A DNA stretch of 64,000 nucleotides from an uncultured Candidatus Saccharibacteria bacterium. Its GTDB lineage: Bacteria > Patescibacteriota > Minisyncoccia > Phycocordibacterales > Phycocordibacteraceae. The translations under genes were made by a program, and so were the position numbers. This document shows positions 1 through 64,000 of this stretch, one piece after another. The notes beneath the pieces are model-generated. The model did no database searches. It had not been told where the DNA came from and was given only the letters and a program-made list of their open reading frames with translations. The stretch is from NCBI GenBank assembly GCA_964398815.1, contig CAYNNZ010000002.1:207-64206 (forward strand), in the 5' to 3' direction. Within the stretch, counting starts at the first letter, position 1. The number at the start of each line of letters is the position of its first letter.

Positions 1-3414
<3,414 letters not shown>

Positions 3415-3425
3415 ATGAGTGGATG

Positions 3426-6400
3426 TTACGCGTTAGGGTCGCCCTCGAGGTCCATCGGCTCGATATCAAGCGCAAGACCGCGAATCTGATTAGTAAGAAC
3501 CGAGAAGGATGCCGGAGTACCTGCGTGTGATACCGGCTCGCCCTTCACGATTGCATCGAAGGTCGCAGAGCGTCCCTGGATGTCGTCGGACTTAATAGTG
3601 AGCATTTCCCGCAGCGTATAGGCGGAGCCGTAGCCGAGGAGCGCCCACACTTCCATTTCTCCGAAGCGCTGACCGCCGTTCTGTGCCTTACCTCCGAGCG
3701 GCTGCTGGGTGATAAGGGAGTACGGACCGATGGAGCGCATGTGAATCTTGTCTTCCACCATGTGATGGAGTTTCAGGATGTACATGTAGCCCACCGAGAC
3801 TGGCTGCGCGAAGGCTTCGCCGGAGCGGCCATCGTAGAGCTGCATCTTTCCGGAGCGGTCATATCCTGCCTTCTCGAGTTCGTCGCGGATTTCGTCTGCG
3901 GTAGCACCTGCAAACGGAGGCACGACTGCCTGATAGCCGAGTGCGTTAGCAGCAAGACCGAGGTGAAGCTCGAGAATCTGTCCGAGGTTCATACGGGACG
4001 GGACGCCGAGCGGGGTGAGGATGACGTCGACTGGATTGCCGTCCTTGTCGTACGGCATGTCCTCTACTGGAAGCACGCGGGAGATAACACCCTTGTTACC
4101 GTGACGGCCGGCGAGCTTGTCACCCACCGAGACGTTACGCACCTGCGCGACGGTCACGACGATTTTCTTGATGATGCCCGTCTCGAGCTGATCGCCCTTC
4201 TCACGAGAGAAGACGCGGACTCCGATAACGCGGCCACGCTTACCACCCTCCATGCGGAGCGAGGTGTCTTTCACATCCTTCGCCTTGTCGCCGAAGATGG
4301 AACGGAGGAGGCGCTCTTCCGGAGTCAGCTGGGTCTCGCCCTTCGGCGTTACCTTACCGACGAGAATGTCGCCCGGGCGGACTTCCGCGCCGATGCGTAC
4401 GACGCCTTCCTCATCGAGGTTCTTAAGGCGGAGTTCGCCGACGTTCGGAATGTCGTGGGTCGTGACTTCAGGTCCAAGCTTCGTGTCGCGGACGGCTGCC
4501 TCGAAGTCTTCGATATGAATGGTGGTGAACTTGGAGTTCTCCACGAGGCGCTCGGAGACGATGATGGCGTCCTCGTAGTTAGCGCCGTTCCAAGACATGA
4601 AGGCGACGCGAACGTTCTGACCAAGCGCCATCTGACCCTGGTCGGAAGACGATGCGTCTGCGAGCACTTCGCCCTTCTTGACCTTGTCTCCAGTCGAGAC
4701 GAGCGGGCGCTGGTTGAATGCGGAGTTCTGGTTGGTCTGGGTGAGGCCCTGGAGTTTGTACTCCTTCGGCTTTCCTTCCTTGCCCTGGACGACAATCTTA
4801 CGAGCGTCTGCGTAGGTCACCTCGCCTGCTTCCTGCGAAATGATGAGGCGGCCCGTGTTGCGTGCTGCGTGCTCCTCGATGCCGGTCGCGACAAGCGGTG
4901 CCTCAGGGATGAGGACCGGCGTTGCCTGCTTCTGCATGTTCGAACCCATGAGTGCGCGGTTTGAGTCGTCGTGGTCGACGAACGGAATCATTGCGGTAGC
5001 AGCGGAGAACATCTGATAGGTCGATGCGTCCATGAGGGTGATGTCCTCGCGTGCGACGACTGCCGGCTCGCCTCCCTTACGAACCTCAATCTGGTCCGGA
5101 AGAATGCGACCCTTTTCATCGGTCGGAGTTGCGGCGTGCGCAATGGACTCAGTCTCCTCATCGAGGGCATTCAAGTAGCGGATTTCGTCGGTGACGACGC
5201 CCTTCTTTACGACTGCGTACGGAGTCTCGATGACGCCGAACTCATTCGTGCGCGCATGAAGCGCGAGACGGAGGATAAGACCGATGTTCTGACCTTCCGG
5301 CGTATGGATAGGACAGAGGCGGCCGTAGTGGGACGGGTGCACGTCGCGGACTTCGAAGCCGGCGCGCTCGCGCGTAAGACCGCCCGGACCGAGTGCGGAG
5401 AGCGTACGCATGTTCTCGAGCTCAGCGAGGATGTTCTGCTGGTCCATGAACTGCGAGAGCTGGTTCGCGGTGTAGAACTCGCGGACCGACGCCTGGAACG
5501 GACGCGGGTTCACAAATGCCATCGGAAGAGAGGTCTCCGATTCAATCGTGGACATGCGGTCCTGGATGTTGCGCTTCATGCGCGACATGCCGACGCGCAT
5601 ACGAGCCTGGAGCAATTCACCAACGAAACGGACGCGGCGGTAGCCGAGGTGGTCGATGTCGTCTGCTTCTGCCTCCGGGTTCTGGTTCAGCTTTGCGATT
5701 TCGCCGACGATGCGCACGAGGTCATCGAGCGAGAGCGTACGGACATTAAGCGACTTCGCGTCGGTCGGGAGACCGAAGCGTGCGTTCAGGCGGTGACGTC
5801 CAACCTTCGAGAGGTCGTAGCGCTCCGGTGTGAAGAGTGCGTTCACATAGGACTTCGCGTTGTCCGGAGTTGCGAGGTCGCCGTCGCGCATGCGGCGGTG
5901 AATCTCCACGTACGAATCATCCACCGACACAGCAGTGTCGTGGGAAAGCGTTGCGGTGATTGCGGCCTGCGCGAGGTCGTTACCGATGAACTTCTTGAGG
6001 ATATCCTCACGAGTACCTGCACCAAGGATGGTGAGGAGGTTCGTGACCGGGAACTTGCGCTTGCGGTCGATTTTCACATAAATAGCGCCGTCTGCTTCTG
6101 AATCGATTTCAATCCAGACACCGCGTGACGGAATAATCTTGGCGCCAAAGTGCGGTTTGCCCTTGATTTCCTCTGCGATGAAGAAGGCGCCGAATGAACG
6201 TGCCAGCTGCGGCACAATAGCGCGCTCGACGCCCGACACGATGAACGAGCCGTGCGGCGTCATCATCGGAATATCCGCGAGGAAGATATCCTGCGTCTTC
6301 TCCGTCCCCATCGTCTTATTGAGGAGGGTGACCGTCGCCTTGAGCGGTGCCTCGTAGGTGCGCATGTTCTCACGCGCCTCCTCCTCGGTTCCCTTGGGGT

Positions 6401-6608
6401 CGCCTATCTCGAAGCCTTCGAAACGAAGTTCGAATTTCTTACCGGAATAATCAGGAATCGGTGAGAATTCCTTGAAGAGTTCCATGAGGCCGTCCTTCTG
6501 CAGCCACTGGAACGACTCGCGCTGGTGGCCGACTAGGTCGGGGAAATCCACGCGCGGAGCACGAAAGGCACTGAACGTCTTCTGCACAAGCGTTTTAGCT
6601 TTAGGCAT
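3426..6608 (-). CDS. rpoB: DNA-directed RNA polymerase subunit beta (1060 aa, short form)
   Basis: 1060-aa ORF. N-terminus MPKAKTLVQKTFSA...DFPDLVGHQRESF and motifs throughout match RpoB. Adjacent to rpoC, 11-nt gap. Confidence 0.95.
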   Translation of the reverse strand: MPKAKTLVQKTFSAFRAPRVDFPDLVGHQRESFQWLQKDGLMELFKEFSPIPDYSGKKFELRFEGFEIGDPKGTEEEARENMRTYEAPLKATVTLLNKTMGTEKTQDIFLADIPMMTPHGSFIVSGVERAIVPQLARSFGAFFIAEEIKGKPHFGAKIIPSRGVWIEIDSEADGAIYVKIDRKRKFPVTNLLTILGAGTREDILKKFIGNDLAQAAITATLSHDTAVSVDDSYVEIHRRMRDGDLATPDNAKSYVNALFTPERYDLSKVGRHRLNARFGLPTDAKSLNVRTLSLDDLVRIVGEIAKLNQNPEAEADDIDHLGYRRVRFVGELLQARMRVGMSRMKRNIQDRMSTIESETSLPMAFVNPRPFQASVREFYTANQLSQFMDQQNILAELENMRTLSALGPGGLTRERAGFEVRDVHPSHYGRLCPIHTPEGQNIGLILRLALHARTNEFGVIETPYAVVKKGVVTDEIRYLNALDEETESIAHAATPTDEKGRILPDQIEVRKGGEPAVVAREDITLMDASTYQMFSAATAMIPFVDHDDSNRALMGSNMQKQATPVLIPEAPLVATGIEEHAARNTGRLIISQEAGEVTYADARKIVVQGKEGKPKEYKLQGLTQTNQNSAFNQRPLVSTGDKVKKGEVLADASSSDQGQMALGQNVRVAFMSWNGANYEDAIIVSERLVENSKFTTIHIEDFEAAVRDTKLGPEVTTHDIPNVGELRLKNLDEEGVVRIGAEVRPGDILVGKVTPKGETQLTPEERLLRSIFGDKAKDVKDTSLRMEGGKRGRVIGVRVFSREKGDQLETGIIKKIVVTVAQVRNVSVGDKLAGRHGNKGVISRVLPVEDMPYDKDGNPVDVILTPLGVPSRMNLGQILELHLGLAANALGYQAVVPPFAGATADEIRDELEKAGYDRSGKMQLYDGRSGEAFAQPVSVGYMYILKLHHMVEDKIHMRSIGPYSLITQQPLGGKAQNGGQRFGEMEVWALLGYGSAYTLREMLTIKSDDIQGRSATFDAIVKGEPVSHAGTPASFSVLTNQIRGLALDIEPMDLEGDPNA

Positions 6609-6859
6609 GTCGCGTCATCGTTAGTCGTCTCAAACCGAGGGAATGCGCAGCGTCCCTACTCGCACCTCCATCCCATCCATAGGTGGAAATGCCAATAGGG
6701 CCATATACGCCTGAAGGTCCGTCATAAAGACGGACCAACGTCTCTCGTTCCCGAGACGCTGTTAAATTTGGATGTATTTTCCGGTTTCGCCCCTATCCCC
6801 CGCTACTCAATCTTTGTAAATGCAGTGTATTCCTTGGTTCCCACCCCGTCAAGAAGACC

Positions 6860-6912
6860 CATGGGGAAACGATGAAAATGAAGCGGGCGGGACCGTATGA
6901 GGGTCCCGCCCG
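6860..6912 (-). terminator. Rho-independent terminator after the membrane-protein gene, upstream of the ~280-nt rpoB leader
   Basis: Hairpin gcgggcgggacc-gtatga-ggtcccgcccg at 6884-6912, followed on the minus strand by UUCAUUUUCAUCGUUU. Confidence 0.5.
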
Positions 6913-6932
6913 TGCGCCGAGGCGCGTTCTAG

Positions 6933-7664
6933 TCAGACGATGAGGTCGAGCACCCGGCCTGGCCTCGTATCGTCCATTTTCAGGTGGACATGCGGGGCGA
7001 AGTCGCCGGCGATGGCTGAATGTGCCGCCGCCTGTGCGGCATGCCGACGACGGTCCTCTGCGTAGTTCGGACCCGGCGCGGTCGGCGGAGTCCTGCGGGT
7101 TTCTTCACCGCCGCGGCCGTTTCCGCGCCGAGTGGTCGGGGAGCGCCCAATCCACCAATATGCCGTCGCCCGTCCAGCAAGAATGAGCGCGGCAGCTATG
7201 AAGACCGCCAGCACCATTTGGTGCTGGAACGCCATCATGACCTGTGTGGCCGCATAGACGCCGAGCACCATAGGTGCGAGCGCCAGTTCTTCGGCGAGCC
7301 GGTAGTGCTCCGTGATACGCCAACGGCTGATGGCGAACGCAAGACCCGCAGTCGCCGCCCACAGCAGGCTCGCCGAGAGAAGCCCGAACGCCATGGTGGC
7401 GAGGCTCGCGATCGGCAAGCAGACCAGCAGGCCAAGCCAGGAATTCACCTCTTCGCGCTTCACGGTGCCGGAACGGACGGTCGCGGCGATCAAGATGACC
7501 GCAGCGATGATGGCCGGCATCCCGAAGGACAGAATGCGCAGCGCGAGCCAGCTCATCTGCGTGGCGCGGTCGTCAAGCGGTGACAGCTGCACGAGAGAGC
7601 GCAGCAGCAGGCCCATAACGCCGAAAAACGTTAACGAGTTGATGTAGTCACGCGTCGAAAGCAT
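6933..7664 (-). CDS. hypothetical polytopic membrane protein with Arg/Gly/Pro-rich C-terminal tail
   Basis: ORF-track frame 6933..8006. Likely start at the internal Met (MLSTRDYINSLTFFGVMGLLL) at 7664. It has 5-6 hydrophobic helices, and a terminator hairpin lies downstream. Confidence 0.5.
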   Translation of the reverse strand: MLSTRDYINSLTFFGVMGLLLRSLVQLSPLDDRATQMSWLALRILSFGMPAIIAAVILIAATVRSGTVKREEVNSWLGLLVCLPIASLATMAFGLLSASLLWAATAGLAFAISRWRITEHYRLAEELALAPMVLGVYAATQVMMAFQHQMVLAVFIAAALILAGRATAYWWIGRSPTTRRGNGRGGEETRRTPPTAPGPNYAEDRRRHAAQAAAHSAIAGDFAPHVHLKMDDTRPGRVLDLIV

Positions 7665-7810
7665 GAGATTGACCCTTTCAAACCCCTGAGGGTAACGAGA
7701 TGACTTCCTAGCGGGCGCTAGGCTCAGGAGATTTATACGATAAAAATGCCCTAACGTCAAAGCCCCGCCAGCATTCTGCGGCGGGGCCTCTCTTCTTCCA
7801 GAGACGGGTT

Positions 7811-8383
7811 CTAGAACGGGTTTCTGGTCGCGACGTAATAGTCGGGACGAAGCCTGTGGTACAGGTCGATGAGGCGGTAAGCCACGTGGGCATCGCGGAA
7901 GCCGACGAGACTCACCTGCGTGTCCGGGTCTTTCGCCGGGTCCCGCACGAGCCAGGCGATTGAGTCGGCGACGATGAAATCGATGGCTGGATGCTCGGTC
8001 GAGCACTGGGACGGCGCACTCTTAATGGTGAACGGCCGCCTAAAAAGACTTACTACCGGACCATGGTCGCCGTAGAAGGTCATCAATTTGCGACCCATCA
8101 TCAGGTAGAGCACGCGGTCCGGCATGGTGAGAAACCGTTCCAGCATGTCTGCGACCGAGGCGTGAGCCAGCAGCGGGAACGTGTGACCGTCCTCATCCGT
8201 GTACTTCGTCTGCACGAAGTACACGGAGTGCAAAGCTCCATCAATTATCGATGCCACGGCATTCGCCGCAGACTCGAAGGTATAGAGACGGTGCTGCCCC
8301 GTGCGGAACGCGTTCTGCGCTGCCCGTTCGAGCGATTCGGGCCGGTCATAGATGGACCGGATATTCGATGCGGCTTTCGCCAT
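7811..8383 (-). CDS. hypothetical protein (190 aa)
   Basis: ORF with a strong SD (AAGGGGGAAUA) immediately upstream of the ATG at 8383. No recognised family. Confidence 0.5.
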   Translation of the reverse strand: MAKAASNIRSIYDRPESLERAAQNAFRTGQHRLYTFESAANAVASIIDGALHSVYFVQTKYTDEDGHTFPLLAHASVADMLERFLTMPDRVLYLMMGRKLMTFYGDHGPVVSLFRRPFTIKSAPSQCSTEHPAIDFIVADSIAWLVRDPAKDPDTQVSLVGFRDAHVAYRLIDLYHRLRPDYYVATRNPF

Positions 8384-8420
8384 TGGTATTCCCCCTTGGA
8401 ACAGAAAAGACTGTTCCGGA

Positions 8421-9080
8421 TTATACCTTCTTTTTCTTATTTTTCCAGGCCTCGATGTTTGCGTGGTGGCCGGTCGCTAACACTTTCGGCACTTTGTATT
8501 GCTTCCCTTCCCAGGTAATGGATTCCGGTCGCGTGTATACCGCGGGAGATGCAGTGCGTCGTTCTTCCACTGACTCATCCTTGCCGAGTACTCCGGGAAG
8601 ACGACGCGTGACCGCATCGACGATGGCGAGCGCAGGGACCTCTGCTCCTGTGAGCGTTGCCTCCCCTACTGAATATTTCTTCACGGTGCCGAATGTTTTA
8701 AGTATTGAAAGCGCCCTGTCATCGATACCTTCGTAACGGCCACAGACCAGTACGACGTCATCGAACTTCGCGAGCTTGTCGGCTTCGGTATTGGTAAACG
8801 CTGGCGCAGACGGACTGAACCACACGAGCGCAATCTTTCCTTTCCGGCGCGCGAGAGACTTCTTGATGGCGCGCACGACTGGCAGCGCCGTCATAACCAT
8901 GCCGGGTCCGCCTCCGTACGGACGCTCGTCTACCTTGCCCCATTTGTTATCGACATAGTCGCGTGGAGTTTGGTAGTCGACGGAAATCTTTTTATTCGTG
9001 CGGGCGCGGCCAAGAATAGAGGCAGACAGGTATGCCTCGCATGCTTCCGGAAAAAGCGTAATGAGATGAAAACGAATCAT
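8421..9080 (-). CDS. trmD: tRNA (guanine37-N1)-methyltransferase
   Basis: MIRFHLITLFPE..., RPYGGGPGMVM and CGRYEGIDDR motifs, typical of TrmD. Confidence 0.9.
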   Translation of the reverse strand: MIRFHLITLFPEACEAYLSASILGRARTNKKISVDYQTPRDYVDNKWGKVDERPYGGGPGMVMTALPVVRAIKKSLARRKGKIALVWFSPSAPAFTNTEADKLAKFDDVVLVCGRYEGIDDRALSILKTFGTVKKYSVGEATLTGAEVPALAIVDAVTRRLPGVLGKDESVEERRTASPAVYTRPESITWEGKQYKVPKVLATGHHANIEAWKNKKKKV

Positions 9081-9563
9081 TAGGCTGGGATGTCTACTTT
9101 GACCTTGAAGTTGCCGCGAAACGCAGGAGTCTCAGCGGTTGGCTCCCCGATTTCCCCCACAAGTATTTGGTACCCACCATCTTCGTGCGCAAAGACGCCT
9201 ATCTCATCGCCTGACCCTGCCCAGTAGCACTCCACTGCGGACAACTCGCCTGCGACGAGGCCCTTGCCGTCTATCGAGCCACTAGCGGCAATGTCCTTAC
9301 ACTGGCCTGCGAATGTACCGATAACATATGACTTCCCTTCAACCGTTACTGAGACTTCCGCATGCGGAGTTCCGTATTGGTCGTCTTCTGTTGGGGTAAT
9401 GGTCCACGTGATATCACGTGCGACGAGCTTGCCTGCAGTTGATTCAGTGGTCGTGGCTGTCTGTGATGTGACCGGTGCCTGAAGGGCGCGCGTACCTACC
9501 ATGTACGCAATGAGTGCGACCACGACGAGCACGAGAATGCCAATCGCGATGTTCTTACTCATA
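9080..9563 (-). CDS. hypothetical membrane-anchored or secreted protein
   Basis: Probable start at the internal Met (MSKNIAIGILVLVVVALIAY, N-terminal TM). It occupies the slot normally held by rimM in the rpsP-KH-rimM-trmD operon but has no RimM similarity. Confidence 0.5.
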
Positions 9564-9569
9564 TCGAAA

Positions 9570-9872
9570 TTATAGCTCGCCGATGACGTCCTCGAGCGGA
9601 CGCACTTCGCTCTCGCGCTTGCCACCTGCCGGCTCGTTAATCTTGAGATTCACGCGCGCATTGTGCTTCATGCCGACGACGCGCAGGAGTGTGCGGAGAG
9701 CCTTTGCGATGTTTCCTTCGCGGCCGATGATTTTGCCCATATCGTCCGGAGAGACAGTGAGCTCAAGGAGAACGCCCATCTCATCCACGGAGCGCTTAAT
9801 GATGACGGCGTCCTGGTTATCTACCAGAGCCTTGATGACGTAATCGAGAAATGCGTGATCTTCGTGTTCCAT
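9570..9872 (-). CDS. KH-domain RNA-binding protein (YlqC/UPF0109-like)
   Basis: GKIIGREGNIAKALRTL KH motif. Conserved position after rpsP. Confidence 0.8.
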   Translation of the reverse strand: MEHEDHAFLDYVIKALVDNQDAVIIKRSVDEMGVLLELTVSPDDMGKIIGREGNIAKALRTLLRVVGMKHNARVNLKINEPAGGKRESEVRPLEDVIGEL

Positions 9873-9940
9873 ATCGTTTCAGAGTGACGGTAAATAATAG
9901 GGACGGAACGGCGCACATGCGCGTACGGGCGGGAAGGAAT

Positions 9941-10441
9941 TTAGGCGGCCGGAGCCTCCTCTGCTTCCGGTGCAGCTTCTGCTTCTGCAATCACCTCTGC
10001 AGGTGCTTCAACAGTAACCTCTGCTTCCGGAGCAGCCTCATCTAGCGGTGCTGCTTCTGCTGCGGCTGCCTCCTCAGCGGCCTTTGCGGCTGCTGCAGCT
10101 GCCTCGGCATCTGCCTTCTCCTTTGCTGCGGCTTCCTCTGCAGCCTTCTTAGCGATGTTCTTCTCGAGGTTCACCTTCGAGACAACCTTTGCGGTCTTTG
10201 CGCCTTCAATAACACCCTCCTTCACGAGCAGGTTGTGGAGGGACGGAGATACCTGTGCGCCCTTAGAAATCCAGTCCTTGATAGCGTCTGGCTTCAGGGT
10301 GACTGCCTTGGTCTTCGGGTTATAGGTACCAACGAGGTCGACATAGCTGCCTGCCTTCGGGCCTGCAGCTTTGGGGAGTACGGCAATGCGAAAGGCCGGG
10401 TCGTTTTTGCGGCCAATGCGCTGGAATCGGATCATCAACAT
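9941..10441 (-). CDS. rpsP: 30S ribosomal protein S16 with Ala/Glu-rich C-terminal extension
   Basis: MLMIRFQRIGRKNDPAFRIAVL... (start at the internal Met of the 206-aa track ORF). Low-complexity AEEAAAA tail. Confidence 0.85.
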   Translation of the reverse strand: MLMIRFQRIGRKNDPAFRIAVLPKAAGPKAGSYVDLVGTYNPKTKAVTLKPDAIKDWISKGAQVSPSLHNLLVKEGVIEGAKTAKVVSKVNLEKNIAKKAAEEAAAKEKADAEAAAAAAKAAEEAAAAEAAPLDEAAPEAEVTVEAPAEVIAEAEAAPEAEEAPAA

Positions 10442-10688
10442 AGTGGGGCGAAGCGTAGCAAAATAGGGCGTTTTAGTCCAGTACGGGAAAAGAAGGCGGC
10501 CCGTCTTCAGGCCGCCAGTTGGGCGCTCAAGCCGGGGAGGCGTGCGAGCGCTTACCGTCAAGCATAGCAGAAGCGGCGGCCACTAAGGGACCGCCGCCGA
10601 GCTGCCGTGCAGGCGCTCTCCCAGTTCGAAACCTCCCCGTTCCGAGACTGGGTAGAACTATTGTAGTAGACGCAAGGTAAAGATACGG

Positions 10689-10724
10689 CAAAAGGCGGCA
10701 GGTGTGGGTATCCTGCCGCCTTTC
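10689..10724. terminator. strong terminator-like hairpin inside the divergent rpsP/rnr intergenic region
   Basis: aaaaggcggcagg-tgtgggtatc-ctgccgcctttt with A/U tracts on both sides. Neither flanking gene is oriented to use it as a 3' end. Confidence 0.4.
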
Positions 10725-10856
10725 TTTAGAGCAAACCAAGGACAGGCGTCTCTCGACGCTTGGGACACCGCAACGAGTGCTAATCAACGGTGCCATCGTG
10801 ACCATGACGACCCGATATTCATAGCACATGGACCCTAATCTGCTAGAGTAGTGAAA

Positions 10857-12821
10857 ATGGCAGCAAAAGACACATACGAGGGTCCGATTACCATCACGCG
10901 GACCGGTAAGGGCTTCTTTACCTACGACCCAGACGAAGAAGATGTATTCATTCCGGGAGAGAACCTCGGGGGCGCATTCCCGACCGATATCGTGAAGGTG
11001 GAAATTGTCGGGAAGGAGGCAGACCCACGCACACGCAAGGTGCGGCAGATAGGAAAGGTGGTGGAAATCGTCACGCGCACCCGCGAGACGTTCGTCGGTA
11101 CGCTCTACCAGAACGAGGAGGAAAATCTCACCATGCTCGCACCGGATTGGAAGAAGATGTATGTCCCGTTCGTCGTGAAGGGTGAATCGCTCCCTATCGG
11201 CATGAAGGTGCTCATCCGTTTCCAGGGCTGGGCAGGCAATCAGCCGTACCCATGGGGCACACTCGAGGAAATCATCGGCCCAGCTGGCGAGCATGAGACC
11301 GAGATGCGCGCACTCGCACTCTCGCAAGGATTCAGAAGCGACTTCCCTCCTGGCGTCGTTGCAGAAGCAAAGAAGCTCGAAGTAACCGGCAAGGACCAAA
11401 TCGCGAAAGATGCTGAAGACGGCATCGCGTCAGGCCGTCGCAAGGACTTCCGTGGCACCACCACCTTTACCATCGACCCATACGATGCGAAGGATTTCGA
11501 CGACGCACTCTCGGTGAAGAAACTCGAGAATGGGAACGTCGAGGTGGGTGTGCATATCGCGGACGTTTCATTCTTCGTGCGTCCCGGCACCAATATCGAT
11601 AACGAAGCCCGAAAGCGCGCGACCTCCGTCTATCTCGTCGACCGCACCATCCCGATGCTTCCACACGTGCTCTCGACCAATCTCTGCTCTCTCAACCCGA
11701 ACGAAGACCGTCTCGCCGTCTCCGCGGTGTTCGAGCTCGACCGCGAGGCTGGCATCGTCTCATCCTGGTTTGGCGAGACGGTCATCCACTCGGACCGCCG
11801 CTTCACGTATGAGGACGCACAGGAGGTCATCGACACGCAGTCGGGCGATTTCCTCGATGAACTCAATACACTCAAGACCCTCGCGGATAAAATTCGTGCG
11901 CGCCGGACTAAGGCTGGCGCCATCGCCTTTGATACTCCGGAAGTAAAAGTGAAACTGGATGAGAACGGGAAACCAATCGAGATTTTGCTTAAAGAGCGCC
12001 GCGACACGAACCTCCTCATTGAAGACTTCATGTTGCTCGCGAATGAACACGTCGCGCAGATGCTCTCCGAACAAACGAAGAAGGCCGGAATCCAGAACTC
12101 GGTTATCTACCGTATCCATGATTTGCCTGATGCAGACCGCATCGAGAACCTCTCCCAGTTCCTCAAGGTGATGGGCTACGACCTCGACGCTCCGGGCGGC
12201 CATGTGAAGGGTGCCGACATCAACGCACTTCTCGACCAAGTGAAAGGGAAGCCGGAAGAATATCTCATCAAAACGGCGACGCTGCGCTCCATGGCGAAGG
12301 CGGTCTATACGACGCGTAACGTCGGACACTTCGGGCTCGCGTTTAAGTTCTATACGCACTTCACCTCGCCCATCCGCCGCTACCCTGACCTGCTCATCCA
12401 TCGCCTCGTGAAGCACTACAGCGAGGGCGACACCTTCACCAAGGAAGAAGTCGCTGAACTCGATACGCTCGCCGTTCACTCAAGCGAGCGCGAGGCGGCG
12501 GCAGTGGAAGCCGAGCGTGACTCCATCAAGATGAAGCTGGTGGAATTCATGAGCGACAAGGTCGGCGAGGAGTTCGACGCCGTTATCTCCGGCGTGTCTG
12601 AGCGCGGTCTCTTCGTAGAGTTGAACCTCACTCGCGCAGAGGGCATGATTCGCATCCGCGACCTCGGCGACGATTACTACATATACGACGAAAAGTGCTA
12701 TCGCATCGTCGGCGAACGCACGAAGACCCAGTACGCACTTGGCGACCCGATTCGCGTCCGCCTCTCAGCCGTGCGCCAGGCAGAACGCGAGCTCGATTTT
12801 GAACTCGTGAAGGCAGCATAA
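10857..12821 (+). CDS. rnr: ribonuclease R
   Basis: RNB-domain motifs (DAKDFDDALSV, HFGL...YTHFTSPIRRYPDL) and a C-terminal S1-like region. ATG at 10857; the track starts 2 codons earlier. Confidence 0.9.
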   Translation: MAAKDTYEGPITITRTGKGFFTYDPDEEDVFIPGENLGGAFPTDIVKVEIVGKEADPRTRKVRQIGKVVEIVTRTRETFVGTLYQNEEENLTMLAPDWKKMYVPFVVKGESLPIGMKVLIRFQGWAGNQPYPWGTLEEIIGPAGEHETEMRALALSQGFRSDFPPGVVAEAKKLEVTGKDQIAKDAEDGIASGRRKDFRGTTTFTIDPYDAKDFDDALSVKKLENGNVEVGVHIADVSFFVRPGTNIDNEARKRATSVYLVDRTIPMLPHVLSTNLCSLNPNEDRLAVSAVFELDREAGIVSSWFGETVIHSDRRFTYEDAQEVIDTQSGDFLDELNTLKTLADKIRARRTKAGAIAFDTPEVKVKLDENGKPIEILLKERRDTNLLIEDFMLLANEHVAQMLSEQTKKAGIQNSVIYRIHDLPDADRIENLSQFLKVMGYDLDAPGGHVKGADINALLDQVKGKPEEYLIKTATLRSMAKAVYTTRNVGHFGLAFKFYTHFTSPIRRYPDLLIHRLVKHYSEGDTFTKEEVAELDTLAVHSSEREAAAVEAERDSIKMKLVEFMSDKVGEEFDAVISGVSERGLFVELNLTRAEGMIRIRDLGDDYYIYDEKCYRIVGERTKTQYALGDPIRVRLSAVRQAERELDFELVKAA

Positions 12822-12853
12822 GAAAAAAGCGGCTCCCAGAGCCGCTTTTTCTT
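12822..12853. terminator. bidirectional Rho-independent terminator shared by rnr (+) and gdh (-)
   Basis: AAAAAAGCGGCUC-CCA-GAGCCGCUUUUUCUUUG. Confidence 0.6.
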
Positions 12854-12857
12854 TGCA

Positions 12858-14072
12858 TTACTCTGCGTCGAGAATGCGCGTTATCGCGAGTGCGTACGCC
12901 GCCTCCCGGAGCGTAATGTTGCGCTCAGCTGCGAAGTCAGCGACATCGCGATACGCATCCTCCATCGTCTCCTTAAGGCGGTCGCGCACTTGGTCCTCGG
13001 TCCACGTGACGCCGCTCTTGTTCTGAAGCCATTCGAAATATGAGACGGTCACGCCACCAGCGTTCGCGAGCACGTCAGGAACAACAATAATGCCGTTATC
13101 AAAGAGTTCTTGGTCTGCCTCAGGCGTGGTGGGCCCGTTCGCAATCTCGAGCACGACGCCCGTACGAACGCTCGCGACATTATCCGAGCGAATCTGCTCT
13201 TCGAGCGCGGCAGGGACAAGTACATCGCACGCAGTTCCGATGAGTTCTTCCGCCGACAGCTTTTCTCCTTCTGCGTCATGAACAGAGCCTTTCTCCTCCT
13301 TGACCGTGAGCACGTGCTCGACATCGAGGCCGTGAGGATTCGCTATAGTGCCGTGCGAGTCCGCGATGGCGATAACTTTCGCGCCACCCTCCGCAAGCAG
13401 CCGCGCAGCTTGGGCACCTGCATTCCCTGCTCCCTGCACTGCAGCGGTGAGTCCTTCGAGCGAGCGATGCTGATCGCGCAATAGCGCATCGAGCACGATG
13501 ACTGCACCATCTGCAGTTGCCGTGTCACGTCCGAGGCTTCCACCCTTTTCTATGGGCTTACCCGTAATGAATGCAGGCGACGGCTTCCCTGCAATCTTCT
13601 CGTACTCATCGAGCATGATGCTCATGATTTCAGGATTCGTGTACACATCTGGTGCAGGCACGTCCGTGTCGGGTCCAAGATTATCGGCAAACGCGCGCAC
13701 AAACGCGCGCGACACTTCGTCAATCTCGCGCGGTGAATGCTCTTTTGGATTGAACTTCACGCCGCCCTTGCCGCCGCCAAACGGAATATCAACCACTGCG
13801 CACTTCACCGCCATCATTGCCGCAAGCGCTGACACTTCATCCTCGTCAGCGTCTGGATGGAAGCGTATGCCGCCCTTATACGGGCCACGTGCATTATTGA
13901 ACTGCACACGATAGGCAGGATAGGTCGCACTCGAGCCATCGTCGCGCGTAATGGTAAGGTCCGCCTTGAGCACACGGTCCGGTGTTTCGAGTTTTGCGCG
14001 CTGCTCCTCGGAGAGTCCGAGCAGGTCTGCCGCCCGGTCCATATTTTGTTTGAAGTATTGAAAGGCGGCCAT
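12858..14072 (-). CDS. gdhA: NAD(P)-dependent glutamate dehydrogenase (Glu/Leu/Phe/Val dehydrogenase family)
   Basis: IPFGGGKGGVKFNP glycine-rich motif. 404 aa with GDH-family similarity end to end. Confidence 0.85.
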   Translation of the reverse strand: MAAFQYFKQNMDRAADLLGLSEEQRAKLETPDRVLKADLTITRDDGSSATYPAYRVQFNNARGPYKGGIRFHPDADEDEVSALAAMMAVKCAVVDIPFGGGKGGVKFNPKEHSPREIDEVSRAFVRAFADNLGPDTDVPAPDVYTNPEIMSIMLDEYEKIAGKPSPAFITGKPIEKGGSLGRDTATADGAVIVLDALLRDQHRSLEGLTAAVQGAGNAGAQAARLLAEGGAKVIAIADSHGTIANPHGLDVEHVLTVKEEKGSVHDAEGEKLSAEELIGTACDVLVPAALEEQIRSDNVASVRTGVVLEIANGPTTPEADQELFDNGIIVVPDVLANAGGVTVSYFEWLQNKSGVTWTEDQVRDRLKETMEDAYRDVADFAAERNITLREAAYALAITRILDAE

Positions 14073-14426
14073 GTCGGAATAGTCTACTCCTGTCGAGTAA
14101 GGAGTCTATGGGGATAAAGAAGAAGACCCCGTACGAGACGGGGCCTTCATATGCACCGGCGTGCCTTGGTTCAAGGGACCCCGTGGGGGGCTTACACCAG
14201 AGACAGCAACGCGCTGCCGAGCCATTACCTCACCAACTAACCTAAGCCGATACTCGCGGGCCATGTCTATGGCGACAAGTCTTTCCCCGAATGGGCATAT
14301 TCAGAATTTAACTGAACCAAAGAGCTCCGAACGCGAAGTCTTCCCGAAGGACGATTCCCGCGTCTATGTTCCCGCTGAGAATGAGTTTACACCTACGAGT
14401 GACTTGTGCAACATAGGCTGTGGTTA

Positions 14427-16640
14427 TTACTTCGCCACCGCAGCAGCCTCCTCAAATTTCACCGAAAGGAGCTTCGAGATGCCGTCGGAACCCATCGTGA
14501 CACCGTAAAGAATGCCGGCGCGGCTCATGGTCTCACGATTATGCGTAATGACGATGAGCTGCGAGCGCTTTGCGAGCTCTTCAATCATGTCGCCATAGCG
14601 GCGACTGTTTGCTTCATCGAGCGCCGCATCTGTCTCATCGAGGATAAGGAATGGTGGCGGGTTCACCTGACTCATAGCAAAGATGAGAGCAATAGAGGTG
14701 AGTGCGCGCTCGCCGCCCGAGAGCTGCATCAGAGACTGCACGCGTTTTTTGGGTAGATGTACGGAAATTTCAATGCCTGGTTTCCCCTGCTTTTTCTTTT
14801 TAGTCTCTGCCTCTTCGTATTCGTCCTCGTCTTCTTCCTCTTCTGTATCAAATTCCTCGAGCACGAGCTTCGCACCACCGCCACCGAACATAACGCCGAA
14901 ATATTCACCGAAGGAACGATTCACGTTCGCGAGACCTTCTGCAAAGGTTTTGGTCAGTTCCTCGTCGAGGTCTCCGATGAGTCCCCGCAGACCTTCGGCA
15001 GACTTTGCGAGATCTTCAAGTTCGCGGGTGAGGAACGCCTCGCGTTCCGTGGCGTCCGTGTATTCCTTGCGCACGTCCTCTCCGGTGCCGCCTGCTTCCT
15101 CCACGCGTATCTTCAGGCGTTCGAGGGTGCGCTTGCGCTCCTCCTGTAGACGGCGCTCTTCTGGCGCAAGCTCGCTCTCCATTTCGGAAAACGCGGCGGC
15201 GCCCGCAAGCGCAAGAACCTCCGCCCTATCGCGCTCTAGTTCGTCTGCGAGCATCTGGAGTTCGCGCATGCGCGCGTCCTCGCGCGCGAGTGCACCTTCC
15301 TCGCGCGCCTTGCTTTCAGCAAGACCCAAGATGCGGCGCTTCTCCTCCCTGCCAGTCTCTTCGTGGGCAAGCGCATCCTCGCGTGCCTTCATAAGGGCGC
15401 TTCTCGCTTTCTCTATCGCCCCTTCGAGTTCTGCGTCTTTCGCAAGAAGTGCAGTGCGCTCGTTCTCCAGTTGGTAGACCGCATTCTCCTCCTCGGCGAG
15501 GTAGTCATCATTCGGAGACGCGTAGCGGTCAAAGAATGCAGCGACTGCAGCACGGAGCGCTCCGAGCGCGGCACGTATTGCACCGGGCTCTGCGTCGTCG
15601 TGAATCTTCGCCTGCTTCTCTACCTCCTCGCGCAGCGTGGAGAGGTCTTCGCGCGTCACCTTTACATACGGTTCGCGCGCGACGCTCGCTGCCCGCTTCT
15701 TGGATTCATGGAGACCACCCTCGATGCGTCCTATCTCGCGCGATAGTTGCGCGCGCTCCTGCGAAAGACGGTCCACGTCGCGCTCTGCATGGCGAATGGA
15801 TTCTGCCCGCTTCATGCCCTCGCTGTCGGTAGTAGCGCGCTCATCGAATCGAGCGAGGTCCGCAGACACCGTCGCAAGACGTTCGGTCGCTTCGCTTCTG
15901 CGCGCGCTCGAGGCGCTGCGCTCGCCTGCTATATATGCTTCCTCGCGTGTGAAGTAAGTCCGCGCCAGGTCGGCAAGTTCGCGCATGAGCTCTTCTGCGC
16001 GCTCTACCTTCTCCACCTGCTTCTGGAGAAATCGCAGGTGCGGTGCGATTTCGCGGCGCAGTGCCTCCACCTCACGAACGTTCTCCTCCGTCTTCTCGAG
16101 CTTTCGCTCTGCTTCCTGCTTCTTGAATTCAAATATCTTGAGCCCGAGTGCGTCCTCAAGCATTGCGCGACGCTCGCGCGGGTGCGCGAGCAGGATGCGG
16201 TCTGCCTCGCCCTGGGAAATAATGTGGTGCCCCGTCTCACCCACGTTCGCGGACGCGAGCAGTTCCTGCACGTCGCGCAGGCGGACCTTCGAGCCATTGA
16301 TAAGGTATTCGGACGAGCCGTCACGAAATACCGCGCGCTCAATGGATACCTCCTCGTAGTCGAGCTTCGGGAAAATGCGTTTCTTGTTATCGAAAACGAT
16401 GGCGACTGATGCTCGATTCGAACGAGCAGACTCATTCGAGCCAGACCAGATAAGGTCCTCACTGCGCTTGCCGCGCATTGATTTCATCGACTGTTCCCCA
16501 AGCGCGAAGCGGAACGCTTCCGCAACGTTCGACTTGCCGGAACCGTTTGGCCCCACGATGGCAGTCGTCGCATTGCTGAAGTCCATCAGCGTTTTCTTTG
16601 CGAACGATTTAAAGCCGACTATCTCGAGCCGTTTCAGCAT
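14427..16640 (-). CDS. smc: SMC-like chromosome partition ATPase, short form (737 aa)
   Basis: N-terminal Walker A GPNGSGKSN. Long Glu/Arg-rich coiled coil. C-terminal signature LSGGERALT and Walker B LILDETDAALD. No obvious hinge. Confidence 0.75.
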   Translation of the reverse strand: MLKRLEIVGFKSFAKKTLMDFSNATTAIVGPNGSGKSNVAEAFRFALGEQSMKSMRGKRSEDLIWSGSNESARSNRASVAIVFDNKKRIFPKLDYEEVSIERAVFRDGSSEYLINGSKVRLRDVQELLASANVGETGHHIISQGEADRILLAHPRERRAMLEDALGLKIFEFKKQEAERKLEKTEENVREVEALRREIAPHLRFLQKQVEKVERAEELMRELADLARTYFTREEAYIAGERSASSARRSEATERLATVSADLARFDERATTDSEGMKRAESIRHAERDVDRLSQERAQLSREIGRIEGGLHESKKRAASVAREPYVKVTREDLSTLREEVEKQAKIHDDAEPGAIRAALGALRAAVAAFFDRYASPNDDYLAEEENAVYQLENERTALLAKDAELEGAIEKARSALMKAREDALAHEETGREEKRRILGLAESKAREEGALAREDARMRELQMLADELERDRAEVLALAGAAAFSEMESELAPEERRLQEERKRTLERLKIRVEEAGGTGEDVRKEYTDATEREAFLTRELEDLAKSAEGLRGLIGDLDEELTKTFAEGLANVNRSFGEYFGVMFGGGGAKLVLEEFDTEEEEDEDEYEEAETKKKKQGKPGIEISVHLPKKRVQSLMQLSGGERALTSIALIFAMSQVNPPPFLILDETDAALDEANSRRYGDMIEELAKRSQLIVITHNRETMSRAGILYGVTMGSDGISKLLSVKFEEAAAVAK

Positions 16641-16678
16641 TGCGGAAATTATAACCCACGAAACGCGGGATATCCGCT

Positions 16679-17365
16679 TTACCAGCCGTTTGCGGCAAGC
16701 GCAGTGAGCGCAGCTGCCTGCTCTGCCTCCTGCTTTGACTTCCCTGCACCTCGGGCCATCTCCTCATCGCCGAGAAATACGCCGACCGTGAATACGCGGT
16801 CATGGTCAGGACCATCCTCCGAGAGCGTGCGATAGGTCGGCGTAACGCTGCGCTTTTCCTGCGCCGCTTCTTGGAAGCGAGACTTCGCATCCTGATAGGC
16901 GCGGTTCTCGATAATGGAATCGATTTTCGGATAGAGCGTCTTTGCGACGAATGCTTCCGCTGCGTCGTAGCCCTGGTCGAGATAAATGGCGCCGAGGACT
17001 GCTTCAAATGCGTTCGCCAGAATAATGTCGCGTGCGCGACCCGTATCCTTCGCTTCACCCTTCGAAAGAAGGAGCATGTCATTAAGTCCGAGAAGCTTTG
17101 CGCTTTCTGCGAGCGAGACGGTGTTCACCATCGCGGCACGAAATGCCGTGAGATCACCCTCCGGCTTGGTCGGGAACTTCTTAAAGAGGAAATTCGTCGA
17201 TACGAGCTCGAGCACCGCATCTCCGAGGAACTCGAGACGCTCGTTGTGGGAGCCTGCCGTCTTGTTCTCGTTCAGATAGGAACGATGCGTCAAAGCCTCG
17301 ACCAGGAGGTCGAGATTATTGAAAGTAAGGCCCAGTTGCTGCGCGTGCGCGCGTACGTCTGCCAT
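16679..17365 (-). CDS. rnc: ribonuclease III
   Basis: ERLEFLGDAVLEL RNase III signature plus a C-terminal dsRBD. Confidence 0.9.
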   Translation of the reverse strand: MADVRAHAQQLGLTFNNLDLLVEALTHRSYLNENKTAGSHNERLEFLGDAVLELVSTNFLFKKFPTKPEGDLTAFRAAMVNTVSLAESAKLLGLNDMLLLSKGEAKDTGRARDIILANAFEAVLGAIYLDQGYDAAEAFVAKTLYPKIDSIIENRAYQDAKSRFQEAAQEKRSVTPTYRTLSEDGPDHDRVFTVGVFLGDEEMARGAGKSKQEAEQAAALTALAANGW

Positions 17366-17394
17366 GCCCGTAGACTAGCGCAAAACGATAGAAA

Positions 17395-17440
17395 AACCAG
17401 TCTATATAACGACAGCCCGTACCATATTCTGGTACGGGCT
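17395..17440 (-). terminator. putative terminator downstream of hypothetical gene 17467..17889
   Basis: Hairpin agcccgtacc-atattct-ggtacgggct, followed on the minus strand by a U-rich stretch. Confidence 0.4.
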
Positions 17441-17466
17441 GATCTCCTCCTTCAAGCACTGAGTCG

Positions 17467-17889
17467 TTAAGGCGAAGTGAACGCGACATGCGAGAAGCGC
17501 GGTGCGGTGAACCGCTGATCCCAACGTGCGTCCAGATTGTTGTTACTCCAGCCCCACTTCGATTCGTACTTATTTAAGCATCGAACATGGAGCAGACCCC
17601 CCGGACCACTGTAGATGGTGCCCCAGAAGTAGACCACCCGTCCTTCCCAGGATTTAGGGATGAGGTGTGGGTTCTTCCAAAGATAGTCGAGCACATTCGC
17701 ATTGAGTGGCATCATTTCGGAAAACCGCTCTACGAGCGTATGTCCAGTTAGCGGGAGTTTTGTGCGCGGATGCGGTTTGAGGTGGATTTGCTTAGGATTC
17801 CACTCCCATGCGCCACGCGGACGGTGCTCTTTGACTGTCCACTCGGGAAAGGGGCACCATGGTGCGGCGTCAGTATCAATCAAGGTCAT
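17467..17889 (-). CDS. hypothetical Trp/aromatic-rich protein (141 aa)
   Basis: ORF probably starting at the internal Met MTLIDTDAAPW. Motifs EWNPK, RVVYFWGTIYSGPGG and HVRCL. No family assigned. Confidence 0.45.
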   Translation of the reverse strand: MTLIDTDAAPWCPFPEWTVKEHRPRGAWEWNPKQIHLKPHPRTKLPLTGHTLVERFSEMMPLNANVLDYLWKNPHLIPKSWEGRVVYFWGTIYSGPGGLLHVRCLNKYESKWGWSNNNLDARWDQRFTAPRFSHVAFTSP

Positions 17890-18015
17890 ACTCACAGTAA
17901 ACTCCTTCAAAAATCCTGAAGGAATGTGATGGCACGAAAGGTCTCTAGAGACTGCTCGCGCTATAACATTCAATCAACCGTGCTCAGTTAATCGGAAACC
18001 TTGATACGATGCAAC

Positions 18016-18918
18016 TTATTGCTTAGACGAGCGGTCGAGCAGTTTCTGGACTGCTGCAGTAACTATCGGCAGCATATCGTCGTAGAAATTGAGGTCGAGG
18101 ATGTCAGGAAGACGGAACCACTTCGCGTCATCAAGCCCCCCACTCTTCTTCAGTTCAAGCGGCTCGAACGGAGACGAGACGAGGAAGAACCACACATGCT
18201 TTCGTATCTTTCCTTTCTCAGGATGCGACGCGACATACTCGTTCTCTCCCACCTGGTCCTCAACGTGCACGTTCATAAGGCCAAGTTCCTCGCCCACGAC
18301 GCGCTTCACGCCCTCAGTCGGTGATGGGTCGTTTTCGATATGACCCTTCGAGAGCGTCCAACGTCCGAAGATGTCATGTACTAGCGCGAGGTAGTACTGT
18401 CCGTCATGCTCCGCATAGACGATGCCGCCACCCAATTTCTCGAGCGGAAGGTCCTCGTGCTTCACACGGTCCTTCTTTCCCTTCTCGTCCTTGCCTGGTT
18501 CACCAAGTTCCTTATAGACGGCACCGAGAACGCCGTTCACGAAACGGCCCGAGGAATCCCCACCGAATACTTTTGCGAGTTCGATTGCTTCATTGATGGC
18601 AACCTTTGCCGGGACCTGAGCGCGGTCAGCAAACAGGAGTTCGTAGAGACCGATGCGGAGAATGTTGCGGTCCACTGGTGCAATTTTATCGAGCGGCCAA
18701 TCAGGCGCTGCCTTCTCGATAACGAGGTCGAGGTCGGGTTTCTTTGCGAGCACACCGGCGAGGAGGGCTTCCATGAATGGCTTATCGGTTTCGTCTCCGC
18801 CGAATTCTTCGACGTTACGTTTGAGAATCTCAGTTGCTCCCGCGTCTGTTGAAGCGGTAGTGTCCCACTCGAAGAGCGTTTGGAGAACAACTGAACGTGC
18901 TAGATGCCGATTGGCCAT
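18016..18918 (-). CDS. nusB: transcription antitermination factor NusB fused to a C-terminal NUDIX hydrolase domain
   Basis: N-terminus MANRHLARSVVLQTLFEWD...LRIGLYELLF (NusB). The C-terminal part GGGIVYAEHDGQYYLALVHD...GHIENDPSPTEGVKRVVGEELGL is a Nudix box. Start taken at the ATG at 18918. Confidence 0.8.
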   Translation of the reverse strand: MANRHLARSVVLQTLFEWDTTASTDAGATEILKRNVEEFGGDETDKPFMEALLAGVLAKKPDLDLVIEKAAPDWPLDKIAPVDRNILRIGLYELLFADRAQVPAKVAINEAIELAKVFGGDSSGRFVNGVLGAVYKELGEPGKDEKGKKDRVKHEDLPLEKLGGGIVYAEHDGQYYLALVHDIFGRWTLSKGHIENDPSPTEGVKRVVGEELGLMNVHVEDQVGENEYVASHPEKGKIRKHVWFFLVSSPFEPLELKKSGGLDDAKWFRLPDILDLNFYDDMLPIVTAAVQKLLDRSSKQ

Positions 18919-19047
18919 GATGAAAGAGCTGTATACACACAATACCCTAAACAAATAAGAAGGGTTAATGAAGCAAACGCACCTTGTGTATATCTTGTGT
19001 GCAAAAAAAATAAATTCGTTCCCAGGTAAACCTTCAAAAATGATTTA

Positions 19048-19130
19048 GATGCGAGGCACGGGAGGAAGGGCGATGGAGACGTATAGATGATACGACGACG
19101 GAGCCCTGAGGGCCCCGTAACGACGCAGAT
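19048..19130 (+). repeat. structured intergenic repeat, copy A (REP/MITE-like family)
   Basis: GAUGCGAGGCACGGG...GUAUAGAUGAUACGACGACGGAGCC...GGGCCCCGUAACGACGCAGAUG. It shares the core with copies B to E. Confidence 0.5.
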
Positions 19131-19148
19131 GAATTATCTTTTGGAGGT

Positions 19149-19526
19149 TTAGCTCCCGGCTTGGCCACCCATGCCACTACGTGCCTTTGCGCGACCAGTA
19201 ATCATGCGTCCCAGCATTCCCTGCGACTTCTTGTCACGGCTCTCGGTCTTCTGGTCCTTCTTCATCGGAGTCTGATTCGTGTTCTCCGCGTGGACGTGCT
19301 CCTCAGCCTTTGCCTTCTCCTTTGCCTTGGTCTTCTTGTCCGCCTTCTTTACCTCCTTCTTAGAGACAATCTGCTTACCGCGGTACATGCCCGTGGTCTC
19401 GTCGATGGTGTGCGGAAGACGAAGCGCTCCCGATTCCTTATCGGCAACGACGTTAGTCCCCTTGAGCGCGTGGTGGCTCCGGCGGTTTTTGGTATGCGAA
19501 CTGGTGTGGCGCATTCGTACTGACAT
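19149..19526 (-). CDS. rpmF: 50S ribosomal protein L32 with long Lys/Glu-rich C-terminal extension
   Basis: MSVRMRHTSSHTKNRRSHHALK...LPHTIDETTGMYRGKQ matches the bL32 pattern. Start at the internal Met of the 141-aa track ORF. Confidence 0.75.
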   Translation of the reverse strand: MSVRMRHTSSHTKNRRSHHALKGTNVVADKESGALRLPHTIDETTGMYRGKQIVSKKEVKKADKKTKAKEKAKAEEHVHAENTNQTPMKKDQKTESRDKKSQGMLGRMITGRAKARSGMGGQAGS

Positions 19527-19599
19527 AGGCACAACCCTACCATATGGCCTTATTCCGCGCCACTTATGCCACAAAAACCCTTGCAGAAGGCCGGAAAAG

Positions 19600-19945
19600 G
19601 CGTAAGCATATATCTGGTCGTCCTTGTGCTGCTGAGCGGGACCTCAGCCGGACGGCGTAACCCGGGCATACGCCCACATTAATCGGCCTACATGTGAGGA
19701 AGCCGATGCTCATGACGAAAGACCCGCAACGCGTCAACCGTAAGTCGAAAAGGGGGAACAAGAAGAAGCACGCCGCGAGCCTGAGGGGTAAGCGAAAACG
19801 GTACAAGCCGTACATTCCGGATTCGTAGTCCCGAAAGGACTTTCAGTCCGGTGCACCTTCGGGTGCTCCGAGTCACCATGCGTTGGGTACACGCCCTTAA
19901 GACCATGGGACGGGAGGCCGCCACTGGCGGCCTCTTCCCTTTTTA
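19600..19945 (+). ncRNA. candidate structured ncRNA (~340 nt), unassigned, ending in an intrinsic terminator
   Basis: A 370-bp non-coding gap between two minus-strand genes. Plus-strand terminator GAGGCCGCCACUGGCGGCCUC + UUCCCUUUUUAU at 19903-19945. Several GNRA/CGAA-looped hairpins (GUCCCGAAAGGAC, GCACCUUCGGGUGC). No RNase P, tmRNA or SRP signature could be confirmed by eye. Confidence 0.3.
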
Positions 19946-20527
19946 TGCAGTCGTTTCGAGATGAAGGAACGTCTTGCGATGAATATCACAAGGACCATGT
20001 TCCTTTATAAGTTCGTAGTGCCGCTTGGTGCCGTACCCTTTATGTACCTCGAACTCGTACTGCGGATACTCGAGTGCGAGTTTTTTCATAAGCCTGTCGC
20101 GCGACACCTTCGCAGCGACTGAGGCGAGCATGATGGCGGGAATGAGTGCGTCGCCGCCGATGACTGTTTCCTGTGCGTATTCTGGTGGTGCCTTCAAAGA
20201 GCCGTCGAGATAGACCCTTCCTTCCTCCGGGTTGGGCAATAATTTTCGAACTCCTTTCTGTACTGCGTTACGTACCGCAGGAGCAATCCCGCCTCTGTCT
20301 ATAAGTTCCGCAGAGACGAGCTCAACAACGGCTCGTACATTCCCCTTTTTTATTTCCTCTTGGAGCACGAGGAAAATCGCTTCCCGACGTTTCTCTGAAA
20401 GCTTCTTGGAGTCGTTCAGATTCGTGAACACAGAAAAATCGAATCCCTCGACAACTGCCACGGTTCCTACCGCGACCGGCCCGGCAAGCGGCCCGCGCCC
20501 TGCTTCATCGACACCAAGAATGAACAT
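19943..20527 (-). CDS. rnhB: ribonuclease HII
   Basis: MFILGVDEAGRGPLAGPV..., a canonical RNase HII N-terminus. Start at the internal Met of the track ORF. Confidence 0.9.
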   Translation of the reverse strand: MFILGVDEAGRGPLAGPVAVGTVAVVEGFDFSVFTNLNDSKKLSEKRREAIFLVLQEEIKKGNVRAVVELVSAELIDRGGIAPAVRNAVQKGVRKLLPNPEEGRVYLDGSLKAPPEYAQETVIGGDALIPAIMLASVAAKVSRDRLMKKLALEYPQYEFEVHKGYGTKRHYELIKEHGPCDIHRKTFLHLETTA

Positions 20528-20561
20528 GAGCACAGAATAGCAGTTTTGGTATTGTGTACGT

Positions 20562-23500
20562 ATGTCGGCGAAATTCGTCCATCTCCACACCCATAGCCAC
20601 TACTCCTTCTTGCAGGCGCTTCCAAAGGTTCCGGAACTTATAAAAGCAGCCAAGGCAGCAGAAATGCCGGCACTCGGCATCACTGACGCAGGGAATCTTC
20701 ATGGCGCAGTTGAGTTCTATAAAGGAGCGGAAAAAGCAGGAATCAAAGCAATCATCGGTGTTGATGCCTATGTCGCCGCTCGCTCACGACACGACAAAAA
20801 TCCGGGTGACGAAGGTAAGCGTTCACGCCTTGTGCTGCTCGCCGAGAATAATGATGGCTACAAGAACCTCATGGTGCTTGTCACCAAAGCATTCACCGAG
20901 GGCATGTTCGACAAACCGCGCATGGATAAGGAACTCTTGCGCGAACACCGCAGCGGACTCATCGCCATCATTCCGTCCTTCGCGGGCGAAGTTGCACAGT
21001 ATCTGCGCGCCGGAGATAAGGCAGGAGCTGCAGCATCGCTTGCGGAATACGTTTCCATATTCGGGAAAGACAATGTGTTCCTCGAAATAACGCATCACCC
21101 TCAGGTGGACGGTCACGAGAAGCGCATGGAGGAGCTGGTAGCGCTCTCCAAAGAGTCCGGCATTCCGCTCGTGGCTCAGCACGACGTCTATTACTTAAAG
21201 CCAAGCGACCGCGAAGCAACGGCCGTGATGCGCCGCATAGCACACGGTGGCGAGGGACAGAACGAGGAGGAAGATTTCTCGTTCGTGTCCGAAAAGGAGA
21301 TGCGCAAATGGTTCAAGGACATGGAAGATGCGGTAGACCGTTCAGGCGAAATAGCGGAGCGCTGCAACGTCACGATGGAACTCGGCAGCTGGAACTTTCC
21401 CGCTATCGCAACGGACCCAGGGAAAACCCACGCTGAAATGCTGCGGGAGAAAACATACGCAGGACTCACACTGCGTGCCATGGAGCGAACACCTGAAGTC
21501 GAGGAGCGCATTGAGTACGAACTCGACGTGATTATCGGCAAGGGATTCGCTCCGTACTTCCTCGCCGTATCAGACCTCCTCACATTCGCAAAAAATAACG
21601 GTATCCTCTCGACCACGCGTGGCTCTGCGGCAGGCTCGCTTGTCTCATACCTCGTGGGTATCACGAACGTCGACCCGCTCTACTACAAACTTCCGTTTGA
21701 ACGCTTCCTCAACCCGGAGCGTCCGAAGGCACCTGATATCGACATGGACTTCGCCGACAACAGACGCGACGAGATGATTCAGTACGCCAAGGATAAGTAC
21801 GGGAGTGACCACGTGGCGCAGATAGGCACGTTCGGCACCATGATGGCGCGCGCCGCAGTGCGTGACGTCGCGCGTGCACTCGGCCACGCGTACCGTACCG
21901 GCGACCAGATAGCGAAATTGATTCCCATGGGTAGCCAGGGATTCCCCATGACCATTACCCGCGCGCTCGAACTCGAGCCCGAACTCAAAGCGCTCTATGA
22001 CGAGGACGACGACGCGCGCCAGGTCATCGACCTCGCTAAGCGCATCGAGGGATGTGTACGACATACGGGCGTGCACGCAGCGGGCGTGGTGATTTCTCCG
22101 ACGCCGCTCACCGATTGGACCCCGCTTCAGACGGACCCTAAGACGGGAAAATTGATTACGCAGTTCGACATGCATGCGGTCGAGGATGCCGGTCTTCTGA
22201 AGTTCGACTTCCTCGGCATCAAGAACCTCGCCATTCTCGCTGATGCTATCGAGCGGGTGCGCGAGAGCCGTGGCATCTACATCGATATTGAGAATATTCC
22301 GATGGACGACGCAAAGACGTTTGCCATGCTCGCGCGCGGCGAGACGGAAGGCACGTTCCAGCTGAACGGTTCCGGCATGACGCGCTACCTGAAGGAACTC
22401 CAGCCCACCACAATCCATGACATCAACGCCATGGTGGCGCTCTATCGCCCGGGCCCGATGGAAACCATTCCGCAATACATCGAGCGCAAGAAGAATCCGA
22501 AACTCATCCGCTTCCTCGACCCCCGCATGGAGGAATATCTGGATGCCTCCTATGGCCTTCTGGTGTACCAGGACGACGTGCTCCTCACCGCCATCAAGCT
22601 CGGCGGGTATTCGTGGCTCGAGGCCGACACACTCCGAAAAGCGATGGGTAAGAAGATTCCGGCAGAGATGGAGGCGCAGAAAGAAAAGCTGCTCGCAGGC
22701 TTTGCCGAGTTCGGAAAGCTCTCAAAGGAGAAGGGCGAAGCACTCTGGAAACTCATCGAGCCGTTCGCCGCCTATGGATTCAACAAGGCGCATGCTGCCT
22801 GCTACGGCAAGGTCGCCTACCAGACAGCCTACATGAAGGCTAATTATCCGGTTGAGTACATGGCCTCCGTGCTCACTGCAGACGCGGGCGACACGGAATC
22901 CATTTCTATCTTCGTCGCCGAGTGCGAGCGCATGGGCATTCCGGTGCTCCCGCCTGACGTGAACGAATCCGGCAGCGACTTCACGGTGGCCGGTGAGAAC
23001 AAAGACACCATCCGTTTCGGACTTACCTCAATTAAGAACTTCGGTGACGGTATCGCGGAGGCACTCAAGGTCGAGCGTGCCAAGGGCGGCCCGTTCCGTG
23101 ACCTTTCCGATTTCCTCTCGCGCATCCGCTCGAAGAACTTAAATCGCAAATCGCTCGAGTGTCTCATCGAGGCAGGCGCGCTCGATGCATTCGGGGAGCG
23201 CACGCACCTTCTTTCCCATATTGAAACCTTGCTCACCTTCCACCGCGACGCCACGACCGAAGCGCCGCAGGATTCCCTCTTTGGCGCACTCGACTTCGCC
23301 GCGCCGGCACTCAAGCTCCCTCCGGTCGACCGCCCTACGTCGCTCGCAGATAAGCTCGCGTGGGAGAAGGAACTGCTCGGTATTTATGTCTCGGGCCATC
23401 CGCTCGATGACCACACCGCGACTATCAGCAAGGCAGCGACCACCATCGGCCACATCAAGGCGGACCCAAATCCTGGCCTGCCGGTCATTCTCCCCGTCCT

Positions 23501-23720
23501 CGTGCAGGAGGTGCGCACCATTCTCACGAAGTCAGGCGAGAAGATGGCATTCGTAAAATTCGAGGATAAGTCTTCTTCTATCGAGGGCGTTATATTCCCA
23601 AAGATATTCAAGGAACTCGGCTCACTCGTGGTTCCCGGCAACTGTCTCCTTATTAAGTCGACTGTTTCGAATAGAAATGGCGAGCTGTCTCTGGCTATCG
23701 AGAATTTGAAATCGCTGTGA
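20562..23720 (+). CDS. dnaE: DNA polymerase III subunit alpha
   Basis: N-terminal PHP domain FVHLHTHSHYSFL. 1052 aa with polymerase, HhH and OB regions. Confidence 0.95.
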   Translation: MSAKFVHLHTHSHYSFLQALPKVPELIKAAKAAEMPALGITDAGNLHGAVEFYKGAEKAGIKAIIGVDAYVAARSRHDKNPGDEGKRSRLVLLAENNDGYKNLMVLVTKAFTEGMFDKPRMDKELLREHRSGLIAIIPSFAGEVAQYLRAGDKAGAAASLAEYVSIFGKDNVFLEITHHPQVDGHEKRMEELVALSKESGIPLVAQHDVYYLKPSDREATAVMRRIAHGGEGQNEEEDFSFVSEKEMRKWFKDMEDAVDRSGEIAERCNVTMELGSWNFPAIATDPGKTHAEMLREKTYAGLTLRAMERTPEVEERIEYELDVIIGKGFAPYFLAVSDLLTFAKNNGILSTTRGSAAGSLVSYLVGITNVDPLYYKLPFERFLNPERPKAPDIDMDFADNRRDEMIQYAKDKYGSDHVAQIGTFGTMMARAAVRDVARALGHAYRTGDQIAKLIPMGSQGFPMTITRALELEPELKALYDEDDDARQVIDLAKRIEGCVRHTGVHAAGVVISPTPLTDWTPLQTDPKTGKLITQFDMHAVEDAGLLKFDFLGIKNLAILADAIERVRESRGIYIDIENIPMDDAKTFAMLARGETEGTFQLNGSGMTRYLKELQPTTIHDINAMVALYRPGPMETIPQYIERKKNPKLIRFLDPRMEEYLDASYGLLVYQDDVLLTAIKLGGYSWLEADTLRKAMGKKIPAEMEAQKEKLLAGFAEFGKLSKEKGEALWKLIEPFAAYGFNKAHAACYGKVAYQTAYMKANYPVEYMASVLTADAGDTESISIFVAECERMGIPVLPPDVNESGSDFTVAGENKDTIRFGLTSIKNFGDGIAEALKVERAKGGPFRDLSDFLSRIRSKNLNRKSLECLIEAGALDAFGERTHLLSHIETLLTFHRDATTEAPQDSLFGALDFAAPALKLPPVDRPTSLADKLAWEKELLGIYVSGHPLDDHTATISKAATTIGHIKADPNPGLPVILPVLVQEVRTILTKSGEKMAFVKFEDKSSSIEGVIFPKIFKELGSLVVPGNCLLIKSTVSNRNGELSLAIENLKSL

Positions 23721-23766
23721 TATAAGAACGAGGAACCACCTGTTCCAACCGTAAGGAGAGATCGCC

Positions 23767-24108
23767 ATGAGCGATGCCCCGTATACTCGCGAAAAACTGC
23801 AAAGCCTGCTTGCCGGCGCGCGCAATGAACCGGTGCGGCATCCCGTCTTGCAAATCTCCGGCCACTTGAAGTCGCTCGAGGACATGACGCCGGATGCCCT
23901 CAAACGGCACCCGGAGCTCTGCCAAGTCTTCGCCGACTTCGCCAGCCGTTTCGGCAAACTATCCGAGCTGGTCCACGGTCGTCTCCCGGCCGGCACGATC
24001 GAGCGCCCTTCCGCCATCGACGACCCGATGATCGAAGGCGGCGGCAAACTGGCGCACGTGCAGTACGACCCGGAACGAATGCCGGGACTCGCGCGCATGT
24101 TCCGCTAA
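23767..24108 (+). CDS. hypothetical small protein (113 aa)
   Basis: SD AAGGAG 8 nt upstream of the ATG. Followed by terminator hairpin cggcctccctg-ccacac-agggaggccg (24115-24141). GC about 63%. Confidence 0.5.
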   Translation: MSDAPYTREKLQSLLAGARNEPVRHPVLQISGHLKSLEDMTPDALKRHPELCQVFADFASRFGKLSELVHGRLPAGTIERPSAIDDPMIEGGGKLAHVQYDPERMPGLARMFR

Positions 24109-24196
24109 CCGCCTCGGCCTCCCTGCCACACAGGGAGGCCGTGACATTTAGTACCCGAGTGGTATAACCCTTCCACGGCCCTCAGTCAGAAAGGAG

Positions 24197-24409
24197 ATGG
24201 CCATGCACAACACCACACCCTATCGCTCGCCGGACGAGCCGCTGTATGGCACACCCGGCTTTGCTTCCGCGCAGTCTGTGGAGAACTGGAAACGCCCGCG
24301 CGCTTCTTCGCTCCTGCCGGTCGCCCTCGATTCGCATCCGAATCGTCGTTCGCTCTTGAATTCCTGTTCCACCCTCATCTTGAGCTCTCGACTGCAGAGG
24401 CCGCCATGA
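24197..24409 (+). CDS. hypothetical small protein (70 aa), first gene of a coupled pair
   Basis: Strong SD GAAAGGAG 4-10 nt upstream. Its stop overlaps the next ORF's start (ATGA). Confidence 0.35.
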   Translation: MAMHNTTPYRSPDEPLYGTPGFASAQSVENWKRPRASSLLPVALDSHPNRRSLLNSCSTLILSSRLQRPP

Positions 24410-24612
24410 GCAGGGGAGGAAAACCGGCGCAGGCACACTGCCACAAGGGCGCGGAATTCTTCGGCAAAACCATGACTGTGCTCGGCACCTATCCGCTACC
24501 GCGCACGCTGACGGAAAGCCAAAGCCTCAACCAATTGCTCGACCTGCAGGTGCGAGCGGTCACGTTCCAATACGGTCATGGAATCACGATTGCGACCATT
24601 ACCGAAGACTGA
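24406..24612 (+). CDS. hypothetical small protein (68 aa), translationally coupled to 24197..24409
   Basis: ATGA overlap with the upstream ORF. Followed by a Rho-independent terminator at 24618-24659 (ccggcggcgtccc-ttcca-gggcgtcgccgg + UCUCUUUUAU). Confidence 0.35.
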   Translation: MSRGGKPAQAHCHKGAEFFGKTMTVLGTYPLPRTLTESQSLNQLLDLQVRAVTFQYGHGITIATITED

Positions 24613-24674
24613 ACTATCCGGCGGCGTCCCTTCCAGGGCGTCGCCGGTCTCTTTTATGCTATTCTCATCCCTAC

Positions 24675-26420
24675 ATGGCCTCCCTCGAGGAAAAACGGCA
24701 CACCCTCGCCCACCTGCTCGCTGCAGCGGTCGCGGAACGCTACCCCCACGCGAAAGCCACGATTGGCCCGGCAATAGATACGGGCTTTTACTACGATTTC
24801 GACTTCACCGGCGGCGACGCCCCGAAGGAAGCAGACCTCGCCGCCCTCGAGGAAGCGATGCGCGACCTTCTGCCTTCTTGGAATCAAATGTCAGGAACGG
24901 AGGTATCTGAAGCGGACGCTCGAGACCGGTTCTCCGGCAATGCCTACAAGCTCGAACTCATCGATGGAATCACGGAAAGTAAGGAGCCGATAACACTCTA
25001 CACGGCCGGCAATTTCACCGACCTCTGCCGCGGTGGCCACTGCGAGAATCCGGCACACGACATAAAGCCCGACTCATTCAAACTTGAACGCATTGCCGGT
25101 GCCTACTGGCGCGGGGACGAGACGAAGCCAATGCTCACGCGCCTCTATGGCCTTGCCTTCGAAACGAAGGATGACCTTGATGCCTACCTCGCAAACCGAG
25201 AAGAAATGGAGAAGCGCGACCATCGCCGCATTGGGAAGGACATGGGTCTATGGACTTTCTCGGACCTTGTCGGAGCAGGTCTTCCGCTCTTCACCCCGAA
25301 GGGTACCGTCATCCGCAATGCCCTTTTCAATACCCTGCTCGAAATCAGCGCCCGCTACGATATGGAGCCGGTCACCATTCCGCATATGGCAAAGCGCCGC
25401 CTGTATGAAATCTCCGGCCACGCAGATAAGTTCGGTGACGAACTCCTGACCGTCACGAGCCACTACGACCAATTCGTCTTGAAGCCGGTTAACTGCCCAC
25501 ATCACACACAGATTTACGCTGCAGAGCCGCGCAGCTACCGTGACCTCCCACTTCGCCTCATGGAGAGCACGATGCAGTACCGCGACGAGCGCCCGGGAGA
25601 AATCGGCGGTCTCACCCGCGTGCGCGCCATTACGGTCGACGATGGCCATATCTTCTGCCGTATCGACCAGGTGGAGGAAGAGGCTAAGAACATTGCTGAA
25701 ATCATTAAGGAGTTCTACTCAGGACTCGGCATGTGGGGCAATCACTGGGTATCACTTTCCGTACGCGACCCAGAGCACCTCGAAAAATACATCGGCGACG
25801 AGGAGGGATGGACGCAAGCAGAAGCGATGCTCAAGAACGTCTCGGATGCTATGAGCCTCGACGCCAAGCGCATGGAGGGTGAGGCTGCGCTCTACGGACC
25901 GAAGCTCGACTTTATGTTCACGGACGCCCTCGGCCGCGAACGCCAGCTGGCGACCATCCAGATAGACTTCGCAATGCCAAAGCGCTTTGAGCTCGAATAC
26001 ACCGACCAGGAGGGTAAGAAGTCGACCCCGGTAATGATTCATCGCGCCATCCTTGGCTCCTACGAGCGCTTCATGGCTATCCTCATCGAGCATTACGCAG
26101 GCGCCTTCCCTGCCTGGCTCGCGCCCGTACAGGTACGCGTGCTTCCGGTATCCGACAAGCATACCGACTATGCACGCGAGGTCCGTAAGCAGCTGAAGAC
26201 TGCAGGACTGCGCGCTGATATCGACGATGCAAACGAATCCTTGGGCAAGAAAATCAGGAACGCAAAGGGTGAGAAACTTCCCTACCTGCTCGTCGTCGGC
26301 GACAAGGAAATCGAGGACGGTACGGTCACCGTTGAGGTACGGACCGGAGAGAAATTGGGCGCGATGCCGACAAACGATTTCATAGAGAAGCTCAAAGAAG
26401 AAGTGCGCGACCGGAAATAG
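24675..26420 (+). CDS. thrS: threonyl-tRNA synthetase (short form lacking the N-terminal TGS domain)
   Basis: HRAILGSYERFMAILIEHYAGAFPAWLAPVQV and class II aaRS motifs. 581 aa. Confidence 0.9.
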   Translation: MASLEEKRHTLAHLLAAAVAERYPHAKATIGPAIDTGFYYDFDFTGGDAPKEADLAALEEAMRDLLPSWNQMSGTEVSEADARDRFSGNAYKLELIDGITESKEPITLYTAGNFTDLCRGGHCENPAHDIKPDSFKLERIAGAYWRGDETKPMLTRLYGLAFETKDDLDAYLANREEMEKRDHRRIGKDMGLWTFSDLVGAGLPLFTPKGTVIRNALFNTLLEISARYDMEPVTIPHMAKRRLYEISGHADKFGDELLTVTSHYDQFVLKPVNCPHHTQIYAAEPRSYRDLPLRLMESTMQYRDERPGEIGGLTRVRAITVDDGHIFCRIDQVEEEAKNIAEIIKEFYSGLGMWGNHWVSLSVRDPEHLEKYIGDEEGWTQAEAMLKNVSDAMSLDAKRMEGEAALYGPKLDFMFTDALGRERQLATIQIDFAMPKRFELEYTDQEGKKSTPVMIHRAILGSYERFMAILIEHYAGAFPAWLAPVQVRVLPVSDKHTDYAREVRKQLKTAGLRADIDDANESLGKKIRNAKGEKLPYLLVVGDKEIEDGTVTVEVRTGEKLGAMPTNDFIEKLKEEVRDRK

Positions 26421-26424
26421 GTCA

Positions 26425-26455
26425 CGGCCCGCGGAAGTCGCGGGCCGTTTCCGTC
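26425..26455. terminator. bidirectional terminator after thrS and after the small peptide gene
   Basis: cggcccgcg-gaagt-cgcgggccg + UUUCCGUCU. Confidence 0.55.
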
Positions 26456-26575
26456 TCATCTGCCCATGTGGTAGTACGCCCACCACATGGAGAGACCGGA
26501 GCCGATGATGACCACTACGCAGACGATGAGAATCCAGCCGTAGGTGCCAGGAGCGGCAAGGAGTCGTCGCAGCAT
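26456..26575 (-). CDS. putative 39-aa hydrophobic membrane peptide
   Basis: MLRRLLAAPGTYGWILIVCVVVIIGSGLSMWWAYYHMGR. Perfect SD GGAGG 5 nt before the ATG. Bracketed by two terminators. Not in the ORF track (below its size cut-off). Confidence 0.4.
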   Translation of the reverse strand: MLRRLLAAPGTYGWILIVCVVVIIGSGLSMWWAYYHMGR

Positions 26576-26630
26576 ATGAGCCTCCGACAAAGAGGTGTCC
26601 CAGAGAAAGTATGCGCCTGCCATACATAAA

Positions 26631-26663
26631 GCAAAAGCCCCGCTGTGCGGGGCTTTTGCTTTT
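26631..26663 (-). terminator. Rho-independent terminator after the giant Ig-repeat gene
   Basis: aaaagccccgc-tgtg-cgggggcttttgctttt-type hairpin (gcaaaagccccgctgtgcggggcttttgc) immediately downstream of the stop at 26677. Confidence 0.55.
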
Positions 26664-26676
26664 AGCGAGTGGCTAA

Positions 26677-29600
26677 TTAGCCATCAATCGCAGAGAGTGC
26701 GCGAGTAACCGCCAGCTTCACGCCGGTCGTTCCTGCCGTGTAGGTGGAATCAACTGCGGTCGAGAGCGAAGAGATGACGCGCTCGAGGAAACTTGGGTGG
26801 CAATTCTCGCAGACCTTTGCGATTTCCGGATGTACCGGAGCACCCTCGGTCTTTGCGCGGAACGCATCATCAAGCGCCATAGTCACGTGGGTGATGAACT
26901 CCTCCACGTTGCCGCCGGCCTTGTTGATGTCGCGAATCATGCCGAAGACCGCTTCCTTCTCACCTGCGAGAAGCGCAGTGATGAAGGATGGGACGTCGGT
27001 TGCAACAGGTGCTGCATGCGCGACTGGTGCTGCGTGCGCGATAGGCGCCGGTGCAACTTCCGCAACCGGTGCATGTACCGGAAGCGCAGGGACGAATCCG
27101 TGGTCTGCCTCGCGAGAGAGACCCTTCACGATGTCGTCGATGGTAAGCGCGCCGTTCTGTGCGAGAGACTTAAAGCCCTCGTAGCTTGCGTGTGTGCGTG
27201 CCGGAGCAGCGGCCGGAGCTGCACTATGCGCCACGTGGCGAGGTGCGGGCTCTGAAGCCGGTGCGTGGGTCACATGCGCACCTGCTGGTGCGTGCGAAGC
27301 CGGGATGGCTGCCGCATTGCGCTCTGCTCCATAGCCATGCGTATCGTCAGCATGGACCGGTGCGAGGCCGAGGCGCGCGAGCGCGAACGGTACGACACCA
27401 GCAATGATGAGGTATGCGGCTGCAAGCGATACGAGCGCGAGCATGAGCCAGTAGACTGCCGTACCGACAGGACCGAGGTCGAGACCGGTGTACGGGAGGT
27501 CAGAGAGGTAGACGTAGGTGAGCGGCTCGTCATGCACTATCGGGAGCGAATCAAGAACGATGCGCTGCTCAGTCTCGCGAACGCGGAGCGTTGCGGAACA
27601 GGTGATGACGTCACCGTTGTCGCCGTAGAAGGTTCCTTCATACGTGTACTTGCCCGGACCATTCGGCGAGACGCGGCGAGAACCGCCATCGGAGACGCTA
27701 CCGACTCCCTGATTGATGCGGACATGGTCCACATTGTCACTGTCCCAACGGAGGGTCGCATCTTCCCCATCATCGATGGTAGAAGGCGAAACGCTCATGG
27801 TGCAGGACGGACCAGGACGATGCGTATTCACCGTAACGGTGGTTGCGCAGGTCACGGTTCCGCCAGGACCCGTTGCCGTACCGGTGTAGGTGCGAGAACC
27901 GCCCGGAGTGACCGTGGTCGAACCGCTTGCTACCGGGCTCATAGAGCCGACACCCTGATCGATAACGAAGGAGGTCGCGTTCGAGGTATTCCACGTAAGC
28001 GTTGCCTGACCACCGTTAGAGATTGAGGACGGATTTGCGGAGAGCGAACAGGTCGGGCTCGGAGTCACGACGGTGACCGTTGCCTGACAATCAACGCTGC
28101 CGCCTGCACCTACTGCGTGAAGCGTGTAGGTCATGGTCGAGAGCGGCTGGACCGTACCCGAGCCGTTAAGCACGACGTTCGAGATGGTGATGCCGTTACT
28201 GACCGTTGCAGACGTTGCATTAGTCGTCGTCCACGTAAGGGTCGATGTGCCGCCGTAGTTCACTGACGTCGGTGACGCAGTGAGCGTACAGGTCGGTGCC
28301 GGAGGAGGCGGCTGTACGGTGACTGTGACAACCGTCGGGCACGAGACCGAACCGCCAGGACCTGTCGCCGTGAGCGTGTAGGTCGTAGTCTGCGTCGGTG
28401 TTACCACCTGCGTTCCTGCGGTTGCGACGCCGGTGCCGTTAAGAGCGACAGAGGTGGCATTCGTGGTCGACCACGAGAGGGTCGAAGACGAGCCCTGCTG
28501 CACAATCTGCGGATTCGCCGTGAGCGTACAGGTTGGTGCCGGAGGATTCACGACCGTAATGGTCTTCGTACAGTCGACCGATGCGCCGTTCGCGCCTACT
28601 GCGTGAAGCGTGTAGGTAGTGGTGACGGTCGGTGCGACTGCGAACGAACCTGACGTTGCGACGCTACCCACAGAGCTGATGGTGACGGTCGTAGCGTACT
28701 GAGTCGTCCACGAGAGCGTAGCTGCAGCGCCCTGCGTAATCGTCGACGGAGTTGCCTCAAGCGTACACTGCGGATTGGTCGGCGGGTTCACATAGATGAC
28801 TGCCGTACAATTCGCGCTGCCGCCAGGACCAGAGACCGTGAGCGTGTAGGTCGCGCTCTGGGTCGGTGCGACCTGCACTGAGCCGCCTGCGACCGGCGTG
28901 ACCGGGCCAACGCCAGAGAGGCTGCCCGAGGTTGCATTCACGCTCGTCCATACGAGGGTCGAAGTACCGCCCTGCGTAATAGAGGTCGGGCTTGCCGTGA
29001 GCGTACATGACGGAGGCGGAGGTGCGACCGTAACGACGACCGTTGCGGAACACGGGACGGACTGGCCGCCAGGGCCGTATGCGACGCCCGTGTAGGTAGT
29101 CGTCTGCTGCGGAGTCACCGTGCGTGAACCGCCAGAGACCGGCTGCACAGAACCGACACCCTGATCAATGGTGAACGACGTAGCGTACTGCGTAGACCAC
29201 GAGAGCGTTGCAGATGCTCCCTGCTGGATATTGTTCGGCGAGATGGTGAGCGTACAGACCGGAGGATTCGGCTGAACAACCTGAATGTCGGCCGTACAGG
29301 TCACCTGCTGTCCATCAGCGGAGGTCGCGACGAGCACGTAATGCGTATTTCCGTTCGGAGCTACGACACGTGAGCCGGAAGCCTGCACCTGACCAATGCC
29401 CTGATCAATCGTGATTGTGTTCGCGTTCTGGGTGTTCCAGACGAGCGTAGACGAGTTACCCGAGAGAATCGAGGTTGGGTTCGCGTTGAGCGAACAGGTC
29501 GGTGGCGGTGGTGGCTGATTCACGTTGACCGTTGCGTAGCAGTGCACCGTCTGACCAGTCGCGGACGTTGCGGTGAGGTCATACGTGGTCGTCCAATTCG

Positions 29601-31443
29601 GCGAGACCTGCATGGATGCGCTCGGAGAAACCTGACCAATGCCCTGATTAAGCGTTACGGTCTGCGCATTCTGGGTGGTCCAAGAAAGCGTTGCGGAACC
29701 GCCTGTCGTAATCGAGGTTGGATTTGCCATGAGCGTACACTGCGGCGGCGGCGGCGGCTGATTCACCGTTACGGATGCGTAGCAGTGGATGGTCTGGCCG
29801 TTATTACCTGTAACCGTGAGGTCATAGGTCGTCGACTGCGTCGGAGCGACGATACGAGAGCCGGAGGTCTGCACTCCACCAAAGCTGGTGAGAGAGACCG
29901 AAGATGCATTCTGCGTACCCCACGTGAGAGTCGAAGTGCCGCCCGTAGTAATAGAGGTCGGGCTCGCGGTGAGCGAACAGGTCGGAGGCGGCGGAGGCGT
30001 CGTCACCGTAACGGTCTTGTAGCAGTGCACCGTCTGGCCGGATGCGGACGTAGCCGCAAGGTCATAGGTGGTGGTCTGCGTCGGCGATGCCTGAACGGAG
30101 CCAGAGAGCGATACCGGACCGAATGCTGAGAGATTCACCGTAGCTGCATTCTGGGTGGTCCAAGAAAGCGTGGTGGAGCCACCTGCCTGAATAGTGACCG
30201 GGTTCGCGTTAAGCGTACACGCAGGCGGAGGCGGTGCCTGATTCACGTTGACCGTTGCGTAGCAGTGAATGGTCTGACCATTCGTACCCACGACGGAAAG
30301 GTCATAGGTAGTCGACTGCGTTGGACTAACGATGCGGGAACCCGCGGTCTGCACTGCACCAAAGCTGGTGAGTGTCGCAGAGGAAGCATTCGTCGTTCCC
30401 CACGTGAGAGTCGAGTTACCACCAGAGGTGATGGAAGTCGGGTTCGCCGTCATGGTACACGTCGGAGGATTCGAAGTGACCGTAACCGTTGCGTAACAAT
30501 GGACAACCTGACCATTCGTGCCCGTGACCGAAAGGTCATAGGTAGTCGATGTGTTCGGGTTCACGACACGTGAACCTGAGAGCTGCACTGCACCTACGGT
30601 CGAAAGCGATGCGGAGGATGCGTTCTGAGAGGTCCACGAGAGAGTCGAGGAACCGCCAGACGTGATAGCCGTCGGGCTCGCGGTAAGCGTACAGCTTGGC
30701 GGATTCTGGGAGACCGTAACAGTCGCCGTACAGTGAATGGTCTGACCGTTCGTTCCTGTGACCGAGAGGTCATAGGTGGTCGAGGTGTTCGGATTCACAA
30801 CGCGAGAACCCGAGAGCTGCACTGCGCCTACGGTCGAGAGCGATGCGGACGATGCATTCTGCGTGGTCCAGGAAAGCGTCGAAGTGCCGCCCGCAGTAAT
30901 AGCGGTCGGGTTAGCGGTGAGCGTACATGCCGGCTGCGGAGTGTTCACTGTCACAGTCGCGTGACAATGGACCGTGCCGGTCTCATTCGTCGCGGTGAGT
31001 TCGTACGTAGTGGTATGAGTCGGATAGACGAGGCGAGAGCCGTCGTCAGAAACGCCGCCGATGCCGTTATCGATGCTGACGGTATCAGCGTCAGTCGTGT
31101 TCCAGGTAAGGGTAGCGTTGCCACCGGTCAGGATGGAACCCGGAGTGATGTCGAGATCACAGACAGGAGCAGGCGGAGGGGTCGGCAGGGGCGTAGTGTC
31201 CACCGGAGGTGCAGCCGGAGGTGCCGGCGGCGGAGGAGGAGGCGGGGGCGGAGGTGGGGGTGGCGGAGGAGGAGGCGGGGGCGCGCAGCACGGAGGGCCG
31301 ACCTGGGCCATAACCTGGGAAGGCGTGACGAGACCAGCAGCAAACGCGATACCCATGCCGAGCGTGAAGACCGTAACCACGGTCAAAACGCCGACTAGAA
31401 TCGGCTTCTCCTTGGCGAACGTCACCTGTGTGTTGATGCTCAT
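26677..31443 (-). CDS. giant cell-surface protein (1588 aa) with Ig-like repeats and an internal LPYTG sorting motif
   Basis: From N to C: TM/signal; poly-Pro linker (about 19 Pro); 15 tandem Cys-bracketed Ig-like repeats of about 95 aa (consensus CTLTA.PTSIT.GG.STLSW...TTYDL...G....C.A.V.V); LPYTG at 27484-27498 followed by a TM segment and a ~270-aa Ala/Pro/His-rich plus folded cytoplasmic tail. Confidence 0.8.
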   Translation of the reverse strand: MSINTQVTFAKEKPILVGVLTVVTVFTLGMGIAFAAGLVTPSQVMAQVGPPCCAPPPPPPPPPPPPPPPPPPPAPPAAPPVDTTPLPTPPPAPVCDLDITPGSILTGGNATLTWNTTDADTVSIDNGIGGVSDDGSRLVYPTHTTTYELTATNETGTVHCHATVTVNTPQPACTLTANPTAITAGGTSTLSWTTQNASSASLSTVGAVQLSGSRVVNPNTSTTYDLSVTGTNGQTIHCTATVTVSQNPPSCTLTASPTAITSGGSSTLSWTSQNASSASLSTVGAVQLSGSRVVNPNTSTTYDLSVTGTNGQVVHCYATVTVTSNPPTCTMTANPTSITSGGNSTLTWGTTNASSATLTSFGAVQTAGSRIVSPTQSTTYDLSVVGTNGQTIHCYATVNVNQAPPPPACTLNANPVTIQAGGSTTLSWTTQNAATVNLSAFGPVSLSGSVQASPTQTTTYDLAATSASGQTVHCYKTVTVTTPPPPPTCSLTASPTSITTGGTSTLTWGTQNASSVSLTSFGGVQTSGSRIVAPTQSTTYDLTVTGNNGQTIHCYASVTVNQPPPPPQCTLMANPTSITTGGSATLSWTTQNAQTVTLNQGIGQVSPSASMQVSPNWTTTYDLTATSATGQTVHCYATVNVNQPPPPPTCSLNANPTSILSGNSSTLVWNTQNANTITIDQGIGQVQASGSRVVAPNGNTHYVLVATSADGQQVTCTADIQVVQPNPPVCTLTISPNNIQQGASATLSWSTQYATSFTIDQGVGSVQPVSGGSRTVTPQQTTTYTGVAYGPGGQSVPCSATVVVTVAPPPPSCTLTASPTSITQGGTSTLVWTSVNATSGSLSGVGPVTPVAGGSVQVAPTQSATYTLTVSGPGGSANCTAVIYVNPPTNPQCTLEATPSTITQGAAATLSWTTQYATTVTISSVGSVATSGSFAVAPTVTTTYTLHAVGANGASVDCTKTITVVNPPAPTCTLTANPQIVQQGSSSTLSWSTTNATSVALNGTGVATAGTQVVTPTQTTTYTLTATGPGGSVSCPTVVTVTVQPPPPAPTCTLTASPTSVNYGGTSTLTWTTTNATSATVSNGITISNVVLNGSGTVQPLSTMTYTLHAVGAGGSVDCQATVTVVTPSPTCSLSANPSSISNGGQATLTWNTSNATSFVIDQGVGSMSPVASGSTTVTPGGSRTYTGTATGPGGTVTCATTVTVNTHRPGPSCTMSVSPSTIDDGEDATLRWDSDNVDHVRINQGVGSVSDGGSRRVSPNGPGKYTYEGTFYGDNGDVITCSATLRVRETEQRIVLDSLPIVHDEPLTYVYLSDLPYTGLDLGPVGTAVYWLMLALVSLAAAYLIIAGVVPFALARLGLAPVHADDTHGYGAERNAAAIPASHAPAGAHVTHAPASEPAPRHVAHSAAPAAAPARTHASYEGFKSLAQNGALTIDDIVKGLSREADHGFVPALPVHAPVAEVAPAPIAHAAPVAHAAPVATDVPSFITALLAGEKEAVFGMIRDINKAGGNVEEFITHVTMALDDAFRAKTEGAPVHPEIAKVCENCHPSFLERVISSLSTAVDSTYTAGTTGVKLAVTRALSAIDG

Positions 31444-31514
31444 AGGATTGAGTTGAAGTTGTTGAATAAGGAATCAATAAATAAGGCCCCTGCCGCGCTC
31501 GTTATGAGGTTGGC

Positions 31515-31562
31515 GTACAAAAAAGAGGAGGTGGTGTCGGGGAGCAGCTGTGCCGCTCCCCT
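31515..31562 (-). terminator. Rho-independent terminator after the Cys-rich secreted protein gene
   Basis: ggggagcagctgtgccgctcccc hairpin, followed on the minus strand by CCUCCUCUUUUUUG. Confidence 0.5.
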
Positions 31563-31569
31563 ATCCCAT

Positions 31570-32583
31570 TTACCAGCCGTACTGCCAGCGGAAGTACTGC
31601 TGTTCGCTGCGGTAGGCTTCCGGCACATCGGACTCGTTGTACCAGACGACCGCGACCGCCGACCGATCCGGCTGAGGCCGGTAGGTCGCAGGTTCGGCAC
31701 CTTGACTCAGCGACCCTTCGCCGCCTTCCGGCGTGAAGCAGTTGAAGAGCCGGAGCCCTCCATCAGTCGCATGGCGGATGTGCACCCGCACCGCGTACCA
31801 GCCGGGCTGGACTTCGACGCACGCGGACCGTGAGATCCGCATGTTGAAGTACTCGGCCGTATCTGCGAAGTCGCAGGGCTGGGCCGTTTGGCCGACGATG
31901 TTCCGGTAAGAGCCGGCGGCAAACGAGCCGCCCGCGACCGGACCCGCGATAGCGAGCGGACACTGCGCCTCTTCCTCCTGGGTCAGCTGATGACCTTCGG
32001 AGTACATGTCGGCGGTTGAGAGCCGACCCGGAGTCATCACGTGGATGAGCACGAAGCCGCAAGGCGCAGGCGCGAGCGGGCTGACGCCCGGGTTCGCGCA
32101 CCGCAGGATCAAGACGTACCGGCCGCTGCGCTTGTCGCGCAGAACACGAACGCCCCGCAGCCCTTCCGGCTGACAGCGCATCAGGACATCGCTGGCGTCC
32201 GCGGTGATGCCGCGAACGCAGGAGCTGATGAACCGCGCATCGGTCTCGACGACGACGACCTCGGTCTCCTCGCGGAGATACCGGATGCCGTCTTCCATCG
32301 TCACGAGCCGGTCCGCCGCTTCCGGCGAACCCTGCCGAAGTCCCGCGAGGAACTTCACCCCGTTGGCGTTGCACGCGCGCAAGACGCGCGAGCCGGCCGG
32401 CAGGTTGTGAGCGATTTCGTACTGACGCGCCTCTTCCCAGCGATTAGCGAGGTCGAGATTGTCCGCGACGCCATTTTGGCAGAAGCGGTGGCCCAAAGGC
32501 CGAGCGTCCGCGAGCGTCGGCAGTCCCACAGTGGGGATTGCCATCGCCACGGAGGCGAGAAGTGCGGTAATTTTCCGCAGCAT
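31570..32583 (-). CDS. secreted Cys-rich hypothetical protein (337 aa)
   Basis: Signal peptide MLRKITALLASVAMAIPTVGLPTLADA. At least 10 Cys. Very high GC, about 66%. Sits between the sortase and giant surface genes. Confidence 0.6.
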   Translation of the reverse strand: MLRKITALLASVAMAIPTVGLPTLADARPLGHRFCQNGVADNLDLANRWEEARQYEIAHNLPAGSRVLRACNANGVKFLAGLRQGSPEAADRLVTMEDGIRYLREETEVVVVETDARFISSCVRGITADASDVLMRCQPEGLRGVRVLRDKRSGRYVLILRCANPGVSPLAPAPCGFVLIHVMTPGRLSTADMYSEGHQLTQEEEAQCPLAIAGPVAGGSFAAGSYRNIVGQTAQPCDFADTAEYFNMRISRSACVEVQPGWYAVRVHIRHATDGGLRLFNCFTPEGGEGSLSQGAEPATYRPQPDRSAVAVVWYNESDVPEAYRSEQQYFRWQYGW

Positions 32584-32698
32584 GGTGGGATACCTCCCCT
32601 AGTGGTGAAAGGAACAAAAATCTTTGCCCCCTCTGCTCGCGCAGAAAGAAGGAAGGAATCTTCCCTCTCTCTTTCTGCGCTCGCAGAGAGTTATCCGA

Positions 32699-33361
32699 CT
32701 ACGAGCCTTGGCTCGCGGCAGGATAACTCTCTACCAGATGGGCAATGACCACGAAGCGGTCAGACTTGGTCTTGAATGAATCGCAGGTAACAAGGGTGAG
32801 CTTGTTGCCTTCGACCGTAAGCGGAACGCCGTCGCCAGTGTTCGCACTCGCAACCGTTTCAACCTCATATACATAGGTCTTCCCGGCCCCGGTGACCAAG
32901 ATGCGGTCACCATGCGCCAAATTCTGTATTCCGTCAAAGGCCTTAAACGCCTGATTATGAACGACCGGCAAGTAGCTGGAATGGCCGAAAATAAGCACGT
33001 TTCCGCCCTGCTGACCGAGGGTTCCAGAAGACGGATAGCGGACTGCCCCGTGGAGCAAATCGTTATCGAGCACCTCCGGATCTGCAGTCGTCGGATTGGC
33101 GACCGTGGCAGAGAGATTGATTTTCGGAATCTCGATTTTCTCCGGAAGAATCGCCACGCCCGCTGCCTCCAGCTGCTGCTGTTCCGTCGTGAGGACGGGA
33201 GCCGGAGCGGTTGTCTTACTTTCTGGAAGCAAATCAAAGGCCGAAAGCATCATCGTGAGTGACGCGAATACGACGATAGCTAGAGCCAAAAAGCTCCATT
33301 TCTGCGCCATAATCTTGCCGGCACCCTTCTTGGGTGCCTTGTTCGTTGCGTGTGATGCCAT
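32699..33361 (-). CDS. srt: sortase family transpeptidase
   Basis: N-terminal TM anchor. His in LIFGHSSY. TLVTCDSF Cys motif and a downstream Arg. Fold-level similarity to sortases. Confidence 0.8.
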   Translation of the reverse strand: MASHATNKAPKKGAGKIMAQKWSFLALAIVVFASLTMMLSAFDLLPESKTTAPAPVLTTEQQQLEAAGVAILPEKIEIPKINLSATVANPTTADPEVLDNDLLHGAVRYPSSGTLGQQGGNVLIFGHSSYLPVVHNQAFKAFDGIQNLAHGDRILVTGAGKTYVYEVETVASANTGDGVPLTVEGNKLTLVTCDSFKTKSDRFVVIAHLVESYPAASQGS

Positions 33362-33497
33362 GCGGTCTTGGTTATAACTACACTATAAAGCACATATTGT
33401 CAAGTCCCTGCCCGCCCCTCCCGATTGACCCCTCCCCACTTTGGGCATAGTGTCGGGTAACCCTAGAGGTGGCTTTTTTCCGGAAGAGGCGCAGGGT

Positions 33498-33526
33498 TTG
33501 ACAAAAAATAATCAGTGTGGTAATAC
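33498..33526 (+). promoter_or_regulatory. sigma70-type promoter (TTGACA-N17-TAATAC with an extended -10 TG), giving a leaderless or near-leaderless mRNA
   Basis: TTGACA at 33498-33503, 17-nt spacer, TAATAC at 33521-33526. ATG at 33535, about 8 nt after the -10. Confidence 0.5.
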
Positions 33527-33534
33527 GTCACCAT

Positions 33535-34728
33535 ATGGAATCGAATCACGACTCGTCCCAGACCAAGAAAGCTGCCGTTGGCGGCCTTGCCGTCGTGGGC
33601 TTTATTGCACTCATCCTTATCGGCATCGCGACCGCTATCTACGCCGCATCCTTCCTTCCGAAGGCTATCGGCAAGCTCTCGTCCGCTAACGTGTACCTCT
33701 CTGGTCTCGTGCAGCCGAACGACAACAACAATACGCTTCAGGCAGTCCAGCCGACGACTCCGTTTGTCGACTCTCCTGCGCCGACCTCGATTCCCCTCTC
33801 GCCTGCAACCTCGACGTCCCCACTCCTGCCGACCGAACAGCCGACCACAGTCCCGACCTACACCCCGCCGGCAACTCAGCCGACCAAGCCGGTCTACACG
33901 GCACCAGCCACTCCGACCTACACCCGTGTACAGGTTCCTTCGACGCCGAACTACTACGGCCTCGCTGACCTTGTGACCACGATTACTGGCGTCGGCTACC
34001 TCCGCACGAACGGCGATACGAACTCCTTCATCGCGGCAAGCACGGTCCCGTCCGGCTACCAGGGCGCAGTACGATTCGTTATCGCTAATCGTGGTACGAA
34101 TGTCTCCCCGTCTTGGGATTTCCGCGCCTCCCTTCCGGGAGCCGGTAACTCGAGCGACTACCGCTCTGACTCCCAGCGTTCCCTTAAGCCTGGCGACAGC
34201 ATCGTCTTCACGATGGGCTTCGATTCCACCACCCGTGGAAGCGACACCGTGCGCATCGAGGCTGATTCCTCTGACCGCATCAATGAGTCGAACGAGAGCA
34301 ACAACGTCGCGTCCCAGACCATTTATCTGAACGGCAACTCGAACAACAACTCGAACAGCAATCGGGACTACGACAGTAATGGTACCTACTGCCGCTACGG
34401 CACCTACTACCAGAACAGTCGCTACTACTGCGAGACGTCGAACTCAAATCGCAACAATGATGACTACGACAGTAATGGTAACTACTGCCGCTACGGCACC
34501 TACTACCAGAACAGTCGCTACTACTGCGAGACGTCGAACTCAAATCGCAACAATGATGACTACGACAGTAATGGTAACTACTGCCGCTACGGCACCTACT
34601 ACCAGAACAGTCGCTACTACTGCGAGTCTTCGAGCTCCAACAACGATCGCGATTACGATAGCAATGGCAACTTCTGCCCAGATGGCGCGTACTACAGCTA
34701 CTCGAACAACCGCTATTACTGCTACTAA
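33535..34728 (+). CDS. membrane-anchored CARDB-domain protein with C-terminal Cys/Tyr-rich 31-aa tandem repeats
   Basis: N-terminal TM. Pro/Thr linker. CARDB-like core ...VRFVIANRGTNVSP...SDRINESNESNNV. Repeats DYDSNGNYCRYGTYYQNSRYYCETSNSNRNN x3.5. Confidence 0.7.
   Translation: MESNHDSSQTKKAAVGGLAVVGFIALILIGIATAIYAASFLPKAIGKLSSANVYLSGLVQPNDNNNTLQAVQPTTPFVDSPAPTSIPLSPATSTSPLLPTEQPTTVPTYTPPATQPTKPVYTAPATPTYTRVQVPSTPNYYGLADLVTTITGVGYLRTNGDTNSFIAASTVPSGYQGAVRFVIANRGTNVSPSWDFRASLPGAGNSSDYRSDSQRSLKPGDSIVFTMGFDSTTRGSDTVRIEADSSDRINESNESNNVASQTIYLNGNSNNNSNSNRDYDSNGTYCRYGTYYQNSRYYCETSNSNRNNDDYDSNGNYCRYGTYYQNSRYYCETSNSNRNNDDYDSNGNYCRYGTYYQNSRYYCESSSSNNDRDYDSNGNFCPDGAYYSYSNNRYYCY
34363..34690 (+). repeat. 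near-perfect 93-bp tandem DNA repeat (~3.5 copies) inside the CARDB gene
   Basis: cgactacgacagtaatggtaactactgccgctacggcacctactaccagaacagtcgctactactgcgagacgtcgaactcaaatcgcaacaatgatga repeated in tandem. Confidence 0.85.
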
Positions 34729-34787
34729 TTAGAAACGAGCTTCTCCCTGTACTGATTCATACGCGGTACACCCTGAAGGCTTCATGA

Positions 34788-34917
34788 AATCACCCCGCTC
34801 GCGCGGGGTGATTTCTTTTCACTTTTTCTCCAAACGAGGGGTACACGTTCGCCGAGGATAAGCTTGGCCTAGCGGCCCCGAGCGCACTCGGCGAACGTGT
34901 ACCCCGAGCGACCCTTT
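34788..34917. terminator. convergent terminator region between the CARDB gene (+) and gyrB (-)
   Basis: Hairpin aaatcaccccgc-tcgc-gcggggtgattt + U-tract (34788-34830). Then a 19-bp perfect inverted repeat gaggggtacacgttcgccg / cggcgaacgtgtacccc (34838-34905) + U-tract. Confidence 0.55.
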
Positions 34918-36993
34918 TTATACGTCGATATTCGCCAACTTCGCGTTCGACTGGATGAACGACTTGCGGCTCGCCACATCCGTACCCATGAGCACATCGA
35001 AGATACGGTCAGCCTCTGCAGCGTCGTCTACCGTCACGCGCTTCAGAATGCGGCGGGCAGGGTCCATGGTGGTCTCCCAGAGTTCGGATGGATTCATCTC
35101 TCCGAGACCCTTGTAACGCTGTATGCGGTACTTGGTAGCAGCCTTCTTGGACACTACCTCCTCATCCTCGGCCTCTGCGCCTTCTTCAGGCTCCTCCCCT
35201 GCCTCGACTACTTCTTCCTTGCCGACGATGGCGTACTTCTCCTCGTCCGTGTATGCGTAATGGACTTCCTTGCCGCGCTGAATCTTATACAGAGGTGGCT
35301 GTGCGATGTAGATGTATCCACCATCGATAATTGCCTTGAAATGACGGAATAGGAGCGTGAGGATGAGCGTACGAATATGGGCGCCGTCCACGTCGGCGTC
35401 GGTCGCAATGATGACTTTGTGGTAGCGCAGCTTGGTGATATCGAACACGTCGCCAATGGCGGTACCGAGCGCAATCACAAGGTTCTTAATCTGCTCTGAG
35501 GCGAGCATCTTATCGAGACGCGCACGTTCGATATTGAGAATTTTTCCGCGAAGCGGAAGGATGGCCTGCATACGACGATCGCGACCAGTCTTGGCTGAGC
35601 CACCTGCGGAGTCTCCCTCCACAATGAAGAGCTCGCTCTCCTCTGCTGACTTACTCTGGCAGTCAGCAAGCTTGCCTGGGAGGGTCATGCCCTCGAGCGC
35701 GCCCTTACGCAGCACCGAGTCCTTTGCGGCCTTTGCGGCCTTACGCGCCTTAAGGGCGAGAAGTACCTTGTTTATGATTGCCTTAGCGTCATCTGGATTC
35801 TCCTCGAGGAACGACGCGAATGCGGTACCGAACACGGTAGCAGTCGCACCCTGCGCTTCAACAGAGCCGAGCTTGCCCTTGGTCTGACCTTCGAACTGAA
35901 TCTCCGGCATCTTTATCGAAATAACGGCCGTGATGCCCTCGAGCGCGTCGTCTCCCGTGAAGTTCTCCTCACTCTCTTTGAGAATGCCTGCCGAGCGGCC
36001 ATAGGAGTTGAGCGTACGCGTGAGCGCCGTCTTGAATCCGGTCACATGCGTACCGTGCTCAGGGTTATAAATATTGTTTGCAAATGCCATGAGGCGCGGC
36101 GTAAGGTCGTCCGTGTACTGGAGCGCAATTTCCACGGCAACATCCCCTTCTGCCTGGTCCACGTAGAAAATGTTCTTGTGCACCACCGTCTGATGCTTGT
36201 TGTAGAAACCGATGAGCGAACGCAGACCTCCCTCAAAGAAGAAGGTCATGGATGGGACCTCGAGCCCAATGTCGCGCAGGTAGAAGGCCTCCTCTGCTTC
36301 CATACCAGCGCGTGTGTCCTCGCGCGCATCAATAACGGTGATGCGCGTACCCTTCACGAGATACGCCTGCTGGCGCAGGTGCGAGACAATCTTGTCCCAA
36401 TTCCATTCAATACCGCCCGTGAAGATGGATTCGTCCGGACGGAACATCACGATGGAGCCGGTCTTCGTGGTCTTACCCACCTGCTTCACCTTCGCGACCG
36501 GCTTACCGATTTTGTATTCCTGCGTATGGACGGCTCCCTCCTTATGCACGAGCACGCGTGCGTTCGTTGAAAGCGCGTTCACCACGGAGGCGCCCACGCC
36601 ATGAAGACCGCCCGAGACTTTATAGCCGGAACCCTCACCGCCGAACTTACCACCAGCGTGAAGCGTGGTCATGATGGTCTCAAGCGCAGAGACTTTCGTC
36701 TTCGGGTGGATACCCACCGGGATACCGCGGCCGTTATCTACGACACGCACATAGCCCCCCGGAAGGAGTGCGACCTCGATATCGTCCGCAAAGCCACCCA
36801 TGGCTTCGTCGCGAGAGTTGTCGAAGATTTCCCAGATGAGGTGGTGGAGACCATCGGGACCTGTGGTACCGATATACATGCCCGGGCGCTTACGGACCGG
36901 CTCAAGCCCCTCAAGGACGGTGATGCTTGAGGCATCGTAATCGCCGCCTTTTTGGGCGGCCTTTTTAGGGGTTGTGGCCTTCTTTTCTGCCAT
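34918..36993 (-). CDS. gyrB: DNA gyrase subunit B
   Basis: VLEGLEPVRKRPGMYIGTTG, GHKL ATPase and TOPRIM motifs. 691 aa. Confidence 0.95.
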   Translation of the reverse strand: MAEKKATTPKKAAQKGGDYDASSITVLEGLEPVRKRPGMYIGTTGPDGLHHLIWEIFDNSRDEAMGGFADDIEVALLPGGYVRVVDNGRGIPVGIHPKTKVSALETIMTTLHAGGKFGGEGSGYKVSGGLHGVGASVVNALSTNARVLVHKEGAVHTQEYKIGKPVAKVKQVGKTTKTGSIVMFRPDESIFTGGIEWNWDKIVSHLRQQAYLVKGTRITVIDAREDTRAGMEAEEAFYLRDIGLEVPSMTFFFEGGLRSLIGFYNKHQTVVHKNIFYVDQAEGDVAVEIALQYTDDLTPRLMAFANNIYNPEHGTHVTGFKTALTRTLNSYGRSAGILKESEENFTGDDALEGITAVISIKMPEIQFEGQTKGKLGSVEAQGATATVFGTAFASFLEENPDDAKAIINKVLLALKARKAAKAAKDSVLRKGALEGMTLPGKLADCQSKSAEESELFIVEGDSAGGSAKTGRDRRMQAILPLRGKILNIERARLDKMLASEQIKNLVIALGTAIGDVFDITKLRYHKVIIATDADVDGAHIRTLILTLLFRHFKAIIDGGYIYIAQPPLYKIQRGKEVHYAYTDEEKYAIVGKEEVVEAGEEPEEGAEAEDEEVVSKKAATKYRIQRYKGLGEMNPSELWETTMDPARRILKRVTVDDAAEADRIFDVLMGTDVASRKSFIQSNAKLANIDV

Positions 36994-37060
36994 ATTTTCG
37001 TACTTTCAGTATAGCACGGAATCACCCGCAAATCGCATTATGAATGGACCAAAACCGCCC

Positions 37061-37426
37061 TTAGGCTTTGCGCGTAATGGTGACGCCAGGAACGCCGCTC
37101 TCCCATACCGCAGGCTTCTGAATTGAAATGGTGACCGTGAGCGCACGTGTCTCGCGCAGGATTCGCTCTGCGATTGTTTCTGCGAGTGACTCGATGAGGT
37201 GGCGGCTCTCGCGTGCAAAGGTATCGCGGACGATGTTCTTCAAGACGTCGTAATCGATGGTGTCGGAAATGGCATCCGACTGCCCTGCACGCAGAAGATG
37301 CGTGCCAACGTTGAGCGAGACGATGAAGTTCTGCTCCTTGCTTCGCTCTACCTCGTAATACCCGTGAGCGCCCGCGACTGAAAGCCCTTCGATAGTGAGG
37401 AAATCCATACGGTGGGAGGGTACCAC
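37061..37426 (-). CDS. folB: dihydroneopterin aldolase
   Basis: MDFLTIEGLSVAGAHGYYEVERSKEQNFIV... is a FolB-family pattern. 121 aa. Confidence 0.75.
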   Translation of the reverse strand: MVPSHRMDFLTIEGLSVAGAHGYYEVERSKEQNFIVSLNVGTHLLRAGQSDAISDTIDYDVLKNIVRDTFARESRHLIESLAETIAERILRETRALTVTISIQKPAVWESGVPGVTITRKA

Positions 37427-37536
37427 ACCCCAAGGGTATTACTGAATCCCTAACTCGCTTCGCTCCTAACGGATTCAGGGCATATCCTCTCACCGCCCTG
37501 CTTGAATAAGAAGCCTCTATTCCATACACTGCCCTA

Positions 37537-38691
37537 ATGGACATCAAAATCGACCGAAGCGATGAAATGCGACTGCGCGAGGAACTAGCAGCCCGCACCG
37601 ACGCCGAAGCGGCACGCATCAATCGCTATCTGGGCATGGCGGACCTCTCGCGTACTCCTGGCTCCCCGCTTTACGAAATCACCGAGCGCGTGAAGCAGGT
37701 CTCGGGACTCGCCAATTTCGATATTATCGAGATTCCTGAAATCGTCCCGGCCGACATTTCATTCGACCTGTTCGACTTCCCTGCCGACCATCCAGCACGG
37801 AGCACCTCGGACACCTACTACGTGGACGACAAGAACATCCTGCGCACGCACGATACGGTCTTCTGGTACTACTACCTCCAGCATCCGGAAATTAAGGCGC
37901 GCATCGAACGCGGCGAGTCCATGGGCGCGCTCTGCTACGGCAAGGTCTACCGCAAGGACGAGATTGATAGCCGCCACATGAACATCTTCCATCAGCTTGG
38001 TGGCTGGTATATCGCTCCGGAGAGCGAGAAGGTAGAGCCGGAGGACCTGAAGAATGTGCTCGGCGACATCGTGCATGCGGTATTCGGCCCTGACATGAAG
38101 CACCGGGTGAATGACGACACCTTCCCGTACACGGACCCATCCTTCGAAGTAGAGGTGAACGTGGCTGGTACGGCCGCAGAGGGTCCTGCGCGCGGCGAGT
38201 GGCTCGAAGTCCTGGGCAGCGGCATGCCGAAGGCAAGCGTGCTCAAGAAGATGGGTGTCGAGGGCTATCACGGCTGGGCCTTTGGATTCGGCATTGAGCG
38301 TCTCGCCATCATCTCGATGGCACTCCCGGACATCCGTCTCCTCTGGAGCACCGATGAGCGCATCAAGAAGCAGCTGGTGCTCGGGAATGCATTCAAGGAA
38401 GTCAGCAAGTATCCGCCCGTCGTCCGCGACATTTCCTTCATCGTGACCTCGGATTTCACGCCGAATAACTACTTCGACCTCGTGCGCGATGTCGCAGGCG
38501 ACCTCGTTGAGGAAGTAGCACTCTTGGACCGCTACGAAAACGAGGAGAAGTTCGGCGTCGGCAAGCTTTCCTACGCCTACCGCATCACGTACCGGTCCAT
38601 TGATCGCACCCTCACCTCAGAGGAAGTAGATGCGGTCCACAAGAAGCTGGAGGAGGCTACCACAGCCACATACGGCGCCCAGGTACGCTAA
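37537..38691 (+). CDS. pheS: phenylalanyl-tRNA synthetase alpha-like catalytic protein fused to a PheT-type FDX-ACB anticodon-binding domain (single-chain PheRS candidate)
   Basis: Class II core with FPYTDPSFEV and AFGFGIERLAII. A ~105-aa C-terminal extension KYPPVVRDISFIVTSD...LDRYEN...GKLSYAYRITYRSIDRTLTSEEV matches the FDX-ACB domain of PheT / mitochondrial PheRS. Confidence 0.85.
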   Translation: MDIKIDRSDEMRLREELAARTDAEAARINRYLGMADLSRTPGSPLYEITERVKQVSGLANFDIIEIPEIVPADISFDLFDFPADHPARSTSDTYYVDDKNILRTHDTVFWYYYLQHPEIKARIERGESMGALCYGKVYRKDEIDSRHMNIFHQLGGWYIAPESEKVEPEDLKNVLGDIVHAVFGPDMKHRVNDDTFPYTDPSFEVEVNVAGTAAEGPARGEWLEVLGSGMPKASVLKKMGVEGYHGWAFGFGIERLAIISMALPDIRLLWSTDERIKKQLVLGNAFKEVSKYPPVVRDISFIVTSDFTPNNYFDLVRDVAGDLVEEVALLDRYENEEKFGVGKLSYAYRITYRSIDRTLTSEEVDAVHKKLEEATTATYGAQVR

Positions 38692-38761
38692 GTCCTCAGG
38701 GGTAGAAAAAATCCCTGTATTTGCTACTGTTTTAGCATCGGGCTCGGGGAAAAGTGCCGCA

Positions 38762-38840
38762 GGCAAGGCATGGGCAGACAGTAAGCGCAGGCGTATTCCG
38801 TATACGACGGAGCGAGCTGGCGGGGCCCATAACGCAGACT
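38762..38840 (+). repeat. structured intergenic repeat, copy B
   Basis: ...AAGGCAUGGG...GCGUAUUCCGUAUACGACGGAGCGAG...GGGCCCAUAACGCAGAC. Track ORF 38754 reads through it. Confidence 0.5.
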
Positions 38841-38867
38841 GAGACGCTTTTAGCGGGCCCGCACTAT

Positions 38868-40109
38868 ATGCACCTAGAGTTTTTCGCCTATCCCTTTATT
38901 TTCCTCGGACTCTATTTCGAGGTTTTCATGATGCTCACCTTCCTATCGGCTCCTGCCAAGGAACGCCGTGCACGCCCCGCAGTCACTGCCAACACTCCTA
39001 AGGTCGCGATTATCGTCCCTTGCTGGAACGAGGAGAGCACCATCGGCGGCACCGTGAAGTCGCTCCTTGCACTCGACTACCCTGCCGACAAGCTACGTAT
39101 CATCCTCGTGAATGACGGCTCAACCGACAACACACGCTCCGTCATGGACTCCTATGTGGGTAATCCGCAGATTACCGTGGTGCATAAGGAGAACGGCGGC
39201 AAGCACACCGCAATCAATGCAGGAATTGATATCACTACCGACTGCGAATTCATTGGCTGTCTGGACGCTGATTCGTTTGTCGCACCGGATGCACTCCGCG
39301 AAATGATGAGCGCATTCGACGACCCCAAGGTGGGCGCATCGACCCCGGCCATGAGTGTGTTTGAGCCGAAAAATCTCCTCGAGCGCATGCAGAATGCGGA
39401 ATACATTTTTGGCATCGCGCTTCGCCACGCACTCTCAGCGGTGAATGGCATTTACGTAACTCCCGGACCTTTCTCGCTCTATCGCCGCTCAGTTATCGAG
39501 CAGGTAGGCGGCTTCCGTCATGCACACCAGGCAGAAGACATGGAAATGGCACTTCGGCTTCAGAAGGCTGGCTACGAAATTGAGAACGCGCCGCGAGCCC
39601 GCGTCTTCACCAAGGTTCCTCGCCAGGTCGGCAAACTCATCAAGCAGCGCACCCGCTGGACCACCGGATTCCTTAGGAACGTCATGGGTGATTACCGCGA
39701 GATGGTTGGTAACCCTAAGTACGGCATTCTCGGCCTCATGGTGCTGCCGCTCGGGTTCGTGGCGGTACTCGGGGGCGTAGGGCTCTTCCTGCTCGCCATC
39801 CTCATGCTCGGGTCTGACCTCATCCACACCGCAATCGTGACCTCAGGAGTGCCATTCCTCTTCATCATTACCCCACGCTTCTCGGTCGAATGGTTCTATG
39901 CCCCGATGACCTTCATTACGGTCATCAGCTTTGTCGTGATGATTATTTCTACGTCGTTCATCATCATGGGACAATACGTATCACGCACGCGCACCGACCT
40001 CACGATGAGCATATTGGGCTATGCACTTCTCTACGGATTCATTGCGCCGTTCTGGCTCGTGCGTGCACTTACGGATGTGGCGACTAATACCAAACGCGCT
40101 TGGCGCTAA
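38868..40109 (+). CDS. family 2 glycosyltransferase, membrane-integrated (processive synthase-like)
   Basis: DGSTDNT, DAD and QRTRW motifs. N- and C-terminal TM helices. Start taken at MHLEFFAYPF; the track ORF begins earlier inside repeat B. Confidence 0.8.
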   Translation: MHLEFFAYPFIFLGLYFEVFMMLTFLSAPAKERRARPAVTANTPKVAIIVPCWNEESTIGGTVKSLLALDYPADKLRIILVNDGSTDNTRSVMDSYVGNPQITVVHKENGGKHTAINAGIDITTDCEFIGCLDADSFVAPDALREMMSAFDDPKVGASTPAMSVFEPKNLLERMQNAEYIFGIALRHALSAVNGIYVTPGPFSLYRRSVIEQVGGFRHAHQAEDMEMALRLQKAGYEIENAPRARVFTKVPRQVGKLIKQRTRWTTGFLRNVMGDYREMVGNPKYGILGLMVLPLGFVAVLGGVGLFLLAILMLGSDLIHTAIVTSGVPFLFIITPRFSVEWFYAPMTFITVISFVVMIISTSFIIMGQYVSRTRTDLTMSILGYALLYGFIAPFWLVRALTDVATNTKRAWR

Positions 40110-40120
40110 AATAACTACCT

Positions 40121-40816
40121 ATGTTTGAACACATGCCGCTCGCCCTCCGCAACGCGCTCATCGCTTTTGGAATTACCGTTGTCATTATCGGTTCCGTTGT
40201 CTATGCGACCAGTTATCTCGACCGTCAGCGACTCGCAGAACTGACTGCGATACAGAATCAGCTGGCGACCGATACGCTCTCGCTCGAGACCCAGTTCTCG
40301 CTGCTGGAGAACGCTCCCTGCGAGGACATTGTTGCGGGTAACGAGCTCTCTCAGGAGGTATCTGCGCTCGGAGATAGGCTTGCTGGCGCTGAGGAACGCC
40401 TCGGGAACACCAACAAGCAGGTAATCGACCTGAAGAAGCAGTACACTCTCCTTCAGATTCGCGACTACCTCCTCACCCAGCAATTGGCAAAGACCTGCCA
40501 TATCACCCCGACCGTCGCGCTCTATTTCTACTCAAACGTTCCGGGCTCCTGCGAAAATTGCGATCGCGCCAGCTATGCACTCTCCTACCTACGTCAGACC
40601 TACCCCTCGCTGCGCGTCTACTCCTTCGACTACGACCTCGACCTGGGCGCACTCCGCACACTTATTGCGGTTGAAAAGGTGAAGTCCGAATTCCCTGCCT
40701 TTGTGATTAACGGCAAGCGCACCTACGGATTCACGACACTCGAGGACTTCCAGAAGCAGTTCCCGAAGGCTCTGTTTGCCACTTCGACTGCCACCACGAC
40801 AGCGACGAAGAAGTAG
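40121..40816 (+). CDS. hypothetical membrane-anchored protein with CxxC motif (possible thiol-disulfide oxidoreductase-like)
   Basis: N-terminal TM. Coiled-coil segment. PGSCENCDRA CxxC motif. Ends with a Thr/Ala-rich tail. Confidence 0.55.
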   Translation: MFEHMPLALRNALIAFGITVVIIGSVVYATSYLDRQRLAELTAIQNQLATDTLSLETQFSLLENAPCEDIVAGNELSQEVSALGDRLAGAEERLGNTNKQVIDLKKQYTLLQIRDYLLTQQLAKTCHITPTVALYFYSNVPGSCENCDRASYALSYLRQTYPSLRVYSFDYDLDLGALRTLIAVEKVKSEFPAFVINGKRTYGFTTLEDFQKQFPKALFATSTATTTATKK

Positions 40817-40832
40817 GTTATAAAACATAGAC

Positions 40833-40908
40833 GCCGAGATAGCTCAGTTGGTAGAGCAACGCACTTGTAATGCGTAGGTCGCGAGTTCAAATCTCGCTCT
40901 CGGCTCCA
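40833..40908 (+). tRNA. tRNA-Thr (anticodon TGT)
   Basis: GCCGAGAUAGCUCAGUUGGUAGAGCAACGCACUUGUAAUGCGUAGGUCGCGAGUUCAAAUCUCGCUCUCGGCUCCA. Cloverleaf with a 7-bp acceptor stem, GG in the D-loop, anticodon loop CU-UGU-AA, and a TΨC-loop UUCAAAU; CCA is encoded. Confidence 0.85.
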
Positions 40909-40956
40909 CAACAAAAGGTATACCTACTCTGGGCATAGAGACGCTATACTCATACT

Positions 40957-41355
40957 ATGGAGGTACTTCACTGCCTGCAGTGCAGGAATGAGTTACTAAA
41001 ACGTCACCAAAAGAAGTACTGCTCCAATAAATGTCAGGCTGATTTCCAGTATTCCCTTTTTAAGAAAGAGTGGTTGAGTGGCACCCGCACTGTCGTTACA
41101 AAAAATATCTCCGCACACATCAAGCGCTATTTAATCGAAACACATGGGGAGAAATGCATGCAATGTGGTTGGGCCACTAGGCATAGTTTAACTAAAAGAG
41201 TGCCTTTGGAGGCAGACCATATTGACGGAAACTCCGACAACAATTCGAGAAAGAACCTGCGTCTTCTTTGTCCAAACTGCCACTCCCTCACCACCTCATT
41301 CCGTAACCTTAACAGAGGTCGTGGTAGGAATTGGAGAAACAAGCAAGGTGATTAG
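40957..41355 (+). CDS. HNH endonuclease (free-standing) in a low-GC islet next to tRNA-Thr
   Basis: Paired CxxC zinc knuckles (CLQC...CSNKC; CMQCGW...CPNCH) and an HNH core EADHIDGNSDNNSRKNLRLLCPNCH. Local GC about 45% versus about 58% in the flanks. Confidence 0.75.
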   Translation: MEVLHCLQCRNELLKRHQKKYCSNKCQADFQYSLFKKEWLSGTRTVVTKNISAHIKRYLIETHGEKCMQCGWATRHSLTKRVPLEADHIDGNSDNNSRKNLRLLCPNCHSLTTSFRNLNRGRGRNWRNKQGD

Positions 41356-41744
41356 TCCTTCTTACGAAGGTTCTTACGGAAACGCACAATCGTCGCAATG
41401 AGTTGCGACCCCTCAACTGGCTCGCCTGAAGGCTCGTGGCGCGCCACACGCTCGCGCAGAGTGCGGATAAGGCGCGTAAGCGTGCGCTCAGTGGCACGGA
41501 CCACGAGTAGGGTCGTATGCACGAGGTCGTGGGCCACGCGCTCCGCGTTCGACTTCGCGAGGTGATGGAAGAACCCCGCCCAGTCTATGTGGGTAGCCAC
41601 ATAGGAAGCGCGAGTGACCTGACGGTCGAGCTTGCGGCGCATGCCACCCAAGAACCGCACCCCCGTCTTGGTTTCGACGTAGGAGAAGCCTACGAAGGCG
41701 ATAAGGAGGAGGAGCGACGCACCAACTGCGAAGAGGTACGTCAT
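41352..41744 (-). CDS. hypothetical small membrane protein (130 aa)
   Basis: N-terminal TM MTYLFAVGASLLLLIAFVGF, then a basic helical region. Confidence 0.45.
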   Translation of the reverse strand: MTYLFAVGASLLLLIAFVGFSYVETKTGVRFLGGMRRKLDRQVTRASYVATHIDWAGFFHHLAKSNAERVAHDLVHTTLLVVRATERTLTRLIRTLRERVARHEPSGEPVEGSQLIATIVRFRKNLRKKD

Positions 41745-41746
41745 GC

Positions 41747-42331
41747 TTATCCGCGAGCGGAGAAGCGAGCGAATTTAGAAATCTCAACGCGCTCGCCGAA
41801 CTTCTGCGATGCCTCGTCAATGAGCTGCTTGATAGTCTTCCCCTCGTCCTTAATGTAGGACTGATTGAGAAGAACAGAATCGCGGAAATAGCTCTCCATT
41901 TTGCCAGCGAGGATTTTCTCCTGCATCTCTGCCGGCTTATCCTTCACTTCTTCCTGAAATACCGCCATAGCTGCGTCCTTGGCAGCCTGGTCGATTTCGT
42001 CCGACGTGAGGTACTGCGGGTTGGTTGCAGCAACCTGCATCGCGAGCTCGCGTGCGAGCGCCTCGAACTCAGGATTCTTGGAAACAAAGTCAGTCTCAGA
42101 AGAAAGCAGCACCATCGCGCCGATGGCCTTGTCGTGGAGGTACATGCCTACTGCACCTGCACCTATTTCGCGGTCGCTTTTCTTATCCGCTGCCTCAGAG
42201 GAGCGCTTGCGGAGGATAACCTCTGCCTTATCGACGTCACCGCCAGCCTCTTCAAGAGCCTTGCGGCACTGCATGACGGAAAGACCCGTCTTCTCGCGCA
42301 GTTCTTTGACAATATCGATTGAGATTTCCAT
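41747..42331 (-). CDS. tsf: elongation factor Ts (short form)
   Basis: N-terminal UBA-like VKELREKTGLSVMQCRKALEEAGGDVDKA. 194 aa. Confidence 0.85.
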   Translation of the reverse strand: MEISIDIVKELREKTGLSVMQCRKALEEAGGDVDKAEVILRKRSSEAADKKSDREIGAGAVGMYLHDKAIGAMVLLSSETDFVSKNPEFEALARELAMQVAATNPQYLTSDEIDQAAKDAAMAVFQEEVKDKPAEMQEKILAGKMESYFRDSVLLNQSYIKDEGKTIKQLIDEASQKFGERVEISKFARFSARG

Positions 42332-42390
42332 AGGTACTTAGTCTAATGTGTTTTTAAAATTTCTCACTAGGAGACTGTTGAGGGTTTCGG

Positions 42391-42473
42391 GGACGAGGCA
42401 CGGGCGGTTCAGTGAGTAAAACGTATGAGTGATACGGCGCACGAACTGAACGGGACCCGTAACGAAGTGTCCG
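42391..42473 (+). repeat. structured intergenic repeat, copy C (in the rpsB-tsf spacer)
   Basis: GGACGAGGCACGGG...GUAUGAGUGAUACGGCGCACGAAC...GGGACCCGUAACGAAGUGUCC. Confidence 0.5.
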
Positions 42474-42489
42474 GAAGCCTCAACGGCTC

Positions 42490-43200
42490 CTAGCCCTTGT
42501 AGCCGGACTCGAAGGCATCTGCGAGCTCTCCGAGAACGAGGGAGATGGCCGCACGAGATGCATCGTTCGTAACAATCGGGTACGCAGAATCCTTGAGGTC
42601 ACAATCAGAGCTGATGATGCCAATGACTGGGATACCAGCCTGACGTGCCTCCTTCGTTGCATGCGCCTCGTGCTTGGTGTCGACAATGACAAGAGCGTCA
42701 GGACGCTTTGCAAGATTGCGAATACCCTCAAGACGCTCCTCGAGGCGGTCAATTTCGCGATCAATCATGATGCGCTCAAGCTTAGTGTAGATTTTGCCAA
42801 GTTCACCGGACTCGCGCTTTGCGGAGAGGTCAGCAAGACGATCGATGCGCTTCTTGATCTCCGTGAAGTTGGAGATGGTACCACCGAGCCAGCGGCCTGC
42901 GACATACGGCTGGGCGAGGCGCTTTGCAACCTCGCGGACCTGGTCAGATGCCTCGCGCTTGCCGCCTACGAAGAGGACGGTCTTGCCGTCGCGTGCGAGC
43001 GCAGCGATTGCGGTCTTTGCCTCGGCAAGCTGGTCATCGGTCTTCTGCAGATCGAAGATTTCCATACCACCCTTGGCTCCAAGCACGAACGAGCGCATAG
43101 ACGGATGGCGGCGGCTCTTCACCTGAGCAAAATGAGCACCCGCGCCAAATAGACGCTCGATTCCAGCACCGCTCTGGGCGGTAGTCGTTGTTTCTGCCAT
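42490..43200 (-). CDS. rpsB: 30S ribosomal protein S2
   Basis: MAETTT...LFGAGAHFAQ...VLFVGGKREA... matches the uS2 pattern. Start at the internal Met of the track ORF. Confidence 0.9.
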   Translation of the reverse strand: MAETTTTAQSGAGIERLFGAGAHFAQVKSRRHPSMRSFVLGAKGGMEIFDLQKTDDQLAEAKTAIAALARDGKTVLFVGGKREASDQVREVAKRLAQPYVAGRWLGGTISNFTEIKKRIDRLADLSAKRESGELGKIYTKLERIMIDREIDRLEERLEGIRNLAKRPDALVIVDTKHEAHATKEARQAGIPVIGIISSDCDLKDSAYPIVTNDASRAAISLVLGELADAFESGYKG

Positions 43201-43265
43201 AGATAGGAACAGCCTACCACAAGCCTTTTTGGCGTACAATGGCCTCCCTGCCGCCCGCTAGGACG

Positions 43266-44219
43266 TTATTCAGTCTCCTCTGCCGGGCCAACTCCCCCTG
43301 CCTCTGCCGCCGCTTGGAGGGATTCGATGATTGGGTCTATATTCCCGAGCATTATTTTCGGCAGATTATGCCAGGACTCCTTGAGACGATGGTCCGTGAT
43401 GCGGTCCTGAAGGAAGTTATAGGTACGGATTTTCTCTGAACGGTCTCCGGTACCAATCTGGCCCGAGCGCAGATCCGAGTGCTTCTTGGCCTCCTCTTCT
43501 ATGGCGAGTGCCTCGAGCTTAGCAGCGAGGATTTCCATCGCCTTAAGGCGGTTTGCGAGCTGGGAACGCTCGCTTGAGGAACGGACATCGATGCCGCTCG
43601 GCCTATGCACGAGGCGCACTGCCGTCTCCACCTTGTTCACGTTCTGACCGCCCGCACCGCCTGAACGAGTGAATTCCATATCAATATCCGCTGGATTGAT
43701 TTCAACGACTGGCTTCGCGCGAATGGGAAGCACCGCCACCGACGCAGTCGAGGTATGAATACGTCCTGACTTTTCCGTTACGGGGACGCGCTGCACGCGA
43801 TGCACGCCGGTCTCATAGCGAAGTGCGTCATAGGCCTTCGGGGTATCAAATTCGATGGTCATGTCGTCTATTCGGCGAGCCTTCCAGTTCTTACCCTCCC
43901 CATATTTGAGGTACATATCCCGGAGTTCTGTCGCAAATAGTGAGGCCTCATCGCCCCCTGCGGCCGCACGAAACTCGAGTACCACCGCTTTCGGCTTACT
44001 TTCTTCCTCCTTCTCGCGATTCATAATGCGCTCGATATCGGCAAGAATTTCCTCCTGCCGCGCCCTGATGCGCGTCTCGTCTTCTGCTGCCATTTCAAGC
44101 AGGAGTGCGTCCTCTCCGGCGGCCTCACGGCTCGCTGCAAGTTCTTCTTCTAGGCGCTCGAACTCCTCCGCCAGATAGCGGGTCGCATGGTTGTTCTTAA
44201 ATTCGGAGGAGTATTCCAT
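43266..44219 (-). CDS. prfA: peptide chain release factor 1
   Basis: [17 protein letters not shown] (the RF1 PxT motif) and [11 protein letters not shown] (GGQ). Confidence 0.9.
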
Positions 44220-44233
44220 AGGTTGATGATAAC

Positions 44234-44267
44234 AAACGCGCACCCCGCAGAAGCGGGGTGCGCGTTT
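44234..44267. terminator. terminator/attenuator hairpin between rpmE and prfA
   Basis: aaacgcgcaccccgc-agaa-gcggggtgcgcgttt, a perfect 15-bp stem. Confidence 0.5.
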
Positions 44268-44276
44268 GTAGATGCC

Positions 44277-44528
44277 TTATTTCTTTGCCTTAGCGGCGCG
44301 CTGCTTGAAGCGCTCCACGCGACCCGTCTTGTCGAGGGTACGGTCTTCGCCCGTGTAGAACGGGTGCGATGCGCTCGAGATTTCTACGACGTACTTGTCG
44401 TACTCCTTACCCTCAAAAGTCGCCTTTTCAGTGGTGCGGATGGTGGAGCCGATAAGGTAACGCTCCCCCGAGGACATGTCCTCGAAGAGTACGGTGCGAT
44501 AGTCGGCCGGGTGCGTGTCCTTTTTCAT
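44277..44528 (-). CDS. rpmE: 50S ribosomal protein L31 (type B, non-zinc)
   Basis: MKKDTHPADYRTVLF...SSASHPFYTG matches bL31. Confidence 0.85.
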   Translation of the reverse strand: MKKDTHPADYRTVLFEDMSSGERYLIGSTIRTTEKATFEGKEYDKYVVEISSASHPFYTGEDRTLDKTGRVERFKQRAAKAKK

Positions 44529-44593
44529 GTCGCCTGACTATACCCCACCACCCCCAGCAATGCAACGCATAAGCCTCTCAAAATGGCCTAAAG

Positions 44594-44668
44594 ACAAGGC
44601 GCGGGAGGGAGATTTTCGTAGACGTATGGGGTATACGGCGGAGAAAATCGACGGGCCCCGCAACGCAG
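44594..44668 (+). repeat. structured intergenic repeat, copy D
   Basis: ...AAGGCGCGGG...GUAUGGGGUAUACGGCGGAGAAAAUC...GGGCCCCGCAACGCAG. Confidence 0.45.
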
Positions 44669-44689
44669 TATTTTTGACATTTTGCAGGC

Positions 44690-46036
44690 TTATCCGCCCA
44701 AGGTGTCGATATCTGACTGATACTGAGCCGCAAAATCCATCACGCTATTGGCATAGGCCTGACCGGCCGTAGCCCAATTCCCTCCTGCATAGTATTTCGC
44801 AGCTGCGGTGTGTTCCGCGTTATAGGAGCCACCGGCACCCCCTACGGCCGAGAGGTAGAGACCCGTCGCGGTAATGGCATGGAGCGGATTCCATGGGTCG
44901 GCCGCTGAAATACCCAACGCCTTCTCTATTTGCGGCTTAAGTCCAATCCACGTGGATGGGATGAACTGAGTCGGACCCATGGCGCCACCATATCCATTCC
45001 CCTGAGGACAGGAGACGGCCGTTGTTTTCCAGTCGCGCCCGAGGTCATCCATGATGGTCTTGAACGGGACGGTGTCGCGCGGCGACTTCATGACCCCTGT
45101 CGCTGCGTTTGAGTTTCCTGTTCCAAAGCCGGTCGCGAGGTCGGTCACATAGCACCTGCCCACGTTCGAACCGAGATTCGACTCCTGTCGCAAAATGGCA
45201 AGAATGAATGCCGCCCGCACTCCGGTAATACGTGATGAGGTCTTTGCGTATTCAATAGCGGTTGGGAGCGGTATCTGACCGCCACCACCTGCAAGTGCGA
45301 ACAATTCCGAACGAATCTGCGCGGCAGTCTTCTGCTTCGTCGCAACAATCTGCTGATACAGATTCTCCTGTCCCTTGGTAGCAGTGAGTAGCTGCTGCTT
45401 AGCATTCTGTTGATCCTGAACTTTCTTCTTTGCCTCCAGCTGCAGCTGCGCCACCTGCTGCTGCTGCTTACGCTGCTCTTCCAGCTCATCCTTTTCCGCC
45501 TCAGCCTGCAACTTCGTGCCAGTAATGACTTCATAGGAATCCCCAAGCGACTGCTTCACGAATGCGTACGAGTCGAGGTCCCCGAACAACTTGCTGATGT
45601 CGTCTGCAGAAAACGCGAGCTCGACGAGAGACATATTGTCGATTTCTTCGGTACGGCGAAGTATCTGCGCAAGCGACTCTTTCTCGTTCGAGAGCTTGGT
45701 TGAGAGCGACGTGATGGTCCTCTGATGTACGGAAATATTCGAATCAATCTGCTTGATGGCGACCTGAGTGGCCTGCACCTGCAGCTGCGCCTTCTTGATC
45801 TGTGCATTCAGTGTCGCAACCTCGGTCGAAAGCGACTTACCCTGCGAAGCAAGCTTGTCGACCATCGCCTGGTTCTCAGCGATTTCAGACTCGAGCTGGT
45901 TCAACTGGCTCTGCAGCTGCGCGCGCCGGTCGTCGGTCGACTGCGCGAACAGCACATGCGGCAGGACTGCACCTGCGGTAAGCGCAATGATGAGAATGCC
46001 TACGAATAGGGCTGGTAGAGAGAACCTGAGGCGCAT
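44690..46036 (-). CDS. secreted coiled-coil protein with C-terminal lytic transglycosylase (MltB/SLT_2-like) domain, paralog 1
   Basis: Signal/TM. About 230 aa of Gln/Glu-rich coiled coil. C-terminal LRQESNLG...GGAMGPTQFIPSTW...YYAGG. About 75-80% identical to 56549..57907. Confidence 0.7.
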   Translation of the reverse strand: MRLRFSLPALFVGILIIALTAGAVLPHVLFAQSTDDRRAQLQSQLNQLESEIAENQAMVDKLASQGKSLSTEVATLNAQIKKAQLQVQATQVAIKQIDSNISVHQRTITSLSTKLSNEKESLAQILRRTEEIDNMSLVELAFSADDISKLFGDLDSYAFVKQSLGDSYEVITGTKLQAEAEKDELEEQRKQQQQVAQLQLEAKKKVQDQQNAKQQLLTATKGQENLYQQIVATKQKTAAQIRSELFALAGGGGQIPLPTAIEYAKTSSRITGVRAAFILAILRQESNLGSNVGRCYVTDLATGFGTGNSNAATGVMKSPRDTVPFKTIMDDLGRDWKTTAVSCPQGNGYGGAMGPTQFIPSTWIGLKPQIEKALGISAADPWNPLHAITATGLYLSAVGGAGGSYNAEHTAAAKYYAGGNWATAGQAYANSVMDFAAQYQSDIDTLGG

Positions 46037-46059
46037 ATCTTGTATATTCTAGCAGACGT

Positions 46060-46096
46060 AAAAAGAGCCGATTCCTTGCAGAATCGGCTCTTTTTA
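46060..46096 (-). terminator. Rho-independent terminator downstream of rplY copy 1
   Basis: aaaaagagccgattc-cttgcag-aatcggctcttttt. Confidence 0.5.
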
Positions 46097-46130
46097 TCTA
46101 CCTGGGCGCCTGAAGACGCAGAAATATTTT

Positions 46131-46220
46131 GGATGCGAGGCGCGGGAAATTTCTGAGCGCAGGCGTATTCCGTATACGACGGAGCGAGGAAATGGGTCCC
46201 GCAACAACGCAGACAGGATG
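46131..46220 (+). repeat. structured intergenic repeat, copy E (absent from the paralogous locus at 57908-57986)
   Basis: GAUGCGAGGCGCGGG...GCGUAUUCCGUAUACGACGGAGCGAG...GGGUCCCGCAACAACGCAGAC. Track ORF 46129 reads through it. Confidence 0.55.
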
Positions 46221-46221
46221 T

Positions 46222-46866
46222 TTATGCGTCTTCCGTAGACTCTTCAGTCTCCTTGCCCTTACCTTCGACTTCGATACTATCCATATCCGGAGCAGCAGAA
46301 TCCTCCTCCTTCTCTTCCTCAATAGCCTGAGCAAGTGCGACTACCTCCTCGCCATCCACCTTCACAGTGACGCCTGCAGGAATCTTGAGGTCTGACACGC
46401 GGATTTGGTCACCCTCAGCAGCAAGTGCCGACATGTCGACTTCAATCTCGTGCGGAAGGTTAGCGGGGTCTGCCTCGATTTCGAGTTCATGCATAACCTT
46501 CACAATATTCATGCCGAGCTTAACGGCCGGAGCCTCACCGATGAATGAGAGCGGCACCGCGACCTCGACTTTCGCGCCCTTCTCGATTGCGTAGAGGTCC
46601 GCATGACGCGGGAGATTCGTGACTGGGTCAAAATCAACGTCATGAATGAGCACCTGCATGTCAGCACCGAGTCCGGTGAGCGAAATGACGGAAGACTCAC
46701 CTGCGTCGCGGAGAATCTTCTTAAATTCTCCTGCCTCGAGCGAAATGGAGGTTGCGTCCTGCTTCGGTCCATAAACAACCGCAGGAATACGGCCTACTGC
46801 GGCAAGTGCGCGTCCAGCTTCCTTACCGGTCGCCTCGCGCGTCTGTGCGTTCAAAGTAATAGTCAT
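46222..46866 (-). CDS. rplY: 50S ribosomal protein L25 / general stress protein Ctc, copy 1
   Basis: MTITLNAQTREATGKEAGRALAAVGRIPAVVYG... plus an acidic tail. Paralog at 57987..58631. Confidence 0.85.
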   Translation of the reverse strand: MTITLNAQTREATGKEAGRALAAVGRIPAVVYGPKQDATSISLEAGEFKKILRDAGESSVISLTGLGADMQVLIHDVDFDPVTNLPRHADLYAIEKGAKVEVAVPLSFIGEAPAVKLGMNIVKVMHELEIEADPANLPHEIEVDMSALAAEGDQIRVSDLKIPAGVTVKVDGEEVVALAQAIEEEKEEDSAAPDMDSIEVEGKGKETEESTEDA

Positions 46867-46920
46867 ATAGAGGTATGTAGTACCTGCCGAGTATGCCGGA
46901 AATAGGCCGTTCTGGCAATA

Positions 46921-47919
46921 TTAGCCCACCAGTGCCTCCGAAACGGTCTTTAGCCGAGCCAGGAATGCCTCCCGAGCCTTCCCCACGTTCTCCTTCTTCC
47001 CCTTCCATATAAGGAGAGCTTCTTCTTGGAGGGCACGAGCGAAACTGAAGGTAAGCGGCCATGGCGCATTTCGCTCCTTCGCGAGTTTTGCTATTGCGCG
47101 CAGGTTTTCGGTCGCCTGGTCGGGCGTCTGACCACCTGATAGGAAGACGATGCCTGCAAGTCCGCGCGGCACGATATCCATGAGAACTGAAACCGTGTCT
47201 TCCGCCACCTCCTCAGGGGTATCGGTCCGGCCGCTCTCATGACCAGAAAGCACCATGGCGGTCTTGAGAATGACGCCTGACGGGTCCACTGCATTATCGG
47301 CAAGTGCCTCGAATACGGTCTTGAGCGTTGCCTCGAGTACGGCCTTGGCGCGGACACGACTATGCGTTCCTGCGTACATGACCTCCGGCTCGATGATGGG
47401 AACCATGCCGACTTCCTGCACATCGCGCGCGTAAATAGCGAGGCGGCGTGCATTCTCCACAAGCGCCTGTGCTGTCGGCAGCGTATCTCCTTCGATGGTC
47501 ACGACCGCGCGCCATTTCGTGAAGCCAGTTTCGTATTCCTTCCGGAATCCTATAAGTCGGTCACAGAGACCTATGACCCCCTTGGTTATAAGTTCGTTCG
47601 GGCTTTCCGGAAACGGTTCCGTTCCCTCATCCACCTTAATGCCTGGAGTGATGCCACGGGCCGCAAGTGATTTTGAAAATAACTTCTTATCGCTTCCCTT
47701 CTGGTTCAACTGTTCGGAGAACAGAATGACGCCGGAGAGATACTGCTCGACACCCGGTGCCGTGAGGTAGAGGTCGTGGAATTGCCTGCGCATCTCCTCG
47801 CCCTGCTCGATGCCATGGTCGGCGAGCCGTTTGTCGGCAGTGTGCGTGCTTTCGTCGGCAGCCAGAATGCCTTTCCCGGGAGCAAACAACGATTCAGCGA
47901 TAGTGGAGAGGTCAGTCAT
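46921..47919 (-). CDS. fba: fructose-bisphosphate aldolase class I, copy 1
   Basis: GKGILAADESTHT Schiff-base-region motif and IVFLSGGQ. Paralog at 58686..59684. Confidence 0.85.
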   Translation of the reverse strand: MTDLSTIAESLFAPGKGILAADESTHTADKRLADHGIEQGEEMRRQFHDLYLTAPGVEQYLSGVILFSEQLNQKGSDKKLFSKSLAARGITPGIKVDEGTEPFPESPNELITKGVIGLCDRLIGFRKEYETGFTKWRAVVTIEGDTLPTAQALVENARRLAIYARDVQEVGMVPIIEPEVMYAGTHSRVRAKAVLEATLKTVFEALADNAVDPSGVILKTAMVLSGHESGRTDTPEEVAEDTVSVLMDIVPRGLAGIVFLSGGQTPDQATENLRAIAKLAKERNAPWPLTFSFARALQEEALLIWKGKKENVGKAREAFLARLKTVSEALVG

Positions 47920-47938
47920 ACACTCGAGTATAGCGCGC

Positions 47939-50900
47939 CTAGAACTCGACGATGTTCGGGAGCACGTTCACCACGACCTTCTTCTTCGTGCCGCCACAAT
48001 CGATTTCATACGTGCGCTGCGTCGTGATGTTCGTGATGGTGACGGTATTTGATGCAGAGCTCGTGATTTGACACTGCGCGTCCGAGACGGTCGTGGTGCG
48101 TGTGTTTACGCTCGTACCGCCTACATCCACTCCGTTTACCGTACAGGTCTGCCCTGCCGTCTCGCCTGTAACACTCCACGCTACCGTTACGCTTCCGCCT
48201 GAGGTGACGTGCGTCGGAGTCGCGGTAATGGTCTGCGTAAGTGGGTCGGAGCAGGTGTTTGCCTCGCCTGCGATAGTGACTGGCGAACAGGTGAATGGTC
48301 CTGCCGATTGCGTCCCGTTGGTTGCTGATACGGTTGGTGCGTAGTTACCCGGAGCCGCAAACTGCGACGTGAACGCGCTGCTTGCACCCGATCCTGATGC
48401 AGGTGTGCCGCCCGTAACATTCCAAGTGTATGAGGCCGGGGACGGTGAGAAGCCGGTTACTGTTGCTGTCCAGGTCACATCCACATTTGGAGCAGCAGCT
48501 GAAGGAGATGGTGTACACGAGCTGATAGTAGGTACCGCAGGAGCTGATACAGCAATCGCCGTCCATGCACCACAGTTATCATTCTCATCAGACTCTGTGA
48601 TGATTCCTAGATTCGATCCACTACTCTTATCCGCACACACACGCAGATACTTAGTGGTGCCTCCATCACCGGCTGGGAAGGTGTACGAGATGCTGGTCGG
48701 TGCAGTGCCTCCTGAAAGCATTACGCCAAGTGCGCTCACTCCAACATCGGATGCCCCACCTCCTGAAGCATCATTCGCCTTCTGGAGAAGTGTCGCGAAG
48801 CCAGCGCCGGTCGAAGCAGCGCCATTATTGGTTACGGTTGCCGAATATGAAGCTGAGGAGCCGGTGGTTGCTGATGTTGGAGAAACACTTCCCGTAGTGA
48901 GGTTAGGCTGTGCGGTAGCTACGGTTACAGCCGTCCAAGCACCACAGTTGTTTGCCTCGTCGCTCTCGGTGATAGCTCCTACGAATGAGGTGTTGTTATC
49001 AGCACAGATGCGCGTGTACCAGGTGCCCGCCGTTCCCATGGTGTACGTGTAGTAGGCCGTTCGACTCGATCCATTTGCTATTGCGGCGGTCGTGGTAGCA
49101 AACGATGCGGTGACACTCGTGTGATCAACATCATTATCGAACTGGAAGAGAGTGTTGAAGGTAGCTCCGGTTGGTGCTGTTCCCCCGTTTGTGACGGTGC
49201 CCGAGAAGACGGTACTTACCGACGTTGAGACCGTGGTCGGTACGACGGTGCCTGCAGTGAGATCTGGCTGTGCAGCAGAGCCAACGGTGACCGCAGTCCA
49301 AGCACCACAGTTGTTTGCCTCGTCGCTTTCTGTAATAACGCCCGTACCTGCCGTTGACTGCTTGTCAGCACAGACACGAACATATTTTGTAGTACCTCCA
49401 TCACCTGCTGGGAAGGTGTAGCTCAATTGAGCATTGGTAGTATTGCTGCCTCCCGTATTACTGAGTGTTGCGTTTGCATAGGTACCAATATCAGTCGCTC
49501 CGGTACCAGAAGCATCGTTTGCCTTCTGGAAGAGGTCAGTAAACGCTGCTCCTGTGGAAGCCGTACCTCCGTTCGTAACGGTAGCCTGAAGGGTTACGGC
49601 ACTACCCGCTGTCGCGGCTGTTGGGGTTACCGCTCCCGTGGTGAGATCAGGTAGTGGTGTAGTCACCGTAACGGTTCCTCCGTCGGACGTTCCGCCATTG
49701 CCGTCAGCATTGAGCGAACAAGCAATTGCGCCCGTATTCTGCGCACCACTCGTTACCGTCACCGTAGCAGTCTTTGCACCTGAGGAGACGTAGCTCTTCA
49801 CGACTGACACTGTTGAGCCAGTAAGACTATCTGTTCCGCTCCAACTATAGGTGTAGCTACCCGTACCTCCAGACGGATATGCCGTCCAGGTAACGTTCTG
49901 ACCGGTGTTTATGCTGGTCGGAAGTGCAGAACACGTAACTGCGAGTACGTTGTATACCGTAACCGCTGTCCATGGGGCACAGTTATCTCCCTCATTACTT
50001 TCAGTAATAGTGCCGACAAATGACGAGTTGTTATCCGCACAAGCACGCACATACCACGTACCCGCAGATGGGAACGCGTAACTCACACTTGCTGCATTGT
50101 TAGCGCCTGCTGCAAGGGTGGCATTACTGTGTGTACCGATAACGGTTGCACCCGTACCCGAGGAATCGGTTGCGCGCTGGAAGACGTTCGTGAAGCCGGC
50201 ACCGGTAGTTGCACCTCCTGTGTTTGTGACCGTGGCGCCAATGGTTGCCGCTACTCCTGCGACCGGATTAGTTGGGGTGGCGGTCATTGAACCGGCGGTG
50301 AGGTTTGGCTGAGGTGCGGCAGTCACCGTAACTGTTTGCCAAGCGCTACAGTTGTTCGCTTCATTCGATTCCGTAATACTTCCGACACTACTCGTGTTGA
50401 GATCGGCACAGGCACGCACCTGATAGCTACCCGTTGAGGTGAAGGTGTAATTCGCAGAGATTGCTGCGTTACCACTCGCGACAAGAGCCGTAATGGTGTT
50501 AGCGGCCACGTTGGTGACACCCGAGATCTGAATGGTGTTTGAGAAGGTTCCGCCGGCTGTCGCTGCTCCAGGGTTAGAAACGGTCGCAGTGAGATTGAGC
50601 GCTACATTCTGTGTTGCGGACGTCTGACCTATGAGGCTCGCGGTAAGGTCCGGCTGCGGAAGTGCATCAAGGGTAACAGCAGTCCAGGCACCACAGTTGT
50701 TCGCTTCGTTACTCTCTGTGATAGCGCTTGTAGAGTCAGCACACACTCGAAGGTACTTCGTGGTGCCAGCATCACCTGCTGGGAAGGTGTACGAGATATT
50801 GGTATTTGAGGAGGCACCGTTTGCGAGCGTTCCCATAGCCGCTGTCGCAATATCCGTTGCACCCGTACCAGACGCATCTGTTGCCTTCTGAGCTTTGTTA

Positions 50901-52525
50901 GTAAAGCCAGCACCCGTTGAAGCTGTTCCCCCGTTAGTGACTGAAGCAACAATACTTACCGCGACACCTGTTGCGGTTGAAGCGGGTGACGTAACACTTC
51001 CGGTAGAGAGATCTGGCTGTGGAGGAGCAGCTACCGTAACGGTGGTCCAGGCACCACAGTTGTTCGCTTCGTTACTCTCGGTGACGGCAGAAGCACCATC
51101 GGCACAGAGGCGAACCTGGTAGGTTCCGGCACTTGGATACGTAACGTTTGCTGAGGTTGAGTTAGATCCGGACGCCGCAACCGTAATGGAGTTGGTGGTA
51201 TAACTCGAACCACCCTGCACCTCTATCGTAGAAGTGAAGTTGCTGGCCGCCGTACCACCACCGTTTGAGACGGTTCCAGACGTTGATACTGCCTGCCCCG
51301 CTGTTGCTGTGGTTGGCGAGATAGTACCTGCAGTGAGATCAGCAGGAGCTGCAGCAATCGTTACCGAGTAGGTAGTCCAACCTGAACTTGAACTATTCGA
51401 ATCTTGCGCGAGCGCACGGAAGGTCTTCGTGCCGACCGTTGCCCAACTGTAGTCTTGCGTACGGCTTGTTCCGCTACTTACGTATCCTGAGGCAGGGAGC
51501 CATTGATCAACGGCACCATCGAAGTCCCAGTCGATACCGTAACGGAGCTGATCATTATCTGGGTCAGTACTTACAAAGGAGTAGGTATACGAAGTACTTG
51601 GAAGACCAGTAGTAGGTCCACCAATAGTAGGTGCGGTTGGTGGATTATTCGGGACCACCGCAGTAAGCGGATAGTTAACCGTGAATGCTGGAATGTTCAC
51701 CTGCTTACCTGGGCGTATTTGAACTGCGTGCTGTGAGGGATGATAACTATCTTCTTGCGGTCCATTGGCAAGCGGGTAGTTGTTTCCAACACAGGTGCCG
51801 CCGCTCGGAGCTCCACCGTATCGGTAGTAGAAATAGCCGTACGACGTGCCGAAATTAAAGTTAGGAGCGAGAGCACCGGTTGATGTAACCGTACAGGTTG
51901 CTATCAATGAACCGTCTCCCTGCGCAGTAAGCGCACCACAGGAAAGACCGGATAGGTTAGAGAGGGCTCGTGTTGGCGGTGTAAGACTGAGAGGGACGAA
52001 CTGATCGAAGTATCGCTCGCCACCAGAGTCGCTCTCATGTGCGCTCGAAGTGTAGTCCTTGTAATCACAAGTTGCTGCCTGCGGTGGCGCACCACCAGCG
52101 ATCCAGTCTCCGTAAGGTGAGTCCACCACACCACCGGTTCCAAACCAGAAGATGTTTTGATAGACATACGGGTTGAACTTGAGATCGATCGTCTGACCTA
52201 CAGACACCGTACCGTTCTGCGCGATAGAGGAGCCTGAATTATGGTCAAGGACGAATACGTCATACCCCACCGTGATGTTGGGGTTCGAAAGGGCGTTTTC
52301 ATATCCAGCTACATATGGTCCTCCCCAGTCCCATGCGTAATAGAAGTCTCCAGTGATCTGAACAGACTGCGTGTAGTGACCGGTTACGGGCAAGTTTGTG
52401 GGAGCAGTCGCGGTGATGTAGATAATCGAGACCGGTGGGATGTCACCGCCAGCAAGAACCCCAAAAGGGATAGTAAGCACCAGGAGGGCAAGAATGCGGG
52501 CGAGATCTAGAAGGTAAGGACGCAT
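47939..52525 (-). CDS. giant secreted protein (~1528 aa) with PKD-like and more than 10 CARDB-like tandem domains
   Basis: Signal peptide MRPYLLDLARILALLVLTIPFGVLA (start at the internal Met 4 nt after the upstream gene's stop). Repeats end in the (I)TESNEANNCGAWTAVTV CARDB signature. IDWDFDGAVD is a PKD-like motif. Confidence 0.8.
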   Translation of the reverse strand: MRPYLLDLARILALLVLTIPFGVLAGGDIPPVSIIYITATAPTNLPVTGHYTQSVQITGDFYYAWDWGGPYVAGYENALSNPNITVGYDVFVLDHNSGSSIAQNGTVSVGQTIDLKFNPYVYQNIFWFGTGGVVDSPYGDWIAGGAPPQAATCDYKDYTSSAHESDSGGERYFDQFVPLSLTPPTRALSNLSGLSCGALTAQGDGSLIATCTVTSTGALAPNFNFGTSYGYFYYRYGGAPSGGTCVGNNYPLANGPQEDSYHPSQHAVQIRPGKQVNIPAFTVNYPLTAVVPNNPPTAPTIGGPTTGLPSTSYTYSFVSTDPDNDQLRYGIDWDFDGAVDQWLPASGYVSSGTSRTQDYSWATVGTKTFRALAQDSNSSSSGWTTYSVTIAAAPADLTAGTISPTTATAGQAVSTSGTVSNGGGTAASNFTSTIEVQGGSSYTTNSITVAASGSNSTSANVTYPSAGTYQVRLCADGASAVTESNEANNCGAWTTVTVAAPPQPDLSTGSVTSPASTATGVAVSIVASVTNGGTASTGAGFTNKAQKATDASGTGATDIATAAMGTLANGASSNTNISYTFPAGDAGTTKYLRVCADSTSAITESNEANNCGAWTAVTLDALPQPDLTASLIGQTSATQNVALNLTATVSNPGAATAGGTFSNTIQISGVTNVAANTITALVASGNAAISANYTFTSTGSYQVRACADLNTSSVGSITESNEANNCSAWQTVTVTAAPQPNLTAGSMTATPTNPVAGVAATIGATVTNTGGATTGAGFTNVFQRATDSSGTGATVIGTHSNATLAAGANNAASVSYAFPSAGTWYVRACADNNSSFVGTITESNEGDNCAPWTAVTVYNVLAVTCSALPTSINTGQNVTWTAYPSGGTGSYTYSWSGTDSLTGSTVSVVKSYVSSGAKTATVTVTSGAQNTGAIACSLNADGNGGTSDGGTVTVTTPLPDLTTGAVTPTAATAGSAVTLQATVTNGGTASTGAAFTDLFQKANDASGTGATDIGTYANATLSNTGGSNTTNAQLSYTFPAGDGGTTKYVRVCADKQSTAGTGVITESDEANNCGAWTAVTVGSAAQPDLTAGTVVPTTVSTSVSTVFSGTVTNGGTAPTGATFNTLFQFDNDVDHTSVTASFATTTAAIANGSSRTAYYTYTMGTAGTWYTRICADNNTSFVGAITESDEANNCGAWTAVTVATAQPNLTTGSVSPTSATTGSSASYSATVTNNGAASTGAGFATLLQKANDASGGGASDVGVSALGVMLSGGTAPTSISYTFPAGDGGTTKYLRVCADKSSGSNLGIITESDENDNCGAWTAIAVSAPAVPTISSCTPSPSAAAPNVDVTWTATVTGFSPSPASYTWNVTGGTPASGSGASSAFTSQFAAPGNYAPTVSATNGTQSAGPFTCSPVTIAGEANTCSDPLTQTITATPTHVTSGGSVTVAWSVTGETAGQTCTVNGVDVGGTSVNTRTTTVSDAQCQITSSASNTVTITNITTQRTYEIDCGGTKKKVVVNVLPNIVEF

Positions 52526-52529
52526 ACGG

Positions 52530-53954
52530 TTATAGCGATGAAGGTGGTACGAGTGGCGTTGGCACATGCGGTTTAGGGCGCGTGCGCAGATACACGAGCA
52601 CAACAATTCCAATGAGCAGTAAGGCCGTCACTCCATATATACCAATCGCCATGAGTGATGGTGCCTGGCAGGCTCCACCGAGCTGACTGCAACGATATGG
52701 GATCGTTATCTTATCAATGGTCTTTCCATTCTGGGAGACCTTAGCCACCAAGTCGAAAGAAGTGAGTCCTGCCTTAGCAACGGGCATGGTAAGCGCCACA
52801 ATTTGGGACGGTGCGACTCCTTCATATACTTGATGTGAAAGCGGAATACCAATCAATCCGAAGAAGAGCGGTTCCTTCATCCACACATCGACGCGGGTAC
52901 CGGCAGCTTCTCCGAGACCTGCGTCATGGAAGCAGGCGAATGCTTTCGACTCAGCGGTGGTGGGATACTCAGTAACATTCAGTGAGTTGATGCGGGGAGT
53001 ATCGATTCCACGTCGTGCAAATCGAATGCCCACTATTGATTTCGATCCTGCGGGTGTCTTGAGTTCCCCAACGAGGTAGTACACCGAGTGACTTGTATCA
53101 GTAAGCGCATAAGAGACAGATGCTTTTGTTCCGGCTCCCACTTCAACACGTTCTGTTTTCTGATCAATGAGGTGGTCCTCACGAATACCATCCCAGTAAT
53201 AGAGTTTCCAGTGGACCTCTCCTGAATAATTCTGAACACCTGTGTTCTCTACATCTATCTTTATCGCTGTCTCCTTAAGATCAGGTGGCAAGGTCTGGGG
53301 AAATGCTGCGAAGTAGTAAGGGTGGTCGTTTATGGTCGCAGTTCCTTTGTCGAATCGAGTTGGGCCTGCACTGTCACCTATCACCTTGAACTGATAGAAG
53401 CCGCCAGTGACGTCGTCTGTGAATGAGAGGCCGAGGAAATTAAAGCGATCCTTTTGAGTAACGTACGCTGCCATTCGATACTGTCCGGGTGCCGCATCTG
53501 CAGGAACATTCCATGTAAACTGAAGTGGCAGTGTTTCCCCTGCTTTGAGATTCACGTGCTCGAGCACGGGGAAGAAGTCAACAATGTCTGGACCGTTCAC
53601 GTCCTTTTCTACGCTGCGCTGACGCATCACCTTTACATACACCGTCGCATCGACGATCGGATACTTGTTCTGATTCGTTACGCTTCCCGAGACTGCAAAC
53701 GGGACACCAATAGAGACAGAAGCAAGTTCTGCAGTGAGCACCACCGGTGTTGAACCGAATGTGTAATAGAGGAAGCAGCTATCGAGGTTGGTATCGGTGC
53801 GCACTACTGCATTTTGCGCAGTTGGTGCCTTGGTTTTATCAAAGGTTTCAAATCCTGCTTGAGCAGATACGGTCGTTGGACCGAGAAGAAGCGCGAGTAC
53901 GAGCGGAATAATGAACGAGGTACGAACAAAGGTAGACGCAGTTGGACGACTCAT
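52530..53954 (-). CDS. hypothetical cell-surface protein (474 aa) with signal peptide and C-terminal TM anchor
   Basis: N-terminal signal VLALLLGPTTVSAQA. C-terminal TM LMAIGIYGVTALLLIGIVVLVYLRTRPKP. Immediately upstream of, and co-oriented with, the CARDB giant gene. Confidence 0.6.
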   Translation of the reverse strand: MSRPTASTFVRTSFIIPLVLALLLGPTTVSAQAGFETFDKTKAPTAQNAVVRTDTNLDSCFLYYTFGSTPVVLTAELASVSIGVPFAVSGSVTNQNKYPIVDATVYVKVMRQRSVEKDVNGPDIVDFFPVLEHVNLKAGETLPLQFTWNVPADAAPGQYRMAAYVTQKDRFNFLGLSFTDDVTGGFYQFKVIGDSAGPTRFDKGTATINDHPYYFAAFPQTLPPDLKETAIKIDVENTGVQNYSGEVHWKLYYWDGIREDHLIDQKTERVEVGAGTKASVSYALTDTSHSVYYLVGELKTPAGSKSIVGIRFARRGIDTPRINSLNVTEYPTTAESKAFACFHDAGLGEAAGTRVDVWMKEPLFFGLIGIPLSHQVYEGVAPSQIVALTMPVAKAGLTSFDLVAKVSQNGKTIDKITIPYRCSQLGGACQAPSLMAIGIYGVTALLLIGIVVLVYLRTRPKPHVPTPLVPPSSL

Positions 53955-54036
53955 AGATGAAGTATAGCAGTCGTGCGCTTCGAGCTAGGTACCTGTTCAC
54001 AGCACCAGAACCTCGAATGCTACACTGCCAGAAGGT

Positions 54037-55500
54037 ATGAAAGTAGCCCATATTCTTCTCCTACTTGCGTCCCTAGCGACTGCCATCGGGATGGTGTTCC
54101 CGATATGCTGGACTCTTTCCATTCTCGGACTGGCCGTCTTTTTCTACCTCATACTCGACCGAATACCTTCCGTCCTCCAAGCGGGATGGTATGGACTCTT
54201 CTTTGGGGTGGTGACCGGTGGTGCAGGCATCCTATGGTTCTGGGACGCATATCCCCTCACCTTCCTCGGTATTACGAACTCCACCATTGGTCTCGTTATG
54301 GTTGGACTTACCTGGCTCTACGTCTCGGTGAGTCTTGGTGTTGCCGTCGCATTCTTCTCGATCGGTGTGTGGTATCTGCGCACGTGGATGTGGACACCTC
54401 TTTTAATTCCGGTGCTGTGGATGATTACTGAGGAAGCACGTATGTGGGGATACACCTTTTTTACATACGGCCCAGGCTCACTCATAGGTGCACATTTCTC
54501 TCCCTCTTCGATCGGATATCTTCTTAGTGAAAATTCGTACCTTCTCCAGCTTGCGTTTCCGTTTGGGCTTCTCGCACTCAACACCGCTGCAGCACTCATC
54601 GCAGTTGCGCTCATGGTTCTGTATCGATCAACGACTCGCGTCGTGCGCTCGGTAATTTTTGCCGCACTACTGGTGGTACTGTTGCTTCCGCTCGCTACGA
54701 CGTATCGAGACACCGGTGAAGCGCAAACGCTCATTCGCGTTGCAGTGGTAGGAACTGATGGACCTGCAGACAATCCAACACTCGGGTCCGCTCAGGCACG
54801 AGAATTGTTGAAAGCTAGTGCTGAAGATCACGCCATCGAACTTATTGTGCTTCCTGAAGTGTTGGGGTTCACTCGTATGTTTGGTAACTACGAAACAGGA
54901 TTAGAAACCATTCGCTCCTGGTTCGGTACTCGAGACGTACTTGTCGCTTCGAGTGAAAAAGTTCCGGCGGGTGATGGGTTTGTTGAGCAGCTGGTATACA
55001 CGAGTACGCAGTCAGGACGAGTAAGTGAGTACACTAAAATGCTACTGATACCGCTCGGTGAATATACTCCCTCCTTCTCTACCGTTCTGTACGCTCTCAT
55101 CACGGACGAGGGCGTGCGTGCGTATTTCAATAACTTGCATTCGTATGGATTGTCGGCGGGTACCGAAGTTACACCGGTGACGTACAACCATGTCACCATT
55201 GGAGGACTCTTGTGCTCTGATCTGTTGTCGCCGCAGCTCTACCACACCCTGGTGAAGCGTGATCATTCGAAACTGCTCATCAGTCTTTCCAATCAGTACT
55301 GGTTCCATGGATCGCATATCTTGTTTGATAAGACCCTTCAAATGGCCCGCGTCCGAGCTGTACAGGATCATGTACCGTTAGTTCTCGCCAATAACGCCGC
55401 GCCCTCTTTTATCCTCGACCCTACAGGTAGGGTTATGCGGCAGTCACACTGGCATACGCCTGAGGTCTTAGTGCACGAAGTACCTATTACTCTTCCGTAG
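54037..55500 (+). CDS. lnt: apolipoprotein N-acyltransferase-like protein (polytopic membrane domain + C-terminal CN-hydrolase/nitrilase domain)
   Basis: At least 6 N-terminal TM helices, then a nitrilase-type domain (IRVAVVGTDG...ELIVLPE...LLCSDLL). Confidence 0.6.
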   Translation: MKVAHILLLLASLATAIGMVFPICWTLSILGLAVFFYLILDRIPSVLQAGWYGLFFGVVTGGAGILWFWDAYPLTFLGITNSTIGLVMVGLTWLYVSVSLGVAVAFFSIGVWYLRTWMWTPLLIPVLWMITEEARMWGYTFFTYGPGSLIGAHFSPSSIGYLLSENSYLLQLAFPFGLLALNTAAALIAVALMVLYRSTTRVVRSVIFAALLVVLLLPLATTYRDTGEAQTLIRVAVVGTDGPADNPTLGSAQARELLKASAEDHAIELIVLPEVLGFTRMFGNYETGLETIRSWFGTRDVLVASSEKVPAGDGFVEQLVYTSTQSGRVSEYTKMLLIPLGEYTPSFSTVLYALITDEGVRAYFNNLHSYGLSAGTEVTPVTYNHVTIGGLLCSDLLSPQLYHTLVKRDHSKLLISLSNQYWFHGSHILFDKTLQMARVRAVQDHVPLVLANNAAPSFILDPTGRVMRQSHWHTPEVLVHEVPITLP

Positions 55501-55502
55501 AT

Positions 55503-56552
55503 ATGGACCGGCCTCCCTTCTTCCGTATTGCATTCATTCTGCTTATCTTGGGAGGTGTGTTGCTGGCCGTGCCGTACCTATTTCCTCATGACCGTCCACT
55601 TGAAGTAACCATCTCCACCAAACCCTTAGCGGTTCTTCCTGAGCATTCACATGATTTAGGTGAAGCAGAGGGTGATGATGGTCACGGAGTCTACGCATAC
55701 TCAGAAAGTGTCGTGGTGCCAGAAGATATGTGGGTCACCACCATCGAGGCGCATATGAAAAATGCTCCCGACTCTACCATTCACCATTTCATTTTGAAGG
55801 AAATGGGTGCGACCGATCCTGCATGTCCAAACTCTAGTGGCCGCACGCTATTCCTATTTGGACGCGACACCCGTTCACCGCAGCATTTCGGTGCCGCTCC
55901 CTACGGCATTTTTATTCCAAAAGGAACACCACTCGCGCTTGTGGCAATGATTCATAATCCGCACCCTCCCGAAGGCGTCGGTGGGACATACAAAGACGTG
56001 TCTGCAGTCATGACCGTGCGCGGCGTTGCTTCTGGTGGTTCGCGCACAAAGCCTTTGTCCATACGATTCCTAGTACTTTCTGACACGTCCTACTGCAATG
56101 ATTCGCCAGAAGCAAACACGTTTAGTATCCCTGCACTACGTAAGGAATACGTACAACAAAGTACTACGCTACAAGGAATTAATCGCGGGTCCCTTACCTT
56201 TGATGGAGATGCGACCCTGCTTGGCTTTGGCGGACATATTCATGCGTGGGAGGGCGGCAATGCGCTTGCGGTATATCTCAATAATAATTTGCTCCAGCTC
56301 ATCACGCCCCATCAAGCAGGAGCGGAACCCTGGTCATGGAAAACAGCTCCCGTAGATCGAGCGGTGCCGATGAAGAAAGGTGACACTATTTCACTTACGG
56401 CTACGTACGAAAATCCGAATGTAGTACCCACTCGCGGAGCCATGGGAATTGTGGGCTTAATATTCTGGCAACCTTCAAAGGAAGCGGAGTTGCTTGCGCC
56501 GTACAAGCAGACTACTGCCACCACCACTCTGGATCGGTACGGAACGTTCTAA
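55503..56552 (+). CDS. hypothetical membrane-anchored protein (349 aa)
   Basis: N-terminal TM FRIAFILLILGGVLLAV. No family assigned. Its 3' end overlaps the convergent LT paralog by 4 nt. Confidence 0.5.
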   Translation: MDRPPFFRIAFILLILGGVLLAVPYLFPHDRPLEVTISTKPLAVLPEHSHDLGEAEGDDGHGVYAYSESVVVPEDMWVTTIEAHMKNAPDSTIHHFILKEMGATDPACPNSSGRTLFLFGRDTRSPQHFGAAPYGIFIPKGTPLALVAMIHNPHPPEGVGGTYKDVSAVMTVRGVASGGSRTKPLSIRFLVLSDTSYCNDSPEANTFSIPALRKEYVQQSTTLQGINRGSLTFDGDATLLGFGGHIHAWEGGNALAVYLNNNLLQLITPHQAGAEPWSWKTAPVDRAVPMKKGDTISLTATYENPNVVPTRGAMGIVGLIFWQPSKEAELLAPYKQTTATTTLDRYGTF

Positions 56553-57907
56553 CCGCCCGCTAGTGTATCGATATCGTTCTGGAAGGTAGAGGCCTTATCC
56601 ATCACACTGTTTGCATATGCTTGGCCTGAAGATGCCCATGCACCGCCAGCGTAGTACTTAGCAGCTGCCGTATGCTCTGCGGCGTAGTTTCCACCTCCCC
56701 CACCTACAGCTCCAAGATAGAGGCCTGTTGCAACAATGGCGTGGAGTGGATTCCATGGGTCCGTTGCGGCGACCCCAAGTGCACTCTTAATGCGTGATTC
56801 GAAGGAGAGCCAAGTTGAAGGAATGAACTGGGTTGGACCCATTGCGCCGCCGTAGCCGCCGGGCTGCGGACAGGAGACTGGCGTAGTGGACCAGTCGCGA
56901 CCAAGTGCATCCATGATTGCTTTAAACGGAACGGTGTCGCGTGGCACCTTCATGATTCCTGAGAATGGTGTTCCGGTGTTCTTTCCCTTTCCGTCTCCCG
57001 TCGTAAGGTCGGTAACCAAACACTGGCCAACGTTTGCACCGAGATCTGTTTCCTGCGAAAGAATGGCGAGAATGAACGCTGCGCGTACGCCCGTGATGCG
57101 TGAAGCGGTCTTTGCGTACTCAATAGCAGTTGGAAGCGGAATCTTTCCAGCACCTCCGGCGAGTCCGAAGAGCTCTGCACGAATCTGACCCGCAGTCTTT
57201 TGTTTCGTCGCAACAATCTGCTGATACTTACTCTCCTCTCCCTTGGTAACCCTTAGGAGATCCTGCTTCGCTTGCTGTTGCTGTTGTACCTTCGCCTTAG
57301 CAGCCAGTTGTAGTTGCGCTACGTCCTGCTGTTGTTTGCGCTGTGCTTCGAGTGCAGACTTTTCACTTTCCGTTTGTAGTTTAGTACCCGTGATCTCTTC
57401 GTATGAATCCCCGAGTGCTTGCTTCACGAACACGTATGAGTCGAGATCACCGAGTAGTGTTGAAATATCTTCTGCGGAGAATGCAAGTTCAACGAGTGAC
57501 ATGGTGTCAATCTCATTGGTACGTCTTAAAATTTGTGCAAGAGACTCTTTCTCATTTTGTAGCTTCTCCGAAAGCGTACTGATGGTGCGCTGATGCACGG
57601 TGATATTGGAATCGAGTTGTTTGATAGCTACCTGCGTCGCCTGCACCTGGAGCTGCGCTTTTTTAATTTGCGCATTGAGCGTCGTCACTTCACTAGAAAG
57701 AGATTTACCCTGTGCGGAAAGTTTTTCGACCACTGCCTGGTTTTCTGCAATCTCTTTCTCGAGCTGATTCAGCTCATTCTGAAGTTGAGTGCGCCGCTCG
57801 TCAGAGATGCTCTGAGCGAAAATGAGGTGAGGAACTACCGCTCCCGCCAGCAAAACGAGAGACGTGAGGAGTACTGCGAGCGCACCGAGAGAAAACCGCA
57901 AACGCAT
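56549..57907 (-). CDS. secreted coiled-coil lytic transglycosylase-like protein, paralog 2
   Basis: Collinear paralog of 44690..46036 (MRLRFSL... N-terminus, same ES / GAMGPTQFIPSTW / YYAGG motifs). Confidence 0.7.
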   Translation of the reverse strand: MRLRFSLGALAVLLTSLVLLAGAVVPHLIFAQSISDERRTQLQNELNQLEKEIAENQAVVEKLSAQGKSLSSEVTTLNAQIKKAQLQVQATQVAIKQLDSNITVHQRTISTLSEKLQNEKESLAQILRRTNEIDTMSLVELAFSAEDISTLLGDLDSYVFVKQALGDSYEEITGTKLQTESEKSALEAQRKQQQDVAQLQLAAKAKVQQQQQAKQDLLRVTKGEESKYQQIVATKQKTAGQIRAELFGLAGGAGKIPLPTAIEYAKTASRITGVRAAFILAILSQETDLGANVGQCLVTDLTTGDGKGKNTGTPFSGIMKVPRDTVPFKAIMDALGRDWSTTPVSCPQPGGYGGAMGPTQFIPSTWLSFESRIKSALGVAATDPWNPLHAIVATGLYLGAVGGGGGNYAAEHTAAAKYYAGGAWASSGQAYANSVMDKASTFQNDIDTLAGG

Positions 57908-57934
57908 ACTATTGTTTCAAGTATATCAGACGGA

Positions 57935-57969
57935 CAAAGCGCCGATCTCTTTCGAAATCGGCGCTTTGT
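57935..57969 (-). terminator. Rho-independent terminator downstream of rplY copy 2
   Basis: caaagcgccgat-ctctttcgaa-atcggcgctttg. Confidence 0.5.
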
Positions 57970-57986
57970 GACGCACAAAAGGGGTT

Positions 57987-58631
57987 TTATTCAGCTTCTG
58001 CTGCGCCCTCTTCCTCACTCTTACCCTTACCTTCGACTTCAATAGCGTCCATATCTGGAGCTGCTGAGTCTTCTTCCTTCTCTTCCTCAATAGCCTGCGT
58101 GAGGGCAACGACTTCTTCGCCATCTGCCTTAACGGTAACCCCAGCTGGGATCTTAAGGTCAGATACGTGGATCTGGTCACCAAGCTCTGCGAGACCGGAA
58201 ATATCAACCTCGATGTGCTGTGGAAGATTTGCTGCGTCAGCTTCGATATCGAGCTCATGCATAACCTTAACAAGGTTTGCGCCCGCCTTAACCGCTGGTG
58301 ACTCACCGGTAAACTCAAGAGGTACGGCAATTTCAACCTTTGCACCCTTCTCGATAGCGTAGAGGTCGGCATGACGAGGGATGCTGGTTACGGGATCGTA
58401 GTCAACATCATGGATAAGAACCTGGAGGTCCTTACCAATACCCGCGAGGGCGAGCACAGACGACTCACCCGCATCACGGAGAATCTTTTTGAACTCAGCG
58501 AGCTCAAGGGAAATGGTGGTCGACTCCTGCTTTGGTCCGTAGACCACCGCTGGAATACGGCCTTCTGCGGAAAGAGAGCGGCCGGCGTGCTTGCCGGTCT
58601 CGGTTCGGGTTTGTGCGTTTAGCGTAAACAT
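57987..58631 (-). CDS. rplY: 50S ribosomal protein L25 / Ctc, copy 2
   Basis: MFTLNAQTRTETGKHAGRSLSAEGRIPAVVYG... Start at the internal Met of the track ORF, aligned to copy 1. Confidence 0.8.
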   Translation of the reverse strand: MFTLNAQTRTETGKHAGRSLSAEGRIPAVVYGPKQESTTISLELAEFKKILRDAGESSVLALAGIGKDLQVLIHDVDYDPVTSIPRHADLYAIEKGAKVEIAVPLEFTGESPAVKAGANLVKVMHELDIEADAANLPQHIEVDISGLAELGDQIHVSDLKIPAGVTVKADGEEVVALTQAIEEEKEEDSAAPDMDAIEVEGKGKSEEEGAAEAE

Positions 58632-58685
58632 ATATAGGTAGTGATACCTGGCGAGTATGCCTGAAAAGCCCCTGAATGGCAAGAA

Positions 58686-59684
58686 CTAGGCCGTAAGTGC
58701 CTCAGATACCTTCTGTAAACGCTCGAGAAAGACTGCGCGGGCTGCCTCTACGTTCTTAGGCTGTCCCTTCCAGGTGTTGAGAGCTTCTTCTTGTACCGCG
58801 CGGGCGAAGGAGAAAGTGATGGGCCAAGGGGCTCCTTTGGACTTTGCCACCTTTGCAATTGCCCGGAGATTCTCAGTTGCCTGGTCCGGCCCCTGTCCTC
58901 CCGATAGAAATACGATACCGGCAAGACTGGCGGGGACCGTCTCCATGAGCGCGGCAACCGTATCCTCGGCCACTTCTTCTGGAGTATCCATACGTCCACT
59001 CTCACGTCCTGAGAGTGCCATCGCAGTTTTAAGAACGGTACCCGAGAGGTCTACCGCATGATCGTTCATCGCTGCAAAGACACTCTGCATGGTTGCTTCG
59101 ATAACCGTCCTGGCACGTACACGACTATGTGTGCCTGAATACATAACTTCAGGTTCGATAATAGGCACCATTGATACTTCCTGAGCATCACGCGCATAGA
59201 CGGCAAGACGACGCGAGTTTTCGACAAGGGCTTGCGCTGTTGGAAGTCTATCGCCTTCAATCGTTACCACCGCACGCCACTTTGTGAAGCCGGTATTGTA
59301 GTCCTGATTGTATCCACTCAATCGATCACATAGTCCGAGCACTCCTTTGGTAATGAGCTCATCGGGGCTCTCTGGAAAGGGCTCAGTTCCTTCATCTACT
59401 TTGACGCCAGGAATGATACCTCTCTCCGAGAGAGAGACGGAGAACAGCTTCTTGTCACTTCCCTTCTGTGGAAGCTGTTCAGTATTGAGAATCGCTCCAG
59501 AAAGATATTGTTCAACGCCTGGAGCCGTTAAGTAGAGGTCATGGAACTTACGACGCATCTCTTCGGATGTCTCGATGCCATGATCGATAAGACGTTTATC
59601 TGCGGTGTGGGAACTTTCGTCAGCGGCCAATAACCCTTTTCCCGGGGCAAAGAGGCGCGCTGCTACTGCTGAAAGATCGGTCAT
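58686..59684 (-). CDS. fba: fructose-bisphosphate aldolase class I, copy 2
   Basis: MTDLSAVAARLFAPGKGLLAADESSHT... Start at the internal Met aligned to copy 1. Confidence 0.85.
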   Translation of the reverse strand: MTDLSAVAARLFAPGKGLLAADESSHTADKRLIDHGIETSEEMRRKFHDLYLTAPGVEQYLSGAILNTEQLPQKGSDKKLFSVSLSERGIIPGVKVDEGTEPFPESPDELITKGVLGLCDRLSGYNQDYNTGFTKWRAVVTIEGDRLPTAQALVENSRRLAVYARDAQEVSMVPIIEPEVMYSGTHSRVRARTVIEATMQSVFAAMNDHAVDLSGTVLKTAMALSGRESGRMDTPEEVAEDTVAALMETVPASLAGIVFLSGGQGPDQATENLRAIAKVAKSKGAPWPITFSFARAVQEEALNTWKGQPKNVEAARAVFLERLQKVSEALTA

Positions 59685-59708
59685 ACCCGTATGGTAGCAT
59701 GGCCGCAT

Positions 59709-60704
59709 ATGGCTCAATTGGATTTTCTCGCTGTTGGCGACATCGTTACGGAACCCTTTATCAAACTAAAGGATGCGCAGCTACACTGCACCATTAATAC
59801 GGACACCTGTGAGATTTGTATGCGTTTTGGAGACAAGATCCCCTACGAAAGCGCGACGGTATGCGTTGCCGTAGGTAACGCTGCAAATGCTGCGGTCTCT
59901 GCTGCTCGTCTAGGACTCTCATCGGCACTTCGTGCGTATGTCGGGGATGACGAATACGGTCCTCCCTGTATTGCACAGCTAGAAAAAGAGGGTGTGTCAA
60001 CGGAATTTATGGTTACTGAACCAGGTAAACATTCCAACTATCACTATGTGCTGTGGTACGAAAACGACCGCACCATTCTCGTGAAGCACGAAGACTTTAC
60101 GTACACGGTTCCCGAGATTACTGAAGCACCCAAGTGGCTCTACCTCTCGTCCCTTGCTGACAAGTCCCTCCCGTATCATCAAGCGTGGCTCACCTGGTTG
60201 AATGAACATCCAGAAACAAAGCTTGTATTCCAGCCCGGTACGTTCCAGATGAAGCTTGGTGTTGAAGCACTCAAGGGTCTCTACGAGCGAAGCGAAGTAT
60301 ATGTGGTTAACCGTGACGAAGCTGCTCGTATTCTTGGTACTGATCGAGATGATGTTAAAGGACTACTCGATGGTCTTCATGCACTTGGTCCAAAGATAGT
60401 GATTGTCACTGATAACACTAATGGCGCGTACGCGTCGGACGGCACCCAACAGGTACATGTTCCTATGTATCCCGACCAACCAGCAGCGTTCGAGCGCACA
60501 GGTGCAGGTGACGCCTTTGCATCCACCTTTGCGAGTGCACTAGCTCTCGGAAAGACCTTCGAAGAAGCGCTTCTGTGGTCGCCTATTAACTCCATGTCAG
60601 TAGTGCAGCAGGTAGGAGCACAACAGGGTCTTCTCTCGCGTGAAGCGCTCGAAGCATTTCTTGCCAAAGCACCGCCCCACTACCGCATCGAGCCAATATC
60701 GTAG
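59709..60704 (+). CDS. PfkB-family carbohydrate kinase (ribokinase/fructokinase-like)
   Basis: N-terminal FLAVGDIV...; C-terminal TGAGDAFASTFASAL (PfkB signature 2). An alternative start at 59691 is possible. Confidence 0.75.
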   Translation: MAQLDFLAVGDIVTEPFIKLKDAQLHCTINTDTCEICMRFGDKIPYESATVCVAVGNAANAAVSAARLGLSSALRAYVGDDEYGPPCIAQLEKEGVSTEFMVTEPGKHSNYHYVLWYENDRTILVKHEDFTYTVPEITEAPKWLYLSSLADKSLPYHQAWLTWLNEHPETKLVFQPGTFQMKLGVEALKGLYERSEVYVVNRDEAARILGTDRDDVKGLLDGLHALGPKIVIVTDNTNGAYASDGTQQVHVPMYPDQPAAFERTGAGDAFASTFASALALGKTFEEALLWSPINSMSVVQQVGAQQGLLSREALEAFLAKAPPHYRIEPIS

Positions 60705-60846
60705 GCGCTCGCGCTTGCAAACGTTGCAAACGGAACTTCTATAGCAATGTGCAATATGAAAAGAGCGGCAAGACTGCTCACAATAGTCACAATCAACATC
60801 CCAACATAGGTGTTTACCTCAATGTTTCGTGATCGAATGTTTGGCT

Positions 60847-61830
60847 TCATGGAATGAACTTGCGCACGGTGTCTGCAATAGCAGGAGCTGAGAGACCATA
60901 GTGCTGAATGAGTTCGTCTGGCTCACCTGACTGACCGAACTCATCGTTCATACCAATGCGTTTAATTGGCACTGGATAGCGCTCAGAGAGAAGCTCGGCT
61001 ACCGCACTACCCATACCACCAGCAATTTGATGTTCTTCAACAGTTACAACACGTCCACAGGCTTTAGCTGCCGCAATGAGAGGTTCCGTATCAAGCGGCT
61101 TAATGGTGTGCAGGTTAATGACGATTGAACCGATACCATCACTTTCAAGTGCACGAGCAGCGACGAGTGCGTTATATACCAAACTGCCAGTCGCAATAAT
61201 CGCGACCTTTGGCTTATCTGATGTCCAGAGAGTAATTGCTTTTCCGATTTCAAAAGGAGTCTCTGATGTTGTGAAAAGGGGTGTACCTGCCCTACCGAAC
61301 CTAATATAGGTAGGATCATTTGTTTTAGCTGCGGCAACAACCGCCTTACGACCCTCTTCAGCGTCAGCGGGGTTTATGACGACCATATTTGGAAGCATGC
61401 GCATAAGCCCAATGTCTTCGAGCATTTGATGTGTTGCACCGTCAGGACCCACGGAAACGCCTGCATGCATTCCACCAATCTTTACAGGTGTCTCATTAAG
61501 AGCAACGGTGGTACGAATTTGTTCGTAGTTACGACCGGGTGAGAAAGCCGCATAGGACGCGATGAATGGAATCTTTCCTATGGCTGCAAATCCAGCGGCT
61601 GTTGCTGCCATGTTCTGCTCAGCGACTCCCATTTCAATAAATCGGTCAGGGAATTCTTTCTGGAACCACTCAGCGCGGGTACTTTCCGCAAGGTCAGCAC
61701 AAAGCACCACAATGTTTGGATTCGCCTTCCCTGCTTCTACGGTACCGAGACCGAACCCATCTCGAGTTGGTTTCTTTTCAATGTCTTTATCAAAGAGATT
61801 GTCTTTGAGTTTTATGTCGGGATTAATCAT
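60847..61830 (-). CDS. tktB: transketolase, C-terminal (pyrimidine-binding) subunit
   Basis: Split-transketolase organisation. ATGA overlap with the N-terminal subunit gene. Motifs ...GPDGATHQ... Confidence 0.85.
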   Translation of the reverse strand: MINPDIKLKDNLFDKDIEKKPTRDGFGLGTVEAGKANPNIVVLCADLAESTRAEWFQKEFPDRFIEMGVAEQNMAATAAGFAAIGKIPFIASYAAFSPGRNYEQIRTTVALNETPVKIGGMHAGVSVGPDGATHQMLEDIGLMRMLPNMVVINPADAEEGRKAVVAAAKTNDPTYIRFGRAGTPLFTTSETPFEIGKAITLWTSDKPKVAIIATGSLVYNALVAARALESDGIGSIVINLHTIKPLDTEPLIAAAKACGRVVTVEEHQIAGGMGSAVAELLSERYPVPIKRIGMNDEFGQSGEPDELIQHYGLSAPAIADTVRKFIP

Positions 61831-62690
61831 GAATATTCGTGCGGTACTTTTCCTCCCATCGTGCGGATCTCCTTCAAGAACTTCTTAGCCTCTTCCTTGG
61901 TGGGTGGTTTCCCGTGCCAGTGATAATCAAACTCAATCTCAGGAACTCCCTTACCTGGGATGGTGTGCGCAATGATTACCGTGGGTTTCTCGTAGATTGC
62001 TTTTGCTTCTTCAATTGCATCCACAAACTGACGGATGTTATGTCCGTCCACTTCAAGTACATGCCAATTAAACGCTTCGTATTTTTCCTTGAGGGAATCG
62101 AGCGGCATGATGTCTTCTGTCATTCCGTCGATCTGAATATTATTACGATCAATTACTGCAGTTAGGTTCGAAAGCTTATTCTTTCCGATCCACATCACTG
62201 CCTCCCAGATAATGCCTTCATCCTGTTCCCCATCCCCCATGAGGCAGTAGATCTGGTTGCGCTTCCCGTCCATGCGCAGTGCATACGCCATTCCTCCTGC
62301 TTGGGGCAAACCCTCCCCAAGAGGTCCCGACGTTGTTTCGATACCTGGCAGGCGTGTACGTTCTGGATGTCCCTGTAGACGTGTACCGAACTTGCGAAGC
62401 GTTAACGTTTCTTCCACGGGAAAGTACCCAGCGTGTGCCATGGCTGCGTAGCGAACAGGCGTGATATGACCGTTGCTCAGGATAAGTCGATCCCGATCTT
62501 CCCAGTCCGGTTTCTTTGGATTGTGATTGAGAATATGGAAATAGAAGGCAGCAAAGATATCAGCCATCCCAAGAGGACCGGCAGTGTGACCTGAACCTGC
62601 TGAAACGAGCATAGTGATGATCGTCTCGCGTATTGCAAGTCCCTTCCTTTCTATTTCCTGTACCTGCTCGTCGGTGAGCGACATGCACAC
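61827..62690 (-). CDS. tktA: transketolase, N-terminal (TPP-binding) subunit
   Basis: GHITPVRYAAMA...CLMGDGEQDEGIIWEA TPP-binding motifs. Confidence 0.85.
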   Translation of the reverse strand: MCMSLTDEQVQEIERKGLAIRETIITMLVSAGSGHTAGPLGMADIFAAFYFHILNHNPKKPDWEDRDRLILSNGHITPVRYAAMAHAGYFPVEETLTLRKFGTRLQGHPERTRLPGIETTSGPLGEGLPQAGGMAYALRMDGKRNQIYCLMGDGEQDEGIIWEAVMWIGKNKLSNLTAVIDRNNIQIDGMTEDIMPLDSLKEKYEAFNWHVLEVDGHNIRQFVDAIEEAKAIYEKPTVIIAHTIPGKGVPEIEFDYHWHGKPPTKEEAKKFLKEIRTMGGKVPHEYS

Positions 62691-62703
62691 AGAATATCAC
62701 GCG

Positions 62704-63411
62704 CTACTCGTACAATCCGTGTGTTTCAGTGAGAGCCACTAGTCTTTCGTATTCTTCCTTCACGTTGGCTGAATTCCAAATACTGGACCCTACAATAAGT
62801 CGGGACACGCCTGCTTTAAGGAGTAGTTCTGCAGATTCGTGGTGTATGCCCCCATCAACTTGAATGGGGATGTCGCGGTGCCTCTTACGAAATACCGCTA
62901 TCTTATTTAAAACCTCTGTAGCAAACGGCTGGCCTTGTACGCCGATGTGCTTAATTCCCATGAACTGGACGAAGTCGACGTCGTTCAAATACGGCTCTAT
63001 CAACTCCAAATTCGTGTCTATCTGCACTGATATACCGAAAGCCAAAAGCTCCGTAGCAAATCCTTTCTCGTGTCCGTACTTCACTTTGAGATCCGTAACG
63101 AGCTGAGGTAGGTAGGTAGTACTTTCAAAGTGAGCGATGATCCGACTCGCTCCTGCGGCAATCCACGTACCCGTTACCTGTTCTGGGTCACGCACCATAA
63201 GATCCATTTCAAAACGGAAGTCTCCCAGAAACGGGAGCATCGCTTCAGCTACGAACGATGCACTATCTACGTACGGCCATGAGGCAGGAGCTGCAAACTT
63301 ACCATCGACAATATCAATCTGTACCTCGGTTGCGATTCCTTTGAGACGTGCAAGTTTCTCCTCGAGATCGCGCTTCGAGGTGGGAATGATGGCAGGCACG
63401 ATGATGCCCAT
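62704..63411 (-). CDS. rpe: ribulose-phosphate 3-epimerase-like (beta/alpha)8 barrel enzyme
   Basis: IDIVDGKFA... and the C-terminal IQVDGGI...AGVSRLIVGSSIW pattern typical of Rpe. Family assignment is moderately certain. Confidence 0.65.
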   Translation of the reverse strand: MGIIVPAIIPTSKRDLEEKLARLKGIATEVQIDIVDGKFAAPASWPYVDSASFVAEAMLPFLGDFRFEMDLMVRDPEQVTGTWIAAGASRIIAHFESTTYLPQLVTDLKVKYGHEKGFATELLAFGISVQIDTNLELIEPYLNDVDFVQFMGIKHIGVQGQPFATEVLNKIAVFRKRHRDIPIQVDGGIHHESAELLLKAGVSRLIVGSSIWNSANVKEEYERLVALTETHGLYE

Positions 63412-63465
63412 ATATATAAAGGATACACCCCTACCTGTGGCTAGGTAGCAACCCCGGGGATAGTT

Positions 63466-63951
63466 CTAAAACTTTGCGAGCCTTCGGGCGTGCCGTTCGT
63501 TCTCCGTATCAAAAGGTGTGGAAAGGAAGATACGTACCGCCTCATCGGCATCAGTGGGAGATACGAAGCGCGCACCAATAGAAAGAACGTTTGCATGATT
63601 GTGCTTGCGAGCGAGACGAATGATATCGAAGCCATCTTCAGAATGTCCCCCTTCGGCATCGAGTGTCTCCAGTGCGGGTTCTTTACCGTAGAACACTGCA
63701 GCGCGTACTCCCTTTACTCGATTAGCGCACATTGCTTCTCCCTGACCGCTTCCGGCAAGAATAATTCCGACCGAGTCAGGATTTGCAGCAACCCTCTCTG
63801 CAAGTTGGGTCACGAAGTCTGGGTAATCATCATTGGGATCCAGTTCGTGTGGACCGAGGTCCTCTATGTCATGTCCGAGCATAGGAAGATGCTCAATAAG
63901 TGCTGATTTTAAACGAAACCCTGCGTGGTCACCGGCGAGATAGATTTTCAT
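63466..63951 (-). CDS. rpiB: ribose-5-phosphate isomerase B
   Basis: MKIYLAGDHAGFRLK...ILAGSGQGEAMCANRVKGVRAA, the RpiB/LacAB family pattern. Confidence 0.85.
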   Translation of the reverse strand: MKIYLAGDHAGFRLKSALIEHLPMLGHDIEDLGPHELDPNDDYPDFVTQLAERVAANPDSVGIILAGSGQGEAMCANRVKGVRAAVFYGKEPALETLDAEGGHSEDGFDIIRLARKHNHANVLSIGARFVSPTDADEAVRIFLSTPFDTENERHARRLAKF

Positions 63952-64000
63952 GCAGGCAGTATCGACCGTTACGTCTGTATCTAGGATGAAGCCTGTCCAG

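Follow-up and report, generated by a model that had tools for sequence, protein, structure and literature searches.

A minus-strand open reading frame in the window analysed here (the whole stretch of DNA, 64,000 nucleotides in length) raises the question of what a Nudix domain does at the C-terminus of a transcription antitermination factor. NusB, a universal and usually single-domain factor, links the transcription of rRNA with its folding and its processing by RNase III. The first-pass annotation had described this reading frame as a standard NusB fused to a Nudix hydrolase domain, had called such a fusion uncommon, and had suggested RNA decapping or the turnover of (p)ppGpp or NAD caps as its function. 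The product is best explained as the NusB of a Patescibacterium of the Paceibacteria/Kaiserbacteria type, and the question then becomes whether its Nudix half cleaves a nucleotide or binds one.

One reading frame in a conserved neighbourhood

The nusB::nudix reading frame (18016..18918, minus strand) is complete and encodes 300 amino acids, with ATG at 18918 as the start and TAA at 18016–18018 as the stop codon. We place the start at this ATG because every homologue begins there with MANRH; the upstream TTG at 18954 was rejected as the start for the same reason.

Samples in ENA, Logan and JGI yielded 11 separately assembled contigs that encode the identical 300-aa protein. In a collection of 5.8 billion proteins, the 120 best homologues are 81–99% identical, and all 120 contain both Pfam domains; their sources are numerous independent metagenome assemblies and MAGs, with contigs of up to 720 kb, and they are named "transcription antitermination factor NusB" at the source. 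A scan of GTDB with one genome per species gave matches to the Nudix-domain signature in at least 596 species genomes. The best 80 of these matches all belong to Patescibacteria (Parcubacteria/Paceibacteria/Kaiserbacteria), a few of them under generic labels, and NusB and Nudix lie in one open reading frame in 80 of the 80 loci. When the Nudix domain alone was compared with 1.84 billion cluster representatives at 50% identity, 136 clusters were obtained at E ≤ 1e-10, and at least 55 of the best 150 representatives are NusB–Nudix fusions, down to about 30% identity. Where the cluster names of the distant fused representatives give a taxon, it is Parcubacteria.

It could be supposed that a frameshift or an assembly error merged two neighbouring genes. 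We found nothing in favour of this, and since the single reading frame recurs in all 80 GTDB loci and on 11 contigs, as well as in 55 of the 150 cluster representatives, the chance of such an artefact is negligible and the fusion is genuine. As for its rarity, the fusion is indeed uncommon across bacteria as a whole, whereas within the Patescibacteria lineage it is the rule.

A survey of split versus fused arrangements found no case of a standalone Nudix relative adjoining nusB; the only informative context of a standalone relative (P0168, locus L091) is a region resembling a phage or mobile element. Other partner domains of this Nudix subfamily are sporadic (the DnaA_C HTH, a fragment of EndoV, a tandem Nudix), and no further Nudix of the same family was found within the 64-kb window. 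Neither the window nor the sequence flanking the 80 GTDB loci, for up to 6 kb on each side, contains a second NusB. A full-text literature search brought up no account of a NusB–Nudix protein, and a comprehensive review of the Nudix clan does not mention NusB. Taken singly, both domains are ordinary, and precomputed Pfam matches already imply their combination.

The gene order, dnaE (-) followed by rnhB, rpmF (L32), nusB::nudix, rnc and smc, is kept in the 80 GTDB loci. The upstream neighbour in the window is rpmF, encoding ribosomal protein L32 (19149..19574, minus strand; conserved in the GTDB loci), and the downstream operon partner is rnc, encoding RNase III (16679..17365, minus strand; identified with Pfam and likewise conserved). 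In the 80 close loci rnc lies 3' of the fusion, directly in most of them and behind an insertion in a few. Three distant fusions (L081–L083, 39–50% identity) have the same gene order as the close loci, with rnc directly adjacent to the fusion; in L083 there is even a 4-nt overlap between them. In the window, fusion and rnc are separated by a strain-variable insertion of about 0.64 kb (approximately 17385–18023) with an open reading frame of 140–168 aa, for which PHROGs and Pfam gave no family match. None of the 80 species loci has this insertion, nor do strains in which the protein is 99% identical.

The linkage of nusB and rnc fits the established biology of NusB and RNase III: mutations in rnc suppress the defects of nusB mutants, and the Nus factors, by tethering boxA to RNA polymerase, help the RNase III stem to form (PMC4807359).

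Fold and family of the two halves

The N-terminal domain (residues 1–138; 18505..18918, minus strand) was claimed to be a standard NusB, and this is borne out by Pfam, NCBIfam, AF2 and Foldseek. PF01029 matches residues 7–136 with E = 3.3e-35 and 121.8 bits (cutoff 23.1), and the nusB equivalog TIGR01951 scores 126 bits against 88.35, which places the domain in the NusB family. The AF2 model contains the seven helices of the NusB fold (residues 4–20, 25–39, 43–58, 60–70, 81–96, 104–118 and 123–138) at pLDDT above 90, and NusB of T. maritima (1tzw) superposes on this half with a TMt of 0.86 and an rmsd of 1.8 Å. Among the conserved positions examined (R4, R8, F16 and S122), F16 aligns with Y18 of E. 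coli NusB, so that the aromatic residue is kept, and S122 with D118; the Arg-rich N-terminus is retained. Judged by these features, the N-terminal half is a normal NusB and would be expected to pair with S10 (NusE) and to bind boxA of the nascent pre-rRNA leader.

The resemblance to the NusB proteins of E. coli, T. maritima (1TZW) and A. aeolicus (3R2C) lies in the seven-helix fold of the N-terminal 138 residues, with about 34% identity to NusB of T. maritima and of M. tuberculosis; the C-terminal extension of about 160 residues, comprising linker and Nudix domain, is absent from all characterised NusB proteins. Fusion of a NusB-fold domain with an enzyme domain that acts on RNA has its known precedent in RsmB/Sun, the 16S rRNA m5C967 methyltransferase. 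There, however, the partner is a methyltransferase and the protein is not the NusB of the cell. RsmB models match only residues 7–151 of the fused protein, with 63 bits against a cutoff of 319, and neither Pfam nor NCBIfam detects a methyltransferase domain in it, so that the protein is not an RsmB.

The two halves are joined by a Lys/Glu-rich linker (residues 139–158; 18445..18504, minus strand), delimited from the AF2 model and the alignment, which starts with a conserved GEPGKD motif and is variable in length and sequence. The full-length AF2 model, built from a 42-sequence alignment, has a mean pLDDT of 92 and a pTM of 0.74; its sole low-confidence stretch is the linker block 141–150 (mean pLDDT 52), and the mutual orientation of the two domains in the model is uncertain at this pTM.

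The C-terminal Nudix fold that had been proposed is also confirmed, both Pfam families named in the first-pass annotation scoring above their cutoffs. The domain covers residues 159–295 (18034..18444, minus strand). PF00293 matches residues 184–282 with E = 1.8e-8 and 34.9 bits against 21.1, which assigns the domain to the Nudix superfamily, and the full-length model shows the alpha/beta Nudix fold at residues 159–299. Modelled alone, the domain reaches a pLDDT of 95.3 and gives 485 Nudix matches in the PDB with Foldseek at E ≤ 1e-3.

Within the superfamily, the Nudix half falls in the subfamily of Ap(n)A hydrolases (aq_158/Ndx1/NUDT2-like). The profile of the family matches first the Ap4A hydrolase of Aquifex aeolicus (3i7u, E = 1.8e-19) and the Ap6A hydrolase Ndx1 of Thermus (1vc8, 4.7e-14), then Chlamydia CT771, mycobacterial MutT1/Rv2985, the human and C. 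elegans Ap4A hydrolases and, after them, Dcp2; the structures among the Ap(n)A-hydrolase matches include 3i7u, 1vc8, 4ilq, 3u53 and 1kt9. In Foldseek, the same Ap(n)A hydrolases and the Nudix of NrtR, which is non-catalytic, align with TM values of 0.78–0.82, 3i7u and 1vc8 reaching 0.82. The subfamily signature (D182, W187, T188, K191, G192, Y228, Y244, L246, W267 and Y279) is common to the fused proteins and to standalone relatives of about 140 aa. Y228 aligns in the profile with a Tyr of 3i7u and 1vc8; the ApnA hydrolases have a specificity tyrosine in the corresponding region (PMC5389931), and Y228 is probably the equivalent of human Y87.

The closest solved relatives of the Nudix half are thus A. 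aeolicus aq_158 (3I7U) and Thermus thermophilus Ndx1 (1VC8), at 26–27% identity. They share with it the motif D..G.W(T/V/S).PKG, the downstream Tyr, W267 and Y279, and differ from it in that they are standalone proteins with a canonical REx2EE, whereas the Nudix half, fused to NusB, has RVx2EE and a Pro at E7.

Three other assignments were considered. RppH and BdRppH, which act in bacteria as pyrophosphohydrolases on RNA 5' ends, have the Nudix fold in common with the domain, and BdRppH is among the structural matches; the RppH equivalog models score far below their cutoffs (NF001936, 14.3 bits against 118; NF001937, 12.8 against 139), and the protein is not placed in that family. An NrtR-type protein is not indicated either: NrtR (3GZ8) is the best Foldseek match by E-value, and the likeness is one of fold only, the Nudix domain here being C-terminal in a protein that ends at residue 300 without a wHTH. 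A full-length architecture like that of Dcp2, with a helical N-terminal domain followed by Nudix, was rejected; since the full-length alignments of about 255 columns have an rmsd of 10–15 Å and a TM of 0.31–0.43 (Foldseek), only the Nudix halves of the two proteins correspond.

The substituted Nudix box

The Nudix box GHIENDPSPTEGVKRVVGEELGL lies at residues 192–214 (18277..18345, minus strand), where the first-pass annotation had seen it, and it is non-canonical in two signature acidic positions on which that annotation had not remarked. It reads G-HIEND-P-SPTEGVK-R-V-V-G-E-E-L-G-L, with Pro198 at E7 and Val207 at E16, and keeps G1, R15 (R206), E19 (E210), E20 (E211) and G22 (G213). Against the canonical box GX5EX7REUXEEXGU, which coordinates the metal ions that position the diphosphate (PMC5389931, PMC6061791), E7 and E16 fail and the remaining specified positions agree; GX5E has become GX5P, and of the catalytic glutamates of REx2EE, now RVx2EE, E210 and E211 are present.

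Val207 (codon 18298..18300, minus strand) takes the first Glu position of REx2EE, which is E46 in Ndx1 and, the RppH motif covering residues 38–60, E53 in RppH; the E53A substitution leaves E. coli RppH inactive in vitro and without complementation in vivo (PMC6061791). In the AF2 model Val207 stands on the predicted Nudix helix (residues 200–212), with no indel. We take E58 of human NUDT2, which is Ala in PDB 4IJX, to be the same box position.

In the close relatives the substitutions are fixed. None of the 120 has a canonical box; E16 is V or I in every one of them and E7 is P or A in 117, and the signature at E7/R15/E16/E19/E20 is PRVEE, ARVEE or similar in all 120. Because E16 and E7 are thus substituted and E53A inactivates RppH, hydrolysis by the protein of the window is doubtful. 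A canonical box is present in 5 of the 80 GTDB loci, and among representatives of 50% clusters 10 of 53 fused proteins and 26 of 33 standalone relatives have it, a difference with Fisher p = 7e-8 (uncorrected for phylogeny, and with two probable fusion fragments included in the standalone set). Examples of fused orthologues with the canonical box are P0131, P0135, P0211, L068 and L073. In a rough NJ tree calculated without the box columns they are scattered among the degenerate ones, and E16 needs at least 11 changes of state. Since some fused orthologues retain a fully canonical box, the ancestral fused protein was probably an enzyme. Hydrolysis, decapping or ppGpp turnover, as had been proposed, is not supported as stated: the box is degenerate in part, yet canonical-box fused orthologues exist.

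The loss of the two acidic residues is not accompanied by decay of the domain. Mean identity in the close clade is 87% for Nudix and 85% for NusB, and the Nudix domain is under strong purifying selection. R206, E210 and E211 are invariant in the clade, E211 (E20) being nearly invariant everywhere, so that the metal/phosphate site is kept in part, and the ligand-contact residues W187, T188, K191, Y228 and Y279 are retained. Binding residues kept, metal ligands relaxed and a strong constraint on the whole make up the pattern of an enzyme domain turned binding module.

Such modules are known. A hydrophobic residue at E16 is found in the non-catalytic Nudix domains of TRPM2 (NUDT9-H), which binds ADP-ribose and is inactive owing to its box (PMC4974056), and of NUDT21/CFIm25, with the box RLx2EI (PMC5389931). 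These domains and that of NrtR have the Nudix fold with a substituted box and act as modules for binding a ligand or RNA, tied to a nucleic-acid-binding function, as the fused Nudix may do (PMC4974056, PMC5389931). They differ in belonging to other subfamilies (the ADP-ribose type) and in having other partners (a wHTH, an ion channel), and non-catalysis is proven for them, whereas for the fused Nudix we infer it.

The main alternative is that the domain is still an active enzyme, an RNA 5'-pyrophosphohydrolase, a decapping enzyme (RppH-like, acting on Np4A or NAD caps) or an Ap(n)A hydrolase, which NusB would bring to the 5' leader of pre-rRNA and in which D197, E225 or E227 would compensate for the lost Glu. 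What makes this plausible is that R15, E19 and E20 do not vary and that some orthologues have a canonical box (about one fifth of the fused cluster representatives), and residual or altered catalysis is possible on the strength of the same retained residues; membership in the Ap(n)A-hydrolase subfamily, with BdRppH and Dcp2 among the structural and profile matches, speaks for it as well. Enzymes with a substituted box are also known, the GDP-mannose glycosyl hydrolases NudD/Gmm functioning with RLx2AE (PMC5389931). Against it, the residue lost at E16 is the very one whose replacement abolishes RppH activity (PMC6061791), E7 is lost too, and the RppH models of NCBIfam give 13–14 bits where 118–139 are needed. 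Loss of E16 is moreover repeated in fused copies and rare in standalone ones, as would be expected if catalysis were no longer selected. We therefore regard an active enzyme as possible but rather unlikely.

The fusion might also have no functional meaning, a housekeeping Nudix enzyme having been attached to NusB merely for co-expression in a streamlined genome. Patescibacteria genomes are small, with many compacted operons, and the flexible linker would suit such an arrangement. The fusion persists, however, to about 30% identity with the same neighbours, and catalytic residues decay specifically in the fused copies, whereas a housekeeping enzyme would be expected to retain its box; this explanation is improbable.

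A boxA-like element at the start codon and the proposed role of the fused protein

The short 5' UTR of nusB::nudix, ACAGCTCTTTCATC followed directly by ATG, contains a conserved boxA-like element, GCTCTTTCATC (18919..18929, minus strand), which abuts the start codon. Its core GCTCTTT (18923–18929) ends 4 nt before the ATG and equals positions 1–7 of the boxA consensus GYTCTTTAANA, with the A at position 9 also fitting; this consensus is gamma-proteobacterial. It covers C4 and T6, positions at which mutation abolishes Nus binding at suhB (PMC5725501). An extended -10-like sequence, TGCTATACT, is located 12–14 nt upstream of the element, which would therefore fall within the first approximately 15 nt of the predicted mRNA.

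Among 52 non-identical upstream regions of the clade, 48 contain G[ACT]TCTTT no more than 25 nt from the start; its usual position is -9, and a conserved A-x-A-G stands before it. The motif is no general feature of gene starts: it was seen 5 times in the window against 7.5 expected, and in the flanking loci 35 of its 86 occurrences are at the nusB::nudix start site alone. From the more distant fusion loci it is absent (1 of 24). No rRNA genes, from which the boxA of the lineage might be defined, were found in any of the loci retrieved.

In gamma-proteobacteria the genes of Nus factors are autoregulated through a boxA near the start codon (PMC5725501). By its resemblance to the consensus, the GCTCTTT element is a putative site for NusB/S10. 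The RNA of the putative boxA-like region of nusB::nudix, a candidate ligand of NusB/S10, is ACAGCUCUUUCAUC.

A further alternative assigns the Nudix half a purely structural part. As a protein scaffold that binds no nucleotide, it would bridge the complex of NusB/S10 and boxA to RNA polymerase or to RNase III and stand in for SuhB, a protein of the inositol monophosphatase fold that stabilises the NusB/E–boxA loop in the rrnTAC (PMC4807359, PMC6614801; bioRxiv 10.64898/2026.03.17.712431). SuhB has a small-molecule phosphatase fold, is accessory to NusB/E–boxA and has a genetic link to rnc (PMC4807359). Its likeness to the fused Nudix is one of function and speculative; its fold is unrelated to that of Nudix and it is a separate polypeptide. 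The degraded catalytic residues and the conserved operon with rnc are consistent with a scaffold. The residues that have been kept are, however, ligand and phosphate contacts common to the standalone enzymes (W187, K191, Y228, Y279, R206 and E211), and no new conserved surface patch has emerged; a scaffold thus appears improbable.

The best reading of the data is that the Nudix half is a pseudo-enzyme, more likely to bind than to cleave a nucleotide polyphosphate or an RNA 5' end. From the sequence, we propose with middling confidence that it binds nucleoside polyphosphates with no hydrolysis or only a feeble one, and that it adds affinity or regulation to NusB where rRNA transcription is coupled to RNase III. 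On this model the NusB half would pair with S10 and bind boxA of the nascent pre-rRNA leader, while the flexible linker of about 20 residues would tether to it a Nudix domain descended from hydrolases of the Ap4A/Ap6A type. Its ligand might be the 5' end of the transcript that bears boxA, with its (p)ppN or Np4 cap, or else a free dinucleoside-polyphosphate alarmone of the ApnA type, and binding of this ligand would tune NusB during synthesis of pre-rRNA and its processing by RNase III.

A more specific and distinctly speculative version, which we consider unlikely, makes the Nudix domain a reader of RNA 5' ends. It would recognise the 5'-triphosphate or Np4 cap where boxA is no further than about 15 nt from the transcription start, clamp boxA and the 5' terminus together, and take the place of SuhB-like stabilisation in the complex that serves rRNA antitermination and processing in Patescibacteria; the fused protein would also repress its own near-leaderless mRNA through GCUCUUU.

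For annotation, the name "transcription antitermination factor NusB" conceals the Nudix half of the protein, and the label "Nudix hydrolase" would probably overstate its function. In a large, uncultivated and genome-reduced lineage (at least 596 species-level genomes), every NusB copy inspected carries an extra Nudix module. This module is strongly selected, yet catalytic residues have repeatedly been lost from it, which makes the lineage a natural experiment in the passage from an enzyme to a binding domain. The fusion hints at a lineage-specific assembly of the complex for rRNA transcription and processing, and it offers a testable idea, namely that NusB may sense RNA 5' ends or alarmones.

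Linker motif and standalone relative of the Nudix domain

Immediately after the last NusB helix of the fusion protein lies the motif GEPGKD (residues 139–144, window 18487–18504), which is kept in the close and in many of the distant fusion proteins, the remainder of the linker being variable. It may act as a hinge or mediate an interaction.

We also observed a standalone relative of the Nudix domain, the 150-aa protein P0168 (L091, 4001–4453), which has a canonical box and 34% identity. The surrounding genes match a DNA methylase clearly in Pfam; for a phage integrase and for the phage replication protein O the matches are weak or faint. These phage-type surroundings indicate that the Nudix subfamily is also carried by mobile elements or phages.

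It should be noted that at the L002 locus and several loci with CA*-type prefixes the operon is of the Patescibacteria type, and the MAG records say “Bacillota bacterium” or “uncultured Candidatus Saccharibacteria”. These labels look like mislabelled or generic taxonomy, not a wider distribution of the fusion.

Genes and intergenic regions around the fusion gene

Bacterial SMC proteins are typically about 1,200 aa long. The SMC homologue of the window (14427–16640, minus strand), at 737 aa, is far shorter, and both of its termini hold head domains, an arrangement implying that the coiled coil is greatly shortened; in relatives the protein has 737–753 aa, and 852 aa at the distant fusion locus L083. 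Two ribosomal protein ORFs on the minus strand greatly exceed their core Pfam domains in length: the L32 ORF (rpmF, 19149–19574) is 121–141 aa with a C-terminal tail rich in Lys and Glu, the core Pfam domain being about 56 aa, and the S16 ORF (9941–10561) is 206 aa, as against a core Pfam domain of about 62 aa.

Between the fusion gene and rnc lies a strain-variable insertion of ~0.64 kb (about 17385–18023), whose ORF (17467–17973, minus strand) encodes a product of 140–168 aa with no match in Pfam or PHROG. The insertion is carried by contigs L084–L087. Neither L088–L090, strains with a 99% identical protein, nor any of the 80 GTDB species loci (the best 80 of at least 596 genomes matched by the Nudix-domain signature) has it.

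Between rnhB and rpmF, which are 368 bp apart, there is a strong terminator-like hairpin (19912–19936). Its 11-bp stem, with 8 G-C pairs, runs into a T-rich tract, and the hairpin is on the plus strand, opposite to that of both genes; no RNA family was found for it in Rfam.

Start-proximal elements and the boxA-like sequence

In the 16.5–20.7 kb region of the window, no full promoter emerged from a scan with the sigma-70 consensus. Many long ORFs of the window have a -10 element of the TGnTAnnnT type (TGCTATACT, GCTAGAAT, TTATAAT) 6–12 nt before the ATG and are without a Shine-Dalgarno sequence, as at the starts at 24675 (plus strand) and 16640 (minus strand). Taken together, the short distance and the missing Shine-Dalgarno sequence suggest that the mRNAs of this organism are mostly leaderless or near-leaderless.

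For the fusion gene, a boxA-like element, GCTCTTTCATC (18919–18929, minus strand), is located immediately 5′ of the ATG, and its G[ACT]TCTTT form is kept in 48 of 52 clade relatives. The promoter-like sequence upstream of it, extending to about 18960 on the same strand, includes an extended -10-like TGCTATACT 12–14 nt upstream of the element. The boxA-like element is a candidate NusB/S10 site for autoregulation at the extreme 5′ end of the mRNA.

Follow-up and report, generated by a model that had tools for sequence, protein, structure and literature searches.

A lineage-specific family of ~126-nt imperfect palindromes at stop codons in Paceibacteria/Minisyncoccia, usually folding on the strand opposite to the message

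Introduction

Hairpins that are conserved in structure and variable in sequence are known from the attC sites of integrons, which measure 57-141 nt, are situated at the 3' ends of genes and often overlap the stop codon. The strand of attC that is folded and used is the complement of the coding strand of the gene, and the family described here is alike in this respect. Location at 3' gene ends is also a property of the GTAG-type REPs, which lie at most 20 bp from upstream stop codons and can supply the TAG (PMC3733652). REPINs fold as hairpins in single-stranded DNA and may possess flanking A and T runs (PMC3337134).

The family analysed here belongs to Patescibacteria, a host group not yet open to genetic study. 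These are tiny symbionts with genomes of about 1 Mb or less and almost no spare DNA, yet some of them have up to five of the 126-nt units within 8 kb. Either the element is a selfish palindrome that has persisted unusually long, or it is unrecognised machinery of gene expression or genome maintenance. The covariance model of the family provides a searchable handle for finding a partner protein by co-occurrence, for the annotation of gene ends and for testing strand-asymmetric hairpins as one-way signals.

Results

Five copies in the window and their neighbouring genes

A first-pass annotation of the window, the whole 64,000-nucleotide stretch of DNA that was analysed, had described five copies of a structured repeat, all on the plus strand. 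These copies were recovered by the pattern AGGCRYGGG-N10-30-CGTAT-N5-ATACGRCG, which matched five times in the window, always on the plus strand (19054, 38766, 42396, 44597 and 46138), and never in 100 shuffles. A covariance model scan of the window also returned exactly these five. The length of 80-90 bp given earlier was too short, as extra pairing on both sides extends the units to 122-131 nt (~126).

Copy 1 (19024..19154, plus strand, 131 nt, model match 99.2 bits) is located between rpmF (L32) and a nusB-NUDIX gene, both on the minus strand and both named from Pfam. The L32 stop codon (TTA on the plus strand, 19149-19151) and the last codon are within the 3' arm of its outer stem. It folds at -56.2 kcal/mol (z -7.7) on the plus strand and at -36.9 on the minus strand. 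Copy 2 (38739..38861, plus strand, 123 nt, 90.9 bits) is the sole sense-oriented copy among the five, with energies of -51.1 and -40.6 on the plus and minus strands. Plus-strand pheS ends 46 nt before it and possesses a small hairpin of its own (38697-38717), separate from the copy, while a glycosyltransferase gene starts directly after it at ~38868. Copy 3 (42367..42493, plus strand, 127 nt, 87.8 bits) lies between the minus-strand genes rpsB (S2) and tsf (EF-Ts). It shows CTAG at each end, the S2 stop TAG being the CTA at 42490-42492, and folds at -68.8 (z -9.7) on the plus and -50.1 on the minus strand.

Copy 4 (44569..44693, plus strand, 125 nt, 94.8 bits) lies between two minus-strand genes, one of 448 aa with a weak SLT-like match and rpmE (L31). 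The former ends in a stop codon (TTA, 44690-44692) that is located in the final base pairs of the outer stem, and the energies are -42.4 on the plus and -37.9 on the minus strand. Copy 5 (46112..46233, plus strand, 122 nt, 110.5 bits) is positioned between rplY (L25/TL5) and the 448-aa gene, both minus. The L25 stop (TTA, 46222-46224) is in its T-tract and the last three L25 codons form the 3' arm of the outer stem. In this copy AGGC occupies 46138-46141, GCGGG (46142-46146) pairs with CCCGC (46198-46202) and the apical hairpin is at 46164-46178; it folds at -56.6 (z -7.4) on the plus strand against -41.6 on the minus strand.

Two possible degenerate copies had been listed at ~10670-10790 and ~14100-14170, where the model with its filters off gave nothing at E<=10. 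These sites are plain 11-12-bp hairpins (10691-10723 and 14122-14148) and not members of the family.

Architecture of the unit

The unit is one long irregular hairpin of ~126 nt with a single apical loop, and its outer stem extends to the upstream gene's stop codon or contains it. From outside to inside it is composed of a variable outer stem, a run of A:U pairs whose A residues are in the 5' arm and U residues in the 3' arm, and a short stem. Next come a conserved duplex, CAGAUGC/GCAGAUG, in which tandem G·A pairs occur, and an internal loop that is conserved and rich in purines (N-AGGC opposite AAC-RAN). These are followed by RYGGG paired with CCCRY, a GGG bulge and a hypervariable stem rich in G·A pairs. 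The tip is a CGUAU-N5-AUACG apical hairpin closed by a G-C pair and a covarying A·G/G·A pair. All features recognised at first sight, namely the AGGC loop, RYGGG/CCCRY, the CGUAU-N5-AUACG hairpin, GGGNCCC and AAC, are present. The consensus contains GYAG motifs internally and never as a terminal tag.

Outer stems differ among the five window copies and among the copies of other genomes, with only GAG...CTC and the A/T run recurring. Because they differ even within one genome, they do not represent conserved terminal repeats for transposase binding. Many of the well-conserved copies have the form TA-GAG...CTC-TA. The flanking A and T runs are conserved, with a mean of only 3.2-3.4 nt; the T-runs (3.3 nt) equal the A-runs and are the same across gene contexts. 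Variants with an extra branch also occur, for example at 1754-1940 of locus L070 and 6996-7163 of locus L046.

Covariation and the folding strand

In the model alignment of ~100 copies, 87% of the cells pair against 32-45% in slid controls, and double changes are found in 41 of the 44 pairs. An alignment not fitted to the model gave 80% pairing, with 36-43% in the controls. The covariation is very strong and of the functional-RNA kind, and it supports overwhelmingly the selection for structure suspected from the five copies, in which the exchanges ACGGG/CCCGU, AUGGG/CCCAU and GCGGG/CCCGC were confirmed. The outer stem, including the stop codon of the neighbouring gene, covaries too. The A·G/G·A exchange adjoining the apical stem represents structured non-Watson-Crick pairs.

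Strand-specific G·U pairs, recommended as a check by the first-pass annotation, were looked for and found. The folding strand, which is rich in purines, has 309 G·U against 103 A·C pairs (3:1) and 299 G·A against 31 C·U. The wobble bias is present in every helix and amounts to 20 versus 0 in column pair 35-103. The displayed strand is the more stable one in 101 of 101 copies (mean -53.8 versus -41.7 kcal/mol), and 73% of its unpaired positions are purines. Copies at the same site in related genomes differ by compensatory and G·U-biased substitutions.

Position and orientation relative to genes

The copies had been called intergenic, which is nearly correct, although the outer stem takes in the stop codon and sometimes also the final codons before it. 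They had also been placed on one strand regardless of gene orientation. This holds in the window but masks a rule that emerges from ~100 copies, in which the fold is usually antisense to the stop-codon gene. Among the 83 classifiable copies, 54 are '<E<', 16 '>E<', eight '<E>' and five '>E>'; 70 of the 83 are between co-directional or convergent genes. The excess of '<E<' (54) over '>E>' (5) shows that orientation depends strongly on the upstream gene. In 83 of 101 copies the folding strand has, within its 3'-terminal 2-21 nt, the stop codon of an opposite-strand gene. The well-folding strand is complementary to the mRNA of the stop-codon gene in roughly 85-90% of copies, and the orientation bias at stop codons is roughly 15:1. 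TGA is depleted at the occupied stops (6-14% against a background of 33%), with TAG and TAA enriched.

The element starts at the stop codon and ends 5-35 nt short of the next start, most copies being internal to operons. Their neighbours are syntenic housekeeping genes for ribosomal proteins, EF-Ts, RF-1, PheRS and others, and no recurrent non-housekeeping neighbour was observed among the element loci. The flanks share no conserved motif over 130 nt upstream and 110 nt downstream, and information content is ~0 both in the 90 nt that precede the outer stem and in the flank that follows the element. A single sigma-70-like site was found in 9 kb, away from any copy. A terminator scan called none of the five window copies.

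Distribution, gain and loss

The search for further copies outside the window yielded ~100, at ~79 loci in ~45 Patescibacteria genomes (Paceibacteria/Minisyncoccia). No member was found in six chance-hit loci from other phyla and none in viral contigs. In Rfam, one tRNA alone reached the gathering score in the whole window and nothing overlapped a copy at E<=10 within 38000-47000, in agreement with the earlier statement that the repeat matches no recognised family. The family is large, uncatalogued and lineage-specific to Patescibacteria of the class Paceibacteria/Minisyncoccia.

Units are gained and lost as whole blocks between relatives. In the alignment of loci L001 and L002 with the window, L001, a closely related strain with flanks ~93% identical, carries a sixth copy of 123 bp (model match 15627-15763, 108 bits) exactly at 40107..40121 of the window, which is the empty site. 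The extra copy lies between the glycosyltransferase stop and the next start with its folding strand antisense to the glycosyltransferase gene, and the polymorphic site keeps an 11-nt spacer to the next ATG. The flanks of this filled-empty pair have diverged, so that a target-site duplication is not readable there. Of 80 related S2 loci, 9 have a unit at the stop-codon site of copy 3. The closest relatives of these occupied loci usually lack it, and relatives without the element have an ordinary small terminator-like hairpin in its place.

Mean identity of copies within a genome is 54.5% (maximum 83%) against 55.7% between genomes, giving no sign of recent bursts or of a master sequence. An HMM built from three Y1 transposases detected no Y1/HUH transposase better than E=1 among the 8,603 ORFs of 1.17 Mb of flanking sequence, a search of limited sensitivity for RAYTs, which are distant from IS608 TnpA. 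The 85 element loci contained no multicopy ORF or transposase-like cluster. TA was present near ~40% of the ends on each side, and 8 of 99 copies had it at both, which does no more than hint at a TA duplication.

Discussion

We favour, at a probability of about 0.4, the reading of these repeats as lineage-specific imperfect palindromes of ~126 nt, REP/REPIN-like and either selfish or partly domesticated. A putative conserved trans-acting protein would recognise them in folded, single-stranded form, either as DNA or as RNA made from the sense copies, which are the minority, and would bind the invariant purine-rich loops. Orientation bias could then result from counter-selection of the strong-folding strand in mRNA, where a hairpin of about -54 kcal/mol would sit directly at a stop codon and within operons. 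The complement, ~12 kcal/mol weaker and mismatched at its base, would be tolerated in the message. The selfish form of this reading is weakened by the compensatory, G·U-biased change at the same sites, which it does not explain locus by locus and which points to a per-locus host function of the antisense strand. A selfish REPIN or MITE is also made less likely by the lack of a mobilising enzyme in the 1.17 Mb of flanks searched, by the missing master sequence and by the non-conserved termini.

Tentatively, the units may instead be functional nucleic-acid structures of a new class, active on the complement of the mRNA strand, conserved across the Paceibacteria and read by a putative lineage-specific protein. 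Three forms fit the data. The unit could be a folded single-stranded DNA site for a structure-specific recombinase or nuclease at stop-codon boundaries, by analogy an attC-like site on core genes. It could be a hairpin cDNA copied off mRNA 3' ends by one of the reverse transcriptases common in these bacteria, or it could be a direction-dependent transcription valve. In any of the three, the evolution of same-site copies would reflect host function at each locus and not selfish spread.

A host cis element on antisense RNA, i.e. a one-way terminator or insulator, is unlikely. Polymerase opposing the upstream gene would meet the strong hairpin and a U-run while sense transcription read through the weaker complement into the operon, and selection would favour G·U and G·A pairs for stabilising just one of the two strands. 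The stability asymmetry of all copies, the conserved A:U run with U on the 3' side, the U·G and tandem G·A pairs at the hairpin base and the compensatory substitutions in same-site copies are consistent with such a role, as are the ordinary small hairpins of S2-site relatives without the element and the location of most copies in operons, where read-through is needed. The short T-runs, equal to the A-runs and indifferent to gene context, argue against it; co-directional pairs have no evident source of antisense transcription and no conserved promoter motif, and the ornate conserved core of 100 nt is superfluous for termination.

It is rather improbable that the complement works as a REP-like element in the mRNA of the upstream gene, either as a 3' protective hairpin or attenuator or by bringing stop and start close together for translational coupling. 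The span from the stop codon almost to the next start, the spacer to ATG preserved at the polymorphic site, the replacement of the small hairpins of relatives and the remaining fold of the mRNA-sense strand (~-42 kcal/mol) would suit this role, for which REPs are a precedent (PMC3733652). However, G·U pairs of the would-be mRNA are three times rarer than its A·C pairs, column pair 35-103 is biased the wrong way, and the conserved loops would be 73% pyrimidine on that strand.

A classical MITE, moved as a DNA duplex by an IS630/Tc1-mariner-type DDE transposase and inserting at TA, is highly improbable. Survivors would be found mainly where the TA belongs to a stop codon restored by the terminal purine of the element, and the TA-flanked GAG...CTC ends, the enrichment of TAG and TAA with depletion of TGA, and the presence or absence of whole units between relatives could be so explained. 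In size and in the shape of the hairpin the units are similar to RUP, Correia and ERIC elements. Against this, termini vary within a genome around a conserved interior, the reverse of a MITE, TA is near only ~40% of the ends, no near-identical copies exist and no transposase or multicopy ORF was found in the element loci. Symmetric terminal repeats, moreover, cannot give so strong an orientation bias at stop codons.

Least probable is a dispersed family of independently transcribed small RNA genes, also raised in the first-pass annotation; the RNA-like architecture, purine-rich conserved loops and extra-branch variants speak for it, whereas neither flank keeps a promoter-like motif, most copies are wedged from stop to start with too little promoter room before the neighbouring start codon, and such an RNA would need ends outside the element, given that the outer stem covaries together with the stop codon of the neighbour.

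Comparison with known systems

No known element family accounts for the stop-codon position together with a fold opposite to the message. The RYYYAAC/GTTRRRY core sites of attC are absent from the consensus, and in place of cassettes and an integrase there are syntenic housekeeping genes, with no integrase among the genes called nearby. Intrinsic (bidirectional) terminators also have a hairpin with a 5' A-run and a 3' T-run right after the stop codon, and the element sits where relatives possess small terminator-like hairpins. Unlike them it has ~100 nt with conserved internal loops, short T-runs where at least ~5 nt would be expected, and the better hairpin antisense to the gene.

Correia/NEMIS, RUP, ERIC and BOX elements are similar in being multicopy hairpins of 100-150 bp that are intergenic, overlap gene ends, vary between strains and in many cases have TA-flanked ends. 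The present family differs in its conserved interior and variable termini, its class-wide and not genus-wide distribution, the equal divergence of copies within and between genomes and a covariation of functional-RNA type.

The likeness to REP/BIME or MITE elements proposed earlier stands for genomic behaviour (3' gene ends, stop codons, presence or absence between strains). Membership in REP/REPIN or classical MITE families is not established, since no RAYT or other transposase, no master sequence and no clear target-site duplication were found. REPs are of 20-40 nt, REPINs are inverted REP doublets, and the present unit is a single hairpin of 122-131 nt with an ornate asymmetric core. The terminal GTAG or CGTC tag of REPs is absent, the single-copy and usually repeat-flanked partner RAYT was not found in the 1.17 Mb of flanks, and the near-identical master population within a genome is not seen. 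As in REPs, the palindromes are dispersed and extragenic, lie close behind the upstream gene in intervals that mostly separate co-directional or convergent genes, and often supply a TAG stop (PMC3733652). The long hairpins thought to act as single-stranded DNA (PMC3337134) and the long evolutionary persistence are also shared with REP/REPIN elements. What sets this family apart from REPs is a core conserved over a whole bacterial class and a strong rule of antisense orientation.

Five copies of a folding repeat in the window

A strict search pattern, derived from the description of an intergenic repeat in the first-pass annotation, matched the window at five places, all on the + strand, and gave no match in 100 shuffles. 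The apical CGTAT-N5-ATACG palindrome occurs nowhere else in the window. An unfiltered scan of the window with a covariance model made from 85 copies returned exactly the same five at 88-110 bits, all other scores being 12 bits or lower. The five copies claimed in the annotation are therefore real, and the architecture described for them, including compensatory changes in the RYGGG/CCCRY helix, was confirmed when the five copies were aligned and folded with RNAalifold. Longer flanks revealed that pairing extends outward on both sides of the annotated units. With this extended pairing the elements occupy 19024-19154 (copy 1), 38739-38861 (copy 2), 42367-42493 (copy 3), 44569-44693 (copy 4) and 46112-46233 (copy 5) of the + strand, and the true unit length is 122-131 nt. 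The folding energy of the five + strands as RNA is -42 to -69 kcal/mol (z-scores -2.9 to -9.7), and their complements are weaker by 4.5-19 kcal/mol in every case. The possible degenerate copies proposed earlier are not family members; they are plain hairpins of 11-12 bp, and nothing outside the five copies exceeds 12 bits. These ordinary hairpins, at 10691-10723 and 14122-14148, are perfect or near-perfect and look like conventional terminators.

Copy 1 is situated between the genes for L32 and a NusB-NUDIX fusion (18016-18954, - strand), copy 2 between PheRS and a glycosyltransferase, copy 3 between S2 and EF-Ts, copy 4 between a 448-aa protein and L31, and copy 5 between L25 and the 448-aa protein. 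The 448-aa gene (44690-46036, - strand), which lies between L25 and L31 and shows a weak SLT-like match only, is thus bracketed by two copies in identical orientation, one per side. The PheRS gene (37537-38691, + strand) encodes one chain of 384 aa with a class II core and a C-terminal ferredoxin-fold anticodon-binding domain. This single-chain layout is that of the monomeric enzyme known from mitochondria, the usual bacterial enzyme being alpha2-beta2. NUDIX domains fused to translation and transcription proteins were found both in the window and in a related genome, where a leucyl-type class I aminoacyl-tRNA synthetase (locus L066, 3576-6443, - strand) has one inserted after the editing domain. 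Proteins identical to those of the window were found on metagenome contigs. Two further ORFs of the window are very large, at 1,588 aa (26677-31443, - strand) and 1,557 aa (47939-52612, - strand), and the second has a counterpart with a CARDB domain on a related contig. Large putative adhesins of such a type are reported for Parcubacteria (PMC4508563).

Conserved secondary structure and covariation

A structure of 44 pairs was drawn on an ordinary MAFFT alignment, independent of any model fit. Pairs form in 80.4% of the cells of this alignment, against 36-43% with slid partners, and the covariation score is 0.46 against at most 0.20. In an alignment of 102 distinct copies fitted to the model, pairing reaches 86.8% of cells (32-45% slid), double changes occur in 41 of the 44 pairs and the covariation score is 0.59 against at most 0.12, figures which lean towards the structure because the alignment was fitted to the model. 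The apical stem is fixed by the search pattern; in variants found by the model it covaries as CGUAC/GUACG, CUUAC/GUAAG and UGUAC/GUACA.

Mutual information showed that several positions drawn as unpaired are actually helical. At a tandem G·A position, some copies have Watson-Crick pairs instead. Beside the apical stem, 43 copies carry an A·G pair and 40 a G·A pair, with G·G and A·A hardly ever seen. The RYGGG/CCCRY helix is extended by one covarying pair, leaving a GGG bulge. The same search for tertiary pairs yielded only helix extensions and purine-purine pairs, and no pseudoknot. Conservation is strongest in two stretches that persist in divergent subtypes as well: CAGAUGC-N-AGGC (5' side) and YAAC-RAN-GCAGAUG (3' side).

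Three variant copies, L070 1754-1940 (- strand), L046 6996-7163 (+ strand) and L034 3353-3483 (- strand) in loci fetched from related genomes, retain the conserved basal motifs and have an additional hairpin or another module, 52-96 nt long, in the upper part, which suggests branched subtypes or nested insertions. Two copies of one genome (L009 4455-4591 and L030 5611-5749) possess nearly identical upper halves (ACGAGCGAAGTAGGCGTATGTGCTATACGACGGATGA) and differ in the basal and outer stems, a hint of module exchange or conversion among copies.

The strand probably under structural selection

In the paired columns of the purine-rich strand, G·U or U·G is found in 309 cells against 103 for A·C or C·A, and G·A or A·G in 299 against 31 for C·U or U·C. 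The G·U excess is present in every helix taken separately; one single pair gives 40 G-C, 24 A-U, 20 G·U and 0 A·C. This strand is the more stable one in 101 of 101 copies, and purines make up 73% of its unpaired positions. The known mutation biases that transcription and replication impose on one strand would be expected to yield the reverse asymmetry, and for this reason structural selection is taken to act on the purine-rich strand.

Distribution of the family

Scanning one genome per species with the pattern gave 85 matching DNA stretches, often several per genome. Nearly all are from Patescibacteria, with Parcubacteria, Paceibacteria, Kaiserbacteria, Wolfebacteria, Nomurabacteria, Yanofskybacteria or Minisyncoccia labels. 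The model confirmed 104 matches in the related loci scanned, so that further copies do exist outside the window, and one 8-kb locus holds up to five. Six pattern matches in other phyla (Planctomycetaceae, Chryseolinea, Prevotella, Alloprevotella, Gemmatimonadetes and Acidobacteriota) and six in viral contigs are chance hits, none of them matched by the model.

The annotation recognised no known family in the repeat, and Rfam agrees, as no family overlaps any copy at gathering scores in the whole window or at E<=10 in 38000-47000. Full-text literature searches returned no published account of the element. The family consensus (alignment A5) contains the strings CCCGCAACG and CAGAUGA, which we take to resemble parts of E. 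coli 4.5S (SRP) RNA. This likeness was treated as coincidence, because the Rfam models are silent at E<=10. A 2015 paper detected neither SRP RNA nor Ffh in Parcubacteria (PMC4508563).

Position at stop codons and orientation

Long ORFs were called around 101 distinct copies, and each locus was oriented by the folding strand. With E for the element, the gene arrangements were '<E<' in 54 cases, '>E<' in 16, '<E>' in 8 and '>E>' in 5. In 83 of the 101 copies the last 2-21 nt of the model contain the end of an opposite-strand ORF of at least 70 codons; the stop codon of this ORF is located at the extreme end of the outer stem, in ten cases within the T-run. Past the other end of the element there are usually 5-35 nt before the start of the next gene. 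Stop codons at occupied sites are TAG in 39 cases, TAA in 39 and TGA in 5, against a background use of 30%, 37% and 33%, respectively. Housekeeping genes of many kinds lie upstream (82 genes with 98 Pfam families), among them S18, S2, S4, L25, L32, DnaB, SecY, GyrA, sigma-70, NDK and Pth.

The general rule is that the element directly follows a stop codon with its folding strand antisense to that gene. The annotation had stated that copies keep the same strand irrespective of the flanking genes. This holds in the window and fails family-wide; given 54 '<E<' against 5 '>E>' and the stop-codon counts, it reflects only that most genes of this region lie on the minus strand. Copy 2, which follows the small hairpin of pheS itself, is among the roughly 10% of exceptions to the antisense rule. 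The orientation may be linked either to genes or to replication: of the copies for which the adjacent gene and the regional majority predict different orientations, 5 agree with the gene and 4 with the majority; in mixed regions, 22 copies are antisense and 7 sense to the adjacent gene.

Gain, loss and age of copies

A strain with ~93% identical flanks possesses a sixth copy of 123 bp exactly between the glycosyltransferase stop and the next start, where the window has an 11-nt spacer and no element; this copy conforms to the antisense rule. Of 80 metagenome loci that encode relatives of S2 with 60-86% identity, 9 carry the element right after the S2 stop codon, always antisense, and the closest relatives of most occupied loci are unoccupied. 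Unoccupied loci usually hold a small G+C-rich hairpin at the same place, often followed by a T-run. In six element-free rpsB-tsf spacers with such a hairpin (L092, L095, L096, L100, L103 and L104), it is the mRNA strand that bears the wobble pairs, the reverse of the element. In the nearest filled and empty pair the S2 gene is 88% identical and the spacer is unalignable, so neither junction nor duplication is readable there.

Some same-site copies are clearly orthologous (72-93% identity) and differ by compensatory double changes, with 12 G·U against 3 A·C intermediates; the remaining same-site copies are as divergent from each other as random family members. Mean identity between copies is 54.5% within a genome and 55.7% between genomes, with a within-genome maximum of 83%. 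As identity within genomes is no higher than between them and site occupancy is patchy, the family is old and diverse, turning over at the level of sites.

Possible functions and comparison with known repeats

The reading ranked first is a REP/REPIN-like element, alike in its working only, because its genomic behaviour matches that of published REP families. In such a scheme a conserved protein would recognise the element as a folded single strand, and the orientation would come from counter-selection of the stronger hairpin in mRNA at the stop codon and inside operons. ORF clustering near elements for a partner gene gave only housekeeping families (for example aminoacyl-tRNA synthetases, an ABC ATPase, FtsA and FtsZ), and the 1.17 Mb surrounding the elements contained no Y1/HUH transposase, multicopy ORF or recurrent non-housekeeping neighbour. 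Loose half-site patterns for split elements flanking an ORF produced noise only.

A host function of the antisense strand, as a direction-dependent terminator, a folded-DNA site or a cDNA hairpin, is rather unlikely even when the three are taken jointly. The class-wide conserved asymmetric core, the compensatory evolution at individual sites and the lack of near-identical copies fit it at least as well as they fit a REP/REPIN-like element. Canonical terminator function is not demonstrated in either direction, because the conserved A:U runs are short (3.2-3.4 nt on average), equal on both sides and no different in length between gene contexts. A REP-like role in the mRNA sense is disfavoured by the wobble asymmetry. 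As for coding by that strand, no frame is consistently open, the best being open in 51 of 98 copies. The multicopy small RNA suggested in the annotation, driven by its own promoter, is disfavoured as well, since neither flank has a conserved promoter motif. A classical DDE-type MITE is disfavoured by the variable ends around a conserved interior and by the orientation bias. Many well-preserved copies read TA-GAG...CTC-TA and S2-site copies mostly TA(G/A)...TA; TA is found at only ~40% of element ends, and the filled and empty pairs at hand are not clean.

Of the resemblance to REP/BIME or MITE elements proposed earlier, the REP-like genomic behaviour is retained, whereas several features which define REPs are lacking and the DDE-type MITE is disfavoured. 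Published REPs are found no more than 20 bp from an upstream stop codon, with co-directional or convergent genes on their two sides, and their termini provide TAG (PMC3733652); REPIN hairpins are thought to act as single-stranded DNA and are sometimes flanked by A and T runs (PMC3337134). The element differs from REP/REPIN systems in lacking their doublet layout, REP size and tag, and the master-sequence population which defines them. For the RAYT gene, also a defining feature, the Y1 search of 1.17 Mb around the elements gave no hit. MITEs and REPINs typically show recent bursts, unlike this family. We regard the element as a form of the structured palindromic gene-end repeat, a known kind, unusual in its deep conservation, its RNA-like core and the folding of its antisense strand.

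What the first reader, a model, noticed from the sequence alone, without database searches (positions are those of the whole stretch)
37537..38691. PheS catalytic core fused to the PheT-type FDX-ACB anticodon-binding domain (mitochondrial-like single-chain PheRS?)
Bacterial PheRS is an alpha2beta2 enzyme. The FDX-ACB domain, signature ...P.VRD(L/I)(S/A)(F/L)(I/V)V...D.Y.....GK.S.A(Y/F)R(I/L)T(Y/F)RS.DRTLT.EEV, is normally the C-terminus of the beta subunit PheT. Here a 384-aa protein carries the class II PheS core (FPYTDPSFEV, AFGFGIERLAII) followed directly by this domain. It also has only a short N-terminal region. This is the architecture of monomeric mitochondrial PheRS (FARS2). No pheT is adjacent.
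Basis: partly seen in the sequence, partly recalled or inferred. Interest (0 to 1): 0.65.

Follow-up and report, generated by a model that had tools for sequence, protein, structure and literature searches.

The report
Single-chain mitochondrial-type PheRS in a Parcubacterium
This candidate-phyla-radiation bacterium makes its phenylalanyl-tRNA synthetase as one 384-residue chain (catalytic core plus anticodon-binding domain), the design textbooks reserve for mitochondria, so the "mitochondrial" form of this enzyme also exists in a large group of bacteria and their viruses.

Summary
ORF 37537-38691 (+) encodes 384 aa with PF01409 (residues 42-279, E 5.5e-51) followed directly by PF03147 FDX-ACB (290-384, E 5e-22). 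It has no PheS N-terminal coiled coil. An AlphaFold model (pLDDT 94.6) superposes over its full length on human mitochondrial PheRS (TM 0.77).

The gene is not an artefact. Orthologues at 59-87% identity occur in at least 183 Patescibacteria species genomes, in conserved housekeeping synteny and under strong purifying selection. A more distant branch occurs in code-25 Gracilibacteria. Related single-chain forms occur in huge phages and giant viruses.

No PheT is found in the window or in 1.36 Mb of related loci. Published marker counts for a near-complete genome carrying a 78%-identical orthologue show exactly one PF01409 hit and one FDX-ACB hit, which leaves no room for a canonical PheT there.

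Most likely this is the cell's only PheRS, working without a beta subunit and without the B3/B4 editing domain. This clade carries a specific active-site swap (RTH-D-T / FHQxG-G). Monomeric activity and absence of pheT in this particular genome remain untested. I found no paper that describes this. I rate it a new member of a known kind, of moderate to high interest.

The parts
37537..38691 (+). Gene for the single-chain PheRS (384 aa plus stop codon)
   Evidence: ORF listing. Pfam PF01409 plus PF03147. AF2 model with pLDDT 94.6 and pTM 0.90. The gene is 100% identical at nucleotide level in three other metagenome contigs.
37537..37671 (+). Short N-terminal helical region (aa 1-45) in place of the roughly 100-aa PheS coiled-coil arm
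   Evidence: No PF02912 hit. Model helices at residues 8-19 and 23-33. This region is alignable only to P0121 and the Oligoflexia homologue, not to E. coli PheS or FARS2.
37660..38373 (+). Class II PheS-type catalytic module (aa 42-279)
   Evidence: PF01409, E 5.5e-51. It is 32% identical to E. coli PheS (122 bits) and 34% identical to Branchiostoma FARS2 (125 bits).
37843..37857 (+). RTHDT loop (aa 103-107). His105 and Thr107 correspond to Mtb alphaHis175 and alphaSer177. Asp106 is specific to this clade.
   Evidence: Alignment. Motif census. Residue roles in M. tuberculosis PheRS from PMC8136816.
37942..38004 (+). Motif 2 region KVYRKDEIDSRHMNIFHQLGG (aa 136-156), with Arg139 and Gln153 conserved. 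Gly155 replaces the otherwise conserved Glu/Asp (Mtb alphaGlu217).
38122..38142 (+). FPYTDPS (aa 196-202), the wall of the phenylalanine ring pocket. Phe196, Tyr198 and Thr199 correspond to Mtb alphaPhe255, alphaPhe257 and alphaThr258.
38275..38307 (+). Motif 3 WAFGFGIERLA (aa 247-257). Ala248 corresponds to Mtb alphaAla305 at the pocket bottom, and Arg255 is the motif 3 arginine.
   Evidence: G250 and R255 are invariant, and A248 is more than 90% conserved, across 75 diverse homologues.
38374..38403 (+). Junction/linker (aa 280-289) between the PheS C-terminus (DIRLLWS.DERIKKQ) and the ACB domain
   Evidence: The junction window (aa 255-310) aligns without a break, and at nearly the same length, to plant and animal FARS2 and to a huge-phage homologue (41-52% identity). 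The E. coli PheS sequence ends here.
38404..38688 (+). FDX-ACB (PheT B8-type) anticodon-binding domain (aa 290-384)
   Evidence: PF03147 matched over its full length, E 5e-22. It is 40-44% identical to the ACB of mitochondrial-type enzymes but 28% identical to the E. coli PheT B8 domain.
38697..38717 (+). Weak terminator-like hairpin 6 nt after the stop codon
   Evidence: Consensus scan only. Function not established.
34918..36993 (-). gyrB, the conserved upstream neighbour (context)
   Evidence: Present in 57 of 80 related loci. Pfam domains on orthologous loci.
38754..40109 (+). Family-2 glycosyltransferase, the conserved downstream neighbour (context). The real start is probably near 38868.
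   Evidence: Pfam. Present in 44 of 80 related loci. Called as 413 aa on L087.

Best explanation
The gene encodes the housekeeping phenylalanyl-tRNA synthetase of a Paceibacteria/Parcubacteria (CPR) bacterium, built as a single chain.

Proposed mechanism:
- The class II catalytic module binds Phe and ATP, forms Phe-AMP and transfers Phe to tRNA-Phe.
- The C-terminal ferredoxin-fold domain, homologous to domain B8 of PheT, reads the GAA anticodon.
- As in human mitochondrial PheRS, the two domains probably pack against each other in a closed resting state and swing apart on a hinge to admit tRNA.
- No beta subunit is needed. The enzyme therefore has no B3/B4 editing site, no B5 domain and no alpha-subunit coiled-coil arm, and Tyr-tRNA-Phe cannot be proofread in cis.

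In this clade the conserved acidic residue of the FHQxE/D-G strand is Gly, and an Asp appears in the RTH-x-S/T loop. I read this as a relocation of the carboxylate near the substrate amino group.

Shown: architecture, fold, conservation, synteny, absence of a neighbouring pheT, and the single PF01409 and FDX-ACB hits in a related genome.
Inferred: monomeric activity, hinge motion, lack of editing, and the role of Asp106.
For: Domain architecture.

Best solved relatives are human mitochondrial PheRS, E about 1e-58, against 1.6e-33 for the best bacterial PheS.

The AF2 model (pLDDT 94.6, pTM 0.90) matches the closed form 3cmq/5mgv over both domains (TM 0.77/0.73, rmsd 3.4 A). It matches the open tRNA complex 3tup less well (TM 0.58).

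Eight of the ten residues that line the Phe/amino-group site in M. tuberculosis PheRS (PMC8136816) are kept or conservatively replaced: H105, T107, R139, Q153, F196, Y198, T199 and A248.

Family evidence:
- 6807 database proteins reach E<=1e-10, and all of the top 120 carry both domains.
- 183 GTDB species genomes matched narrow query-specific peptide patterns, and 80 of these loci were fetched.
- 92 of 384 positions are at least 98% conserved across 82 sequences.
- pN is 0.13-0.17 while pS is 0.67-0.83, and dN/dS is about 0.10 where dS can be estimated.
- Neighbours are conserved housekeeping genes: gyrB, EF-Ts, S2 and RF1.
- Each locus has one PheS-like gene.

No PheT outside the ACB region was found in 1.36 Mb of window plus related loci.

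C7867-001, the source of the 78%-identical P0031, has exactly one tRNA-synt_2d hit and one FDX-ACB hit. Across 17 Parcubacteria genomes FDX-ACB is never found twice (PMC4508563 Table S2). pheS but not pheT appears in that study's core-gene table.

Fused homologues stand alone, without an adjacent PheT, on huge-phage and giant-virus contigs. This argues that the architecture works on its own.

A monomeric enzyme of this architecture is fully active in mitochondria (PMC3275996).
Against: - The whole genome behind this window could not be read, so a distant pheT in this organism is not formally excluded.
- The C7867-001 argument rests on draft-genome marker counts from another study.
- The protein scores below the curated cutoffs of every PheRS model: TIGR00469 218.9 against 258.35, and TIGR00468 153.7 against 237.45. 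Its top NCBIfam hit is a family that curators call a 'mystery ligase', NF051887, at 222.5 against 300.
- Two residues of the amino-group network are changed: Glu to Gly155 and Gln to Trp110.
- The D/G swap is probably a single evolutionary event, so its perfect association across about 195 sequences is not independent evidence.
- No tRNA-Phe gene lies in the window.
- No biochemistry exists.
Confidence: 0.78

Rival explanations
1. The protein is an alpha-type subunit that has merely captured the B8 domain. It still assembles with a PheT-like beta subunit, possibly one lacking B8, encoded elsewhere in the genome.
For: Many CPR bacteria do encode PheRS beta, often without the B2 domain (PMC5370408). 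The whole genome of this organism was not searchable. In Doudnabacteria-type loci a free-standing PheT-B2-like tRNA_bind protein sits directly upstream of the fused gene, so pieces of PheT can persist as separate genes. The B5 marker column of PMC4508563 Table S2 is cut off in the stored copy.
Against: The N-terminal coiled coil of the alpha subunit is absent. No PheT B1/B3-B7 sequence occurs in 1.36 Mb of related loci. pheT is not in the Parcubacteria core table although pheS is. FDX-ACB is single-copy in all 16 genomes where it is found. The same architecture is autonomous in mitochondria, and it stands alone on phage genomes.
Confidence: 0.08
2. The protein is a PheS-derived paralogue with a function outside translation, for example an SrmL-like 'mystery ligase' or an aminoacyl donor for another pathway. 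Canonical PheST would then do the housekeeping job.
For: The best NCBIfam hit is NF051887, 'PheS-related mystery ligase SrmL' (222.5 bits). An otherwise conserved active-site Glu is replaced by Gly, and Gln by Trp. A fused homologue occurs in an Oligoflexia MAG in a non-housekeeping context.
Against: The score is below the SrmL cutoff of 300. There is one PF01409 gene per genome in 15 of 17 Parcubacteria genomes and one per locus here, so no other PheS exists to do the housekeeping job. The Phe-ring pocket residues, the motif 2 and 3 arginines and the anticodon-binding domain are all conserved. The synteny is housekeeping. Purifying selection is strong.
Confidence: 0.06
3. The gene is a recent horizontal acquisition of a eukaryotic FARS2 or of a phage gene, not an old CPR trait. 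It would be a curiosity of one lineage.
For: The architecture was previously known only from organelles. Closely related forms exist in huge phages and giant viruses.
Against: CPR sequences form their own group. This group includes deeply divergent code-25 Gracilibacteria at 36-44% identity and is separated from the eukaryote plus virus group in 96-99% of bootstraps. Synteny with gyrB is conserved across at least 57 species. GC content and codon use were not anomalous.
Confidence: 0.05
4. The fusion is an assembly or gene-calling artefact, for example a frameshifted or chimeric join of pheS and the 3' end of pheT.
For: None, beyond the general possibility in MAG data. The window does show one oddity elsewhere, a diverged duplicated block with a GC shift.
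Against: The same uninterrupted ORF occurs in hundreds of independent assemblies. It is 100% identical at nucleotide level in three other samples. It folds into a confident two-domain model.
Confidence: 0.01

Closest known systems
Mitochondrial phenylalanyl-tRNA synthetase (human FARS2, yeast MSF1; TIGR00469; PDB 3CMQ, 3TUP)
   Same: A single chain made of the PheS catalytic module plus a PheT-B8-type FDX-ACB domain. The junction is at the same place and of nearly the same length. There is no coiled-coil arm and no editing domain. The full-length fold matches the closed state (TM 0.77). The ACB domain is 40-44% identical.
   Different: It is bacterial, chromosomal and cytoplasmic, and lacks the insertion that splits the alignment to FARS2 into two stretches. 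It scores below the TIGR00469 cutoff. It belongs to a CPR-type group separate from the eukaryote plus virus group. It carries the RTH-D-T / FHQxG-G active-site variant, whereas FARS2 keeps RxHTS / FHQxE.
Canonical bacterial (alpha-beta)2 PheRS (PheS TIGR00468 plus PheT TIGR00472)
   Same: The catalytic core is homologous to PheS (32% identity to E. coli, with the same motifs 2 and 3 and the same Phe pocket). The C-terminal domain is homologous to the last approximately 100 residues of PheT.
   Different: It has no PF02912 N-terminal domain, no adjacent pheT, and none of domains B1-B7, which include the B3/B4 editing site. It scores below both curated cutoffs.
NCBIfam NF051887, 'PheS-related mystery ligase SrmL'
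   Same: It is the top-scoring NCBIfam model. The match spans both the core and the ACB region (residues 59-374 against profile positions 31-345 of 349), so SrmL appears to have the same two-domain architecture.
   Different: The score of 222.5 is below the cutoff of 300. No relative tested reached 300. I found nothing about SrmL in the literature, so its function and context could not be compared.
Single-chain PheRS genes of huge phages and giant viruses (e.g. JGI contig Ga0210003_1000004; IMG/VR UViGs; Yasminevirus)
   Same: The phage genes have the same core-plus-ACB architecture in proteins of about 340-375 aa. They stand alone without a PheT.
   Different: They are only 30-39% identical. 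In the NJ tree they group with the eukaryotic sequences, not with the CPR group. They keep the ancestral FHQxD/E-G motif. Several pass the TIGR00469 cutoff. The Yasminevirus protein P0243 gave only a weak, partial ACB match in my comparisons.

Membership tests
Mitochondrial-type single-chain PheRS (architecture class) | One polypeptide containing the PheS class II catalytic module directly followed by an FDX-ACB (B8-type) domain | tested here: met
   PF01409 at 42-279 plus PF03147 at 290-384. The junction is homologous to that of FARS2.
Mitochondrial-type single-chain PheRS (architecture class) | Absence of the alpha-subunit N-terminal coiled coil and of beta-subunit domains B1-B7 (no editing site) | tested here: met
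   No PF02912 hit. Only about 45 residues precede the core. TIGR00472 is matched only at profile positions 698-798.
Mitochondrial-type single-chain PheRS (architecture class) | Three-dimensional arrangement of the two domains as in solved mitochondrial PheRS | tested here: met
   The AF2 model (pLDDT 94.6) against 3cmq and 5mgv gives TM 0.77/0.73 and rmsd 3.4 A over about 395 columns. This compares a prediction with a crystal structure.
Mitochondrial-type single-chain PheRS (architecture class) | Active as a monomer without any beta subunit; no pheT in the genome | tested here: inconclusive
   No PheT in the window or in 85 related loci. The related genome C7867-001 has a single FDX-ACB hit and a single tRNA-synt_2d hit. 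This organism's full genome and the enzyme's activity could not be tested.
TIGR00469 pheS_mito (NCBIfam equivalog for eukaryotic mitochondrial PheRS) | Whole-protein score at or above the curated cutoff of 258.35 bits | tested here: not met
   218.9 bits. The 60%-identical relative P0121 reaches 264.3 and phage homologues reach 283-308, so the family lies at the edge of the model.
TIGR00469 pheS_mito (NCBIfam equivalog for eukaryotic mitochondrial PheRS) | Orthology with eukaryotic FARS2/MSF1 (nested in or sister within the eukaryotic clade) | tested here: not met
   In NJ bootstraps the eukaryote plus virus sequences separate from the CPR-type and canonical sequences in 96-99% of replicates. 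The method is weak (NJ, three outgroups).
Canonical bacterial PheS alpha subunit (TIGR00468) | Score at or above 237.45 bits; PF02912 N-terminal domain; pheT partner, usually adjacent | tested here: not met
   153.7 bits. No PF02912 hit. No adjacent pheT in 86 loci.
Phenylalanine-specific class IIc synthetase (function) | Conserved motif 2 and 3 arginines and Phe-pocket residues (Mtb alphaArg201, Gln215, Phe255, Phe257, Thr258, Ala305, His175, Ser177, Glu217, Gln180) | tested here: inconclusive
   Eight of ten are kept or conservatively replaced. Glu217 becomes Gly155 and Gln180 becomes Trp110, with a clade-specific Asp106 nearby. The substrate was not assayed.
SrmL, PheS-related mystery ligase (NF051887) | Score at or above the curated cutoff of 300 bits | tested here: not met
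   222.5 bits.
SrmL, PheS-related mystery ligase (NF051887) | Genomic context or co-occurrence that defines SrmL | not testable with these tools
   No description of SrmL was found, and no member above the cutoff was recovered.

The most novel reading that the evidence does not exclude
A large part of the Candidate Phyla Radiation (Paceibacteria and code-25 Gracilibacteria at least) translates Phe codons with a single-chain, editing-free PheRS as its only PheRS. On this reading the alpha-B8 chimera long regarded as a mitochondrial invention arose once in the bacterial/phage world. Eukaryotes would then have acquired their mitochondrial enzyme from that pool, possibly from a phage, as is proposed for the mitochondrial RNA polymerase and the replicative helicase.
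Probability: 0.3. Interest if true: 0.8.

Novelty: new member of a known kind. Interest (0 to 1): 0.58.

Why it matters
[quoted passage not shown] They describe the mitochondrial enzyme as the only class II synthetase core that works as a monomer (PMC3275996; PMC9976931).

A whole bacterial radiation, together with huge phages, that uses the single-chain form would revise that picture. It would have several consequences:
- It would supply non-organellar relatives with which to date and root the alpha-B8 fusion.
- It would offer compact, potentially orthogonal PheRS scaffolds for genetic-code engineering.
- It would imply that these ultra-small bacteria translate without PheRS proofreading of tyrosine or meta-tyrosine, which bears on how much mistranslation reduced genomes tolerate.

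There is also a practical point. Marker-gene sets that count FDX-ACB as "pheT" and PF01409 as "pheS" score one gene twice in these genomes. The TIGR00468 and TIGR00472 models, which I recall from memory (not checked here) are part of the GTDB bac120 set, both miss this protein at their cutoffs.

Tried and rejected
1. Whole-genome search for pheT. This was not possible. The one genome-contig scan went on locating orthologues. Complete genomes CP174359.1 and OY970354.1 can only be read within 10 kb of the hit, and the fetch of an annotated region does not hold them.

2. Obtaining a CPR PheT sequence to use as a query. The closest hits without an ACB domain turned out to be giant-virus or unnamed proteins. 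The homologues of the B2-like ORF are all proteins of at most 162 aa. The only PheT recovered (L132) lies beside a canonical PheS on a short 'viral' contig.

3. Literature. Ten searches found no paper on a bacterial or CPR single-chain PheRS and nothing on SrmL. The Vampirococcus paper and its supplements were uninformative. The Parcubacteria core table lacks pheT, but it also lacks alaS, ileS, proS and glyS by gene symbol, so that absence alone is weak evidence.

4. Regulatory RNA upstream. There was no Rfam hit (no T-box or leader) and no sigma-70-like promoter.

5. First NJ tree without an outgroup. It was star-like. Adding E. coli PheS alone gave only 58% support for the root position. The final tree with three canonical sequences is still NJ on simple distances and is not decisive.

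6. dN/dS. Synonymous sites are saturated for most pairs, so only two ratios could be computed.

7. Asp106-Gly155 proximity. This was not checked because model coordinates are not exposed.
Full report
**1. The observation**

Pfam finds the PheS class II core PF01409 at residues 42-279 (E 5.5e-51). It finds the ferredoxin-fold anticodon-binding domain PF03147 over its full length at residues 290-384 (E 5e-22). The PheS N-terminal domain PF02912 is not detected even at E<=1. The quoted motifs are present: FPYTDPS at aa 196-202 and WAFGFGIERLA at aa 247-257. These matches are far beyond chance. The overlapping minus-strand ORFs are spurious. The real neighbours are folB (37061-37426, -), gyrB (34918-36993, -) and a family-2 glycosyltransferase (38754-40109, +).

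**2. The organism and its surroundings**

The window is a housekeeping stretch of a small-genome bacterium. It carries rpoB, RNase R, SMC, dnaE, ThrRS, trmD, S16, RNase III, NusB, L32, RNase HII, EF-Ts, S2, RF1, sortase and giant CARDB surface proteins. Close homologues of the target are named Parcubacteria, Kaiserbacteria, Paceibacteria, Zambryskibacteria, Nomurabacteria, Colwellbacteria, Vogelbacteria, Doudnabacteria and Minisyncoccia. The organism therefore belongs to Paceibacteria/Parcubacteria within the Candidate Phyla Radiation.

**3. A real, conserved gene**

- 6807 database proteins reach E<=1e-10, and every one of the 120 listed carries both domains at 74-99% identity.
- A scan of one genome per species with six query-specific peptide patterns found 183 relatives. 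Eighty loci were fetched, including the complete genomes CP174359.1 (721 kb) and OY970354.1 (829 kb).
- Each locus holds one PheS-like gene.
- Across 82 sequences, 92 of 384 positions are at least 98% conserved.
- Against orthologues at 77-83% amino-acid identity, synonymous sites are saturated (pS 0.67-0.83) while pN is 0.13-0.17. Where dS can be computed, dN/dS is about 0.10.
- gyrB lies nearby in 57 of 80 loci, and the glycosyltransferase, EF-Ts, S2 and RF1 in about 40 each. Many of these contigs are short.
- The identical nucleotide sequence occurs in three other metagenomes.

An assembly or frameshift artefact is excluded.

**4. What it resembles**

By sequence, the best solved relatives are human mitochondrial PheRS entries (E about 1e-58). 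Bacterial PheS chains follow at 1.6e-33 or weaker, and PheT chains match only residues 281-384.

An AlphaFold2 model built on a 75-sequence alignment is confident (pLDDT 94.6, pTM 0.90). Foldseek ranks the closed-state human mitochondrial PheRS structures first, with both domains superposed: TM 0.77/0.73 and rmsd 3.4 A over about 395 columns. The open tRNA complex 3TUP scores TM 0.58, and bacterial alpha chains cover only the core (TMq about 0.53).

Dissecting the similarity by region gives the following.

| Region | Comparison | Identity |
|---|---|---|
| Core | E. coli PheS | 32% (122 bits) |
| Core | Branchiostoma (lancelet) FARS2 | 34% (125 bits) |
| ACB domain | mitochondrial-type ACB domains | 40-44% |
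| ACB domain | E. coli PheT B8 | 28% |

The junction aligns without a break, and at nearly the same length, to plant, animal and phage single-chain enzymes. The fused arrangement is therefore homologous to the mitochondrial type and is not an independent look-alike.

**5. Family membership**

The protein fails every curated NCBIfam cutoff.

| Model | Score (bits) | Cutoff (bits) |
|---|---|---|
| NF051887 "PheS-related mystery ligase SrmL" | 222.5 | 300 |
| TIGR00469 pheS_mito | 218.9 | 258.35 |
| TIGR00468 pheS | 153.7 | 237.45 |

A 60%-identical relative, P0121, just passes TIGR00469 at 264.3, and phage homologues pass clearly.

I built neighbour-joining trees with 200 bootstraps and three canonical PheS sequences. 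Canonical PheS forms one group (92-96%). Eukaryote-plus-virus fused proteins separate from everything else (96-99%). The CPR-type fused proteins form a third group with 65-68% support, or 82% on the core alone without one stray sequence. This group contains Paceibacteria, Gracilibacteria, other Patescibacteria and one Oligoflexia MAG.

This pattern is compatible with a single fusion followed by a split into a CPR-type lineage and a mitochondrial/viral-type lineage. The method is weak, however, and the root is not settled. I therefore file the protein under the single-chain architecture class and not as an orthologue of FARS2.

**6. Is there a PheT elsewhere?**

In the data I could read directly:
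- tblastn with E. coli PheT and with a second PheT found nothing outside the ACB domain in the window or in 85 related loci (1.36 Mb). The only exception is the small B2-like ORF described in section 9.
- Pfam scans of the window ORFs show no B5, B3_4 or tRNA_bind domain.
- Whole genomes could not be fetched.

Published data help. Nelson and Stegen (PMC4508563) counted Pfam single-copy markers in 17 Parcubacteria genomes:
- tRNA-synt_2d is hit in 17 of 17 genomes, once per genome in 15 of them.
- FDX-ACB, which they labelled pheT, is hit in 16 genomes with 16 hits in total, so never twice in one genome.

One of those genomes, C7867-001, is the source of P0031, a two-domain protein 78% identical to ours. 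Its single fused gene accounts for both marker hits. No other FDX-ACB protein, and hence no canonical PheT, was detected in that near-complete assembly, and no second PheS either. Their core-gene table lists pheS in 16 genomes and 13 other synthetase genes, but no pheT or COG0072. That table also lacks a few other synthetases by gene symbol, so this second point is weak.

**7. Active site**

M. tuberculosis PheRS holds the phenyl ring with alphaPhe255, Phe257, Thr258, Ala305 and Arg201. It holds the substrate amino group with His175 and, through water, with Gln215 and Glu217. Glu217 is itself networked to Ser177 and Gln180 (PMC8136816).

The equivalents here are F196, Y198, T199, A248, R139, H105, Q153, G155, T107 and W110. 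Eight of the ten are kept or conservatively replaced. The acidic residue is Gly, and Gln180 is Trp.

About 195 Paceibacteria sequences read RTH-D-T together with FHQxG(G/A). Seven basal ones, including P0121-like sequences, read RTH-(T/N)-T together with FHQxD-G. Nearly all eukaryotic, viral and other relatives keep E/D at the second site and never have D at the first. An apparent "L...G" class was a regex artefact in the N-terminal helix.

I interpret this as a relocation of the carboxylate within the amino-group network. It is probably a single event at the base of the clade, so the association is not statistical proof. I could not measure the geometry.

**8. Mechanism**

Taking these results together, the most likely reading (confidence 0.78) is an autonomous single-chain PheRS. 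The core makes Phe-AMP and transfers Phe to tRNA-Phe. The C-terminal domain reads the anticodon. A closed-to-open hinge motion admits the tRNA, as in the human enzyme. That motion is inferred from the model's match to the closed state.

The chain has no B3/B4 domain, so cis-editing of Tyr-tRNA-Phe is impossible. Fidelity must rest on the synthetic site or on unknown trans factors. The same genome's ThrRS keeps its editing-domain motif (section 9), so this is not a blanket loss of proofreading.

The rival explanations are: an alpha subunit that still needs a distant PheT (0.08), a non-translational paralogue (0.06), a recent horizontal acquisition (0.05) and an artefact (0.01).

**9. Wider distribution and things seen on the way**

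- **Gracilibacteria.** P0131-type fused proteins (36-44% identical) are named Gracilibacteria or "gcode 4". The gene on L136 has 13 in-frame TGA codons, several at conserved glycines of motif 3, which is the signature of code 25.
- **Huge phages and giant viruses.** P0147 lies on a 494-kb contig with terminase, a homing endonuclease, T4-type RNA ligase and PNKP. A scan of IMG/VR found 46 loci, and 44 of them carry a fused single-chain PheRS without an adjacent PheT. Many of these sit on contigs of 200-536 kb or on giant-virus MAGs.
- **Doudnabacteria-type loci.** A 135-aa stand-alone tRNA_bind protein, similar to PheT domain B2, sits immediately upstream of the fused gene. This protein family has 663 database members, and all 120 listed are at most 162 aa.

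**10. Novelty**

The reviews I read still describe three PheRS forms, with the monomer confined to mitochondria (PMC3275996; PMC9976931). Ten full-text searches found no description of a bacterial single-chain PheRS. The sequences themselves have been public for years under the label "PheS alpha subunit".

I rate this a new member of a known kind. The architecture and probable mechanism are those of mitochondrial PheRS. It is found as the apparent housekeeping enzyme of a large bacterial radiation and carries its own active-site variant. I score interest at 0.58. A synthetase specialist would be surprised, and the finding makes the origin of the mitochondrial enzyme testable. The key claims, that it is the sole PheRS and that it is active as a monomer, still need a whole-genome check and biochemistry.

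Noticed in passing
L081 9583-9990; L085 8671-9096; L068 4631-5026 (related loci, not in the window): In Doudnabacteria-type genomes a stand-alone ORF of about 135 aa sits immediately upstream of the fused PheRS gene on the same strand. It has a PF01588 tRNA_bind domain similar to PheT domain B2 (E. coli PheT residues 41-151). The family has 663 database members; all 120 listed are at most 162 aa, and JGI often mislabels them 'PheRS beta chain'. It could be a trans-acting tRNA-binding helper for the single-chain enzyme.
   Followed up: partly
L004 10001-11104 (JGI Ga0210003_1000004, 494 kb); L090-L134 (IMG/VR): Single-chain PheRS genes (core plus FDX-ACB, about 340-375 aa) are common on huge-phage contigs of 200-536 kb and on giant-virus MAGs. 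They have no PheT next to them, except for L132, which is a canonical PheS-PheT pair. Several pass the 'mitochondrial' TIGR00469 cutoff. In an NJ tree they group with eukaryotic FARS2, not with the CPR group.
   Followed up: partly
L136 9463-10833: A Gracilibacteria homologue of the fused PheRS contains 13 in-frame TGA codons. Several fall at conserved glycines of motif 3 (AFGI*VERIA, N*RAFG). This indicates genetic code 25 (UGA = Gly), although the database translated them as Trp. The gene sits beside an F-type ATP synthase operon on a 32% GC contig.
   Followed up: partly
window 37852-37854 (Asp106) and 37999-38001 (Gly155): There is a clade-specific coupled substitution in the amino-acid binding site. 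About 195 Paceibacteria sequences read RTH-D-T with FHQxG(G/A). Seven basal relatives, and nearly all eukaryotic, viral and canonical sequences, keep T/M/A at the first site and E/D at the second. It is probably one evolutionary event. The structural meaning was not verified.
   Followed up: partly
window 44690-47919 versus 56549-59717: A three-gene block is present twice: class I fructose-bisphosphate aldolase, ribosomal protein L25/Ctc, and a 450-aa SLT-like protein. The copies share about 70% nucleotide and 75-80% amino-acid identity. GC falls from about 0.55-0.60 to about 0.49-0.52 beyond roughly 52 kb. This is either an old segmental duplication, which would be odd for L25 in a tiny genome, or a chimeric or concatenated assembly of two related organisms.
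   Followed up: partly
window 24675-26420 (+): The ThrRS is 581 aa and starts directly at what looks, from my memory of E. coli ThrRS (not checked here), like the N2 editing-domain motif (KRHTLAHLLAAAV...GPAIDTGFYY; weak PF07973 hit). It lacks the N-terminal TGS domain. Editing therefore seems to be kept in ThrRS, while PheRS has no editing domain.
   Followed up: partly
window 40833-40908 and 40957-41355: The only RNA gene in the window is tRNA-Thr(UGU). It is followed immediately by a 132-aa HNH endonuclease ORF, which may be a small mobile or homing element next to the tRNA.
   Followed up: no
window 26677-31443 (-) and 47939-52612 (-): There are two giant ORFs of 1588 aa and 1557 aa. The first has no Pfam match at all. 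The second has six CARDB repeats. A sortase gene (32699-33361) lies nearby. They are probably cell-surface adhesins typical of episymbiotic CPR bacteria.
   Followed up: no
L005 10001-11245 (Oligoflexia MAG JAIBBV010000034.1): A 414-aa fused PheRS homologue (44% identical) is annotated in a non-CPR Oligoflexia MAG, in a non-housekeeping neighbourhood. It may reflect horizontal transfer, a paralogue alongside canonical PheST, or bin contamination.
   Followed up: no
PMC4508563 Table S2 (literature): Single-copy marker sets that count FDX-ACB as 'pheT' and tRNA-synt_2d as 'pheS' score the same fused gene twice in Parcubacteria. Completeness estimates and 'pheT present' calls for these genomes are therefore misleading.
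   Followed up: partly

Follow-up and report, generated by a model that had tools for sequence, protein, structure and literature searches.

A doubled and diverged transglycosylase–bL25–aldolase block at a composition boundary in an ultra-small bacterium

Fresh tandem duplications in bacteria are identical and unstable, the classical RecA-dependent type occurring between rrn or IS copies. Xenologous (‘pseudo-paralogous’) copies are reportedly gained by transfer between relatives (Treangen & Rocha 2011, cited in PMC12455944), and in naturally competent bacteria foreign DNA is reported to be inserted by homologous or homology-facilitated illegitimate recombination (de Vries & Wackernagel 2002). 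Alternative ribosomal-protein paralogs are also known, among them the Zn-independent copies of L31, L33 and S14, and bL25 versus Ctc. Xenologs have been divided into classes (PMC5860392). Among Patescibacteria, most detected gene transfers are between members of the group, many of which keep recombination and competence genes (PMC12455944). Paralogs are reported to be extremely rare in these bacteria (89 of 118,635 genes), and among the transferred genes of 125 genomes none had a resident paralog (PMC12455944). Because of this rarity, the doubled and retained fba–rplY–transglycosylase block described here is an unusual exception among Patescibacteria, while the process itself is known.

The DNA analysed (the window, 64,000 nucleotides) carries a genuine two-copy locus from a natural population of an ultra-small, uncultivated, Paceibacteria-like (Patescibacteria/CPR) bacterium. 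Three collinear pairs of minus-strand genes make up the two copies: a coiled-coil lytic-transglycosylase-like gene (TG; 44690-46036 and 56549-57907), a gene for the ribosomal protein bL25/Ctc (46222-46866 and 57987-58682) and a gene for class I FBA (46921-47919 and 58686-59717). Positions 58682 and 59717, taken from the first-pass annotation, are the ends of the longest ORFs; public contigs start the second L25 gene at ATG 58631 (57987-58631, 214 aa) and the second fba gene at ATG 59684 (58686-59684, 332 aa). That annotation had described the blocks as diverged collinear copies, and this holds at 75% (340/451), 80% and 78% amino acid identity for TG, bL25 and FBA, respectively. The copies are far from near-identical at the DNA level, with 69-71% identity between the blocks (69% overall), a longest common identical run of 24 nt and no shared 25-mer. 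Synonymous sites between them are saturated, and dN/dS is below 0.1 in both copies, which are intact and look functional. As expected of a recent in-genome duplication, the two blocks run collinearly in the same orientation, and neither has a closer relative than the other.

Each copy occupies one half of an ancestral neighbourhood that is recognized by synteny in relatives. Copy 1 (‘b’, 44.7-47.9 kb) is found in the right-hand context TG-L31-prf-rpsB-tsf, where L31 (44277-44528), an RF-1-type release factor gene, rpsB and tsf occupy 41747-44528 on the minus strand and all have high GC3. Copy 2 (‘a’, 56.5-59.7 kb) lies in the left-hand context of pentose-phosphate (PPP) genes followed by pfkB (59691-63951), where pfkB (plus strand), a split transketolase, rpe and rpiB all have low GC3 in the window's strain. 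Between the copies lie a CARDB/PKD surface-protein gene (47939-52525, minus strand; 1528 aa as annotated in public contigs), gene X (52530-53954, minus strand; 474 aa, without a Pfam match, of low GC3 and with a 69% amino acid homolog at the same position in species C), an Lnt-like CN_hydrolase gene (54037-55500, plus strand; 487 aa, low GC3) and gene Y (55503-56552, plus strand; 349 aa, without a Pfam match), which converges on TG2 with a 4-nt overlap.

A conserved motif had been noticed upstream of rplY. It is present at both L25 genes, exactly in copy 2 and with three mismatches in copy 1, and it corresponds to the ancestral promoter and 5′ UTR. The same sigma-70-like promoter, TTGCCA-17-CATACT, lies on the minus strand at 46890-46918 and 58654-58682, and the promoter motif is also kept in single-copy relatives. 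An Rfam search returned no ribosomal leader and only a tRNA-Thr. The spacer between L25 and TG in copy 1 (46037-46221, minus strand) is 185 nt long versus 79 nt in copy 2; within it are a hairpin with a T-run after it, and 33 bp (46156-46188) that recur exactly at 38784-38816.

Both bL25 proteins carry the L25p (PF01386) and TL5 C-terminal (PF14693) domains above Pfam gathering thresholds, with 72.0 and 78.9 bits in copy 1 and 71.4 and 90.5 bits in copy 2 (cutoffs of 23.6 and 27 bits). Likewise, both FBA proteins match PF00274 over their full length (337.7 and 323.4 bits; cutoff 22.2), and pairwise alignment shows that the ADES, KVDxG and EPEV motifs, like the surroundings of the Schiff-base lysine (LKT/PxM), are identical in the two copies. 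We take these motifs to have catalytic roles in class I FBA, and FBA activity is predicted for both proteins. The TG protein has a signal/TM segment, a long coiled coil and a C-terminal MltB/SltB-like lytic transglycosylase domain. Pfam SLT_2 matches it weakly, above the 24.3-bit cutoff in TG2 (29.4 bits) and below it in TG1 (22.1 bits), and a PDB sequence search matched the coiled coil only, leaving the catalytic domain undetected. An AF2 model reaches pLDDT 85-95 in the C-terminal domain, and its best PDB matches in Foldseek are Slt35 (1LTM), SltB1 and SltB3 (probability 1.0, E-values 1e-3 to 1e-2, ~155 aligned columns). Residues Q284 and E285 do not vary among 68 homologs. By this modelling, the domain is predicted to have an MltB-like fold with its catalytic Glu in a Q-E-S/T motif, as in family 3 lytic transglycosylases. 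The two copies differ in a loop, for which TG1 carries the variant GFGTGNSNAATG / PQGNGYGG and TG2 the variant GDGKGKNTGTPFSG / PQPGGYGG, the family's typical form.

Composition along the window is not uniform. GC content is 57.3% over 1-48450 and 51.6% over 48451-64000, and it is only 55% in the 8 kb directly before the switch. GC3, rather than bulk GC, is the real composition signal, because every gene up to 47919 has a GC3 of 0.52-0.80 and every gene beyond has one of 0.40-0.53. The maximum-likelihood change point, at which GC3 passes from 0.67 to 0.49, falls at 48269 (support 48101-48461; 2dlnL = 498), and a switch in tetranucleotide signature coincides with it. A GC drop had initially been placed at about 47.9 kb; the switch is indeed sharp in GC3, but its boundary falls some 0.2-0.5 kb into the CARDB gene, at the 3′ end, rather than in the fba/CARDB spacer. 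Homology breaks there as well, since sequence below ~48.49 kb is 79-92% identical to species B and above this position the two CARDB genes are unalignable.

The two blocks fall on opposite sides of this boundary. Copy 1 has the high-GC3 ‘H’ signature that also marks the 48 kb on its left, whereas copy 2 carries a lower-GC3 ‘L’ signature (TG1 0.655 versus TG2 0.506), and the overall GC3 of the copies, 0.62 versus 0.50 (p about 1e-10), is not the common host composition expected after a recent in-genome duplication. At codons for the same amino acid, GC-ending choices favour copy 1 over copy 2 by 235:116 (p = 2e-10), and in species B they favour the b copy by 242:118 (p = 6e-11). GC3 in species C is 0.56-0.59, which indicates that a-type genes are not always low in GC3. 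The L block of the window's strain continues for at least 20-26 kb past the window end, where contigs stop in a giant repeat gene. Both the window (48101-48461) and species B (an island at ~8.1-13.9 kb of contig L025) show a deviant composition whose boundaries can be mapped, as in a horizontally acquired tract. The tract at 47.9-64 kb does not resemble a classical integrative island, as its genes include no integrase or transposase Pfam domains, the sole tRNA is at 40.8 kb and no flanking repeats surround it.

Species B, represented by three contigs (L025, L026 and L027), has the layout pfkB-fba_a-L25_a-TG_a-337aa-CARDB-fba_b-L25_b-TG_b. Its low-GC3 island is ~5.8 kb long and, of the two copies, includes only the one on the pfkB side; one edge falls within the 5′ end of pfkB and the other in the N-terminal third of CARDB. 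The island is flanked by PPP genes and a copy b that all have the H signature. Between the window's species (species A) and species B, the b copies are 93-99% identical in amino acids with dS of 0.5-0.8 (L25_1: 93%, dN/dS 0.06; fba1: 99%, dN/dS 0.005), whereas the a copies are 84-86% identical with dS of 1.0-2.4. The a pair is thus at least 2-fold deeper in dS and, depending on the gene, roughly 3- to 25-fold higher in dN, while a recent in-genome duplication would give equal ortholog divergence.

Searches for relatives used the TG catalytic domain and recovered 52 metagenome loci; an earlier scan with the full TG alignment had picked up coiled-coil patterns and confirmed nothing. A scan of representative-genome contigs yielded one distant relative only (L018, 61%), and the window's species was absent there. 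A single copy, arranged as pfkB-fba-L25-TG-[variable CARDB cassette]-L31-prf, is present at more than 30 informative related metagenome loci, and a second block occurs in none of them. Two putative parental orders were found among single-copy relatives: TG-3xx aa-CARDB-L31 (Type I; L033, L030 and L018), and a CARDB-like gene directly upstream of fba (L032 and L028). The CARDB cassette lies on different sides of the fba-L25-TG block in different relatives.

Neighbour-joining (NJ) trees, the only type built, place the a and b lineages as sister groups, with 94% bootstrap for the concatenated genes and 100% for fba alone, and the two-copy species branch as ((A1,Bb),(A2,Ba)). The nearest database relatives of fba2 are in the a-lineage (83-84%), followed by the b-lineage (78%). 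In the TG tree, copy b groups with L030 (86%); we attribute this to distortion by a loop variant that the two share, and the grouping was rejected as history. No single-copy genome of the a-lineage was found, and the sole candidate donor contig, from species C (L031), stops inside its CARDB gene.

Variation among strains points to continuing exchange at this locus. Genotype D is 94-100% identical to species A except in a 5.3-kb patch from rpiB to the 5′ part of L25, where identity drops to 65-80%. Two further strains (L001 and L002) have three differences across 43-57.9 kb and differ by 5-8% to the left of 42.9 kb. From these patterns, the locus appears to be a patchwork made by recombination with related lineages, with exchange involving divergent donors apparently ongoing. 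Mosaic TG proteins seen only in Logan contigs (P0004, P0010 and P0016) were not used alone, as such contigs may be chimeric; P0010 is backed by genotype D, which is present in nine contigs.

With moderate confidence, we interpret the pfkB-side copy as a xenolog from a lower-GC sister lineage, acquired through recombination anchored in pfkB and the CARDB cassette. Among the origins proposed in the first-pass annotation, lateral acquisition best accounts for the composition shift, given that GC3 and tetranucleotides agree, that species B has a bounded island and that strains carry recombination patches. We infer the direction of import, the donor gene order and the crossover mechanism, which would be as follows. 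The two copies would have diverged in separate sister lineages before imported DNA joined both in one genome by homologous recombination. On one side, crossovers might have been anchored in pfkB or the PPP genes, and on the other in the conserved C-terminal module of the variable CARDB cassette. As relatives differ in the side of the fba-L25-TG block on which this cassette lies, two such genomes would be non-collinear, and a double crossover between them would add a second block rather than replace the first. The a-side would since have been overwritten repeatedly by DNA of divergent relatives.

The sister relationship of the a and b lineages fits import and in-genome duplication in the A/B ancestor equally, and the latter is a substantial, if less probable, alternative. 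Unequal crossing-over between directly repeated CARDB-like genes would have doubled fba-L25-TG together with its neighbours, the redundant neighbours would then have been lost differentially, and later allelic replacement from lower-GC relatives would have given the a-side its foreign composition. The two-copy state is common to two species with the topology given above, and the lineage closest to either copy is that of the other, in a database of 5.8 billion proteins as well as in the NJ trees. Moreover, single-copy L032 offers the exact substrate required, namely two CARDB-like paralogs that flank the block in direct orientation and are 98.9% identical over 351 aa. The inter-copy order Lnt(-)-X(+)-CARDB(+) in the window also mirrors Lnt(-)-322(+)-539(+) downstream of prf in L032, but a correspondence between these genes was rejected, as Lnt is only 26% identical and X has no match. 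An ancient duplication, as first suggested, may be the origin of the two-copy state, but alone it leaves the unequal composition and the unequal ortholog divergence unexplained; an added layer of recombination is required for the GC3/tetranucleotide island and again for the deeper dS and dN of the a pair. Furthermore, the databases contain no low-GC3 b-type gene, and initially identical copies would have had to escape conversion and loss for genus-scale time in a streamlined genome, where a search for gene conversion between the copies found no trace.

Import in the opposite direction is improbable. Under such a scenario, the window's strain would have a natively L-type genome, and the imported part would be an H-type block that measures at least 48 kb and contains copy 1 and rpoBC. 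Core genes do occur in both domains, and the far edge of the L block in this strain was not found. However, H-type DNA lies on both sides of the small L island in species B, the import of 20-30 kb is more likely than that of 48 kb or more with rpoB, rpoC and gyrB, and the b copy keeps the CARDB-fba adjacency of the nearest single-copy relatives.

An assembly or binning artefact, whether a chimeric join of co-occurring relatives (as first suspected) or a falsely duplicated collapsed repeat, is rejected as very improbable even though the same samples contain both species A and species B, because the fba1/CARDB junction is crossed by 10 contigs from different studies and assemblers at 99.2-100% identity (WANG18-1 scaffolds, MEGAHIT k141, JGI and Logan assemblies) and the copies share so little identical sequence; in addition, fba1 has no alternative context among the recovered contigs, two independent assemblies show the same architecture in species B, and the window is free of Ns. 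In one Logan contig (L012), which at first resembled a natural A/B recombinant, identity passes within L25 from 100% with B to 100% with A; both species are in the sample set, and the contig was left out of the analysis as possibly chimeric.

A more speculative proposal, which we regard as doubtful, is that both blocks are selected as specialized modules, each providing a separate set of bL25/Ctc, class I aldolase and secreted coiled-coil transglycosylase. The locus beside the hypervariable CARDB cassette might then be a recombination hotspot, at which an episymbiont swaps cell-envelope or host-interaction alleles with relatives only about 70% identical in DNA. The loop that distinguishes TG1 from TG2 is adjacent to the cleft, and this difference recurs across related lineages.

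A duplication accompanied by a GC drop in a metagenome contig can thus be real biology rather than a mis-join. Mosaic genome evolution is documented here at base-pair resolution in an uncultivated, ultra-small bacterium, in which tracts 65-80% identical to resident DNA appear to have replaced or added housekeeping genes, including one for a ribosomal protein. Single-copy-marker checks would count bL25 twice and could flag such genomes as contaminated, and composition-based binning could split such contigs.

Compared with known systems, the locus shares a second, diverged and intact ribosomal protein gene with the alternative ribosomal-protein paralogs, but here both copies are full-length and Ctc-type with the same promoter motif, and show no sign of condition-specific regulation. 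Tandem segmental duplication by unequal crossing-over likewise gives direct orientation, a repeated CARDB-like family at the junction and a junction inside a gene, whereas the copies here are 69% identical, with saturated dS, differing composition and unequal ortholog depths. The recombination routes of competent bacteria also leave edges without an integrase, transposase or tRNA site, breakpoints in conserved genes (here pfkB and CARDB) and mosaic patches in strains; however, at 65-80% DNA identity the donors here fall far short of the range in which such recombination is usually efficient, and the competence of this organism is hypothetical. The closest parallel is with xenologous copies, which also appear as two diverged homologs in one genome, with a divergence older than their co-residence and with one copy of foreign composition. 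Unlike those cases, the donor here would be a sister lineage, mobile-element genes are absent, and the doubling affects an entire block of three housekeeping genes, one of them for a ribosomal protein, with the second block next to the first.

Three consecutive genes, all on the minus strand, are present twice in the window. Each block encodes a coiled-coil lytic-transglycosylase-like protein (TG; 448 and 452 amino acids) in which a signal or transmembrane segment and a long coiled coil precede the lytic-transglycosylase-like domain at the C terminus (44690-46036 and 56549-57907; 75% amino acid identity), a Ctc-type ribosomal protein bL25 (46222-46866 and 57987-58631; 80%) and a class I fructose-bisphosphate aldolase (FBA; 46921-47919 and 58686-59684; 78%). 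Pfam matches for bL25 and FBA lie far above threshold, and the TG genes match SLT_2 at a borderline level. These values, with the same order and strand, confirm the collinear paralogs described in the first-pass annotation. The motif that it noted upstream of rplY in both copies is also real: a sigma-70-like promoter, TTGCCA-17-CATACT, with a short leader precedes both L25 genes. This element is retained in single-copy relatives too, and therefore represents ancestral regulatory sequence. Homology between copy 1 (the b copy) and copy 2 (the a copy) runs from near the fba start codon to the TG stop codon. The copies are far from near-identical, the state earlier associated with an artefact, as 69.2% of 3,138 aligned bases are identical, identical runs are at most 24 nt long and no 60-nt window reaches 88% identity. 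None of the six genes is disrupted in any contig seen. The L25-TG spacer is 106 nt longer in copy 1 than in copy 2, and the copy 1 spacer holds one member of a 33-bp exact direct repeat (38784-38816 and 46156-46188; GAGCGCAGGCGTATTCCGTATACGACGGAGCGAG-like, with a CGTATACG palindrome). The other member, 7.4 kb away, is likewise intergenic and lies upstream of a GT2 gene; the repeat may represent an operator that both regions share, or a small inserted element.

The comparison with relatives drew on about 50 metagenome loci and on five longer contigs from related MAGs. Their shared order is (Lnt)-gapdh-rpiB-rpe-tktN-tktC-pfkB(-)-fba-L25-TG, a variable region of 0-6 kb, then L31-prf-rpsB-tsf and, farther on, GT2(-). 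A second fba-L25-TG block is absent from all of the more than 30 informative loci. Given this single-copy ancestral order, the window joins the ancestral left context to copy 2 and the ancestral right context to copy 1. The arrangement from tktC through pfkB(-), fba, L25 and TG to L31-prf-rpsB-tsf and GT2(-) is kept across a wide span of Paceibacteria-like genomes (about 50 loci, L035-L086), down to about 40% TG identity; it places genes for a glycolytic enzyme and a ribosomal protein alongside one for a secreted coiled-coil transglycosylase. The variable region often holds a cassette comprising a 3xx-aa protein and a CARDB-like surface protein. Its position shifts from relative to relative: L033, L030 and L018 have it between TG and L31, L034 has it between prf and rpsB, and L032 and L028 have it both there and between pfkB and fba. 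In the single-copy relative L032 (GCA_009712145.1), two CARDB-like paralogs (6549-8150 and 15913-17532; 98.9% identical over 351 aa) form direct repeats on either side of the single fba-L25-TG-L31-prf block, and L028, also single-copy, carries three such paralogs (440, 467 and 472 aa). An IS200/IS605-type Y1 transposase gene (PF01797) also resides in L032, between rpe and tktN (1625-2290).

Base composition changes between the two blocks. The GC drop reported earlier, with the second copy on the low-GC side, holds (57.3% to 51.6% total GC), whereas its placement at ~47.9 kb does not: the maximum-likelihood single change point in GC3 is at 48269 (support 48101-48461; 0.671 versus 0.489; 2ΔlnL = 498), within the final ~170 codons of the CARDB gene (47939-52525, minus strand) and outside the 19-nt CARDB/fba spacer. 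Composition is not uniform by sliding GC or tetranucleotide analysis, and the tetranucleotide signature changes where GC3 does. Per-gene GC3 is 0.52-0.80 for all genes up to 47919 (high-GC3 signature, H) and 0.40-0.53 for all genes beyond (low-GC3 signature, L); in 2-kb windows, the very high GC2 of the CARDB gene makes the fall in total GC appear gradual. Among aligned codons for the same amino acid, 235 are GC-ending in copy 1 only and 116 show the reverse (p = 2e-10). Beyond the window, the L domain extends for at least another 4 kb, probably 10 kb, and into a giant repeat gene. The fba1/CARDB junction is spanned, at 99.2-100% identity, by ten contigs retrieved through exact-protein look-ups. 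Their sources are WANG18-1 scaffolds (two biosamples), MEGAHIT assemblies (two), JGI metagenomes (three) and Logan assemblies (three). Eight of the ten extend across the change point at 48.1-48.5 kb as well, and in none of the retrieved contigs does fba1 have a different neighbour. The shift is a recombination breakpoint inside a conserved gene, with no assembly seam. Elsewhere in the window, a second giant ORF (26677-31443; 1588 aa) has high GC3, a GC2 of 0.61 and extensive internal repeats at 29.3-31.0 kb (65-70% identity), and a 403-aa ORF (33517-34728) contains a tandem repeat of 99-nt period (34339-34695; 81-88% identity).

A sister species (B), found in the same samples as the species of the window (A), has the two-copy layout pfkB-fba_a-L25_a-TG_a-337aa-CARDB(1709 aa)-fba_b-L25_b-TG_b, recovered on L025, L026 and L027 from two independent assemblies and Logan. 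Its b copy and the final ~550 nt of its CARDB gene are 79-92% identical in DNA to the copy 1 region, and its a copy is only 74-80% identical to copy 2. In B, an L-type island of ~5.8 kb starts within the first ~100 codons of pfkB, takes in fba_a, L25_a, TG_a and the gene for the 337-aa protein, and stops near codon 490 of CARDB. It is bounded on both sides by DNA of H tetranucleotide signature (pentose-phosphate genes, GC3 0.57-0.65; copy b, 0.58-0.65). Over the divergent pfkB/fba_a starts, ~80 nt are nearly 100% identical between A and B (59600-59700 and L025 8140-8250) against a background of about 75%, and this stretch may serve as a divergent promoter region common to both species, or as an anchor for recombination. 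A third species, C (L031), has the order L25-TG-Y(-)-Lnt(-)-X-CARDB, matching the a side of the window, before its contig stops in CARDB; the C proteins cluster with the a copies.

Divergence between A and B is at least twofold deeper for the a pair than for the b pair. Between A and B, the three b proteins share 99/93/99% amino acid identity (dN 0.004-0.04, dS 0.5-0.8, dN/dS 0.005-0.06), and the a proteins 84/84/86% (dN about 0.10, dS 1.0-2.4, dN/dS 0.05-0.09). Within one genome, a and b share 76-78% (dN 0.15-0.18), with dS saturated and dN/dS therefore not computable. Neighbour-joining trees that include L25, FBA and relatives resolve diverged paralog lineages, ((A1,Bb),(A2,Ba)), with bootstrap values of 94% (concatenate) and 100% (fba alone), followed by single-copy L028 and L032 as the next sister group. 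An FBA2 search of 5.8 billion proteins returned the a lineage at 83-84%, the b lineage at 78%, one unplaced protein at 77% (P0125) and all others at 74% or below. Together, these results make a and b each other's closest lineages. The two-copy locus is real, common to at least two species, and old, because dS is saturated and no gene conversion was found between the copies.

Recombination at this locus is also ongoing within the population. Genotype D, a variant of A, is represented by nine contigs in Logan assemblies of several runs. Two stretches, one reaching from the giant gene as far as gapdh and the other from the 3' end of TG to CARDB, match the window at 94-100%, but a 5.3-kb patch between them (rpiB to the 5' half of L25_a; 58600-63700) is only 65-80% identical; a second patch of ~0.5 kb lies inside TG2. 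Strains L001 and L002 show 3 differences from the window over 43-57.9 kb, 5-8% divergence directly left of 42.9 kb (tsf, rpsB 3' end) and 6-7% in 37.5-40.8 kb (pheS-GT2-231aa region), a pattern that marks a strain-level recombination boundary. Another contig, L012 (Logan SRR28282210), is 100% species B up to mid L25_a and 100% species A thereafter. Its sample holds both species, and the contig is a natural recombinant of very recent origin or else a chimera; we set it aside.

Promoters, start sites and catalytic motifs, including the FBA Schiff-base lysine context and the transglycosylase Q-E pair, are kept in both blocks, and both copies are under strong purifying selection between species, although for copy a most of this signal may predate import. 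An AlphaFold model of TG1 built from 68 homologs, in which the transglycosylase Q-E is invariant, has a confident C-terminal domain whose best PDB matches are Slt35/MltB, SltB1 and SltB3, and an N-terminal hairpin resembling the EnvC and RipA coiled coils. No TG1 relatives above 78% identity were found outside its own cluster. A loop beside the Q-E motif, compared in aligned TG proteins (TG1 45040-45150, TG2 56910-57030, P0018-P0020 and L035), takes two forms, TG(F/V)GTGN(S/A)xAAxG with PQG(N/T)GYGG or TGDGKGKNTGTPFSG with PQPGGYGG. Both recur in several lineages regardless of overall relatedness, and the window encodes one TG of each form. The catalytic half of TG1 is ~10 points farther from outgroups than that of TG2 because of its variant loop, which recurs in other lineages (e.g. 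L035) and distorts a TG-only tree. This loop difference is the only hint, from sequence, of functional divergence between the blocks.

The most economical account, to which we give an even chance, is import of the a-side block from a lower-GC sister lineage into an H-type ancestor. The ancestor of A and B would have had the L032-like order pfkB-...-CARDB-fba-L25-TG-L31, and the donor the common order pfkB-fba-L25-TG-cassette-CARDB. One crossover in pfkB or farther left and a second in the conserved CARDB C-terminal module would have added a second block, and not replaced the first, since the two parents would have carried the cassette on opposite sides of the block. Differing donors would then have repeatedly overwritten the a side in A, B and D. 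Of the origins first proposed, a lateral block from a relative is thus the favoured reading, given the bounded L tract in B and the deeper a orthologs.

Ancient duplication, also proposed, fails as a purely vertical event within the genome, which accounts neither for the differing GC3 and tetranucleotide signatures, nor for the bounded tract in B, nor for a orthologs much deeper than b orthologs. Combined with later overwriting, it survives as the main rival, somewhat less probable than import: unequal crossing-over between flanking CARDB repeats, a substrate that L032 possesses, would have produced a tandem duplication, followed by differential loss and recombinational overwriting. This sequence of events predicts the a/b sister topology equally well, but takes more steps than import and requires donors that also carried b-type genes at low GC3, none of which is known. 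A reverse polarity in the window's own strain, with the L domain native, is improbable. A mis-join or false duplication is very unlikely, because the copies share no 25-mer and the window contains no N characters, and the suspected chimeric join is not borne out by the ten contigs that reproduce the junction.

The processes invoked here are all known, namely xenologous paralogs, recombination-driven mosaicism and duplications at repeated genes. Among 125 Patescibacteria genomes, a survey counted only 89 paralogs in 118,635 genes, and none of the transferred genes it identified had a paralog among the resident genes (PMC12455944). Against this rarity, the case is an unusual one for Patescibacteria; it also stands out in that the doubled unit holds a ribosomal protein gene and the recombining tracts are highly divergent. 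We regard the locus as a well-resolved example of known processes.
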